Shown here: piece after piece, positions 1 through 32,000 of the stretch
Numbering within the stretch: position 1 is the stretch's first letter
Layout: every line of letters begins with the position of its first letter
Assembly: GCA_038826135.1 (NCBI GenBank)
Contig: JAWBON010000003.1
Span: 5,690 to 37,689, forward strand
Length of the DNA: 32,000 nt
Reading direction: 5' to 3'
Source: Candidatus Odinarchaeota archaeon
GTDB lineage: Archaea; Asgardarchaeota; Odinarchaeia; Odinarchaeales; Odinarchaeaceae
Made by a program: the position numbers and the translations under genes
Notes under the pieces: generated by a model
Databases searched by the model: none
Told to the model about the DNA's origin: nothing
Seen by the model: the letters and a program-made list of their open reading frames with translations, nothing else

Positions 1-966
1 TTCCGATTTAGCAAGATTCATAGCGTGAGTGGATGGCCCGTGGAAGACACCTATAACATTCACAAGCCGGCCTTCTAATTTAGATGAAATCAGCCAGGGA
101 AGATTTGAACTTCCAACTGTTCTAAAAGGACCTGGATGAATATTCGGGACTGCAAAAACCGTCTTTTTACCAGCCGCATCTTTAAAACAGATTAATCCAA
201 TTTCAATATTACTTGTCTCCCCCAGCTTATCAAATAAGTTTTCCAAATAAGTATTATCATCTTCAAGCCAGCTTGCCATAAAAGCTTTTAAAAAAACTGT
301 GCTCTTAATTCCGACCGCTTTCTTCAATTTCGAGTCAACAATGTATTTATATACGAAAACACCCGCCCCCATTATTATAGATGAGAGAATAATGCTAGGA
401 ATCCAGATAAAGGAACTTGTGAAAATCAATGGAAGAGGAGTATACAACGGGGTTAAAATCACACCTACACCGAGAATGGTTCTTAATACACTTAAAAAAA
501 GATTTTCCCACCAATTAGCAAAACTTATTGAGAAGAAAACTAGTAAACGGAGAGTTAATACTAATGCCCCACCCAGACTGAAACCGTATACAATCACAAC
601 AGGGTTAAAAGTAAAAAAATATATGAGAGCACTTATAATGTAAAAAACACCCCAAAGAAGCGTTTCTATAGTTGAGACCGCTACCAGCCGCCTTAAATTA
701 AGCATCCGTGTACTCCTATTAAGAATAAGCAACCCCACTAAACTGCTAATTAAAGCAGGTATAAAAAAGATTATAATCCCTTCTAAAAAACCATAATAAA
801 AATCCGATAACAAATTAAAGGGGGGTATAATAAACTCTGAGAGAACCCCCACAAATAAGCTAGCGGATAAGCTAATTAAAATTAATTTTTTAAATGAAGG
901 AAACTGAAATAATATACTGTAAAAGGAGGGCGCCTTCTCAACCTCGGTTTTAATCCCTTCACTCAA
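1..966 (-). CDS. DUF2070-like multi-pass membrane protein (3' end runs off the window)
   Basis: Hand translation from TTG at 966 (GGTGG upstream): MSEGIKTEVEKAPSFYSILFQFP, then hydrophobic segments, then a soluble part with VPNIHPGPF and FHGPSTHAMN motifs that I recall from DUF2070. It is missing from the ORF track because its stop is outside the window. Confidence 0.72.
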   Translation of the reverse strand, partial: MSEGIKTEVEKAPSFYSILFQFPSFKKLILISLSASLFVGVLSEFIIPPFNLLSDFYYGFLEGIIIFFIPALISSLVGLLILNRSTRMLNLRRLVAVSTIETLLWGVFYIISALIYFFTFNPVVIVYGFSLGGALVLTLRLLVFFSISFANWWENLFLSVLRTILGVGVILTPLYTPLPLIFTSSFIWIPSIILSSIIMGAGVFVYKYIVDSKLKKAVGIKSTVFLKAFMASWLEDDNTYLENLFDKLGETSNIEIGLICFKDAAGKKTVFAVPNIHPGPFRTVGSSNLPWLISSKLEGRLVNVIGVFHGPSTHAMNLAKSE

Positions 967-1057
967 CAGACATCAACCACCATCATAAACAATAAATATG
1001 AAGATACTTATAGAATCTGGATTTATATTTTACCATTACCGTTAAGCTGGTTTAAAA

Positions 1058-1558
1058 ATGCTACTGGAAGAATTAAGGACTAAACTACCTGAAATATTTG
1101 AACAAGTTAAGAAAGACGTGTGGAAGGCAATTAAACGGCGAAGAGCCGGCTTATCATTAGGATTAACTGAAATGGGGCTTTTCAGAGGCGGATTCATAGG
1201 AGGCATGTATTTCTCCGGAGGGACCATGATACTTATGAACACAACCCCCCTCCGTATAATACTGGAAAACTACCCGGAGGAAATAGTCCTCGCATACACA
1301 TACCACATACTATTACACGAATACATACACTCTCTCGGATACCTAGAAGAAGCTCAAACTAGAGCCATTACAATTCAAATAACACGGGAAATATACCCTG
1401 ATAGAAAACACCCGGCGCGGATAATAGCTGAAGAAGGCATAAGCGCATTCTTCCCTAGCATACCATTAATATACGCTCCAAGCAACTATGAACCGGCGAA
1501 CCTGCACATAGATATCGTAAAAGAATTCGATAAAGGAAGTAAAACATATTATATATAA
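1058..1558 (+). CDS. Putative zinc metallopeptidase-like protein (HEXXH)
   Basis: 166-aa ORF with ILLHEYIHSLG (HExxH) motif. Confidence 0.7.
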   Translation: MLLEELRTKLPEIFEQVKKDVWKAIKRRRAGLSLGLTEMGLFRGGFIGGMYFSGGTMILMNTTPLRIILENYPEEIVLAYTYHILLHEYIHSLGYLEEAQTRAITIQITREIYPDRKHPARIIAEEGISAFFPSIPLIYAPSNYEPANLHIDIVKEFDKGSKTYYI

Positions 1559-1622
1559 GAAAACTCGTAAAGTTAAAATATAAACATATTTCACTAAAAA
1601 CGTAAAAAATAATTTATAAAAA

Positions 1623-1754
1623 GCGGGGGTTCCCAAGCCAGGTCTAAGGGGCAGGACTGAGGAAGGATAAACCTTTAGATCTCCTGTGGACTTCCTTTCA
1701 AAAAAGGAGGCAGAGCGTAGGCCTTCATGGGTTCAAATCCCATCCCCCGCACCA
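1623..1754 (+). tRNA. tRNA-Leu(GAG) with two BHB introns (1663-1680 at 37/38; 1690-1715 in the variable arm), encoded CCA
   Basis: Acceptor stem GCGGGGG/CCCCCGC, T arm ATGGG-TTCAAAT-CCCAT, anticodon stem CAGGA/TCCTG with loop CT-GAG-G|C. After both introns are removed the variable arm GGC-GTAG-GCC forms; mature length 88 nt. Confidence 0.93.
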
Positions 1755-1787
1755 TCCATTTCGAGATTTATACTGTTTTAGAATTGT

Positions 1788-2639
1788 TTAGAATCTTTTT
1801 ACGTACCTGTGGCAGTATGGTATTCCACCGTTTTTATTATAGTAGTCTTGATGGTATTCCTCTGCGGGCCAGAATTCTGTAGCTTTAGTGATTTTTGTAG
1901 CGACTTTGTAGCCCTGATTTTTAAGCTGTTCGATTATTTTCTCAGCGGTTTTCTTTTGCTCCTCATTCAGATAGAATATTTCAGATCTGTATTGTTCACC
2001 TATATCCGGTCCCTGATGATTAATTTGGGTTGGATCGTGGATTTCAAAAAATATTTTTACAAGTTGCTCATATGTGACAGTATTCGGATCGAAAACAACT
2101 TCTACGGCTTCAGCGTGACCAGTGTTACCCTTACAAACATCGCGGTAAGAGGGGTTTTCTTTATGACCGCCAGTGTATCCGACCCTGGTTGAAATAACTC
2201 CTTTAACTTTTTTAAAAAAGTATTCAACCCCCCAAAAACAGCCTCCTGCGAATATTGCTTTTTCAATTTTTTCACTTTTATCTTCAGGTATAAAATTTAA
2301 TGAGATTGAATTAACACAGTGCCTGACATTTTTATCCGTAAACCCTTCGCCTGTAAATATATGGCCTAGATGCGCGCCGCATTTTGCACAAACAATCTCT
2401 GTTCTAATACCGTCTTGATCAAGCTGTTTACTTACCGCTCCAGGGATTTCATCATCAAAACTAGGCCATCCGCAACCTGAATCAAACTTATCGGATGAAC
2501 GGTAGAGGGGGGCGCCACAGCGCTTACAAGTATAAACCCCTTTCTCCCAGTGAAAAGTGTATTTACCAGTGAAAGGTGGCTCTGTGCCTTTGTAAATTAT
2601 TACGCGCTCCTCTTCTTCGGTTAATTTATTATAATTCAA
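1788..2639 (-). CDS. msrAB: Bifunctional peptide methionine sulfoxide reductase (MsrB-MsrA fusion)
   Basis: N-terminal MsrB (CKRCGAPLY, KFDSGCGWPSF, RHCVNS) and C-terminal MsrA (AGGCFWGVE, GHAEAVEV, AEEYHQDY). Confidence 0.95.
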   Translation of the reverse strand: MNYNKLTEEEERVIIYKGTEPPFTGKYTFHWEKGVYTCKRCGAPLYRSSDKFDSGCGWPSFDDEIPGAVSKQLDQDGIRTEIVCAKCGAHLGHIFTGEGFTDKNVRHCVNSISLNFIPEDKSEKIEKAIFAGGCFWGVEYFFKKVKGVISTRVGYTGGHKENPSYRDVCKGNTGHAEAVEVVFDPNTVTYEQLVKIFFEIHDPTQINHQGPDIGEQYRSEIFYLNEEQKKTAEKIIEQLKNQGYKVATKITKATEFWPAEEYHQDYYNKNGGIPYCHRYVKRF

Positions 2640-2725
2640 TTCTAAACACCCTTAGATTATTCAATATTCTAAATAGGTGTAAGCATTTATTAACTAATTA
2701 GTATAAATTAAGTATGGTGATACCC

Positions 2726-3229
2726 ATGGATGTGGGGAAAATTTTGAAACTTAAAATAATCTCGTCTGATTTTAAAGATGTTGGTAAAGTTAAATCGCTT
2801 GAAGTGCAAAATTGGAATGTAGTTGGGATTAGAGCTGAATTATCTAAAGAGTTGACTACACGATTCTTCGGTAAATCCACCTTCCGGTTAATAGGTGAGG
2901 AGACTCTTTTCCTAATTAAACTCGTTAAGAATATCGGTGATGTGATAGCGTTAAATGTAACAGGCCCGGATCTGATGGTTTACTCGAAACTCGGGCAGAT
3001 ATTCGTAAACGGCTGTGACGTTTTAAAAAAGGAAGTTATGTCCGTTAAAGATATCGATAAATTTACTAAAAAAATCGATGAACAGATAAAGGAGTTTTTA
3101 AAAGAGGTTGAAACGATCGCAGGGGTTTCGGATCAGACACGGATTAGTATAACTAGCGATGTTAATATTCTTAGAGAGAATTTAATTAACAGCGCTTATG
3201 AACAATTAGGTGTGGAACAGAAAAAATAA
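2726..3229 (+). CDS. PRC-barrel-like protein with C-terminal helical extension
   Basis: N-terminal pattern KIISSDFKDVGKVKSLEV..WNVVGI resembles a PRC barrel. GGTGA precedes the ATG at 2726, so this start is preferred over 2714. Confidence 0.55.
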   Translation: MDVGKILKLKIISSDFKDVGKVKSLEVQNWNVVGIRAELSKELTTRFFGKSTFRLIGEETLFLIKLVKNIGDVIALNVTGPDLMVYSKLGQIFVNGCDVLKKEVMSVKDIDKFTKKIDEQIKEFLKEVETIAGVSDQTRISITSDVNILRENLINSAYEQLGVEQKK

Positions 3230-3290
3230 TAATTCAAGTATTGCTAAGTATACTCAGCTAATAAAAATAAAAAAAAGTTAAGTTTTCTAA

Positions 3291-3641
3291 TTAAGCTAGT
3301 TTTCTGACCAAACTGATTATTCCAGCGATAATTATTAATATCGCACCAATAGAGCCACCGAAAATTAATGAGAGAATACCTAATATTATTAACATCACCC
3401 AATTGTGTTCCACTTTAGGCCCTAAATTAATAACACCGTAGCTGGTCAGCACTATTATACCGAATATTATAACTAGTATACCCCATACTATGTTTAATAA
3501 ACCGCCGGCGGGGATTAAAGGTCCGATCAATATAGCGGATAGCGCGATTAGTAGTACGCCGAAAATTATACTGAGAATCGCCCCGATGACCGCCAGAACT
3601 CTCACTATATCGTCTTTATCTTTAGATTTTTTAGTTGGCAT
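3291..3641 (-). CDS. Small multi-pass membrane protein
   Basis: 116 aa, about four Gly/Ile/Leu-rich hydrophobic segments, basic N-terminus. Confidence 0.7.
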   Translation of the reverse strand: MPTKKSKDKDDIVRVLAVIGAILSIIFGVLLIALSAILIGPLIPAGGLLNIVWGILVIIFGIIVLTSYGVINLGPKVEHNWVMLIILGILSLIFGGSIGAILIIIAGIISLVRKLA

Positions 3642-3762
3642 AAGATATATTATAAGGGATGTTTAATATAAAGATTACATTTATAATACGATAAAATTTA
3701 ATTATTGAACGTTTAACTTTATAAATAAAAAGTAGATATTATTCAGCTTATATTTTAGAAGT

Positions 3763-3867
3763 GGCTCGGTAGCTCAGCCCGGTAGAGCGGCAGCATGGTA
3801 AGTTGTCGGTCTTGTATGCATTGCATACGAGGATGAATCGTGGGTTCAATTCCCACCCGAGCCTCCA
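3763..3867 (+). tRNA. tRNA-Thr(GGT) with a 28-nt BHB-type intron at 46/47 (3810-3837), encoded CCA
   Basis: Acceptor stem GGCTCGG/CCGAGCC, U73, D arm GCTC/GAGC, anticodon loop AT-GGT-AA, T arm GTGGG-TTCAATT-CCCAC. The intron contains a 9-bp hairpin. Confidence 0.92.
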
Positions 3868-3901
3868 TTTTTATATTTTAACTGTTAAATTTATAAGTTA
3901 G

Positions 3902-3931
3902 TATTACTAAGTAATATATTATTTAGTAATA
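3902..3931. promoter_or_regulatory. Inverted repeat, candidate operator upstream of the RHH gene
   Basis: TATTACTAA (3902-3910) and TTAGTAATA (3923-3931), plus a third AGTAATA half-site at 3910-3916. Confidence 0.4.
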
Positions 3932-3943
3932 TTGAGGGCGACT

Positions 3944-4405
3944 ATGGAAGAACTTATTAGAATCTCCCTGACAATACCTAAAAATATACTCCAAAAACTA
4001 GATGAAGTATCCCCTAACCGGAGTTCATATATCACACAATTATTAAAAGAGAATTTTCAAGCGAAAAAAAGCCAGCAAATAATATTAGAAGTAAACTCGA
4101 GAAAAACACTAAAGCAATACCTTGATCCTAAAAACAAATATCATATAGATATTAACAAGCTCGCACCTGTTTTAGCAGTCTCAATAAAAACTGATTCAAG
4201 CGGACCGAAAATCAGTTTATTATCCTTCAAATATGGATCACCGATATTATTTAAAATTGACCTGTCACCGATTAAATATGATGAAGAATTAATTAATGAC
4301 AGTGGTGAATGGCTAAGGCTAATAGATGTTTACAGTGCTGACGGTGAGTTTATAATGAATTTATTGAATAACAATATTTTGATAGTTGATGAAATAAAGT
4401 TATAA
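3944..4405 (+). CDS. CopG/RHH-domain protein with unknown C-terminal domain
   Basis: N-terminal IRISLTIPKNILQKLDEVSPNRSSYITQLLKE fits a ribbon-helix-helix. GAGGG precedes the ATG at 3944. Confidence 0.6.
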   Translation: MEELIRISLTIPKNILQKLDEVSPNRSSYITQLLKENFQAKKSQQIILEVNSRKTLKQYLDPKNKYHIDINKLAPVLAVSIKTDSSGPKISLLSFKYGSPILFKIDLSPIKYDEELINDSGEWLRLIDVYSADGEFIMNLLNNNILIVDEIKL

Positions 4406-5326
4406 TATTCTCCTATCTTTCAAAGTAGTTAAGTATTTGAAGTACTCCCAGCGGTTATCTATGAACTTCTGAATAGCAGTTATTTCATTCCTACTTAGTT
4501 TAGAGAATCTTCCTTGCAGCGATAGATATGTTTCCAAGTTTTTCCTGTTTTTAGGGTCTAAGAGTTTTAAACTTGGACCCGTCAGATTAAATTTTGAGTC
4601 TTCCACCTCGAATAATGGCCACATCCCAGTGTCAACCGCTAGTTTAGATATTGTTACAGTGTATTTAGAGTCAAAACGCCATCCAGACGGGCAGGGAGTT
4701 AAAACATGTATGAAACGGAAACCTTGGTGCTTCTTTGCTTTTAAAACTTTATTATAGAGATCGATAGGGTAACCTGAGACTCCTGTGGCTAAATAGCTAG
4801 GTTCATGAGCTAAAATTATTGAGATAATATCTTTTTTCCTCTCTCTTTTACCTAAAAAGGGTGTTGTTGTAGTTAAAGCCCCGAACGGTGTTGCACCGCT
4901 TGTCTGTATGCCGGTATTCATATACGCCTCGTTATCATAACAGAAATATATCATGTCGGTGTTTCTCTCCGCCGCGCCGCTTAGAGCCTGCAAACCTATG
5001 TCAAATGTAGCCCCATCACCAGCCCAAACGATTACATTTAAGTTTTCAAATTTATTTTTAGCCTTTAAACCTTCTACTATGCCACAGCCGAAGGCTGCAG
5101 CTGAGTCAAAAGCCGAGTTTAACACAGGAATGTCTAAAGCAGATTTAGGATACATGCCTTGTATTATAGATGAGCAGCCGGCAGGGATGACTATTATTGT
5201 ATTTTTCCCTAGAGCTTTAAGAACATGTCTTAGTGCAAGAGCGGCACCACAACCTGCACAGGCCGCGTGACCTGGTAAAAGATGTTCATCTAAGCTGAGT
5301 TCTAATATTTTAGCCAATAAACTCAC
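4400..5326 (-). CDS. porB: 2-oxoacid:ferredoxin oxidoreductase beta subunit (POR/VOR type)
   Basis: GHAACAGCG, TPP-binding GDGATFDIG..YDNEAYMNTG, LTPCPSGW. Substrate specificity cannot be determined from sequence here. Confidence 0.92.
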   Translation of the reverse strand: MSLLAKILELSLDEHLLPGHAACAGCGAALALRHVLKALGKNTIIVIPAGCSSIIQGMYPKSALDIPVLNSAFDSAAAFGCGIVEGLKAKNKFENLNVIVWAGDGATFDIGLQALSGAAERNTDMIYFCYDNEAYMNTGIQTSGATPFGALTTTTPFLGKRERKKDIISIILAHEPSYLATGVSGYPIDLYNKVLKAKKHQGFRFIHVLTPCPSGWRFDSKYTVTISKLAVDTGMWPLFEVEDSKFNLTGPSLKLLDPKNRKNLETYLSLQGRFSKLSRNEITAIQKFIDNRWEYFKYLTTLKDRRIL

Positions 5327-6524
5327 CTTTTAAACCTATCCAGTAAATGTCTCTTTCCCTGATTTTATCAGTTAAATGTTTGTAGGAGTCTTTGACAAAT
5401 TCCATTATATCCCTTGTAGTTACATCCATTCCTCCTAAACCGGCAACAGCGGAGATTATCTTAATATTATCTTTTAATTCAAGTAGGGACGATCTAACCT
5501 CCCAAGAGAGGATCCCCCCTATTCCTGGCGATAGATCCCGGTCTATTATGAAAACCGCTTTTTTCGATTTACATATTTTCTTGAGCTCCTGATGAGGGAA
5601 CGGTCGGAGAGAACGCACTTTCAATGCACCTATTTTGTAACCTTCTTTTCTAAGCCGGTCTACAGCACTGATAGTTTGGTTGAATAATGTTCCGATAGAT
5701 ATTAAAATCAGGTCTGCGTCGCTACAATTATACTCGTATGTTAACCCTCCATATACTCTCCCCACTAATTTCTCGAATTCCAACTGAATTTTTTTGAAAA
5801 TACTGCCAGCTGTTATCATCGCTTTATGAGCTAAATATCGGTGTTTATAATATAAGTGGCCATGAGTAGCCGGTGATACAACATTTCCGTATGTAAAAGG
5901 CTTATTTACATCGAGTAGGATTTGATTAAATGATGAAGGGTTATACTCTGGTAAAAACTCATCTACCAGGTTTTGATCAATAAGCCTAACAGGAGTGGCT
6001 GTATGAGATAGAAGGAAGCCGTCCATGCAAAGCATTACGGGCAATTGGACTTGAGATGATTCAGCCAGCTTAAAACACTGAAACACTAAATCATATAATT
6101 CCTGGTTTGTAGAAGCGTAAATTTGGATCCATCCTGAGTCTCTTTCCAACATGGAGTCCGTGTGTTCCACCCAAATGTTCCAAGGAGGGGCTAGGGTTCT
6201 GTTAACATTAGTCATTACAATAGGTAGTCTGGACGCTGCCGCCCAGTAAAGCAATTCATGCATTAAAACAAGACCTTGAGAGGATGTTGCGGTATATACT
6301 CTACAACCAGTTGAAGCAGCACCTATACAAACCGCCATAGCACTACGTTCACCTTCAACCCGAATGAATCGTGATTTTAACATGCCTGTCTCCACCATTG
6401 CAGCTAAAGCTTCAACTATCTGTGTCTGCGGGGTTATAGGGTAAGCTGCGATGACATCTACATTAGACTGTTTTACTGCTTCGGCCACTGCGTAGTTTCC
6501 TGTTAAAATCCTAATGTCTGACAA
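5310..6524 (-). CDS. porA: 2-oxoacid:ferredoxin oxidoreductase alpha subunit
   Basis: AAYPITPQT, TATSSQGL, LRPFP and GLGG motifs; operon context. Confidence 0.93.
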   Translation of the reverse strand: MSDIRILTGNYAVAEAVKQSNVDVIAAYPITPQTQIVEALAAMVETGMLKSRFIRVEGERSAMAVCIGAASTGCRVYTATSSQGLVLMHELLYWAAASRLPIVMTNVNRTLAPPWNIWVEHTDSMLERDSGWIQIYASTNQELYDLVFQCFKLAESSQVQLPVMLCMDGFLLSHTATPVRLIDQNLVDEFLPEYNPSSFNQILLDVNKPFTYGNVVSPATHGHLYYKHRYLAHKAMITAGSIFKKIQLEFEKLVGRVYGGLTYEYNCSDADLILISIGTLFNQTISAVDRLRKEGYKIGALKVRSLRPFPHQELKKICKSKKAVFIIDRDLSPGIGGILSWEVRSSLLELKDNIKIISAVAGLGGMDVTTRDIMEFVKDSYKHLTDKIRERDIYWIGLKGEFIG

Positions 6525-6782
6525 TTATTCCCTCTCCATAATGATACATTTTTTAGGGCATTCCTGGGCGCATATACCGCATCCTTTACAGTAATCATAG
6601 TCAACTTTTGGAACGGTTTCTTTTTTAATTATTATAGCGGCGTCCGGGCAGTAGAGCCAACAATTATAGCATTTTACGCACTTTGAATAATCGATTATAG
6701 GCTTGCTGTGACGCCAGCTGCCTGTTTTGCCGAATGCTCCTTTCCCAGGTTTTGAAATCGGGATAATGCTTTTTTTACTCAT
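6525..6782 (-). CDS. porD: 2-oxoacid:ferredoxin oxidoreductase delta subunit (2x[4Fe-4S])
   Basis: TGSWR, then CVKCYNCWLYCP and CKGCGICAQECP. Confidence 0.93.
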   Translation of the reverse strand: MSKKSIIPISKPGKGAFGKTGSWRHSKPIIDYSKCVKCYNCWLYCPDAAIIIKKETVPKVDYDYCKGCGICAQECPKKCIIMERE

Positions 6783-6826
6783 AATATCACAATGTATGAT
6801 ATCATACTATTATGGAATATACTATA

Positions 6827-7396
6827 CTATAACATCTGACATTTTTCATAAGCTAATTTAGTAGCTTCAATATTTTTATCTAGGAATTCACCACTCCAAG
6901 TCTCTTCAACAACGGTGAGAATGTTTTTTAGTTTTACGAGTCCGGTGGCTTTTGAAAAGGCACCTAACATGCAGGTGTTAACAACAGGCAGACCTGCCAC
7001 AGTCAAATTAATATTAAATGCAATAGTTGTAGCATCTACGATAAAGACCTTCAGATCCTTCACCGAAGCCGCATTTATATCTGAACAGGGGGAATTAACT
7101 ATCAGATAGCCGCCCGTATTAATTTCCTTATCAGGGTGAACTATACTTAGAAGACTCCAATCAAGAACTATGAAAATATCAGCAGAATATATCGAAGTAA
7201 ACTCATGAATGGCGGTTCCCCCTATCCTAGTATAGGCTTTCACAGGGGCTCCCCGCCTTTCCGCTCCGAAAAAGGGAAATGATTGAACATCTTTAAAACC
7301 TTCAATAAAAGCGGCTTTAGCTAGAATATTTGACGCTGTTACTGCTCCTTGACCGCCTCTACCCAACCAAGTTATATCCCATTGCCGAATAGACAT
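6827..7396 (-). CDS. porC: 2-oxoacid:ferredoxin oxidoreductase gamma subunit
   Basis: GRGGQGAVTA, FFGAERRGAPV and VNTCMLGA motifs. Confidence 0.93.
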   Translation of the reverse strand: MSIRQWDITWLGRGGQGAVTASNILAKAAFIEGFKDVQSFPFFGAERRGAPVKAYTRIGGTAIHEFTSIYSADIFIVLDWSLLSIVHPDKEINTGGYLIVNSPCSDINAASVKDLKVFIVDATTIAFNINLTVAGLPVVNTCMLGAFSKATGLVKLKNILTVVEETWSGEFLDKNIEATKLAYEKCQML

Positions 7397-7569
7397 TTAC
7401 AACACCGGGTGCCTCACTAGAATTTTAGTTTTAGAGCAATATTAAATTTAGCTTATTTTCAACAAGAGGGGTTGGCGCAAAGTTTTTAACCTAATTTGAC
7501 GATAAAGGAAATACTCCTAGCTGTTAGCGGGGGTAGTTCAGTATATCAAAAATTAGAGGTGAAACTGTT

Positions 7570-7866
7570 ATGTCAGATGCAAATGTAGTATACGTTGGAA
7601 ATAAGCCAGTTATGAACTATGTTTTAGCTTGTGTTACCCAATTAAACCAGGGTGCTGATGAAATTATAGTAAAGGCTCGTGGTAGAGCTATTAGCAGAGC
7701 TGTTGATGTCGCAGAGATTTTAAAGAACAGATTTATGACGTCGGTAGAAGTCAAGGATATAAAAATAAGCACAGAACAGATCAACACAGCCGAGGGCGGC
7801 CAAGCTAACGTAAGTGCTATCGAGATAGCCTTAAGCGGTAAAGCTATCCCAAAAACTAAGAAATAA
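7570..7866 (+). CDS. albA: DNA/RNA-binding protein Alba
   Basis: [35 protein letters not shown]; GAGGTG RBS. Confidence 0.97.
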
Positions 7867-7940
7867 ATAAATTTTTTATTTTTATTATTTTTCAATGTAG
7901 AAAAAGGGAAATGCGGTCGCCTTTACTAACCATATATGAC

Positions 7941-7963
7941 TATGTATTCTTATGGAATACATA
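7941..7963. terminator. Perfect 9-bp hairpin between the convergent alba and DUF355 genes
   Basis: TATGTATTC-TTATG-GAATACATA; function not established. Confidence 0.3.
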
Positions 7964-7964
7964 A

Positions 7965-8513
7965 TTAACCTAAATTGTAACCTATTTTTCTCACTAAGTC
8001 TTTTCTGCCTTGTCTTTGAGTATCGTCCTCGATCTTGTTAACAGACTGCCCGTCTACGACCCCCAGCACGGCCCTGCCTACGGAGGAGCCGAGCGGGGTC
8101 TCAGCTAAAATTACCTTACATTTATTAGCGGTCCCTACATATAAATTGACTACGCCGTAGCTAAGCTTTAAGGCGTTCATTAAATTTATAGGCCAAGCGC
8201 CTTTAAACTGTATTACAAACACGTGACTTGCACCTATGTTTAGTGCGTTCCGCGCCACTATTTTTTTTAAGGTTTCATCATTACCTTCTACACGGGTTAG
8301 CCTTGGATCAGCCTCATTCATCGCACATGCAAACCTAACTTGACCGTCAGTAGTCCCCGGGACGGCTGCTTGAACAATCCGGTAAAGTTCGTCAACCATT
8401 TTAATAGAGAAAATGGGGTTTTAATCCAGTGATTAAAAATTCCCCTGCCCTATTATTATCTGGTGGTCAGGTTCTTTTTCTATATCTACACTAATTAATT
8501 TAATTTCACTCAT
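7965..8513 (-). CDS. DUF355 / adenosine-specific kinase family protein, two exons (8513-8440 and 8412-7965), 173 aa after splicing
   Basis: Exon 2 has NEADPRLTRVEGND, IGASHVFVI, WPIN, TAN and LGVVDG motifs of the family. Exon 1 (GAAGGTGA RBS, ATG at 8513) encodes MSEIKLISVDIEKEPDHQIIIGQG. The spliced junction GQGNFSIKMVDEL aligns to the family's N-terminal GQxxF...VxDL region as I recall it. Confidence 0.88.
8413..8439 (-). other. 27-nt BHB intron in a protein-coding gene
   Basis: Minus strand reads GGGG-AAT-TTTTAATC-ACTG-GATTAAAA-CCCC-ATT. It contains two in-frame TAA codons, and excision at the standard BHB sites restores the frame. Confidence 0.85.
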
Positions 8514-8569
8514 ATGCATTCACCTTCTTTTTTAATAGAATATTTTATTAACTTGAAAATTATAAAAAT

Positions 8570-9220
8570 ATGGTATACGTTTTAGTGCTTAGGTTTCTGA
8601 AAAGATTATTATATGTGATTGTTGTATACAATTTTGTATCCGTACGGTACCTTGTTTCAGGAGGTAAAATTATCAAAGAAGAAACCGATAAAAATGTTAT
8701 TTTTTGGATTAATAGACAATTAGATGACCCGATTACAAAAATTATGCTTAAAGAGACCAATTTAACTGAAATTCAGCTTAATACGCTCTTATTAGATTTT
8801 CTAGCAGATGGTTTTTCTGAAGAAAAGGTAAAGTACGAGGAGAAAGCAAGACTAAGAAGATTGAAAGCCGAGGTAAAAAAGGAGGGTAAAAGAGCGATAA
8901 CCAGAACCAATTCTGGAGTTTCGAGAGGCGCCTTTAACAGGGTTCTAAAGCAAGCTAGAAAAAATGTGATAAGATCAATTTACACAATTATACTACTAGG
9001 CTATCTGGGTCTTTTTGACGATCCTCGTCTCCAACAATATCTTGAACTAGCAGAAGAGCTGAGAGGATATTCCAAAACATATGAGAAAGCATATGCTCAA
9101 CTTACAGACAACAAGACTCAGCTAAAGGAAATCAAGGAATTATTATCCAGTCTACAAAAACATTTAAAAGAGACAATAGAGCAGCTTGGAGACCATACGA
9201 GTTTAAAATCAAAAAAGTAA
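8570..9220 (+). CDS. Conserved archaeal helical protein of unknown function (true start probably about 8669-8672)
   Basis: Motif SRGAFNRVLKQARKNVIRSIYTIILLGYLG, which I recall in TACK/Asgard hypothetical proteins. GGAGGT at 8660-8665 precedes in-frame ATT/ATC. Confidence 0.7.
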   Translation: MVYVLVLRFLKRLLYVIVVYNFVSVRYLVSGGKIIKEETDKNVIFWINRQLDDPITKIMLKETNLTEIQLNTLLLDFLADGFSEEKVKYEEKARLRRLKAEVKKEGKRAITRTNSGVSRGAFNRVLKQARKNVIRSIYTIILLGYLGLFDDPRLQQYLELAEELRGYSKTYEKAYAQLTDNKTQLKEIKELLSSLQKHLKETIEQLGDHTSLKSKK

Positions 9221-9365
9221 TATAACGGAATATATTGGGTTATAATGGAGGATAATAGGATTATATTCAAATATAAGGCGCCGACTAAAAAATAGTATAA
9301 GTAAACTTACAAATATTTAAGAGAAGGAGTTACGTAATACATTGGAGTATGTTGGGAGATATAAT

Positions 9366-10286
9366 ATGACCTGGACTCGTGATGTGTTCACCAGCAGAAT
9401 TAAAAATTTAGAAGAAGCGCGGCGCAAATACTACGAACTCTTAGGGTGGCAGAAGAATATATTTCAGGATGCGGAGCTACCGGCAGGGGATATATACGTT
9501 GACAATAATGAAGACTGCATTATCCAGATAGCTCAAGCACTTAATGGTCAAAAAAGCCAAATTGTATTAATATACGGTGATGCGGGAATCGGTAAATCTT
9601 GTTTCAGAAGGGAGATGGAGGAAGAGCTACGAAGCGATCCTGTGATAGGTAAAAAGTACATGTTTATTATAGTGGATGACCCCGGACAGTATACTGATCT
9701 TCAAGTATTAAGACTGATTGGTTCGGAGCTAAATATTGATTTTGAATCAAAGTGGAATAATCGAGAGGCTGTCGCCTCAATGATACTTAAAAAATTGCTT
9801 GAAAATTTTATTGAGAAAAGGGTTCAAACAATTATAGTTTTAGATGAGGCTCAGAAGCTTAGCCTAATAAGCCTTGACACTTTAAAACAGTTTAGCGACC
9901 TTGAGTATGAGGGGATAAAAATATGTAGGCTAATTTTACTAGGCACCCCGGAAATATTCAAGAAATTATCCTCACCTTCGATGGAGCCTTTTATCGATAG
10001 GATACTTATTAAATTTGAATTAAAAGGCTTCAACTTTAAAGAGACCGCGGAGTATATTGCGAGGTGGATTGCGTACAGTAAAGGTGAGGAGTTTAAGGGT
10101 GTAGATGGGACTTCTATCTACCCATTTACCCCAGATGCGGTTGAAAAAATATTTCAAATCTCAAAAGGCCATCCGCGAACGGTCAGAAAACTGTGCGCCC
10201 TAAGTATAGATGTAAGACTTGAGAATCCGAAGAGTGTTGAGATAGATTCGCCAATAGTTGAGGAAGCTAGTAAAAGATTAATATAA
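9366..10286 (+). CDS. ExeA/GspA-like (AAA_22) AAA+ ATPase
   Basis: Walker A GDAGIGKS, Walker B IIVLDEAQ, sensor-1 LILLGTPE, arginine-finger region FIDRI, lid SKGHPRTVRKLC. ATG at 9366 follows GGGAG. Confidence 0.8.
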   Translation: MTWTRDVFTSRIKNLEEARRKYYELLGWQKNIFQDAELPAGDIYVDNNEDCIIQIAQALNGQKSQIVLIYGDAGIGKSCFRREMEEELRSDPVIGKKYMFIIVDDPGQYTDLQVLRLIGSELNIDFESKWNNREAVASMILKKLLENFIEKRVQTIIVLDEAQKLSLISLDTLKQFSDLEYEGIKICRLILLGTPEIFKKLSSPSMEPFIDRILIKFELKGFNFKETAEYIARWIAYSKGEEFKGVDGTSIYPFTPDAVEKIFQISKGHPRTVRKLCALSIDVRLENPKSVEIDSPIVEEASKRLI

Positions 10287-10333
10287 TCGTTAGTAGTATA
10301 ATGTCATATAATATAATCCATTGGAGGATTTAT

Positions 10334-10675
10334 ATGTCTAAACCGAAGAATCCATTTGCAGAAAGATTTAGAAAGATTGACGGGGGGAAAGCATCCGTAA
10401 TTGCAAGCGCGTGGGAAAACATTGTTAAAGAGAAAAAACAAAGCGAGGGCGGAGATTTATCGAGAAACAGCACGACCGAGACTGAAGATATGGTTAAAAT
10501 ATCATTATGGGTTCCAAAGGCTATTAAAAATGATATTGACGAGTTTATAAAATCCCTTAAAGGAAGTTCACTATATAAGCCGTTTGCTAAAAGCTCTGTT
10601 ATATTAAGGCAGGCACTTGAACTCGGTTATCCTAAGTTGAAAGAACATATTATGAGCCTTTTAACAGATCAGTGA
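10334..10675 (+). CDS. Ribbon-helix-helix-like DNA-binding protein with long N-terminal tail
   Basis: VKISLWVPKAIKNDIDEF...KSSVILRQALE. GGAGG precedes the ATG at 10334. Confidence 0.6.
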   Translation: MSKPKNPFAERFRKIDGGKASVIASAWENIVKEKKQSEGGDLSRNSTTETEDMVKISLWVPKAIKNDIDEFIKSLKGSSLYKPFAKSSVILRQALELGYPKLKEHIMSLLTDQ

Positions 10676-10696
10676 GTATAAGCGGAATACAAAGTA

Positions 10697-11281
10697 TTAC
10701 AAGGTATTATAAGAGAGGACGTCTATTTTTGTTAAAATCCCGATGATTGAACTGGCCTCAGCTATAAGCACAGCAGGATAACCCTGCGTAAACAATTTAT
10801 TAACATCCTCTAATTTTGAATTTATATTAACCACGGGGAGAGGGTCAGACATCACCTCGCCCACCCTTAATTCTGACAGATCTTTCTTCTGAACTGCTTT
10901 TTCTAAGAGATCTGATTCTAATACGCACCCCACCGGCTTACCTTGATCAAGTACCGGTATTTGAGAGACACCGTATTTTTTCATAAGCTCGATAGCGTCT
11001 GAAACTTTCGCTTTTACATCTAGCGAGATTAAGTTCGGTATTTTGCTTTTATCTTTATTTTTTAATATTAAGATATCTTTGACTGTTTTTTTAAGCCGCA
11101 TTGTTTCTTCAATAGCGTCAATAATTTTTCTAATAGTTGATAACCTGGGATCGACCGTATCAGATTCTATACGGGCTATTAGTGACTGGCTTAAATGAGA
11201 TTTTCGTGCCAATTCGGCTTGAGTTAAACCTGCTTTTTTTCTATAATTTTTGATATCTTCACTGGAGGGAATGTTAAACAT
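10697..11281 (-). CDS. XRE-HTH plus CBS-pair transcriptional regulator
   Basis: RKKAGLTQAELA..SQSLIARIE..VDPRLST followed by two CBS repeats. Confidence 0.9.
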   Translation of the reverse strand: MFNIPSSEDIKNYRKKAGLTQAELARKSHLSQSLIARIESDTVDPRLSTIRKIIDAIEETMRLKKTVKDILILKNKDKSKIPNLISLDVKAKVSDAIELMKKYGVSQIPVLDQGKPVGCVLESDLLEKAVQKKDLSELRVGEVMSDPLPVVNINSKLEDVNKLFTQGYPAVLIAEASSIIGILTKIDVLSYNTL

Positions 11282-11428
11282 CGACTCACCTAATTACTTA
11301 TATTCATATTAATATTGTTCATTTATTCATATTTAATAATATATAATTTTTAAAGGAATAAATAGATAATTTATCTTGGTTGAAGAGGCGAATGGGGTAT
11401 AATGTAGTCTAATGGATTACTTTGGAGG

Positions 11429-12970
11429 ATGAAAATGCAAACAATAAATCAAATGTTAGAAGACCTTATAGAGAGAGGCTATCAATTAACACCAGCAGCT
11501 TTTAAAATTATAAATGAATCTGAAAACCCGCTTGAAACAATCAGCCTACTAATAAACAAAATTTCGGCAACCTCTGGTTTACCCCCTGTTTTAGATGTAG
11601 AGGTTATTTCCTCTTTAATAAATACTCAAAAGGATATTTCACCCCCCAGACCGGAATTAAATCATAATGGTCAGATAGCTACTAGTTTAAAACCTTTACC
11701 GGTAGCCCGAGATGCGGTTGAAAAAATAAAAATATTATTCGACCCTACCGGCAAATCATACTCCACAGGGAGAACAGAGGAGTTCATTAAATACTTTCAG
11801 AACAGGTACATGAAAATTAAAAAAATTTTCCTCTCAAGGAAGGATATGAACGATGTTATAACAATAGATGGTTTAAGCAGAACAAATTCAACGGAGGACA
11901 AAATCAAATTAATAGCTATAGTAATGGATAAAAAAGCTACGGGAAAGGGGAATATTCTACTAGAATTAGAGGATCCGACAGGTACAATTAAAGCAATCGT
12001 CAACAAGAATAACAGAGAACTATTTTTAAAAGCAAATAACATATTATTAGACCAGGTGTTGTGCTTCGAAGGCACAGTCAGCCAGTCGAACTTATTCTTT
12101 ATTGAAGAAATATATTGGCCGAATACGTCAACTCAGCATAAAAGTAAAAGCGCAGGGGAACAGATATTTGTAGGCTTACTTTCAGACATGCATATTGGGA
12201 GTAAACAGTTTTTAGAAAAATATTTTTTAAAGTTTATATCCTGGTTAAAAGGGGAAATAGGAAGTGAGAAGCAGAGAGAGATAGCCAGCCGATTGAAATA
12301 TATTATAATCGCTGGCGACTTAGTTGATGGAATAGGGGTTTACCCTCATCAAGAAGAAGATCTCGCCATTATAGATGTTACCGAGCAATATGAAAAAGCC
12401 AGATCACTACTAGAACAAATACCCGAATACATAAATATCATTATCAGCCCCGGTAATCACGATGCGAGTCGGCAAGCTTTACCCCAGCCAGCGATACCTG
12501 AAAAATATGCTAAAGGATTATACGATATGAAAAATGTAGTAATGGTTGGGAACCCCGCATTAATCCAAATATGTGAACATAATTTTCTCGTATACCATGG
12601 AAGAAGTTTAGATGATTTAGCAGCGTCAATCCAAGGTGCAACACCACTTAACCCCACTAGTTTAATGAGGGAGTTACTTGTTGGACGACATTTAGCTCCA
12701 GAGTTCGGAAATAGAACACCTATATCCCCGGAGTTCGAGGACTACTTGGTTATAGAAAATGAACCTGATGTCTTCCATGCAGGGCATTTACATATAACTG
12801 GGGTTGAAACATATCGGAATATAGCATTAGTAAATTCCGGTACCTGGCAAAGTCAAACTACATATCAAAAGAACATGGGGATAATTCCAACACCTTGCAA
12901 AATTCCATTATATGATTTGAGGGAGAACAAAATCCATATAATCGATTTTATGGAATACAACGGAGGATAA
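11429..12970 (+). CDS. polB: DNA polymerase D small subunit DP1
   Basis: OB-fold (LEDPTG) followed by phosphoesterase motifs SDMHIGS, AGDLVDG, PGNHDA, YHG, HAGHLH and NSGTWQ. Confidence 0.96.
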   Translation: MKMQTINQMLEDLIERGYQLTPAAFKIINESENPLETISLLINKISATSGLPPVLDVEVISSLINTQKDISPPRPELNHNGQIATSLKPLPVARDAVEKIKILFDPTGKSYSTGRTEEFIKYFQNRYMKIKKIFLSRKDMNDVITIDGLSRTNSTEDKIKLIAIVMDKKATGKGNILLELEDPTGTIKAIVNKNNRELFLKANNILLDQVLCFEGTVSQSNLFFIEEIYWPNTSTQHKSKSAGEQIFVGLLSDMHIGSKQFLEKYFLKFISWLKGEIGSEKQREIASRLKYIIIAGDLVDGIGVYPHQEEDLAIIDVTEQYEKARSLLEQIPEYINIIISPGNHDASRQALPQPAIPEKYAKGLYDMKNVVMVGNPALIQICEHNFLVYHGRSLDDLAASIQGATPLNPTSLMRELLVGRHLAPEFGNRTPISPEFEDYLVIENEPDVFHAGHLHITGVETYRNIALVNSGTWQSQTTYQKNMGIIPTPCKIPLYDLRENKIHIIDFMEYNGG

Positions 12971-12988
12971 TATCGTATATAATCTATG

Positions 12989-14227
12989 TTACGCGCCTAT
13001 CTTTTTTAAAGAAGACTCTAGTGAAAATATTTTTTTCAGCCGAAAATCTTTTTCCAAACAGTTTCTCACCAAGTCCGGTGCCACAGCTAATTTAATTTTT
13101 TTAGTGCGACCATAACGGCCTTTATTAATTATCGCCGCATTTATTAAACCATGCATGTCTAGCTCACTTATTAGATCGCTTATTCTCCTCTGGGTTAAAT
13201 TATCCACTTTTATTATCTCAGTTAATTTTAGGTAGATGTTAAAAATGTCGCCTGTAATAATTTCAGGCGTCTTGTTTTTCTCCAATAAGTATACACTAAG
13301 CAAAACTATTTTTGATTGAATTGGCAGAGATTTTAAGAGTTCAGATACAATATCATGTTCATATTGAAACATGCTTTTTCTAACATGATCCTCAGTTACT
13401 CGTTGCGCGCCCTCCCTTTCAGCGAATTCCCCGGCGACCCTAAGCAAGTCGATCGCCCGTCTAGCGTCACCATGCTCCCTCGCAGCTAAAGCCGCGCATA
13501 AATTAATAACTCCAGGTTCAATAACCCCGCGGTTAAAACCCATCTCCGCTCGATTCCTCAAAATATCTTGAAGCTCTAAAGCAGTGTAAGGCGGGAATAC
13601 AAGCTCCTCCTCACTTAGACTACTAAGAACCCGGGGGTCAAGATAATCCTTAAATTTAAGATCGTTAGTGATGCCTACAATATTAACCCTAGCGCGTTTT
13701 AAACTAGAGTTTATCCTAGTTAAATTATAAAGGATATCGGTTCCGCTTTTTTCAACTAGTTTATCAACCTCGTCAAGAACCACGATTAAAAGTTGAGCTT
13801 CAACATCAAGCTTATCCTTAAACCTGTAATAAACTTCATCAGTCGGCAACCCTGTAAACGGTATTTCAACATTGACAGACTCGGCTAAACGCGCCAGCAC
13901 CCGGTAATTAGTATCGATAATTCTACAATTAATATAGGAGCTATTAACTTTCAGTTTGCTTTCAATTCTTAACGCGCGCTCCGATAGTTTTTCTATAACA
14001 TACTTAACAACAGCTGTTTTACCAGTTCCTGTTTTACCGTAAATAAATAAATTTGAGGGGGTCCCGCCTTTCAAAGCAGATGCGAGAATCATGCCTACCC
14101 GAGTGATCTGTTGTTCCCTATGCGGAAGCTCGCTTGGTATGTAGGTGGGCCGCATCACATCCCTGTTTTTAAAAATATTGCTCATTAAAATACGATCGAA
14201 TGTGGCTTCCAATGTGTTATCGCTCAT
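12989..14227 (-). CDS. cdc6: Orc1/Cdc6 replication initiator (origin-proximal)
   Basis: Y-P-LPHRE, Walker A GKTGTGKT, Walker B VLDEVD, HGDARRAIDLLR, winged-helix GRYGRT. Confidence 0.97.
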   Translation of the reverse strand: MSDNTLEATFDRILMSNIFKNRDVMRPTYIPSELPHREQQITRVGMILASALKGGTPSNLFIYGKTGTGKTAVVKYVIEKLSERALRIESKLKVNSSYINCRIIDTNYRVLARLAESVNVEIPFTGLPTDEVYYRFKDKLDVEAQLLIVVLDEVDKLVEKSGTDILYNLTRINSSLKRARVNIVGITNDLKFKDYLDPRVLSSLSEEELVFPPYTALELQDILRNRAEMGFNRGVIEPGVINLCAALAAREHGDARRAIDLLRVAGEFAEREGAQRVTEDHVRKSMFQYEHDIVSELLKSLPIQSKIVLLSVYLLEKNKTPEIITGDIFNIYLKLTEIIKVDNLTQRRISDLISELDMHGLINAAIINKGRYGRTKKIKLAVAPDLVRNCLEKDFRLKKIFSLESSLKKIGA

Positions 14228-14250
14228 AATAGACTACTCCAAAAGATTAG

Positions 14251-14265
14251 TGCAGTGAAATATCG
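14251..14265 (+). promoter_or_regulatory. Possible degenerate mini-ORB just upstream of the cdc6 start
   Basis: TGCAGTGAAATATCG partly matches TCCAGTGGAAATA and has no G-string. Confidence 0.25.
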
Positions 14266-14684
14266 TTTTTCATTATTAAAGATTTACTATATAGAAAACT
14301 TAAAACAGTACAAGCTCGTTTTAGCGCTTTTTTCAAGAATCTATGGTTGACGGGAGTATTCTCAGTTTCAATTGTGGCGCTTAACCATGAATAAAGAAAT
14401 TTTATAATAAAAGTTTAGCAAGCGTTTTTTCACTAACATAAACTTTTAAACCCTTATAATTTGGTAATAACCCGCTCTACTTCCCCTAAATCCTAAATTA
14501 AATTTAAAAATAATAAAGAAATAAAATTCTTATAAGATATATTTGTGAAATTGTAAAAACCTAGAAAAGCGATAATAAGAGCAAAGTTAGCTAATCGCGG
14601 TTTAATCGGTTTTTTATAGTATACAATATTTCACAGATAAACATAAATATACAAAAATTTATAGTAATTAAGCAGTGGTTCCAG

Positions 14685-15146
14685 ATGGCGCACGGACGGG
14701 TCAAAATAGAGTTCTTCAACCAGGAGGCGGGCAGTAAGGTAACTTTAATCATCGAGGGGGGGCTGCCTCAGAATGTAATCACCCCTCTCGAATCATTTTT
14801 ATTATCAACTATAAAACAGCCAGAAATAGAGAATATAGAAGAGCGCCCCACGCCGACTGCGTTAGACTTAGATTCATTGACAAAGAAGCAGAAAATAGAA
14901 TTAATAATTATAAAATATTTTAGAAACGGTTCATTCACTTCAAGAGACGTCCAAGAGTTATATAAATCCGCTTTTGAAGAAGAGATAAATCTGAGCACTA
15001 TTTCAACTAATCTGATCAGGCTTGTTGAAGAAGGAGTGCTGTTAAGAAGCGGACCGCGCTTAGACCGGCGTTACCGTTTATATGTAAATGTTGCAAAGAA
15101 GAAGTTGATTCAACTATACCCGCTCACAGAGAGGTTAAAGGCCTAG
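14685..15146 (+). CDS. Winged-helix protein divergent from cdc6
   Basis: C-terminal FTSRDVQELY..INLSTISTNLIRLVEEGVL..RRY wHTH pattern. Confidence 0.7.
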   Translation: MAHGRVKIEFFNQEAGSKVTLIIEGGLPQNVITPLESFLLSTIKQPEIENIEERPTPTALDLDSLTKKQKIELIIIKYFRNGSFTSRDVQELYKSAFEEEINLSTISTNLIRLVEEGVLLRSGPRLDRRYRLYVNVAKKKLIQLYPLTERLKA

Positions 15147-15213
15147 CTTCAATTATGTTTAAATAGTTTATCACTTAATTTATATATAAAATAAAATTAT
15201 AGGTCGGTTTATA

Positions 15214-15492
15214 ATGCCAGCTAAATCCGACAAAACAACCATTATTAACGAGGACAGTTATGTTAGCGGGGAAGTAGTTAAATCTAAACTAGATTTAAAG
15301 AATACAATATTAGATCTGCTCGGCAAGCACGGTCCGCTAACTAGAGATGATATGGTTGAGTTCACAGGAATACCGAGAACCACCTTATATGATTCCCTCG
15401 ATAAATTGATATTATCTGGAAAAGTTGAAAAATATGTTTTAAAAGTTAATAAGAAAGGTAGGCCAACGGTTTATTACGAGTTGGTGAAATAA
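15214..15492 (+). CDS. TrmB/ArsR-like winged-helix protein
   Basis: GPLTRDDMVEFTGIPRTTLYDSLDKL..GKV..GRPTVYY. Confidence 0.8.
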   Translation: MPAKSDKTTIINEDSYVSGEVVKSKLDLKNTILDLLGKHGPLTRDDMVEFTGIPRTTLYDSLDKLILSGKVEKYVLKVNKKGRPTVYYELVK

Positions 15493-15720
15493 CTCTATAA
15501 AATCTCCTAGCCAGCTATTAATTAATGAATTATATTTTTAGTTATAATAAATGTTGAAGTGAAAATAAGGGTATAATATTTAGGGAATATAAGTTTACGA
15601 ATAACATAATAGATATAAGTTAAATTACATAGTAAGCGATAAGTTCTGATAAACTACTTTTTCATAATATTTTAGTTAATAAAACAATGTTTTTGAAACC
15701 TGCTTAAATTTAGTTACCCT

Positions 15721-15742
15721 CACCCCATTGCTTCCACTGGAA
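15721..15742 (-). promoter_or_regulatory. Origin recognition box (ORB), left
   Basis: Minus strand reads TTCCAGTGGAAGCAATGGGGTG (TTCC-N3-GGAA core plus G-string). Confidence 0.82.
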
Positions 15743-15910
15743 GTTATTAAAATAAATAGAATTATATTTTATAGTTAAAAAAATAGTTTGAATGTATATT
15801 AATTTTCATATATAAAAACTTATCGCAGATCCTTTACCACCAGCTATTAGACGCTTTAATCACATGCACCCATAATAAATCCTTCTATAAATTGCAGTAT
15901 TGAAACATAT

Positions 15911-15934
15911 CAAATACCAAAACAAATACCAAAA
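15911..15934 (+). repeat. Tandem 12-mer direct repeat (CAAATACCAAAA x2) between the ORBs
   Basis: 15911-15922 and 15923-15934 are identical; a partial third copy lies near 15952-15960. Confidence 0.8.
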
Positions 15935-16019
15935 TCAAGCACAACGCGTAAACAAATACAATGAAAAGTTGAAATTATAAAAATAATTATAATAAAGCCC
16001 TAATCTATCTATTAAATTC

Positions 16020-16039
16020 TCCAGTGGAAATAAAGGGGT
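16020..16039 (+). promoter_or_regulatory. Origin recognition box (ORB), right
   Basis: TCCAGTGGAAATAAAGGGGT matches the archaeal ORB consensus. Confidence 0.88.
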
Positions 16040-16045
16040 TGCCGG

Positions 16046-16339
16046 TTATTTGAGAAAAACCTCTTTTTCCACTAAAAACTTTCTCACCGTTATAACATCA
16101 CTGTAGATCCTAAACAATTCATCAAAAAACCCAGAAAACTCTAAATTAACACTTATCGCACTATCCCCTATTTTATTAGCTTGGTAACGTTGCAGAAGCC
16201 CCGCCCTGTCTTTCTCTTTTAAACCGTCCTTAGTCAACCACTTATATTTGTACCCAAACAACTCTTTGTTAAACCTAGTTCGCCGCGGATCCCTCTGTCT
16301 TCCTTTTTTAACATCATAAACGTATATTACTAGCGACAC
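16046..16339 (-). CDS. Small Cas2-like / ferredoxin-fold protein (orphan)
   Basis: N-terminal hydrophobic strand ending in YDV, basic helix, and a later SAISV strand. There is no array or other cas gene in the window. Confidence 0.45.
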   Translation of the reverse strand: MSLVIYVYDVKKGRQRDPRRTRFNKELFGYKYKWLTKDGLKEKDRAGLLQRYQANKIGDSAISVNLEFSGFFDELFRIYSDVITVRKFLVEKEVFLK

Positions 16340-16700
16340 ATCTATAATAGTTGACCACCGGTCTTAAAAAACTTATACAAAGTCTTAAACAAAAACCCGG
16401 CTGGTTCTGAACACCAATTATAATGGACAAATATTCGTTGAACCACGCTTAGACTTTAACTCAGAACTCACGTAGACCTGAACCTGCGCCTCCATGGCGG
16501 TAAATCCTGTTTTTGCCTTTAATTTTTTGGCCTCTCAAGCTAAATCGTTTAAACATCCTGCAGCCAGTATCTTCTCAATTAGAATAATTCTACCTCTCAT
16601 ACATTAACAACCCCCTCTTAATTGGTGTTTTTATAATTTTTTGTAAACTGGTTAGTGAATTTAACCCAACTGTGATTTTCCGGGGGCGTGGTGGTTTATT

Positions 16701-17351
16701 ATGGTCTTAGAAATTATATTTAATTGCTTAACAGTTGCTGTGGAGTTCCTTCTTTCAGCAATATTGCTTTTTAAATGGATCAGGGTGAAGATAAAATTCT
16801 ATTCAGATCTGCCGTTTCTATTCGGCGTCTCGATATTGTTTATAGGTTTTTCAACGTTATTGAATTTAATATACTCAATAACTTTTTTCATCCAAGAAAT
16901 AACCATCTTTCAAGTCAGGGGTGTTTTAATTTGTATCACTGCGGTTACAATGTTTCTCGGCGTCCTTAAAATCTGGCTGCCAGAAAACTATAAACTACTA
17001 ATCGCTGGCAGTTTGATTTATACAATAAGTTTTCTAACAATTCTGTTTATTTCAGCGTCGCCAGCTCAAATCGTAACCTACACCAGTCCGTTTATTGCAA
17101 TTAATATACTGCTTGTAGTGACAACGTTTAGCGTGGTGTATGTTAAACACAGGCTTCCTCTAATTAATTCCCCATTGATTATTTCAGGGGCGCTTGTAAT
17201 TTTAATCAGTCAATTACTTAAAGCCTTTTCTTTCAATCTGGGTGTACTTTTAATTCCAGATTTGGTCTCAATTGTCGGTTGGTCGCTATTTACACTAGGC
17301 TTCCTCTTAAAGGCCCCGTATTTTAGAGCGCAGTCTCAAATCAGTTTATAA
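16701..17351 (+). CDS. Polytopic membrane protein (about 7 hydrophobic segments)
   Basis: 216 aa, almost entirely hydrophobic helices with short loops. Confidence 0.75.
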   Translation: MVLEIIFNCLTVAVEFLLSAILLFKWIRVKIKFYSDLPFLFGVSILFIGFSTLLNLIYSITFFIQEITIFQVRGVLICITAVTMFLGVLKIWLPENYKLLIAGSLIYTISFLTILFISASPAQIVTYTSPFIAINILLVVTTFSVVYVKHRLPLINSPLIISGALVILISQLLKAFSFNLGVLLIPDLVSIVGWSLFTLGFLLKAPYFRAQSQISL

Positions 17352-17595
17352 ATTATTAAAATTGTTTAAACCTGTCAACATCTATTTTTTATGTAATCTT
17401 TTGAATGCAGGTGTTTAAGCTTACCACTAATGATTAGCAACTTAAATAACAATTTTTACCCCCACAGACGGCTGGTAATTCATATTTTTTAGATTTTTTA
17501 GCTTACAAAACTCAATAAATCGACTTAAAAATGAAATAAGTTTTTAAAGGTTTAAGTCGCTTTATTATATAAGAAAAAATTAAGGTGTTAAATAT

Positions 17596-18804
17596 ATGAG
17601 ATCGCTTATTGAGGATGCGCTAGCACACGCCAGATACGAGGAGAAAATTATGCCGGTGAAAACTGAGGGTAACGCTCGTATTGTTGTGGTGGGTGCTGGG
17701 GGTGGTGGTAATAACACTGTAAACCGGCTTATGACGCTGGGTATTCAGGGTGCAGAATGTATTGCTGTTAATACTGACCGGCAACATTTAGATTTTGTAA
17801 AAGCTAATAAGAAAATTTTAATCGGTGAAATGATTACAAGAGGGCTTGGCGCTGGGGGGTACCCTGAAGTTGGTGCCGCTGCAGCTGATGAAAGCAGAGA
17901 CACGATAAAGGCGGCGCTTCAAGACTCGGATCTAGTATTTATCGCAGCTGGTATGGGGGGTGGGACAGGAACGGGAAGCGCGCCCATAATCGCCGAGATA
18001 GCTAAAGATTGCGGTGCGATAGTTGTAGGTGTTGTGACAATGCCGTTCCATGTTGAAAAGGCGCGAATCGAGAAAGCAAAGATCGGCTTAGAGAAACTTC
18101 AAAAACACGCTGACACGGTTGTGGTTATAGATAATAATCGCCTGCTAGAAATAGCGCCGAATTTACCAATAGATAAAGCGTTTTGCGTAGCAGACGAGGT
18201 TCTTGCAAATATGGTGAAGGGGATAACTGAAACCATAACCCTGCCAAGTCTAATAAATCTCGACTACGCAGATGTGAGAACTATTATGACTAATGGGGGG
18301 GTTGCACTGGTAGGTTTAGGTGAAGCCTTCTCCTCAGAGACGGGCTCTGAAAACACTCATTTTAATCTCAGCAGACCACCAGTCGTAAATAAATTAAAAC
18401 TGTCAGGTAAATCAAGGGCTGAGATTGCTGTTAAAAACGCTCTTAACACGCCGCTTCTAGAAATAGATTATGAGGGTGCTACAGGCGCTTTAATACATGT
18501 AGTCGGAGGGGAGGATTTAACTCTGGAAGAAGCAAACTATGTGGCCAAAATAGTAACTGATAAAATGGATCCAAACGCGATAGTTATCTGGGGGGCTAGA
18601 GTTGATCCTCAATTAAACGGTGCCCTAAGAGTTATGTTAATATTAACCGGTGTTAAAAGCCCTCAGCTACTAGGTAATTCAAGGAAAGATAGAACTATAC
18701 CCCCAAAAAATTATATTTCTAAACTCCCATCATATTCCTCCACAGGTTCAGAAAGCGCGATGACGGTTGACATATATGATTTAGGCTTAGACAGAATAGA
18801 CTAA
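17596..18804 (+). CDS. ftsZ: Cell division protein FtsZ (FtsZ2-type)
   Basis: [39 protein letters not shown] and a C-terminal LGLD motif typical of archaeal FtsZ2. Confidence 0.97.
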
Positions 18805-19437
18805 TCATCTAATCTTTGATCTTACTTTCCTTAAAAACCGCCAGTGAATCGGTGATGGCCTTCCAAAGTAAGGATTTTTATTTTTAACAATCGAAGATAG
18901 GATGTCATCTAAACCACCCTGCTCAACCAGCGTGTATGCTGACCCGAGTTCAGCGGCTATATGCGCATCGCTTCCAGCTGTGGTTCCACACCTTGTTTTC
19001 GAAGCGTATCTGCTAGCGATTAAATTTCCAAACGGTGTCATCATACCTGAATTATAAACTTCGATTAAATCTGAACGTACCATTTTTATCTTTAAACCTA
19101 AACCCCCCCTAAGATAATCGAATGGGTGTGGTATAAGAGCTAAGCCGCCTTGATCCCTGATCATGTCAATTGTCTCCTCAGGTGTTTTTATAGGATTAAA
19201 CTCCCCCGTCACTCCTAAAGCTATTATATGCCCACCCGTAGTTTTAATCTCAACTCCTGGTATTAATATTAGATTCGTCTTGTTTTTTTTGATTTTATAA
19301 TAGCCTCTACACGTATCGTGATCCGTTACCGCAACCCCGTCCAATTTTTTTCTAACAGCGGTTTTTAAAATTTCTTTAGGACTGCTAATACCGCATTTAG
19401 AATAATAAGTGTGAACGTGAAAATCGATTTTCAACAT
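18805..19437 (-). CDS. PHP-domain metal-dependent phosphoesterase
   Basis: DFHVHT, VTDHD, GVEI, GHII, PHPF and GSDAH motifs. Confidence 0.92.
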   Translation of the reverse strand: MLKIDFHVHTYYSKCGISSPKEILKTAVRKKLDGVAVTDHDTCRGYYKIKKNKTNLILIPGVEIKTTGGHIIALGVTGEFNPIKTPEETIDMIRDQGGLALIPHPFDYLRGGLGLKIKMVRSDLIEVYNSGMMTPFGNLIASRYASKTRCGTTAGSDAHIAAELGSAYTLVEQGGLDDILSSIVKNKNPYFGRPSPIHWRFLRKVRSKIR

Positions 19438-19438
19438 A

Positions 19439-21061
19439 TTATATTTCCCCTATTATCGCCGCTTTTATTTTAGGCAAATCTTCTTGACTGATATGAGTTG
19501 GCTGTTTGATTAAAAAAATCTTCACGTCCATAACATTATTCGTTTTTTTCAAGTTTGAAACACACTCTATTAACGCATCCCCGTATTGGGTAGGATCATT
19601 TAATAAAATTATTTTTTTGAAACCGTATTTAACTATAAATTGATTCAAAGCATCTTTAATCATTTTTAACTGTGTTTCAGAAACAGTATAAGGGGTTAAA
19701 TACTGTGAAAACGGATAGAATTCTTCAATTTCAGCCGGTATTAAACCGAACATTTTTGATAATATTACTATCTCGCTCTTTTTTAAAACATTATCACTCT
19801 CTAATATAATTTTTAACAGTTGATTATATAGCTTTGACTTGTTGAACGGCTTATTTCTAGGTTCAGGAACTAGTATAAGAGTGTCCGGTCTCCAAGGCAG
19901 CTTAACTTCAAATATTTTAGTCAGATGACGTTTTATTTCAGGTCTGTTAACAGTCTCATCGCTCAGCCATAGAAGTGCTCGTTTTTTACTTGTAGGCGTC
20001 CCCTTCTCTAAATCATCCTGATATTTCTTTAAAAATTTGAAAGCCTCATATATTGAGGGGTGGCTTCTAGAATTCCTCTCTAAATACTCCCAGAGCCGTC
20101 CCTCCCTTATCGCATATTTAATATTATTAATTTCGTTGAGAATAACATATAAGTTATGTTCAGCCACGAGTTTAACTCTTAAAGATTTATCAGACTGTAA
20201 AAGTTCACTCGGAGTGAACGTGGCACAAACCGGGCAGGTACATATCCGCTCCCTTAATTCACTTAACCGCTTAGTGCCGTGAGGTGTGATATATCGATCA
20301 CCCTCAGCGTAAAGCGCGTATGATGCTGAATCGAAAACATCACAACCTAATGCAACAGCTAGTGCGAAAACCATAGGATGCCCCGCGCCGAAAAGATGAA
20401 CGGGTTTATTTAGGGGGAGATATCTCTTAGCAGCAGATATCATTTCAATAATTTTTGAATAATTATACTGTTCTAGGAACTGGGTTGGGCTTCCGATAGC
20501 ATATATGTCGAATGGATATTCCCTCATCCCCTTCGCGCTCTCTTCAACTAAATCTATAAACTCTCCTCCCTGTATCGGCCCCACCCAGAGAATATTCTCT
20601 TTAGTTTTAATTTCAAAACACTGTTTTGCACGCTTCAAAGTCTCATCGACAGTTTTACGAGCAGTCTTATAATTCACACCACTACCTGTAGGGACATCTA
20701 GAAAAACACATATATCTGAATCAATAAGTTCTTGGAATTTCACAATCTCCTCCGGGGATATGTCCACTTCACCGTAAACTAGTAATTGGTAGGCCCCAGA
20801 ATCTGTCATAATGGGGCCTTTAAAATCAAGGAATCTGTGAACACCCTGCGAAACCACTTCGTCATAACAATTCTTCTTTAAAATATACGCGTTCGTGATT
20901 ATCGAATCAATTTTAAAATCCCGCATCATTTTATTAGGAGGTATTGTTAATTTAAGCGGGTTTATTACAGGTAAAAGTGCAGGGGTTTCTATATAACCTG
21001 ACCTAGTTTTAATTTTACCTATCCGCCCCATAAGATCTCTCTCAATAATTTCAAAAACCAA
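19439..21061 (-). CDS. tgtA: Archaeosine tRNA-guanine transglycosylase (arcTGT)
   Basis: ETPALLPV, MTDSGAYQ, FLDVP, HLFGAGHP, FDSASY, and Zn ligands CTCPVC...H. Confidence 0.95.
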   Translation of the reverse strand: MVFEIIERDLMGRIGKIKTRSGYIETPALLPVINPLKLTIPPNKMMRDFKIDSIITNAYILKKNCYDEVVSQGVHRFLDFKGPIMTDSGAYQLLVYGEVDISPEEIVKFQELIDSDICVFLDVPTGSGVNYKTARKTVDETLKRAKQCFEIKTKENILWVGPIQGGEFIDLVEESAKGMREYPFDIYAIGSPTQFLEQYNYSKIIEMISAAKRYLPLNKPVHLFGAGHPMVFALAVALGCDVFDSASYALYAEGDRYITPHGTKRLSELRERICTCPVCATFTPSELLQSDKSLRVKLVAEHNLYVILNEINNIKYAIREGRLWEYLERNSRSHPSIYEAFKFLKKYQDDLEKGTPTSKKRALLWLSDETVNRPEIKRHLTKIFEVKLPWRPDTLILVPEPRNKPFNKSKLYNQLLKIILESDNVLKKSEIVILSKMFGLIPAEIEEFYPFSQYLTPYTVSETQLKMIKDALNQFIVKYGFKKIILLNDPTQYGDALIECVSNLKKTNNVMDVKIFLIKQPTHISQEDLPKIKAAIIGEI

Positions 21062-21136
21062 TTTTCAACCTCCTAATGCGGGGTTACCAATACTATTTTA
21101 TTAGAAAAACAGTGAATAAAAAAGTAGATGTGTGAT

Positions 21137-21568
21137 TTACTGTTTTTGCCTTTCACTGTAATAAGCGTCAAATACTTTTTTAACACGTTCAGCTAGTGGC
21201 CCAACACCCTCAACACCGCCCTCAGTCACTTTTATCTTGTTGAGCACAGTTATGAGGCGGGCATCCTCTATGTATTTAACCTCGCCGGGTGGGAAAAGCT
21301 TCTGTAACTCGTTAGCTAACCCTGCAAGGTCGAATGGTTCCTCGCTTTTGATAAGTTCTGTGATCTTATTCCCATATAAGAAAACTTTATGGTATTGAAC
21401 ACCGCTCTCGTCTTTAACGTTAGTTAAGCAAATACTAAGAGTATTCGGATCATATCCTTTAAAAATCCCTGTATATGTCTTATTAGACTCGGTTTTAACC
21501 GATACAGGCGACTCTAGAATGGCTGTTAACTCCCTAAAAAATTTTCTACCCGCAGTGCTTTCAGACAT
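21137..21568 (-). CDS. Sm-like protein with C-terminal domain (SmAP3 type)
   Basis: Sm fold (YTGIFKGYD..ICLTN..FLYGN) followed by FDLAGLANELQKLFPPGEVKY. AGGAG precedes the ATG at 21568. Confidence 0.88.
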   Translation of the reverse strand: MSESTAGRKFFRELTAILESPVSVKTESNKTYTGIFKGYDPNTLSICLTNVKDESGVQYHKVFLYGNKITELIKSEEPFDLAGLANELQKLFPPGEVKYIEDARLITVLNKIKVTEGGVEGVGPLAERVKKVFDAYYSERQKQ

Positions 21569-22318
21569 GTCTACTTCTCTCCTATTCACTTATTTTAAAA
21601 TATATGGTTTATTATCTCAAGCTAAAACAATATATTAACGCTTTTTAAAGATAAATACTCATTGTATTAAAACTTTATTTATTTGAAGGCTGATTAATTT
21701 CTCAAAATCGACTATCTTAAAACTCTAAGATGTTAAAATCTCTAATTATTCAACACTCTCGCATATGTTCAGCGAATTTTGTAAGCAGCTAAAGCGCACA
21801 TATATAAATATTCTATAAATCTAAAAATTAAAACTGAAAATAGAATTCAGTGTGTGAGGCGTCCACTAAAGGTCGGTTTTATACCAGTTATAAAAAACAC
21901 AGCCACCACAGATACTAAAAGAACATTTAGGTTAGGGAAGAGAGCGCAGATAAATATAAAACGTTTATATGTGAATGCCTGCTGAACTAAATATTTTTAA
22001 TAAAGATGAACGTGTTAAAGTTGCACTGTCTGGAAGAGTCTATAACGTGGAAAAAAATCGAGAATACGCTGATCATTCAAGAATCATTCTGGGGGCTTCT
22101 AGCCACCCTCACTCTAACCGGGAACCGCATAGACGCCCCGTTTTTTTAAAAAAACATCTATCTATCGATTAAAAAACCTAATATTTTCACTTATCTCTCT
22201 AACCCTATTTTAATTCCCGTGAAATTCATCTATCCCTCTTTTAATAATACTGCTCGTTCGAATCATAGTTACAACAAGTTCGTATAAATGTTAAAAGACG
22301 CCCCCACTCTTTTTTTAC

Positions 22319-23299
22319 TTGGTGTTAAATATGGTGGAAAGCATTTGCCCTGAATGTGGAGGCCATATTGTTATAACCACCGGCGAGTATGTTTGCTCTA
22401 TTTGCGGGCTAGTGTTAGATAAACTATTCCAGCAGCCTTTAGAAGCTCTAGATAATACTAACCCTAAGTCAAGCGGCGCCCTCGGAGAGAGGCTTCACAT
22501 AGTGGATGGGCTTGGCAGTTATATAGACTACCATAACTCGCATAGATTATCAGATTTAAAATTATTGAGAGTCTCTGAAAGAAGGAGAAATCTACTTCAA
22601 AGATTAAAAAACACACATAACTTTTACGCGAGATATACTAACCATCAAACAGAGTACCGTATACTTAGAATACTCAACCAGATAACAGCTATCCTCAGTC
22701 TACCTGCGTATGTAAGGGATAACGCTGCATACATTTACAGGAAGATAAAAAACAAATACCAAGCTAAAATTGTAAACCATATATCTCTAATCGCGGTGTG
22801 TATTCTATTATCGATTAGAGAGCAGGGTTATGTTACCCCGTTAACTTTAACAGAGCTATGCACCGCATTTCAAAAACTAGGTCACAGAGTAAACGAGCGT
22901 CTAATAACTAGAACCGCCCTTAAACTTAGAATTAACTTAGGCTATAAAGTGAAAGTGAGGAAAAGTGAAGATTATTTGACGCGGCTTATATCATTAATCT
23001 CTAACAATGAAAAAATAAAGAGTAAAATCTTAGAGCAAAAAGAGGATATTTACTGGCATAGACTCAACTTGAAGGCGATAGATCTCTTAAATAAGATCCC
23101 TAAAATCGAGCGGGGGGGAAGACACCCATACGTCTTCGCAGCGTCGATTATTTACGCTGCTGAAAGATCTCTCGCCTATGAGGAAAACAGGCAACCACTT
23201 CTAACTCAAAAAGAAGTCGCGAACATATTAGGGGTGGCGGAATACAGCATTCGTGATCACTATCGATATATAAACAACTATGCTGCTAATTTAAGCTGA
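22319..23299 (+). CDS. tfb: Divergent TFB/TFIIB paralog (likely start 22331)
   Basis: Zn ribbon CPECGG..GEYVCSICGLV, two cyclin-like repeats, C-terminal TQKEVANILGVAEYSIR. Confidence 0.82.
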   Translation: MVLNMVESICPECGGHIVITTGEYVCSICGLVLDKLFQQPLEALDNTNPKSSGALGERLHIVDGLGSYIDYHNSHRLSDLKLLRVSERRRNLLQRLKNTHNFYARYTNHQTEYRILRILNQITAILSLPAYVRDNAAYIYRKIKNKYQAKIVNHISLIAVCILLSIREQGYVTPLTLTELCTAFQKLGHRVNERLITRTALKLRINLGYKVKVRKSEDYLTRLISLISNNEKIKSKILEQKEDIYWHRLNLKAIDLLNKIPKIERGGRHPYVFAASIIYAAERSLAYEENRQPLLTQKEVANILGVAEYSIRDHYRYINNYAANLS

Positions 23300-23525
23300 T
23301 GGATATGACTAGTTGTGAAATAAATAAAACGATAATTATTGACGCCACTATGTAAGTAATACTTTCTAAAATTCCGCTTCCCCTTACTAAAATTAAAGCA
23401 GTAGGGATACTTAACGCGTAGACGCCGGCTAAAAAAATATGGCTTACAATCTCATTACTAATAGATAACACTAAAATTCCCGTAAACCAAATTAGGTAAA
23501 TAACAACTATTAGTAAAATAAGCAA
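23286..23525 (-). CDS. Small membrane protein
   Basis: 79 aa with three hydrophobic segments; directly follows the 131-aa gene. Confidence 0.5.
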   Translation of the reverse strand: MLILLIVVIYLIWFTGILVLSISNEIVSHIFLAGVYALSIPTALILVRGSGILESITYIVASIIIVLFISQLVISISLN

Positions 23526-23529
23526 TCAA

Positions 23530-23925
23530 CTACACCTCTAAAAATCTTATTACCAATATGCCATCATCACAGGATACGCTAAGTAAAAACTCTCCCGAAC
23601 CATTCGGCGGCGTAAGATTAACAATTAAAGGATAGGTTTGCTTTAAAATATAGTTATCCCCATCCCCATACTGGCAATAAACAGTTTTATCCAGACTCCA
23701 GACACTTATATTTGGCGGTATGTTGACGCGGTCCAAGTAAACCCCGCCGCGCTCTAGTACTTCTTTAGCAGCGTAATCTATTTGACTCATCAACACAGAA
23801 GCGTTCTGGTAGTTCTCAGCTTGACCGATAGTATTTAATACTAAATTAATAAGAGGCACCCCTATCGCAATACATATTGAAAGAGAAAGTGTTAGGCCGA
23901 CCGCCCTCTCAAGCGTTACATGCAT
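23530..23925 (-). CDS. Pilin-like / minor pilin protein
   Basis: N-terminal TLE followed by a long hydrophobic helix and a soluble domain; GGTGG RBS; divergent from the pilus operon. Confidence 0.55.
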   Translation of the reverse strand: MHVTLERAVGLTLSLSICIAIGVPLINLVLNTIGQAENYQNASVLMSQIDYAAKEVLERGGVYLDRVNIPPNISVWSLDKTVYCQYGDGDNYILKQTYPLIVNLTPPNGSGEFLLSVSCDDGILVIRFLEV

Positions 23926-23992
23926 AACTTAGCCCACCATTTATTCAGAGCGGTGTATTTAAACACTGCTAAACATAAATTACCGGATAAGT

Positions 23993-24658
23993 ATGAAGAT
24001 AGTTATTTTTCTCTCAGCTCAGGGAGGTGTAGGGCGTTCACAAATAATAAGCAGCCTAGCATATTTATTATCAAATTTAGGTCGAAAAGTAGGCGTGATC
24101 GATTTATGCGGGAACAGTATTGAAGAACTGCTGAAAACAATTAACTCAATCACACCAGTTTTAGTAGCCGGCATAAACAATTACAAACCTCAATCTCTTA
24201 TAGAAAAATGGGAGAAGGAAGGGGTTGATTTCACATTAGTCAACCACCTCTCCGACTATTCTGAGATAAAAACAGAAAGTATTCTAATAGTGACAACACC
24301 TCTAAGATTAAGTTTACTAAGAAACAGAAGATTAGCCTATAATATTAGAAATAAAAACCCTCAGGCTAAGATTAGCGTAGTTTTAAACAAAGTCGGTGAA
24401 TGTGAAAACTACGAGTACAAGAACATCATAGTTGAAAAAATTCTCGGCGCACCTGTCATTCAACAAATCCCATATGACCTAGATTTTATCAGATGTGAAC
24501 AATTGGGCACTCCACTACCAAAACTTGCAGGTAAAACACCGACCGTGATATCATTATTAGAATTACTTAGCCTTGTCTGTGAAATCCAAATACCTGTTAA
24601 CATACTCAAATCTGAAAAACACTCCCGGTTAAAATTAAATAAGAGGTGTGAAAGATGA
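23993..24658 (+). CDS. MinD/ParA-like (TadZ/CpaE-like) P-loop protein with degenerate Walker A
   Basis: SAQGGVGRS instead of xKGGVGK[T/S]; KVGVIDL, VVLNKV and IPYD match the MinD fold. Confidence 0.75.
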   Translation: MKIVIFLSAQGGVGRSQIISSLAYLLSNLGRKVGVIDLCGNSIEELLKTINSITPVLVAGINNYKPQSLIEKWEKEGVDFTLVNHLSDYSEIKTESILIVTTPLRLSLLRNRRLAYNIRNKNPQAKISVVLNKVGECENYEYKNIIVEKILGAPVIQQIPYDLDFIRCEQLGTPLPKLAGKTPTVISLLELLSLVCEIQIPVNILKSEKHSRLKLNKRCER

Positions 24659-24996
24659 CTGTTAAAAAAAGTATAGAAGATTTAGTAATCATCTTTAAAG
24701 AAAGCGGGCTTGAAGAGAAAACTATTATGGTAATTCTACGTAAACTCGGGTTGCCTGAAACCCAGGTTCGAAACACACTATTAAAACTATCCCTTCTTGA
24801 CAGACTAAACAGTGAAACATGTAATTCTACGCCTTTAACTAGTGGAGTGGATGATGTGAAAAACTGTGAACCCCCTACTGTACGCATAGACGAGTTTAAT
24901 AATATTCTAAAAAAGAATAACCTCCTGCTCGAACAATTACTTGAAATAATATCTGAGAAACCGAGCACCCCTGAACGTGAAAACACCAGTAGCTGA
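24655..24996 (+). CDS. Hypothetical protein with a short C-terminal coiled coil
   Basis: 113 aa; 4-nt ATGA overlap with the MinD-like gene; FNNILKKNNLLLEQLLEII heptads. Confidence 0.6.
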   Translation: MTVKKSIEDLVIIFKESGLEEKTIMVILRKLGLPETQVRNTLLKLSLLDRLNSETCNSTPLTSGVDDVKNCEPPTVRIDEFNNILKKNNLLLEQLLEIISEKPSTPERENTSS

Positions 24997-25153
24997 TTTT
25001 TTATATATTTATTCTAATTAATTTACGGGTTTAGTTACGCGTTTAAACACGTTTCCAATATCCAAAATTAACCAGGAGAAAACAGAAATCCACGACCTTG
25101 TAATCAGAGAGTTCTCCAATCTCAAACTAGGCGAAGCCTGTATTGGAAAAATT

Positions 25154-27214
25154 TTGCAGAGAATTTTTAGTATAACCGCAAGCGCTGAAATATCCTGGCT
25201 TAGAATTCAAGTTAAACTAGCTGATGCGACTATTCTCATACCTGAAGAATTCCAGAAAACCATCATAGACTTATATAAAAAAATCTCCAACAGTTATACA
25301 GCTCTAACATCAATGGATATATTCAAAAATATGTGCGGGGCAGGCTACTCCTGTCCGAATATTAAGCATCTGTTAAAAAACGAATTAATAAACAACTCGA
25401 TCACAAAAGATCCTTTAAAATATTATTTAGAACTGGTAATCGATTTAGAAGCTTTAAAATCTGTGAAAAAAGAAAAATGCAATAAGTGTTTAAAGAAGGT
25501 TTTAAAAAATCTTAATAAAATTAAAGAAAAACTTGAACAGACAAACCTGATCAGAGATTATTTGAAACTGCCCTCCGATATAAAAATTAAACCATTAGAA
25601 TTAATATACGAGCGATTAATAGTATTCGAAATCATACCGGATAAAGAACCATCTGACAACTTGACACCCACGTCCACCCGCCCCCTCTTAGACTCTTATA
25701 TTATAGGACCATATCAGATAAGCATATACCCCCCCAGCGAGGTGTCAAACGAGTATTTATACCAGGCTACACCGCTTTTACCAGAATGCGATTTCAATTT
25801 AACCGTAAAACAGTTTCAAAAATATATAGATAACCTAAACTATTTCTCTAAAAACGTTGATGAATATTACCCCCCTGAACAATTAATCGAGATAAGGAAA
25901 AAACAGGCTGAATCATTTGTTAAAACAAATCTGTCAAACAGTTCTCCTAAAACTGATAAAATTCTGATAGAATATTTAAGCTATCAGACAACCGCGCTGA
26001 AACCTTTAATACCTTACTTAATCGATGATCAAATCGAAGAAATATTTATCGACAACCCTTATTCTAGAATATATCTTGACCACCGTCGACTCGGTAGATG
26101 CATAACATCTCAATTACTAGATAAAAGCGGCTTCGATAAACTTGTTACATATTTAAGAGCTACTACAGGTCTCAGATTAGATGCGAAAAACCCTTCACTG
26201 AAGACAGAGCTTTTAACCAGCGCGTTTCATATAAGAATCTCCGTTGACATAAGTCCCCTAGCAGCCGACTGCTTCCATGTGGATATTAGAAAACTTAGAA
26301 GAAAATATTTTTCAATAACCGAGCTTATTGCGAATAACACATTAACAGCCGAAGCCGCAGCGTACTTGTATTTTTGCATGACCCGTAAAAAAAGTATTTT
26401 AGTATTAGGCAGGCCAGGAGATGGGAAAACCACCATTATTAATGCTTTAGACGGTTTAACCCCCCCATTCTGGCGTAAGATAACCGTTGAAGATGTTGTT
26501 GAGAGCGTATCACAAACAGGTGTAAGACATCAAACCAGGTTTCAAGTGGATCCGTTGGAGAGCGGAAATATAAGAGGGAGTAAAGCTAAGGAAATAGTTA
26601 AACTCCTCCACCGCTCCCCAGACTACCTGCTTATCTCAGAGATACAAACAGCGGAAGATAGTAAAGCTCTATTTCACGCTCTATCCGCAGGATTAAGCGG
26701 CTTATTCACATGCCATGGAAATAGTATAGAAGACCTCCTACTCAGATGGAGTGTCCACCATAAAATCCCACCTATCTCATTTCAAGAATTAGATCTGCTA
26801 ATACATGTTAAAAAATTCGACTTATACGAAACCCCCACTAGAAAAATTGTGAGAATAGCCGAGATAAATAATATACCTGAAAAATTATTTTCAAACTTAA
26901 CACCCGAAATCCAAAACATATTTACATGGGATATTCACGAAGGTAAACTTGTTTTAAAAACTGATTTATACGAGACTCCAACGCTTCAAAAAATCAAACA
27001 TTACGAGAATTTAAGTAAAGAGCAATTTTACAATGAGATAAACACCTACAGGATAATATTTGAATTACTAGCTCGGAAACAACTCTACTCCATTGAAGAG
27101 AACACTTTATTCTTCAGTAAATTATACTCGCTCATACATAAAATGAAACAGATTGAAAAAACCATCGACTGGGATGAAGTATTATTATGGGTTCAACGGG
27201 AAATAGGAGGTTAA
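25154..27214 (+). CDS. VirB11/CpaF(TadA)-family pilus assembly ATPase
   Basis: GRPGDGKTT Walker A, ITVED Asp box, HRSPDYLLISEIQ Walker B, TCHGNS His box; long N-terminal region. The frame is open from 25022. Confidence 0.9.
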   Translation: MQRIFSITASAEISWLRIQVKLADATILIPEEFQKTIIDLYKKISNSYTALTSMDIFKNMCGAGYSCPNIKHLLKNELINNSITKDPLKYYLELVIDLEALKSVKKEKCNKCLKKVLKNLNKIKEKLEQTNLIRDYLKLPSDIKIKPLELIYERLIVFEIIPDKEPSDNLTPTSTRPLLDSYIIGPYQISIYPPSEVSNEYLYQATPLLPECDFNLTVKQFQKYIDNLNYFSKNVDEYYPPEQLIEIRKKQAESFVKTNLSNSSPKTDKILIEYLSYQTTALKPLIPYLIDDQIEEIFIDNPYSRIYLDHRRLGRCITSQLLDKSGFDKLVTYLRATTGLRLDAKNPSLKTELLTSAFHIRISVDISPLAADCFHVDIRKLRRKYFSITELIANNTLTAEAAAYLYFCMTRKKSILVLGRPGDGKTTIINALDGLTPPFWRKITVEDVVESVSQTGVRHQTRFQVDPLESGNIRGSKAKEIVKLLHRSPDYLLISEIQTAEDSKALFHALSAGLSGLFTCHGNSIEDLLLRWSVHHKIPPISFQELDLLIHVKKFDLYETPTRKIVRIAEINNIPEKLFSNLTPEIQNIFTWDIHEGKLVLKTDLYETPTLQKIKHYENLSKEQFYNEINTYRIIFELLARKQLYSIEENTLFFSKLYSLIHKMKQIEKTIDWDEVLLWVQREIGG

Positions 27215-27216
27215 CA

Positions 27217-28038
27217 ATGCTATACACTATTTTAGCTTTATATTTATCTAAAATACCCTTATTCAAAAAACTAGGCTCACAGATAATATCAAACAGACTA
27301 ACCTCCGCATGCGTCTACTACCAGGACACCTACAATCTTAAACCTGAAGAAGTAGCTGCAAGCTGCATCGGCATAATTTTTATTACTGCACTCATAGGGG
27401 CGGGCGTTTTCATAACATACCGCTTGTTAATAATCCCCCCCATCACATCGATTATAGCAATCCTAGGAGCCGCGCTCTTCTATTATAAGATCATTGAAGA
27501 ATACGAGGGTGAAGCTAGAAAAATAGCTAAATACGTGGATCCTATAACTCAAGACTTCATATTCGCGCTTAAATCATCCTCATCAATATTTAACGCTATA
27601 AAATATGTTGCAAAAGCAGATTACCCTATAATCTCTGATAAATTTAAAGAAATAATATATAAGATAAATTTAGGCGAGAACCCCACTCTACTATTAGAAG
27701 AATTCATAGAAAAACAGCCGTCAAAAACATTAAGATACAATCTTCTATCTCTAATAAAAAATCAGGAACTAGACTTTTCATATGAAAATATACTAGGAGT
27801 TGAATCGCAGCGAACTCTAAGGGAAGAATACGAGAATTTTACAATGCAGCTTGAAAATAAAATAATGATCGCCGCTGCATCAAGCATTTTCCTACCGTTA
27901 ATAATAGGATTAGGTTTAATATTCTGGGGGTTCAGTGAATCCCCGATTTTTCTAATACTGATCCCCTTACACTTATTATTAAGTGTTCTTTTAAAAAAGA
28001 AATTGTTAAAACCGAGAGATGAGGTTTTTGAAAATTAA
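27217..28038 (+). CDS. TadB-like (T2SS-F domain) membrane platform protein
   Basis: TM pair, then AKADYPIISDKFKEII..INLGENP..LLEEF, then C-terminal TMs. GGAGG precedes the ATG at 27217. Confidence 0.78.
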   Translation: MLYTILALYLSKIPLFKKLGSQIISNRLTSACVYYQDTYNLKPEEVAASCIGIIFITALIGAGVFITYRLLIIPPITSIIAILGAALFYYKIIEEYEGEARKIAKYVDPITQDFIFALKSSSSIFNAIKYVAKADYPIISDKFKEIIYKINLGENPTLLLEEFIEKQPSKTLRYNLLSLIKNQELDFSYENILGVESQRTLREEYENFTMQLENKIMIAAASSIFLPLIIGLGLIFWGFSESPIFLILIPLHLLLSVLLKKKLLKPRDEVFEN

Positions 28039-28762
28039 CAGTAAATTAAATAAACTTGTAAACCCGACTGGTAAGAAGCGGATAGGTGAATTATTCGAAG
28101 TAGAGGATTTTCTAATACTTTTATCAAAAAACTTGTTAAATAATGTCAGCCCGGAGCTGGCTATGAAATTAGCTGTCAACCAGTTTAAAGGCGATTTAAA
28201 ACCAGTTTTTCAGGAGGCTGTAGAGGGCCTTTACACCGGTAGTAAATGCTTGAAGGATGCGGTTGAACAAATAATAAACTCATTATATAACCAGCAATCC
28301 AAACAGCTACTCCGCTATTTAATGGATCTTATAGACTACGATGCTAAAAAAAGAGCTCAAACAGTTATTAAAACACTCTACCGGTTAAAAGAAAACCAGC
28401 AATTATACTATAGACGACAAAGTATTTTGAAAGCTCAAGAATTTAAAATAAAATTCTTAGTAAATATTATGAGTATAGTGCTAGGAATGGTTTGCTCGCT
28501 AAGCCCGTGGTTTTCAATAACCTCCCTTCTCATAGAACTCGGTAACAGCGTCAACCCGTTCAACATTCAGATAAACCTCCACTCCGCACCCTATGCTTTC
28601 ATAACTTTCCTGTTAATATCAATTTTAAACGCGCACATACTTTACAACACTGTAAAAATCGAGCATGAAATATTATTCACATTAATAGCCCCGCTCCTAT
28701 TCTTAACCGCATATATCTCAGGTAGCATAATACTGTCAACAATTCTACAAGGCTGGGTTTAA
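28019..28762 (+). CDS. TadC-like membrane platform protein
   Basis: VSPELAMK helical T2SS-F-like domain followed by three TMs; downstream of the TadB-like gene. Confidence 0.7.
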   Translation: MRFLKINSKLNKLVNPTGKKRIGELFEVEDFLILLSKNLLNNVSPELAMKLAVNQFKGDLKPVFQEAVEGLYTGSKCLKDAVEQIINSLYNQQSKQLLRYLMDLIDYDAKKRAQTVIKTLYRLKENQQLYYRRQSILKAQEFKIKFLVNIMSIVLGMVCSLSPWFSITSLLIELGNSVNPFNIQINLHSAPYAFITFLLISILNAHILYNTVKIEHEILFTLIAPLLFLTAYISGSIILSTILQGWV

Positions 28763-28796
28763 ATAATCCCGAATATACTAACAAAGGGCTTAAAAT

Positions 28797-28982
28797 ATGA
28801 AGTTCATTAAAAAACTACTAAAAGATCGAGGGGGCTCCCCTCTAGTTGAAGAGGGGCTTTTAGTAGGCTTAGCAATCCTAGCAATAGCGCTTCTAATAAT
28901 ACTGGTTATAAATATATTAAACTGGGCGGGTGTAAACATAGACCAGTTAATCTCAAATATCGGAAGCCTTCTACCGTTTTAA
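28797..28982 (+). CDS. Short Flp-like type IV pilin with class III signal peptide
   Basis: MKFIKKLLKDRGG|SPLVEEGLL followed by a hydrophobic helix: basic leader, Gly at -1, Glu at +5; about 48 aa mature. Confidence 0.8.
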   Translation: MKFIKKLLKDRGGSPLVEEGLLVGLAILAIALLIILVINILNWAGVNIDQLISNIGSLLPF

Positions 28983-29222
28983 AACATTCAGCTGTAAAAG
29001 GCAGCCCCTTGCAAAACCCGCGCATTTAATTTAGATTTAAAACTTGTATAATTCTATCCCTAAATTTTTCGTTATAATGAAGATCTTTTTTAAGAATTTG
29101 ATATATTACTTCGTCGTCAACGGTAAAAACATTCATATTAGCTAATTTCATTTTTGAGAATTTAAATATAATATTCTAAAAAGCGAATATTATGTAATAA
29201 AAATACTAATTAACTTGGTTTA

Positions 29223-29341
29223 TGGTGCTCCGGTCGGGATTTGAACCCGAGTGTCCCCTTATTTTTAGTAATCTAGGGGGCGACTGGGCAGGTTTTTATT
29301 CCTTGAGCCCCTGATGCTTGACCGGACTACACCACCGGAGC
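29223..29341 (-). tRNA. tRNA-Glu(CTC) with two BHB introns (29284-29304 at 34/35; 29253-29272 at 45/46), encoded CCA
   Basis: GCTCCGG/CCGGAGC acceptor stem and Glu-type D arm. After splicing, the anticodon arm is AGGGG-CTCTCGC-CCCCT and the variable loop is AGAC; mature length 78 nt. Confidence 0.9.
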
Positions 29342-29358
29342 GGTTATTAAATATATTT

Positions 29359-29568
29359 TCATTCAGCTGCTTGGCTTTTTCTCTTCTCTAATTGAACTAT
29401 ATGTGTGATATATCCTGCGATCTTATTTCTAACGCTTTTCGATTTAACCTCTGCGATCTCATCTATGATTTTCTTATTTTTTTCAAAATCATCTGTGAAC
29501 TTATCCGCATAGGTTTCGATAAGATCCCATACTAGATTTTTGATCGCGCTGGTTCTAACACGGCCCAT
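29359..29568 (-). CDS. rps17e: Small subunit ribosomal protein S17e
   Basis: MGRVRT..FTDDFEKNK..KSVRNKIAGYIT. GGAGG precedes the ATG at 29568. Confidence 0.96.
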   Translation of the reverse strand: MGRVRTSAIKNLVWDLIETYADKFTDDFEKNKKIIDEIAEVKSKSVRNKIAGYITHIVQLEKRKSQAAE

Positions 29569-29653
29569 TAGATCTCCTCCGATTAAATTTCGGTGCATTG
29601 ATTATTTTTAATAGTGTATTTAAATTTTAACATTAATGTTCAGCTCTGATGGT

Positions 29654-30181
29654 TTAAGGTTGAGGTGTAGCTGGGTTTAATATTTGCTCTATTACTTTTA
29701 TTTTTTTCAAAGCACCCCAAGCTAATATCGCTATAATTGCCGCTATCAGCGCGTTAACCATGTCGATGACTCCTGATGTTAAGGCGATGATAACAGTTCC
29801 CGGGGTTAATATGAACATGATGCTGAAAGTTGGTATGAAACCTCCAATTATCGATGGTGAAATTACAAGCATGATTATTTTAATTGCTGTATTGTTTTTA
29901 TCTTTCATTAAATCTGTTACAATCCCGGCTCCGACCCCTAGAAGCAAGTTTCCTATTAATGGAATCAACCAGAACTCGCCTGAGAAAACCGCTGCGTAGA
30001 TGCCGATTATGAGGCCGGTTAAACATCCAGGCCATAAACCTAATGTTATCCCTGAGAGAATCGGCATTATCATACCGGGGGTTATTTGAACACTATAACT
30101 TATAGGTATGGCTACGGTTCTAAGAGCTAAACCAGTAGCGGATAGAACGGCTATTAAAGATATTTTGAGAGTCGTGTTCAC
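29654..30181 (-). CDS. ECF transporter S component
   Basis: ISLIAVLSATGLAL..ILSGITLGLWPGCLTGLI pattern with six TMs. Confidence 0.75.
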   Translation of the reverse strand: MNTTLKISLIAVLSATGLALRTVAIPISYSVQITPGMIMPILSGITLGLWPGCLTGLIIGIYAAVFSGEFWLIPLIGNLLLGVGAGIVTDLMKDKNNTAIKIIMLVISPSIIGGFIPTFSIMFILTPGTVIIALTSGVIDMVNALIAAIIAILAWGALKKIKVIEQILNPATPQP

Positions 30182-30239
30182 GTTATCATCTCACAAATTT
30201 AATAAAGTCTACGCGTATTCCTTTAATAGGGTGTTGCGG

Positions 30240-30527
30240 ATGCCTGATTTACTATTAAAATTTCTTTCTACGCTTAAAGAGGTAACTGGTGTTCCGGAAA
30301 TAAGGCTTTCCCCTCCTATGAAGCTTAAAATAGGTGAGTTGCTGGATTTACTCGAGTTGAAAGGTGTAAAAATTAAAGGGCATATTCAAACCAGCGGGTC
30401 TAATGTTTATAGTGCATCGATGCTGATCTTAGTTAACGATTTGGAAATAAGTGTTTTAAAAGGTTTGGAGACTGAGTTAAAAGATGGGGATGTTATAACG
30501 TTTATCCCTGTGGTTCATGGCGGTTAA
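30240..30527 (+). CDS. Ubiquitin-like MoaD/ThiS/SAMP/Urm1-family protein
   Basis: Beta-grasp pattern LKFLSTLKEVTG..LILVND..ELKDGDVITFIPVVHGG with terminal GG. Start at ATG 30240; the upstream extension in the ORF track overlaps the divergent ECF gene. Confidence 0.9.
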   Translation: MPDLLLKFLSTLKEVTGVPEIRLSPPMKLKIGELLDLLELKGVKIKGHIQTSGSNVYSASMLILVNDLEISVLKGLETELKDGDVITFIPVVHGG

Positions 30528-31411
30528 AAAATAATCAAGTCTGTTTTCTTCTTAATCTGCTTAATTATCAGATATGTGATCACTATTCCCAAAGGTATTA
30601 TTACTGAAATTATTATGATTAGATAGGGTGCACCCTGAGTTTCTATTATTTTCGGGTTATAGTCAAATAACAGGTTTAAATTAAATAAACTAGATTTATA
30701 TTGTTGACTTTCAGCTGTTAAGATTCTGATATTGTAGTTTTTAGATCCTTCCAAAGGCGTGAAATTTATACTGAATAATCCGTCTTTGCTTGCTACTGAA
30801 ACATTTTCACAAAGTATTGTAGAGTCACTTAGAATCTGAGTGTTTACAATTATATTACTGATTTTATAGGCGGGGTTGTGACTGTTATATAATTCGAAAG
30901 TAATTTTTACATTTCCCTCATCTATAGATGTTACAGTTTTTATTTCACAGGCGGGGCTGGCTCTCTGAACATAAAAGTATACGCTTGAATTATCGTAGAA
31001 TATATCCGTGGCTGTTTGAATAACTAAATCTAGCTGAGCGAAGGCTAAAGCTCCTGACAACCCCGGCATCCAGTTTTCAGGTAATAATGGAAAGCTCACA
31101 GATCTCTCCACATAGGTTTCCGGCTCTGTGAATATTCTTTCAAAGATTATGTGCGTAGTGTTTCTAAGTCTAAATATAGCGTATCCCCGCTCTGTTTGAG
31201 GATTATATTGGAGTGTATAGCCTCCTATAATTGTCACGTTCATACCTAGCTCGGCAGGGATAGGGCCCACGCCGACGCCGTAATTGAATATTTCGTAAGG
31301 TGTACTTTTTACAGGTATCGCTGGCGTAAAATATTGGGTAAGTAGGATAGTAAATAAAACTAGTAGCAGCAAGTTTTTTCTTTTCAAATTTACCCTACTG
31401 TTTGTTATCAA
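30524..31411 (-). CDS. Secreted, C-terminally membrane-anchored hypothetical protein
   Basis: KRK plus a hydrophobic signal, a beta-rich body, then a C-terminal TM followed by KQIKKK. Confidence 0.75.
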   Translation of the reverse strand: MITNSRVNLKRKNLLLLVLFTILLTQYFTPAIPVKSTPYEIFNYGVGVGPIPAELGMNVTIIGGYTLQYNPQTERGYAIFRLRNTTHIIFERIFTEPETYVERSVSFPLLPENWMPGLSGALAFAQLDLVIQTATDIFYDNSSVYFYVQRASPACEIKTVTSIDEGNVKITFELYNSHNPAYKISNIIVNTQILSDSTILCENVSVASKDGLFSINFTPLEGSKNYNIRILTAESQQYKSSLFNLNLLFDYNPKIIETQGAPYLIIIISVIIPLGIVITYLIIKQIKKKTDLIIF

Positions 31412-31433
31412 AATTTAATTTAAACACCACATT

Positions 31434-31754
31434 TTAGTGATTATACCAGAGGGAGAAAAAGCTTCTAAGCGCGCGGGCTCTTATATTCTCCTCTTTTAAG
31501 CGGTATATTCTAATTCTTCCAAAGTTTTTCTCCTGTATAATACCTGCTTTGCTTAGAAAATCAAGATGTTGAATAGTTGTCCCGTAATTGAGGCGTGCTC
31601 TTTTACCTATCTCGGAGACATTAAGTTCGCCCTCCTCAACTAATATCTTTAATATTTTAACACGTCCTCTGGAGGCGAATACATCCTCTATAGGTACCTG
31701 TGACTGTAAGTATTCTTCTCCCCCTCGCTCACCATTAATGATCGTCTTCTTCAA
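31434..31754 (-). CDS. ArsR-like winged-helix protein coupled to the second cdc6
   Basis: IEDVFASRGRVKILKIL..ELNVSEI..NYGTTIQHL..GRIRIYR; overlaps the upstream cdc6 stop. Confidence 0.82.
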   Translation of the reverse strand: MKKTIINGERGGEEYLQSQVPIEDVFASRGRVKILKILVEEGELNVSEIGKRARLNYGTTIQHLDFLSKAGIIQEKNFGRIRIYRLKEENIRARALRSFFSLWYNH

Positions 31755-32000
31755 CTGACAACCACCTCACTAACTCGCTTTCTAAAATCTCCGCAGGCGC
31801 ATCCCCTATTCCTATAATTGTCGTCTTACCTCGCATTCCCTTTCCTGAAATCCGCGCGTTTATTAGTCCTAGTCTGCTTAAAGACTTCACTCTATCCCAT
31901 AGTTGGGTGTGAGACCTGGGTTTTTCGCTGTATTCTTCACATACTAATTGATAGGTTTTCTCAATTAATCCGATTGTTGCATAAGCTTCTTCGCTTCTAG
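31735..32000 (-). CDS. cdc6: Second Orc1/Cdc6 paralog, C-terminal winged-helix domain only (5' part outside the window)
   Basis: Hand translation: ..TYQLVCEEYSEKPRSHTQLWDRVKSLSRLGLINARISGKGMRGKTTII..; PRxHTQ and G-RG-TT are Cdc6 wH motifs. Absent from the ORF track. Confidence 0.88.
   Translation of the reverse strand, partial: RSEEAYATIGLIEKTYQLVCEEYSEKPRSHTQLWDRVKSLSRLGLINARISGKGMRGKTTIIGIGDAPAEILESELVRWLSVEEDDH

Follow-up and report, generated by a model that had tools for sequence, protein, structure and literature searches.

BHB introns in tRNA genes and in protein-coding genes of an Odinarchaeia genome, probably removed by the tRNA-splicing pathway

A BHB intron in the cbf5 pre-mRNA has been known in Crenarchaeota (Watanabe 2002; Yoshinari 2006; Yokobori 2009, PMC2738675), and for more than 20 years cbf5 has been the sole archaeal coding gene reported with such an intron, as was still stated in 2020 (PMC7714728). 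Genes for tRNA with more than one intron are known from the Thermoproteales and from the Asgard groups Atabeyarchaeia and Freyarchaeia (Sugahara 2008; PMC11291895; bioRxiv 10.64898/2026.10.13.758758). The Crenarchaea-specific loop of EndA and its Lys44 confer broad specificity (PMC3241643), and an (alpha-beta)2 EndA with the L1 loop has been assigned to Asgard archaea including Odinarchaeota LCB_4 (Kaneta 2018, PMC5829648). Neither the tRNA intron load of Asgard archaea nor their (alpha-beta)2 EndA with the specific loop is therefore new to the literature. The coding-region BHB introns of Odinarchaeia are new relative to the literature searched, and the words "Odin" and "mRNA" are absent from the text of bioRxiv 10.64898/2026.10.13.758758.

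The window analysed here is a stretch of 32,000 nucleotides from the genome of a hot-spring Asgard archaeon (Odinarchaeia). All three tRNA genes in it are interrupted. As the preliminary description had claimed, six BHB introns are present, five in tRNA genes (four of them at non-canonical positions) and one in a protein gene, and this is confirmed by pairing, cloverleaves and homologues. The motifs, the products restored by their removal, and their conservation and covariation in relatives are direct observations, and with a probability of about 85% we read all six as ordinary archaeal BHB introns, excised from RNA via the tRNA-splicing pathway. As in the Thermoproteales, Atabeyarchaeia and Freyarchaeia, most tRNA genes have an intron and many have two; the introns have BHB boundaries and occupy non-canonical positions, and standard annotators miss or miscall the genes. 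The tRNA features are as follows.

1623..1754, plus strand: tRNA-Leu(GAG) gene with encoded CCA and two introns; Rfam tRNA match of 38.1 bits
1663..1680, plus strand: Leu intron 1, 18 nt, canonical position 37/38, strict hBHBh' (motif scan)
1690..1715, plus strand: Leu intron 2, 26 nt, in the variable arm
3763..3867, plus strand: tRNA-Thr(GGU) gene with encoded CCA; Rfam match of 52.7 bits, GGU in the anticodon loop
3810..3837, plus strand: Thr intron, 28 nt, at 46/47
29223..29341, minus strand: tRNA-Glu(CUC) gene with encoded CCA and two introns (ARAGORN)
29284..29304, minus strand: Glu intron 1, 21 nt, at 34/35, within the anticodon
29253..29272, minus strand: Glu intron 2, 20 nt, at 45/46

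Direct pairing of the sequences gives a central helix of 4 bp in all six introns, G-U pairs counted, and two 3-nt bulges on opposite strands with the cut site after the second bulge base, Leu intron 2 fitting the 3-nt bulge in one of two registers and giving a 4-nt bulge in the other. The common geometry proposed for all six was thus found, with an inner stem that ranges from 3 to 9 bp. Only two of the six, Leu 37/38 and the mRNA intron, are strict hBHBh' motifs with both flanking helices of at least 2 bp; the remaining four have an adjacent outer helix of 0-1 bp and are relaxed, hBH-like forms. The preliminary description had noted that several lack the outer helix and had called them HBh' type; the observation stands for these four, but the label is wrong, since it is h' that is absent and the type is hBH. 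When the introns are cut out behind the second base of both bulges, three cloverleaves result, the kinase motif described below is restored and the Amidase and TsaD profiles of two further genes are made continuous. Compensatory changes keep the structure in relatives, although these relatives are few and akin, so that they represent few independent events. Chance is ruled out because orthologues hold the exons constant while the introns change compensatorily, and not because of motif counts.

The tRNAs were identified by Rfam alignment and ARAGORN and refolded with ARAGORN after removal of the introns, whereupon Leu(GAG), Thr(GGU) and Glu(CUC) all gave standard cloverleaves. Spliced Leu(GAG) is 88 nt long, and the gene shares 89-92% identity with its orthologues in three congeneric genomes. 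Leu intron 1 has the central helix CUGA/UUAG, the bulges GG↓A and AU↓C (the arrow marks the cut site), an inner stem of 3 bp and an outer helix of 6 bp supplied by the anticodon stem; its sequence varies among orthologues with the exons fixed. Leu intron 2 has the central helix CUGU/GCAG, the 3' bulge AG↓C and an outer helix of 1 bp, and its inner stem can be drawn with 4 bp and a 3-nt 5' bulge or with 7 bp and a 4-nt bulge. Its removal leaves a variable arm of 14 nt and a clean cloverleaf, and the orthologues have another inner stem and a change of GCAG to GCGG that maintains pairing.

In the Thr intron the central helix is UGUC/GAUG, the bulges are GG↓U and AA↓U, the inner stem has 9 bp and there is no outer helix; once the intron is removed, the variable loop reads CGGUC. 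In orthologues the central helix has GGCG for GAUG on its 3' side and one inner-stem pair is A-U for G-C, both pairings being maintained. An intron occupies the identical site in the paralogue Thr(CGU), and Thr(GGU) of the sister family reads UGGUC with no insert at 46/47. The discriminator base of Thr(GGU) is U. ARAGORN miscalls this second tRNA as Asp or as unknown; the Rfam alignment and the spliced fold identify Thr(GGU).

The anticodon loop of the Glu gene shows CAA before splicing and becomes that of Glu(CUC) after it, and orthologues are 94-95% identical. The motif of Glu intron 1 is present in the minimum-energy fold; its central helix is GGGC/GCCC and its bulges are UC↓A and AG↓U, with 3 bp in the inner stem and 1 bp in the outer helix. 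The loop of this intron varies in length among orthologues, and in the sister family the same position is likewise interrupted by an intron. Glu intron 2, with the central helix CCCU/GGGG, the bulges AG↓A and AC↓A, 3 bp in the inner stem and no outer helix, leaves the 4-nt variable loop AGAC, and in orthologues the intronic second base of the 3' bulge is C, G or U with the exon AC fixed. Glu of the sister family reads GGAC with no insert at 45/46. It is because Thr(GGU) and Glu of the sister family lack an insert there that the boundaries of both variable-loop introns are fixed. Minimum-energy folds lack the central helices of the Thr and Leu introns, which are weak. The motifs of the variable region compete with the upper anticodon stem, and in all three variable-region introns of the window the central helix makes use of the anticodon stem's 3' strand, which sets them apart from the multi-intron tRNA genes cited above.

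The protein gene of the window that carries an intron encodes an adenosine-specific kinase.

8513-7965, minus strand: adenosine-specific-kinase gene, split by a 27-nt intron
8440..8513, minus strand: exon 1, 24 codons and 2 nt; translation might also start upstream, at an ATG at 8519
8413..8439, minus strand: mRNA intron, 27 nt, strict hBHBh', with two in-frame TAA codons
7965..8412, minus strand: exon 2; its Pfam Adenosine_kin match begins at profile position 22 of 154

Since the Adenosine_kin match begins at position 22 of 154, the N-terminus is absent from the exon 2 frame, and exon 1 matches the N-terminus of uninterrupted homologues and is conserved in six relatives with mostly synonymous changes (judged by eye). 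Joining the exons gives the junction IIGQGNFSIK versus IIGQSHFIK in uninterrupted homologues and restores GQ-x-x-F, conserved in the uninterrupted Asgard homologues inspected. The intron has the central helix GGGG/CCCC, the bulges AA↓U and AU↓U, an inner stem of 8 bp and an outer exon-exon helix of 1+6 bp with one mismatch, and the motif is the minimum-energy fold at both 37 and 75 °C; being a strict motif, it would need no relaxed enzyme. The insert is present in seven genomes of two families (this one and the six relatives) with lengths of 27, 31, 32, 30, 34, 39 and 34 nt (modulo three 0, 1, 2, 0, 1, 0 and 1), and straight-through translation would break the frame in four of the seven. Its central helix is invariant across genomes except for one G-U pair, and four pairs of the inner stem covary from U-A to C-G with both sides changed. 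In the more distant Asgard genomes inspected the insert is absent and the protein continuous. Among the sequencing runs on record none is listed as RNA, and no contig compared joins the two exons directly across the intron.

That further genes which appear truncated would prove to be spliced mRNAs had been suggested beforehand, and the genome scan agrees with this: at least five more split protein genes, gatA, kae1, citG, a radical-SAM gene and gcvPA, lie outside the window and are restored on excision. In gatA the Amidase profile is split into positions 5-153 and 156-445, with the junction within GSDTGG-S-VRQPA, and in kae1 the TsaD profile into 6-61 and 64-264. Exon 2 of citG begins at profile position 18, the CxxxCxxC motif of the radical-SAM gene is divided by its intron, and removal of a 30-nt BHB insert with an in-frame TAG from gcvPA restores TPYQAEASQG. 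The introns of gatA and kae1 are conserved in the genus and in the sister family, and the exon-exon outer helix of kae1 covaries at synonymous positions. The scan for motif plus open reading frame taken alone gave 13 matches against 10-22 in controls with a wrong bulge size, hence no enrichment, and five of the ten top candidates tested turned out to be merely adjacent genes; therefore the motif alone proves little. Retention with covariation across two families refers to the three genes compared in relatives (adenosine kinase, gatA and kae1). We consider it quite likely that Odinarchaeia depend on EndA/RtcB mRNA splicing, with at least six to seven genes carrying coding-region introns, the essential gatA and kae1 among them, and that the kinase, gatA and kae1 introns predate the split of the two families.

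The inserts might instead stay in the RNA, the genes being pseudogenes or starting at a downstream ATG with the upstream piece a decaying remnant. Such an ATG exists at 8399, 13 nt past the kinase intron, and would open a 144-aa frame translatable alone; however, it is not conserved in the sister family, and exon 1 has been kept as a coding sequence in all seven genomes and agrees with uninterrupted N-termini. Moreover, the gatA intron splits the amidase catalytic motif and the kae1 intron the core domain of an essential gene, both in two families, and the BHB pairs covary, all of which makes unspliced inserts very unlikely. Bypass of the inserts during translation, by ribosome hopping, stop read-through or recoding, would fit the kinase insert of this genome, which at 27 nt is a multiple of three and has a stable hairpin like translational bypass elements, but inserts of 31, 32 and 34 nt in the relatives are not divisible by three and a pair of take-off and landing codons was not seen. 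What is conserved is exactly an EndA substrate (4-bp helix, two 3-nt bulges, outer helix) and the tRNA introns of the same genome have equal geometry, so that we regard bypass as highly improbable.

It may also be asked whether the motifs are cut by EndA mainly for RNA processing or regulation, such as decay or formation of circular RNA, and not for repair of the frame, or whether the mRNA sites are the target of some other nuclease. The EndA of Haloferax does process a BHB site in a 5' UTR (PMC7714728), and a BHB-shaped hairpin lies between the complete DeoC and ADH genes on contig C23, with no obvious coding role. The introns described here are like that site, in the HVO_1309 mRNA of Haloferax volcanii, in that an mRNA is the predicted substrate of the tRNA splicing endonuclease, but unlike it they lie within coding sequence, and the Haloferax enzyme is of the alpha'2 type. 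In six coding genes the conserved motifs return exactly when the intron is taken out at the canonical bonds, no other candidate nuclease was identified, and regulation through splicing efficiency would fit splicing itself and is no true alternative; we therefore find this explanation quite improbable.

Two EndA paralogues are present in the genome, each with the EndA C-terminal domain and about 185-190 aa long. Of three PF01974 matches, two are one gene broken over the ends of contigs C48 and C72, which share overlapping sequence, and the third is a 185-aa frame on contig C45. EndA alpha aligns end to end with the Aeropyrum pernix catalytic subunit 3P1Z_B, Crenarchaea-specific loop included, and has the catalytic Tyr, His and Lys in FAVY, IDHSPF and VRKKF, conserved relative to 3P1Z_B. 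In the loop, GIRKPKVPEFDRP is aligned to DVEKPRGADFEGP of 3P1Z_B with lysine on lysine (the equivalent of A. pernix Lys44). At the position of the catalytic His in the alpha alignment, 3AJV is a His-to-Ala mutant. EndA beta has, relative to 1A79, Ala in place of the catalytic His and keeps Tyr and Lys. The pair is like the A. pernix (alpha-beta)2 EndA (PDB 3P1Z) in having two subunits, alpha with loop lysine and triad and beta without the catalytic His, but unlike in A. pernix, beta is here closest in sequence to the subunit of the Methanocaldococcus jannaschii homotetramer. An epsilon2 enzyme of the ARMAN-2 type, with three EndA units in one polypeptide, was rejected, as there are only two genes of about 185-190 aa and the match to 4FZ2 is weaker than those to (alpha-beta)2 subunits. 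The two paralogues, the loop lysine and the triad in alpha suggest an (alpha-beta)2 EndA with the CSL/L1 loop, the broad-specificity form, in line with the preliminary description, which had expected a broad-specificity enzyme and had set a narrow-specificity EndA alone and an empty genome scan against its reading; neither came out. An RtcB ligase is encoded as well.

We infer from these sequences that the heterotetrameric (alpha-beta)2 EndA would cut the substrates behind the second base of each 3-nt bulge, probably with broad specificity, and that RtcB would then join the exons in vivo. In Odinarchaeia the load of tRNA introns on this pathway would be very heavy, many introns being non-canonical and lacking an outer helix, and the same pathway appears to serve protein-coding transcripts, those of the adenosine-specific kinase and of at least gatA, kae1, citG, the radical-SAM gene and gcvPA, whose full-length proteins would be possible only once an intron of 25-30 nt is out.

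If this is true, obligate splicing of mRNA by protein enzymes belongs to the normal course of gene expression in an Asgard lineage, within the closest relatives of eukaryotes, and is more than a curiosity of one gene, cbf5. A lineage with several spliced genes, some of them essential, would make the tRNA-splicing machinery a general prokaryotic system for mRNA splicing. Automated annotation will label such split genes truncated or pseudogenes, and it miscalls the tRNAs, Thr as Asp, the unspliced Glu showing CAA, a Leu anticodon. The interrupted genes share with crenarchaeal cbf5 a short BHB intron in the coding region, a predicted heteromeric EndA and a frame restored on excision; unlike cbf5, for which splicing has been shown experimentally, they are known from sequence, belong to the Odinarchaeia and comprise at least six other genes. 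In this genome cbf5 itself is one uninterrupted frame of 331 aa.

The preliminary description had proposed that BHB introns interrupt both tRNA and protein genes in the window, and that a splicing system of relaxed specificity acts on them. The presence of the BHB introns was confirmed, and the interpretation is supported by our data, the evidence base being comparative throughout, for all introns and for their predicted splicing. The source genome (1.26 Mb, 37% G+C, 93% complete, 105 contigs), from which the 32-kb window is taken, was compared with three congeneric genomes and three from the sister family.

For the adenosine-specific kinase, the open reading frame at 7965-8399 on the minus strand has a Pfam Adenosine_kin match that begins at profile position 22, while an upstream ATG at 8513 opens 24 codons that lead into a 27-nt insert containing two TAA codons. 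The insert forms a strict hBHBh' motif (central helix GGGG/CCCC, bulges AA|U and AU|U, inner stem of 8 bp, outer helix between the exons), and this motif is the minimum-energy fold at both 37 and 75 °C. Removal of 8439-8413 restores IIGQGNFSIK, and the uninterrupted homologues inspected in more distant Asgard genomes read IIGQSHFIK. All six close relatives have an insert at this position as well, of 31, 32, 30, 34, 39 and 34 nt, and in four of the seven genomes the frame is kept only by RNA excision. In the RNAalifold analysis the central helix is invariant save for one G-U pair, and in the inner stem both sides of four pairs have changed. The nearest named relative of the gene lies in a 'Candidatus Odinarchaeia archaeon' MAG, with 88% protein identity. 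A simple downstream start is ruled out because exon 1 remains conserved, most of its changes being synonymous, and because the ATG directly after the intron is not kept in the sister family. Excision of a predicted mRNA intron, as originally proposed, is the reading that these comparisons favour. No contig bridging the spliced 8413-8439 was found in two runs labelled metatranscriptomic (probably DNA) and two DNA runs, and one DNA-run contig crosses the site with the intron retained, results that weigh neither for splicing nor against it. A search for RNA runs containing the locus gave none.

Rfam detected two tRNA genes with long inserts in the window, and ARAGORN a third on the minus strand. 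The introns were parsed by hand against the cloverleaf, and the parse was then tested by ARAGORN on the sequences left after removal of five segments, which fold as standard Leu(GAG), Thr(GGU) and Glu(CUC). The segments removed are:

1663-1680, plus strand: Leu intron 1, at 37/38, the sole canonical site among the five tRNA introns
1690-1715, plus strand: Leu intron 2, in the Leu variable arm
3810-3837, plus strand: Thr intron, at position 46/47
29304-29284, minus strand: Glu intron 1, at position 34/35, within the anticodon
29272-29253, minus strand: Glu intron 2, at position 45/46

These cloverleaves, together with the genus orthologues (89-95% identity), in which the exons are unchanged and the differences mostly intronic, bear out the earlier count of three interrupted tRNA genes with five introns, four of them non-canonical. 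Automatic callers give wrong names to two of the genes. The ARAGORN types for 3763-3867, Asp(GUC) and an unknown type with a 4-base anticodon, were rejected since the Rfam alignment puts GGU in the loop, as in Thr(GGU); the discriminator base of this gene is U. The loop of the unspliced Glu gene at 29223-29341 shows CAA, a Leu anticodon. Leu(GAG) at 1623-1751 was missed entirely by ARAGORN in intron mode, which over the whole genome gave 31 tRNA-like genes (23 with an intron call; 23 longer than 95 nt). This genome-wide picture agrees with the under-detection reported for Asgard genomes (bioRxiv 10.64898/2026.10.13.758758).

In each tRNA intron an exon strand and an intron strand form a 4-bp helix, which is flanked on either side by a bulge of 3 nt with the cut behind its second base; the inner stem measures 3-9 bp. 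The Leu 37/38 intron is a strict hBHBh' whose outer helix is the anticodon stem, and the remaining four show no more than a single adjacent outer pair. The preliminary description had noted that several motifs lack an outer helix; its label for them, HBh', is wrong, such motifs being hBH. Both terms are used by Kaneta 2018 (PMC5829648), which reports failure on hBH for an (alpha-beta)2 enzyme that lacks the L1 loop. Minimum-energy folding recovers the motif of Glu intron 1, like that of the mRNA intron, and roughly that of Glu intron 2; the central helices of the Thr and Leu introns are weak and absent from the fold, which says nothing about these introns. For Leu intron 2 two registers can be drawn, a 3-nt bulge with a 4-bp inner stem or a 4-nt bulge with a 7-bp stem.

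Substitutions within the genus are in line with the proposed pairings. In the Thr intron, GAUG on the 3' side of the central helix is replaced by GGCG, both changes still pairing with UGUC, and one G-C pair of the inner stem has become A-U. Most of the inner stem of Leu intron 2 is replaced, and its GCAG has turned into GCGG with pairing kept. The second base of the 3' bulge of Glu intron 2, which is intronic, varies, and the next two exon bases are constant. The predicted Thr and Glu variable-loop boundaries are fixed by the sister family, whose sequences carry no insert there: its Thr(GGU) has the variable loop UGGUC, with an intron at 37/38 instead, and its Glu has GGAC.

In all three variable-region introns (1690-1715, 3810-3837 and 29253-29272) the central helix draws on positions 40-44, the 3' strand of the anticodon stem. 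In the minimum-energy fold of pre-tRNA-Glu either strand of the anticodon stem is paired with its own intron. In pre-tRNA-Leu, bases 41-43 are common to both motifs, which makes the two mutually exclusive and implies ordered splicing.

A relaxed enzyme is required for the four tRNA motifs without an outer helix; the kinase intron is a strict motif, and mRNA splicing here therefore needs no such enzyme in itself. PF01974 matches occur at three places in the genome, two of which are one gene broken by the ends of contigs C48 (1-420, minus strand, locus L003) and C72 (2-274, plus strand, locus L001). The contig-end sequences overlap by about 135 nt and the contigs can probably be joined; the interruption is an assembly break rather than a split gene. 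The alignment of the joined EndA alpha (about 188 aa) to the A. pernix catalytic subunit 3P1Z_B is full-length and takes in the Crenarchaea-specific loop, with a lysine on Lys44, as well as the Tyr/His/Lys triad. In EndA beta, 185 aa long and encoded on contig C45, Ala stands in for the catalytic His. Since alpha has the loop and the triad, and beta has Ala for His, the predicted architecture is an (alpha-beta)2 enzyme carrying the L1 loop, encoded by two paralogous genes. The epsilon2 type was rejected, as just two such genes of about 185-190 aa were identified and 4FZ2 is a poorer match than the (alpha-beta)2 subunits. Grafting of the loop into a narrow enzyme has been reported to give broad specificity, with Lys44 as the RNA contact (PMC3241643), and from loop and lysine we infer that the enzyme would be of broad specificity, in agreement with the first of the two types originally suggested. 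The same EndA type was already given by Kaneta 2018 for Asgard archaea including Odinarchaeota LCB_4, and most genomes of the bioRxiv study have a pair of EndA paralogues, which is consistent with (alpha-beta)2.

The RtcB ligase is also encoded. Its gene (contig C16:2586-5357, plus strand, loci L066/L067) is a single 995-aa frame in which Pfam profile positions 1-50 and 49-426 lie about 1.4 kb apart, which looks like an intein-sized insertion.

It had been suggested that more genes called truncated or pseudogenes may be spliced mRNAs. A motif-plus-ORF fusion scan of the genome gave 607 'frame-restoring' matches under loose settings, against 571-639 in wrong-bulge-size controls, and 13 against 10-22 under strict settings; as there is no enrichment over the controls, spliced genes cannot be found by the motif alone. 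Five top matches are adjacent complete genes by Pfam (DeoC and ADH, NAD kinase and NOB1, luciferase-like and Pelota, NuoCD and NuoH, TldD and PmbA), and a sixth candidate (37 nt) is on the plus strand of contig C33. On contig C23 (locus L046, about 1042-1067, minus strand) a 26-nt BHB-shaped hairpin, with central helix GAGG/CCUC and an 8-bp inner stem, lies between complete DeoC-family aldolase and zinc alcohol-dehydrogenase genes; its excision would give an in-frame fusion, and it is probably an intergenic hairpin or processing site. With homology as the filter, the suggestion was supported by five further genes with candidate coding introns:

gatA: 29-nt intron; Amidase profile split into 5-153 and 156-445, with the junction codon Ser in GSDTGG-S-VRQPA
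kae1: 26-nt intron; TsaD profile split into 6-61 and 64-264
citG: 25-nt intron
radical-SAM gene: 29-nt intron within the CxxxCxxC motif
gcvPA: 30-nt intron with an in-frame TAG; TPYQAEASQG restored on excision

The gatA and kae1 introns are kept in the genus and the sister family, and the exon-exon outer helix of kae1 covaries at synonymous codon positions (GGCCC/GGGCC, GGTCC/GGACC, GGACC/GGTCC). The UPF0147 gene has an in-frame TAA within its Pfam match, around which a quick scan limited to inner stems of 4 bp or more found no BHB.

Heavy, non-canonical tRNA intron loads are described for Asgard archaea (PMC11291895; bioRxiv 10.64898/2026.10.13.758758), and the tRNA-intron and EndA parts of our results are known biology. 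A full-text literature search, the 2026 preprint included, found no report of coding-region BHB introns in Asgard archaea. The sole reported coding case is cbf5, to which one 5'-UTR site in Haloferax has been added (PMC7714728), whereas here cbf5 is intact, with one uninterrupted 331-aa frame (contig C2:27118-27456, minus strand, loci L068/L069), and other genes are interrupted. The predicted spliced protein genes would, as a set, extend a known intron kind in a new and noteworthy way.

The window also holds a gene for a DNA polymerase D small subunit (DP1-like) adjoining a full Cdc6/Orc1 gene (11429-14227), and a second Cdc6 is present as a C-terminal fragment at 31735-31998, running past the window end. 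The arrangement suggests a replication-origin neighbourhood.

What the first reader, a model, noticed from the sequence alone, without database searches (positions are those of the whole stretch)
8400..8527. A tRNA-type (BHB) intron inside a protein-coding gene: candidate pre-mRNA splicing in an Asgard-like archaeon
Seen in sequence: on the minus strand, 8460-8400 reads ATAATAATAGGGCA-GGGG-AAT-TTTTAATC-ACTG-GATTAAAA-CCCC-ATT-TTCTCTATTAAA. This is a 4-bp G:C central helix, two 3-nt bulges, a perfect 8-bp inner stem and an outer exon-exon helix of about 9 bp with one mismatch. Cutting after the second nucleotide of each bulge (the standard endonuclease rule) removes 27 nt (8413-8439). Unspliced, the RBS-led ORF (ATG 8513) stops at GQGNF*, because the intron holds two in-frame TAA codons. 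Spliced, it reads ..IIIGQGNFSIKMVDELYR.., a 173-aa DUF355 protein. The ORF-track start at 8399 has no RBS and lacks the family's N-terminus. Established knowledge: archaeal EndA splices BHB introns in tRNA and rRNA, and the classic mRNA case is cbf5 in Crenarchaeota. Inference: this is a new mRNA host gene in a lineage close to eukaryotes. Protein output would depend on EndA/RtcB activity, mechanistically reminiscent of non-spliceosomal HAC1/XBP1 splicing. I cannot confirm novelty without a literature and database search.
Basis: partly seen in the sequence, partly recalled or inferred. Interest (0 to 1): 0.96.

Follow-up and report, generated by a model that had tools for sequence, protein, structure and literature searches.

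The report
tRNA-type intron in Asgard protein gene
A 27-base insert shaped like an archaeal tRNA intron interrupts a small conserved protein gene of an Odinarchaeia (Asgard) archaeon, and related genomes keep it in a way that only makes sense if the mRNA is cut and re-joined, which in the papers searched is reported inside a coding sequence only for the cbf5 gene of Crenarchaeota.

Summary
On the minus strand, 8455-8402 folds into a strict helix-bulge-helix-bulge-helix motif. Cutting after the second base of each bulge removes 27 nt (8413-8439) that hold two in-frame TAA codons.

The join gives a 173-aa PF04008 (Adenosine_kin) protein reading ..IIGQGNF|SIK... That is where intron-less homologues, including the solved PH1918 structure, are continuous.

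All seven species genomes held for the class, plus six further metagenomic loci, carry an insert in the same Asn codon (AA|T):
- Insert lengths are 25-46 nt, mostly not multiples of three.
- All eight inner-stem pairs show compensatory changes.
- Exon 1 keeps its start codon, ribosome-binding site and open frame.

Homologues from other Asgard classes are uninterrupted. The genome encodes two EndA paralogues and RtcB. Its cbf5 gene is not interrupted. At least six other protein genes in this genome are split in the same manner.

In the papers searched, confirmed mRNA cases are only cbf5 (coding sequence) and one Haloferax 5'-UTR intron. This scan has already found the same intron on DNA of other Odinarchaeia genomes.

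Verdict: a real feature, and a new member of a known kind.

The parts
8520..8524 (-). Shine-Dalgarno-like GGTGA, 7 nt upstream of the exon-1 start codon
   Evidence: Read. All 13 orthologous loci have GGTG/GGAGG 5-9 nt before an ATG or TTG at the same position.
8440..8513 (-). Exon 1: ATG at 8513 to ..GGG AA (24 codons plus the first two bases of the Asn codon)
   Evidence: Adding it extends the Pfam PF04008 match from profile 22-153 to 1-153. It aligns to residues 3-24 of PH1918. The frame is open in all 13 loci, and variable sites by codon position are 14/6/21.
8413..8439 (-). 27-nt BHB intron: third base of bulge 1, 8-bp hairpin with ACTG loop, CCCC, first two bases of bulge 2. Holds TAA 8435-8433 and TAA 8423-8421.
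   Evidence: Homologous inserts of 25-46 nt sit at the same codon in 12 other loci.
7965..8412 (-). Exon 2: T of the Asn codon, then FSIKMVDEL.. to the stop at 7967-7965
   Evidence: Pfam PF04008, E 6.5e-39, profile 22-153. Public gene calls list only this part, at 132-144 aa.
8402..8455 (-). Whole hBHBh' motif: outer exon-exon helix, 4-bp GGGG/CCCC helix, two 3-nt bulges, inner intron helix
   Evidence: MFE fold. RNAalifold consensus on 13 sequences. 96% of cells paired against 43-63% when the partner is slid; all 8 inner-stem pairs covary.

Best explanation
The gene at 7965-8513 (minus strand) encodes a 173-aa PF04008-family protein. A 27-nt bulge-helix-bulge intron lies inside the Asn codon of the conserved GQGNF motif.

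Inferred mechanism:
1. The pre-mRNA folds so that exon codons 18-27 pair with the first codons of exon 2 (outer helix), and the intron forms its own hairpin.
2. The cell's splicing endonuclease EndA, here probably a two-subunit alpha-beta type, cuts after the second base of each 3-nt bulge.
3. RtcB joins the exons, and probably circularises the intron.
4. Ribosomes starting at the SD-led AUG at 8513 then make the full-length protein.

Ribosomes on unspliced RNA stop after 28 residues.

Shown here: the motif, its position, its conservation with covariation, the restored protein, and the presence of the enzymes' genes. Inferred: cleavage, ligation and translation of the spliced form.
For: Motif:
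- It fits the canonical hBHBh' layout and is the unconstrained MFE fold.

Protein:
- Exon 2 alone matches Pfam PF04008 positions 22-153. With exon 1 the match is 1-153.
- Against the solved PH1918 (2d16), the read-through has a gap of exactly 9 residues between ..IIGQGNF and SI...
- Eight intron-less homologues are continuous there and start level with exon 1.

Comparison with relatives:
- All 7 species genomes held for the class have the break. The 15 matches in other classes of the phylum have no internal stop.
- All 11 protein clusters at 60% identity or more are called as 132-144 aa. All clusters at 53% or less are full length.
- In 13 distinct loci the insert is 25, 25, 26, 27, 30, 31, 32, 34, 34, 35, 39 or 46 nt. 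The exons are in different frames in several loci. The standard cut rule always yields GQGNFS[IV]K.
- RNAalifold finds the same structure. 11 of 20 pairs have compensatory changes and the inner stem is 100% paired. The covariation score is 0.50 against 0.22 when shuffled (0 of 500 shuffles reach it) and 0.07-0.19 when slid.
- Exon 1 keeps its start codon, SD and open frame, with most variation at third codon positions.

Exon-2 start:
- Six of the 13 loci have CTT, CTG or TTA where this genome has the exon-2 ATG, so exon 2 has no start codon of its own there.

Machinery:
- Two EndA paralogues and RtcB are encoded.

Same genome:
- Six other genes are split by BHB inserts with contiguous Pfam coordinates.
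Against: No transcript, circular-intron or peptide evidence exists.

The base next to the central helix on the exon side is a C-U mismatch. RNAalifold therefore leaves 2 + 5 unpaired bases rather than a clean 3-nt second bulge.

The outer helix is weaker in the second family (7 of 10 positions pair).

The substrate range of Asgard EndA has not been measured.

The intron lies only 74 nt from the start codon, so a translating ribosome could melt the outer helix before cleavage.
Confidence: 0.88

Rival explanations
1. The BHB is cut by EndA but the exons are not joined, or nothing is cut. The cell then makes only a truncated exon-2 protein, possibly plus a separate 28-residue peptide. The hairpin would be conserved for another reason, such as transcript processing or stability.
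For: Public annotations call only exon 2. In this genus exon 2 happens to begin near an ATG. No RNA evidence shows ligation.
Against: That ATG has no ribosome-binding site and is replaced by CTT, CTG or TTA in six loci. Exon 1 is under coding constraint and forms residues 3-24 of the solved fold. Intron length varies from 25 to 46 nt, yet the standard cut rule always restores the same frame and motif. That is expected only if the joined product is what selection sees.
Confidence: 0.05
2. Translational bypass, as in phage T4 gene 60. The ribosome takes off at UUU (Phe28) in front of UAA, skips the hairpin and lands on UUC 27 nt downstream. This gives the same protein without RNA splicing.
For: In this genome and its genus, a Phe codon followed by UAA and a hairpin precedes a second Phe codon. 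The product would be identical (read).
Against: In nine of the 13 loci the bulge is AAA, so the unspliced frame reads GQGK.. and has no matching take-off codon. Only the BHB cut rule restores Asn-Phe there. Bypass does not explain the conserved 4-bp GGGG/CCCC helix, the two 3-nt bulges or the exon-exon helix.
Confidence: 0.02
3. A decaying pseudogene, a stop-codon read-through, or an assembly or sequencing artefact.
For: There are two in-frame stops in a short gene of a fragmented metagenome-assembled genome of 105 contigs.
Against: The same interruption occurs in 13 independent assemblies, including single-contig genomes. The lengths 25, 26, 31, 32, 34, 35 and 46 nt break the frame, so read-through cannot work. 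Both exons are conserved as coding sequence. It is the only PF04008 gene found in the genome.
Confidence: 0.02

Closest known systems
cbf5 pre-mRNA intron of Crenarchaeota (Desulfurococcales, Sulfolobales; Watanabe 2002, Yoshinari 2006, Yokobori 2009 = PMC2738675)
   Same: A short BHB intron inside a coding sequence. It is clade-restricted and missed by gene callers. Its hosts have a hetero-oligomeric splicing endonuclease.
   Different: The host gene is different (PF04008 family, not cbf5), and cbf5 here is uninterrupted. The phylum is different (Asgard, Odinarchaeia). The gain is independent. There is no experimental confirmation here.
BHB intron in the 5' UTR of HVO_1309 mRNA, Haloferax volcanii (Schwarz et al. 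2020, PMC7714728)
   Same: An mRNA that is a substrate of the tRNA splicing endonuclease.
   Different: That intron is in the untranslated leader and does not interrupt the reading frame. Here the protein cannot be made without removal.
[quoted passage not shown]
   Same: The same motif geometry and cut rule, and the same presumed enzymes. This genome's tRNA genes are also intron-rich.
   Different: The host is an mRNA. The exon-side helix is built from codons, so it is constrained by the protein sequence.
HAC1/XBP1 unconventional splicing (IRE1 endonuclease, tRNA ligase/RtcB)
   Same: Spliceosome-independent, protein-only cut-and-ligate splicing of an mRNA that changes the reading frame. The ligase is of RtcB type in metazoa.
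   Different: The endonuclease and the RNA motif are different (twin stem-loops, not a BHB). HAC1/XBP1 splicing is a regulated stress switch, and no regulation is shown here.

Membership tests
Archaeal BHB (EndA-type) intron | [quoted passage not shown] | tested here: met
   GGGG/CCCC with bulges AAT and ATT. The 4-bp helix is 100% paired in 13 sequences. The second bulge is 3 nt only if the adjacent A-U pair forms next to a C-U mismatch.
Archaeal BHB (EndA-type) intron | Flanking helices: exon-side h and intron-side h' | tested here: met
   Outer helix 90% paired. Inner helix 100% paired, with all 8 pairs covarying.
Archaeal BHB (EndA-type) intron | Cutting at the fixed bulge positions gives a functional joined RNA | tested here: met
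   The join restores GQGNFS[IV]K in 13 loci whatever the insert length. It closes a 9-residue gap against PH1918 and completes Pfam profile 1-153.
Archaeal BHB (EndA-type) intron | The host encodes the splicing endonuclease and an RtcB ligase | tested here: met
   PF01974 matches three places, which are two genes. PF01139 RtcB scores 495 bits.
Archaeal BHB (EndA-type) intron | Cleavage and exon ligation observed in vivo or in vitro | not testable with these tools
No spliced form is present in the collections searched.
cbf5 mRNA intron family | The intron lies in the cbf5 (pseudouridine synthase) gene | tested here: not met
   The TIGR00425 match in this genome is a 331-aa open frame without stops. 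The intron studied here is in a PF04008 gene.
PF04008 (Adenosine_kin) protein family | Full-length match to the family profile above the curated cut-off | tested here: met
   142.6 bits against a cut-off of 25, profile 1-153 of 154. Six solved homologues were found. The kinase activity implied by the name was not tested.
Programmed translational bypass (T4 gene 60 type) | Matching take-off and landing codons flank the skipped segment | tested here: not met
   Possible in this genus (UUU .. UUC). Absent in the nine loci with an AAA bulge, where the upstream frame reads GQGK.

The most novel reading that the evidence does not exclude
tRNA-type (EndA plus RtcB) splicing of messenger RNAs is systemic and obligatory in Odinarchaeia. 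In this 1.26-Mb genome at least seven protein genes can give full-length proteins only after removal of 25-30-nt BHB introns. These are the PF04008 gene, gcvPA, kae1/tsaD, gatA, citG-like, UPF0147 and a PflX-like radical SAM gene. An Asgard lineage would then run a routine, protein-only pre-mRNA splicing pathway.
Probability: 0.7. Interest if true: 0.9.

Novelty: new member of a known kind. Interest (0 to 1): 0.8.

Why it matters
In the papers that could be searched, splicing of a coding sequence by the tRNA endonuclease is confirmed in archaea for one gene only, cbf5 in Crenarchaeota.

This case adds a second, unrelated host gene. It lies in the archaeal group closest to eukaryotes and is fixed across a whole class. 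Comparative support for it includes frame-breaking length variation, covariation and a restored motif.

With the other split genes in the same genome, it suggests that mRNA splicing without a spliceosome is a normal part of gene expression in Odinarchaeia.

There is also a practical consequence. Public annotation truncates these genes: only a 132-144-aa fragment is called. Gene catalogues and metabolic reconstructions of Asgard genomes may therefore undercount intact genes.

The case is directly testable, with known enzymes, a 27-nt substrate and clear junction sequences.

Tried and rejected
No transcript evidence could be sought.

Spliced or intron-less alleles:
- A degenerate 24-nt pattern of the spliced junction was scanned in metagenome contigs. 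It gave one hit, a chance match inside an unrelated gene on the other strand.
- The protein search found no full-length relative above 53% identity.

De novo census of mRNA BHB introns in the genome:
- I combined a motif scan, an ORF-join test, a codon-usage score and a mirror-image control.
- It never beat its control (for example 61 real against 57 mirror).
- It missed cases later confirmed by homology. It is therefore not usable as a count, and I give only homology-checked cases.

Repeat or mobile-element reading: the 27-nt piece and its hairpin are unique in the genome.

Known RNA family: no Rfam match at E up to 1 in 8300-8600.

Read-through, pseudogene, bypass and split-protein readings were considered and rejected, as set out under the rivals.

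No structure or complex prediction was run. The solved homologue alignment already answered the question.

Full report
**Observation.** The minus strand of 8455-8402 reads as follows:
- outer strand TAATAGGGCA
- GGGG
- bulge AAT
- TTTTAATC
- loop ACTG
- GATTAAAA
- CCCC
- bulge ATT
- outer strand TTCTCTATTA

This is the canonical archaeal layout. On each strand, read 5' to 3', the 4-bp helix precedes the 3-nt bulge, and the two bulges lie on opposite strands. An unconstrained fold of 8395-8465 gives these helices at -20.3 kcal/mol (z = -3.6; 1 of 200 shuffles is as stable).

The upstream ORF (8519/8513 to 8436) and the downstream ORF (8399 to 7965) share one frame. They are separated by TAA 8435-8433 and TAA 8423-8421. 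Cutting after the second base of each bulge removes 8413-8439 (27 nt, unique in the genome). The join reads GGG AA|T TTC TCT. From the ATG at 8513, 7 nt after GGTGA, the product is 173 residues.

**The protein.**
- Exon 2 alone matches Pfam PF04008 (Adenosine_kin) at profile positions 22-153.
- The read-through translation matches 1-153.
- Against the solved PH1918 protein (2d16), the read-through aligns from residue 3 to 161. It has one gap of exactly nine residues between ..IIGQGNF and SI...
- In an alignment with eight intron-less homologues (49-58% identity), all are continuous at this point, all begin level with exon 1, and I-G-Q are invariant.

So homologues do not begin at MVDEL. Exon 1 is part of the fold.

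**Relatives.** The organism is an Odinarchaeia (Asgard) archaeon. A same-genus genome is the record 'Candidatus Odinarchaeia archaeon RPA3'.
- All seven species genomes held for the class (two genera) have the gene broken at this point.
- The 15 matches in other classes of the phylum have no internal stop.
- In the 5.8-billion-protein collection, all eleven clusters at 60% identity or more are called as 132-144 aa, which is exon 2 only. Every cluster at 53% or less is full length, 156-188 aa among the closest of them.

I fetched DNA for six more such proteins. That gave thirteen distinct loci.
- In all thirteen, a BHB sits in the same Asn codon.
- The lengths are 25, 25, 26, 27, 30, 31, 32, 34, 34, 35, 39 and 46 nt.
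- The two exons are in different frames in several loci.
- The standard cut rule always yields GQGNFS[IV]K.

RNAalifold on the thirteen sequences predicts the same hBHBh' structure on its own, and 11 of 20 pairs have compensatory changes. Pair counting gives the following:
- 96% of cells are paired, against 43-63% when the partner is slid.
- The covariation score is 0.50, against 0.22 when shuffled (0 of 500 shuffles reach it).
- The inner stem is 100% paired, and all eight of its pairs change on both sides.

Exon 1 keeps an ATG or TTG at the same place behind GGTG/GGAGG. It has no stops in any locus, and its variable sites fall 14/6/21 by codon position. Six loci have CTT, CTG or TTA where this genome has the exon-2 ATG, so exon 2 has no start codon of its own there.

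**Machinery.** PF01974 (EndA catalytic domain) matches three places. Two of them are the overlapping ends of one gene broken across contigs C48 and C72, and that gene has the Tyr..His..Lys pattern. The third (C45) is a 185-aa paralogue in which the His position is replaced. This suggests a two-subunit alpha-beta enzyme, the type linked in the literature to relaxed specificity and to cbf5 splicing. That reading is an inference from sequence. RtcB is present. The cbf5 gene of this genome is uninterrupted.

**Rivals.**
- *Read-through* is excluded by frame-breaking lengths.
- *Pseudogene or artefact* is excluded by conservation of both exons in thirteen independent assemblies.
- *Gene-60-type bypass* (UUU to UUC) would give the same protein in this genus. 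It fails in the nine loci whose first bulge is AAA, where the upstream frame reads GQGK and only the BHB rule restores Asn-Phe.
- *Cleavage without ligation, or an exon-2-only protein,* cannot explain why variable-length inserts always restore the same frame and motif.

**Same genome, other genes.** Leads from earlier notes of this scan were tested here. The bracketed Pfam numbers give the profile positions matched by exon 1 | exon 2.
- gcvPA has a 30-nt BHB insert (GDC-P 9-99 | 101-428), restoring YTPYQ.
- A PflX-like radical SAM gene has a 29-nt insert, restoring CTFRCAYC.
- UPF0147 has a 27-nt insert.
- A CitG-like gene has a 25-nt insert.
- kae1/tsaD has a 26-nt insert (TsaD 6-63 | 64-264), restoring SQGPGLGPCLR.
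- gatA has a 29-nt insert (Amidase 5-153 | 155-445), restoring GSDTGGSVRQPA.
- pyrG, reported as split in another genome, is intact here.

**Literature.**
- Yokobori 2009 (PMC2738675) states that no archaeal pre-mRNA splicing was confirmed for genes other than cbf5.
- Schwarz 2020 (PMC7714728) adds one Haloferax 5'-UTR intron and says cbf5 is the only other mRNA case.
- A 2025 NAR paper on archaeal endonucleases has only the cbf5 papers in its reference list for pre-mRNA splicing.
- Work on Asgard introns (PMC11291895; bioRxiv 10.64898/2026.10.13.758758) concerns tRNA genes only.
- Searches for Odinarchaeia or Asgard together with mRNA BHB introns found nothing else.
- The library lacks many subscription papers, so absence there is not proof of novelty.

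**Limits.**
- A scan for the spliced junction in metagenome contigs gave only a chance hit.
- My de novo census did not beat its mirror control.

**Verdict.** This is a genuine, class-wide BHB intron in a new host gene. It is a new member of a known kind and part of a wider set of mRNA introns in Odinarchaeia. This scan had already reported the same intron on DNA of other Odinarchaeia genomes. I re-derived the evidence independently here.

Noticed in passing
G000 contigs: C60:2456-2485(-), C33:9419-9447(-), C5:10077-10103(-), C79:1196-1220(+), C27:~11638-11663(-), C35:~9457-9485(+): Six further protein genes of the same genome are split by 25-30-nt BHB inserts: gcvPA, a PflX-like radical SAM gene, UPF0147, a CitG-like gene, kae1/tsaD and gatA. 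The predicted joins restore conserved motifs. For gcvPA, kae1 and gatA the Pfam profile coordinates of the two exons are contiguous.
   Followed up: partly
G000:C16:2586-5357(+): RtcB lies in a single 995-aa open frame. The Pfam match is split into profile 1-50 and 49-426, about 1.4 kb apart. This suggests an intein in the ligase gene.
   Followed up: no
window 1623-1751(+) and 3763-3864(+): Two tRNA genes span 129 and 102 nt for a 71-position model, so both carry introns. ARAGORN reports introns in most tRNA genes it finds in this genome, many at non-canonical positions.
   Followed up: no
G000:C48:1-420(-) and C72:2-274(+); C45 (L057:1474-2031, -): The catalytic EndA gene is broken across two contig ends whose texts overlap. 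A second 185-aa paralogue lacks the His at the catalytic position, which suggests an alpha-beta heterotetrameric endonuclease.
   Followed up: partly
window 6827-7396(-), 7570-7866(+): An Alba gene on the opposite strand and, in most loci, a pyruvate:ferredoxin oxidoreductase gamma-type gene lie next to the PF04008 gene in this window and in the related loci fetched. Local gene order is conserved across the class.
   Followed up: no
window 8570-10286(+): Upstream, on the other strand, lie a 216-aa helical protein and a 314-aa AAA+ ATPase (GDAGIGKS .. GHPRTVRKLC). Earlier notes of the scan describe an ExeA/TniB-like three-gene module at the matching place in other genomes.
   Followed up: no
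window 7965-8399(-), protein columns 59-63 and 148-151 of alignment A2: The Odinarchaeia proteins carry two lineage-specific in-frame insertions (TTDGQ/TTNGQ and GSSV/GTSV) that are absent from all other homologues aligned.
   Followed up: no
G000:C2:26650-27609(-) and C44:3701-4534(-): cbf5, the classical host of an archaeal mRNA intron, is uninterrupted in this genome. So is pyrG, which is reported as split in another Odinarchaeia genome.
   Followed up: yes

Follow-up and report, generated by a model that had tools for sequence, protein, structure and literature searches.

Split tRNA genes are a familiar feature of archaea. Non-canonical and multiple bulge-helix-bulge (BHB) introns are established in Thermoproteales and other groups, with position 45/46 among the listed sites (PMC4090602), and the three-intron pre-tRNA-Glu(UUC) of Pyrobaculum calidifontis is one of the known multi-intron genes (PMC4390854, PMC4090602). 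In Methanopyrus kandleri, pre-tRNA-Glu(UUC) carries a canonical intron together with a D-loop HBh' intron, and an (alpha-beta)2 EndA that has a specific loop cleaves the latter in vitro (PMC5829648). As for Asgard archaea, disrupted tRNAs were counted in Odinarchaeota LCB_4 (Kaneta 2018), and non-canonical tRNA introns have been described in two studies (PMC11291895; bioRxiv 10.64898/2026.10.13.758758), the second of which also documents annotator failures. In its main text, this second study selects reference tRNAs by their tRNAscan-assigned isotype and reports intron gains to be mostly recent and class-specific.

We analysed a 32,000-nt stretch of DNA (the window) from an Odinarchaeum-genus Asgard archaeon from a hot spring (source genome of 1.26 Mb, 93% complete; same-genus relatives Odinarchaeia RPA3 and Odinarchaeota J65_bin.29). 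We found that the locus at 29341-29223 on the minus strand is a genuine glutamate tRNA gene with two short introns, one of which lies inside the anticodon. The gene comprises 116 nt up to the discriminator A73 (29226), followed by an encoded CCA (29225-29223). Exon 1 (29305-29341) covers positions 1-34, i.e., the acceptor strand GCTCCGG, the D arm, the 5' anticodon strand and C32, U33 and C34; intron 1 (29284-29304, 21 nt) sits at position 34/35; exon 2 (29273-29283, 11 nt) covers positions 35-45, with the anticodon bases U35 and C36, the 3' anticodon strand and A44 and G45; intron 2 (29253-29272, 20 nt) sits at position 45/46; and exon 3 (29223-29252) covers positions 46-76, with the T arm, the 3' acceptor strand, A73 and CCA. 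An earlier sequence-only reading had placed and drawn the first of these introns correctly while leaving the strand unstated, which a sequence check supplied, and had overlooked the second. The gene for ribosomal protein eS17 (29359-29568, minus strand) ends 17 nt upstream, and eS17 precedes the tRNA gene at each of the six Odinarchaeales loci that we checked; judging from this arrangement, the two genes may be co-transcribed. When both introns are removed computationally, the result is a cloverleaf of 75 nt plus CCA, with a 5-bp anticodon stem, a 7-nt loop containing U33 and a 4-nt variable loop, which ARAGORN reads as Glu(ctc). We estimate the probability that this gene encodes a tRNA-Glu(CUC) with two protein-spliced archaeal introns, maturing into a 75-nt plus CCA tRNA that reads GAG, at about 0.94.

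Intron 1 reads A-AGG-AATAAAAA-CCT-GCCC-AG on the minus strand (29304-29284) and lies between C34 and U35. Its GCCC (29289-29286) forms a central helix with exon GGGC (positions 29-32; 29310-29307) in which all four pairs are Watson-Crick, accompanied by bulges TCA and AGT, each with the predicted boundary after its second base, and by a 3-bp inner stem AGG/CCT. Because the outer exon helix has 1 bp in intron 1 (G28-C36) and 0 bp in intron 2, neither has the outer and inner helices of the strict hBHBh' motif, and both belong to the relaxed HBh' class; the BHB initially proposed for intron 1 therefore stands in its central helix and bulges, with its type corrected. When every possible intron of 11-59 nt was enumerated, a single one had four Watson-Crick central pairs and an intron stem of at least 3 bp, namely 29304-29284, and none of 200,000 shuffled intron 1 sequences reached four central and three inner pairs at the same boundary. 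Likewise, the best parse of an automated intron/cloverleaf parser comprised the same two introns and gave Glu(CTC). Removing intron 1 in silico reproduced the predicted loop CUCUCGC, with anticodon CUC, on a 5-bp stem. Together with the orthologue register described below, the enumeration and the shuffles bear out a 21-nt intron that splits the anticodon at 34/35.

The unspliced loop C-U-C-A-A-G invites a different assignment, in which the gene encodes tRNA-Leu(CAA) interrupted at the canonical 37/38 position by an intron of equal length and 29272-29253 is a class II variable arm; the A73 discriminator is compatible with this, as is the variable region, which measures 24 nt if intron 2 is kept. 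However, the 37/38 register has one of four central pairs here and none or one in all orthologues, and it yields CAA or CAT depending on the lineage. The body is 53-59% identical to the Leu tRNAs of the same genome and does not have the make-up of a class II Leu(CAA) tRNA, and a true Leu(CAA) gene lies elsewhere (G000:C16 9741-9625), as it does in genomes G001, G002 and G005. A leucine assignment would also leave the genome without a Glu(CUC) tRNA despite 9,769 GAG codons among 21,002 Glu codons (the remaining 11,233 being GAA). It is thus already contradicted, and we regard its probability as negligible.

As a glutamate tRNA, the spliced body shares 91% identity with an intronless Glu(UUC) gene and 83-84% with intronless Glu(CUC) genes; within its own genome it shares 84% with Glu(UUC) and 77% with Asp, each of which has a separate gene (Glu(UUC) on contig C75 and Asp(GUC) on C7, alongside Leu(CAA) on C16). 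The YUC anticodon, the Glu-type acceptor and D arm and the 4-nt variable loop are those of archaeal tRNA-Glu. The sequence-only reading had named the acceptor stem GCTCCGG and a short variable loop as Glu-type features; the former is present as described, while the latter appears only once intron 2 is removed. Searches turned up no other Glu(CUC) gene, either in the own genome, which at 93% completeness could by itself still conceal one, or in the single-contig relative G002; the check for a further copy, suggested with the original proposal, came out in its favour. In a codon alignment of 53 homologous ORFs, Glu occupies a fraction of 0.49 at GAG compared with 0.46 at GAA, and Leu 0.012 at GAG. 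Register, body identity, the Leu(CAA) gene elsewhere, the lack of a second Glu(CUC) gene and the GAG alignment all support the assignment of 29341-29223 as tRNA-Glu(CUC) through a 34/35 intron, so that the apparent Leu(CAA) is indeed Glu(CTC), as had been suggested.

We found 22 Glu(CUC) orthologues with an insertion at 34/35 in Odinarchaeia, Jordarchaeia and Baldrarchaeia (Odinarchaeum, 4; sister family f2, 3; Jordarchaeaceae-type f7, 5; Freyarchaeum-type f19, 6; Baldrarchaeia f15, 4); given that these genomes are kin, they count as five families in three classes and not as 22 independent cases. Each of the 22 forms four central and at least two inner pairs in the 34/35 register alone, and the product there is always CUC, while neighbouring registers give CUC, GUC, AUC, UUC, CAC, CAA or CAU depending on the lineage. 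The intron varies in length (16-31 nt) and in its last base (G, C, A or T), whereas the flanking exon bases are invariant. In Baldrarchaeia the exon helix is GGCC and its intron partner GGCU or GGUC (GGYY), compared with GGGC/GCCC in the Odinarchaeum gene, a compensatory change that affects both strands of the helix at position 31. Eight Glu(UUC) genes from f7, f19 and f15 also show four of four pairs only at 34/35, unlike the Glu(UUC) gene of Odinarchaeum, which has a canonical 37/38 intron.

The same comparison bears on the possibility that intron 1 is cut one base earlier, at 33/34, to give tRNA-Asp(GUC). The last intron base is G in the own genome alone, and there a 33/34 cut does give the loop C-U-G-U-C-G-C; in relatives, though, this register gives CUC, AUC or UUC, and in the gene itself it has three of four central pairs and no inner stem. 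The true Asp(GUC) gene on C7 moreover has G73, whereas 29341-29223 has A73. We therefore consider an aspartate tRNA extremely improbable.

Intron 2 (29272-29253) pairs through the helix CCCU/GGGG (three Watson-Crick pairs and one GU) with a 3-bp inner stem UUA/UAA and bulges AGA and ACA, again divided after the second base, a motif that arises in shuffled sequences at a rate of about 1e-4. Among the orthologues examined it is limited to the genus Odinarchaeum, where the motif is present in four of four genomes; the f2 orthologues lack it and have a 4-nt variable loop and a 53/54 intron instead. The own Glu(UUC) gene (G000:C75:471-347, minus strand) has a 30-nt 37/38 intron and a 20-nt intron at 45/46, the same second position as in Glu(CUC), and its 45/46 intron shows the compensatory helix CCCA/UGGG. 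This compensation, together with the f2 orthologues without intron 2, supports the 45/46 register. As slippage of CCCCC against GGGG is possible, the exact register is improbable in ViennaRNA ensembles (0.01 for the full precursor).

It is conceivable that intron 1 is spliced and intron 2 kept as a long variable arm, giving a CUC tRNA that might be leucylated in a nev-tRNA-like recoding of GAG. ARAGORN still folds a cloverleaf when only intron 1 is removed, and the anticodon-stem and BHB2 conformers are less than 1 kcal/mol apart. Against this, GAG aligns to Glu much as GAA does and to Leu in 1.2% of cases, the D arm is that of class I, and the 45/46 HBh' motif recurs in all four genus genomes and, compensated, in Glu(UUC). 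Retention of intron 2 with leucylation accordingly seems exceedingly unlikely. Slightly more room, albeit very little, is left for a pseudogene or unsplicable relic, with GAG read through wobble by Glu(UUC). Both intron motifs are relaxed; tRNAs with U34 are generally able to read G-ending codons. Yet the exons are identical in the four Odinarchaeum-genus genomes while the intron loops differ, every stem is intact, the gene encodes its own CCA and three classes retain the motif, making a relic very unlikely. The reading as a functional, doubly interrupted tRNA-Glu(CUC) is the one we retain.

The uninterrupted arm pattern CTCTCR was found in none of the five families with the 34/35 intron (Odinarchaeum, f2, f7, f19 and f15), whereas it is common in others (28 of 31 in f4, 6 of 7 in f20), and the Glu(CUC) anticodon of Atabeyarchaeia is uninterrupted. 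When 185,579 species genomes were scanned for the Odin/Jord/Frey form, 13 matches came up, all from those lineages by name or sequence identity. In a separate scan, most matches outside f1, f2, f5, f7 and f19 looked like chance and were left out, and pattern matches in f6, f16 and f31 were discarded as they were not tRNA genes. The AAGG...CCT stem is common to Odinarchaeales and Jordarchaeaceae. One explanation of this distribution is a single old insertion present since the ancestor of Odinarchaeia, Jordarchaeia and Baldrarchaeia and retained because it is useful, for instance if splicing gated anticodon formation or wobble-base modification; taken jointly, the old insertion and such a use are doubtful. 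Sequence comparison of this kind does not separate the alternatives, as the common position would fit descent, transfer or repeated gain alike. Should the old-insertion explanation be true, it would contrast with the mostly recent gains reported for Asgard tRNAs, and the 34/35 position in three Asgard classes provides a concrete character for testing the age of their tRNA introns.

Both introns have a 4-bp central helix, 3-nt bulges and an inner flanking helix, and their removal restores a cloverleaf; in addition, the genome encodes a broad-specificity EndA and RtcB. The EndA alpha subunit, whose ORF is split over contigs C48 and C72, is closest to A. pernix EndA (alignment to 3p1z_B, E 3e-29) and has a CSL/L1-type loop in which the K44 position is Lys; contig C45 encodes a second subunit and C16 RtcB. 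The RtcB frame itself (G000:C16:2586-5357) is 995 aa long and contains an insert of about 1.4 kb, probably an intein, close to profile position 49/50. Cleavage of HBh' introns is reported to be restricted to (alpha-beta)2 and epsilon2 EndAs, and the L1 loop to be conserved in Asgard archaea (PMC5829648). In the processing pathway that we propose, intron 1 would pair with the 5' anticodon-stem strand (29-32) and intron 2 with the 3' strand (40-43), each forming a relaxed bulge-helix-bulge (HBh'), and the precursor would therefore have neither anticodon stem nor anticodon; consistent with this, the predicted probability of the anticodon stem in the precursor is about 0. Since enzymes of the same type cut HBh' introns (PMC5829648), we propose that each bulge is cut behind its second base by the (alpha-beta)2 EndA, which has a specific loop of crenarchaeal type, and that RtcB then joins C34 to U35 and G45 to A46, giving the predicted mature junctions ...GGGGCUC-UCGCCCCC... 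and ...CUAG-ACUCGGG.... The product would be a 75-nt plus CCA class I tRNA with anticodon CUC, presumably aminoacylated with glutamate and reading GAG.

With regard to the order of removal, the modelled probability of BHB1 in the full precursor is 0.91 (37 °C) or 0.71 (60 °C), and it drops to 0.73 and 0.26, respectively, in the absence of intron 2. These values, from a folding model that represents BHB2 poorly, hint that intron 1 might leave before intron 2. A search for the stretch among sequencing runs recorded as RNA gave no match. Assembled contigs from three hot-spring runs, compared with 28700-29900, contained no junction for tRNA-Glu(CUC). The joints that they did contain were rejected as splicing evidence, as their other letters are those of the anticodon arms of Glu(TTC/CTC) genes without introns, which most likely belong to other organisms. 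The gene is a mechanistically expected substrate of a broad-specificity archaeal EndA, and its C34/U35 junction makes a sharp test substrate for the Asgard enzyme because a one-base error alters the amino acid.

An intron inside the anticodon also alters the isotype called by software. On the raw window, ARAGORN without introns and an Rfam scan both miss tRNA-Glu(CUC), while ARAGORN with introns allowed correctly calls Glu(ctc) with a 21-nt intron, and a genome-wide RF00005 search finds the gene at 38.6 bits. The warning, made from the sequence alone, that annotation could assign the wrong isotype thus did not apply to the gene itself when introns were allowed, but it did apply to its Freyarchaeum orthologue, published as Met(CAT). 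We identified our genome G040 as the published complete Freyarchaeum genome because the published tRNA coordinates coincide exactly with its tRNA genes. Its entry 31, 'Met CAT 1545739-1545581' (PMC11291895 Supp. Data 4; G040:C1, L164), starts with GCTCCGG and represents the Glu(CUC) orthologue. The intron as published (1545685-1545670) corresponds to the 37/38 register, three bases off, with one of four central pairs, compared with four of four at 34/35; the miscall is Met rather than Leu because this intron begins with AUG, and the elongator-Met-type gene is entry 35. The Freyarchaeum Glu(UUC) gene (G040:C1 1790195-1790046, L152), which has a 34/35 intron, is missing from the published list, which is therefore left without any Glu tRNA. 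A low-scoring 'Ser AGA' entry in the same table (25.2 bits) may be another miscall. In these lineages, genome-quality tRNA counts are biased, as are intron censuses that rely on the isotype called by software.

Several other tRNA genes are interrupted as well. In the window, tRNA-Leu(GAG) (1623-1751, plus strand) is interrupted by an 18-nt intron at 37/38 and by a second one, of 26 nt, where the variable arm begins, and tRNA-Thr(GGT) (3763-3864, plus strand) has about 28 nt inserted into its variable region and is output by ARAGORN as '???' or Asp. Elsewhere in the genome, the 179-nt tRNA-Leu(TAG) (G000:C75:2840-3018, L062) parses with four introns; it is conserved across the genus (orthologues L060, L061 and L063), and neither Rfam nor ARAGORN at its default threshold detects it. 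The initiator-Met (G000:C25:7153-7309, 157 nt) and elongator-Met (C5:12986-12808, 179 nt) genes probably have three to four introns each. Two further Glu(CUC) genes, L135 (G043:C6) and L136 (G058:C52), are about 250 nt long and have an intact anticodon, with apparently at least four insertions (D loop, 37/38, variable region and T loop). Searches of the own genome (93% complete) did not recover the genes for Asn, Cys, His and Ile2(CAT), which may lie on missing contigs or be too interrupted for detection. As the automated census misparsed eMet, Trp, Val-CAC, Ile, Ser and Tyr, only well-resolved parses were used. Among 36 parsed introns, the best identity of any in another isotype to intron 1 was 0.64, a value that shuffles reach in 7% of cases; we thus rejected a transposed intron family of the Thermoproteales type, i.e., a near-identical intron in other isotypes of the same genome. 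The AAGG...CCT start that intron 1 has in common with the Leu(GAG) and Leu(TAG) introns was likewise rejected as a family, being not significant.

Compared with the HBh'/hBH introns of Thermoproteales and other TACK archaea, the introns described here are alike in being short, with a 4-bp central helix and 3-nt bulges, and in lying outside 37/38; also shared are two introns per gene, position 45/46 and an (alpha-beta)2 EndA with a specific loop. They differ in the 34/35 position inside the anticodon and in having no significant cross-isotype family. Position 34/35 is absent from the archaeal intron-position list that we compared, itself incomplete and exclusive of Marck & Grosjean 2003 and Sugahara 2007 and 2008, and phrase searches of the literature for such an intron gave no match, '34/35' itself not being a searchable term. 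The pre-tRNA-Glu(UUC) of Methanopyrus kandleri is similar as a two-intron Glu tRNA with an HBh' intron, yet its introns occupy other positions, whereas the Odinarchaeum gene has no canonical intron and one of its introns splits the anticodon. The Asgard introns reported previously (PMC11291895; bioRxiv 10.64898/2026.10.13.758758) come from the same phylum, comprise multiple non-canonical introns with BHB boundaries, are missed by software and, like ours, are known from sequence and not from in vivo splicing. Both studies focus on Freyr-, Jord- and Atabeyarchaeia, a scope outside which the Odinarchaeum gene falls, and the main text of the preprint makes no mention of Odinarchaeia or Glu; relative to it, the 34/35 Glu position is common to three classes and alters the called isotype. 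The type of intron is therefore already known, as a non-canonical BHB intron found in Asgard archaea among others, and what is added here is its distribution across three classes and a documented case of mislabelling.
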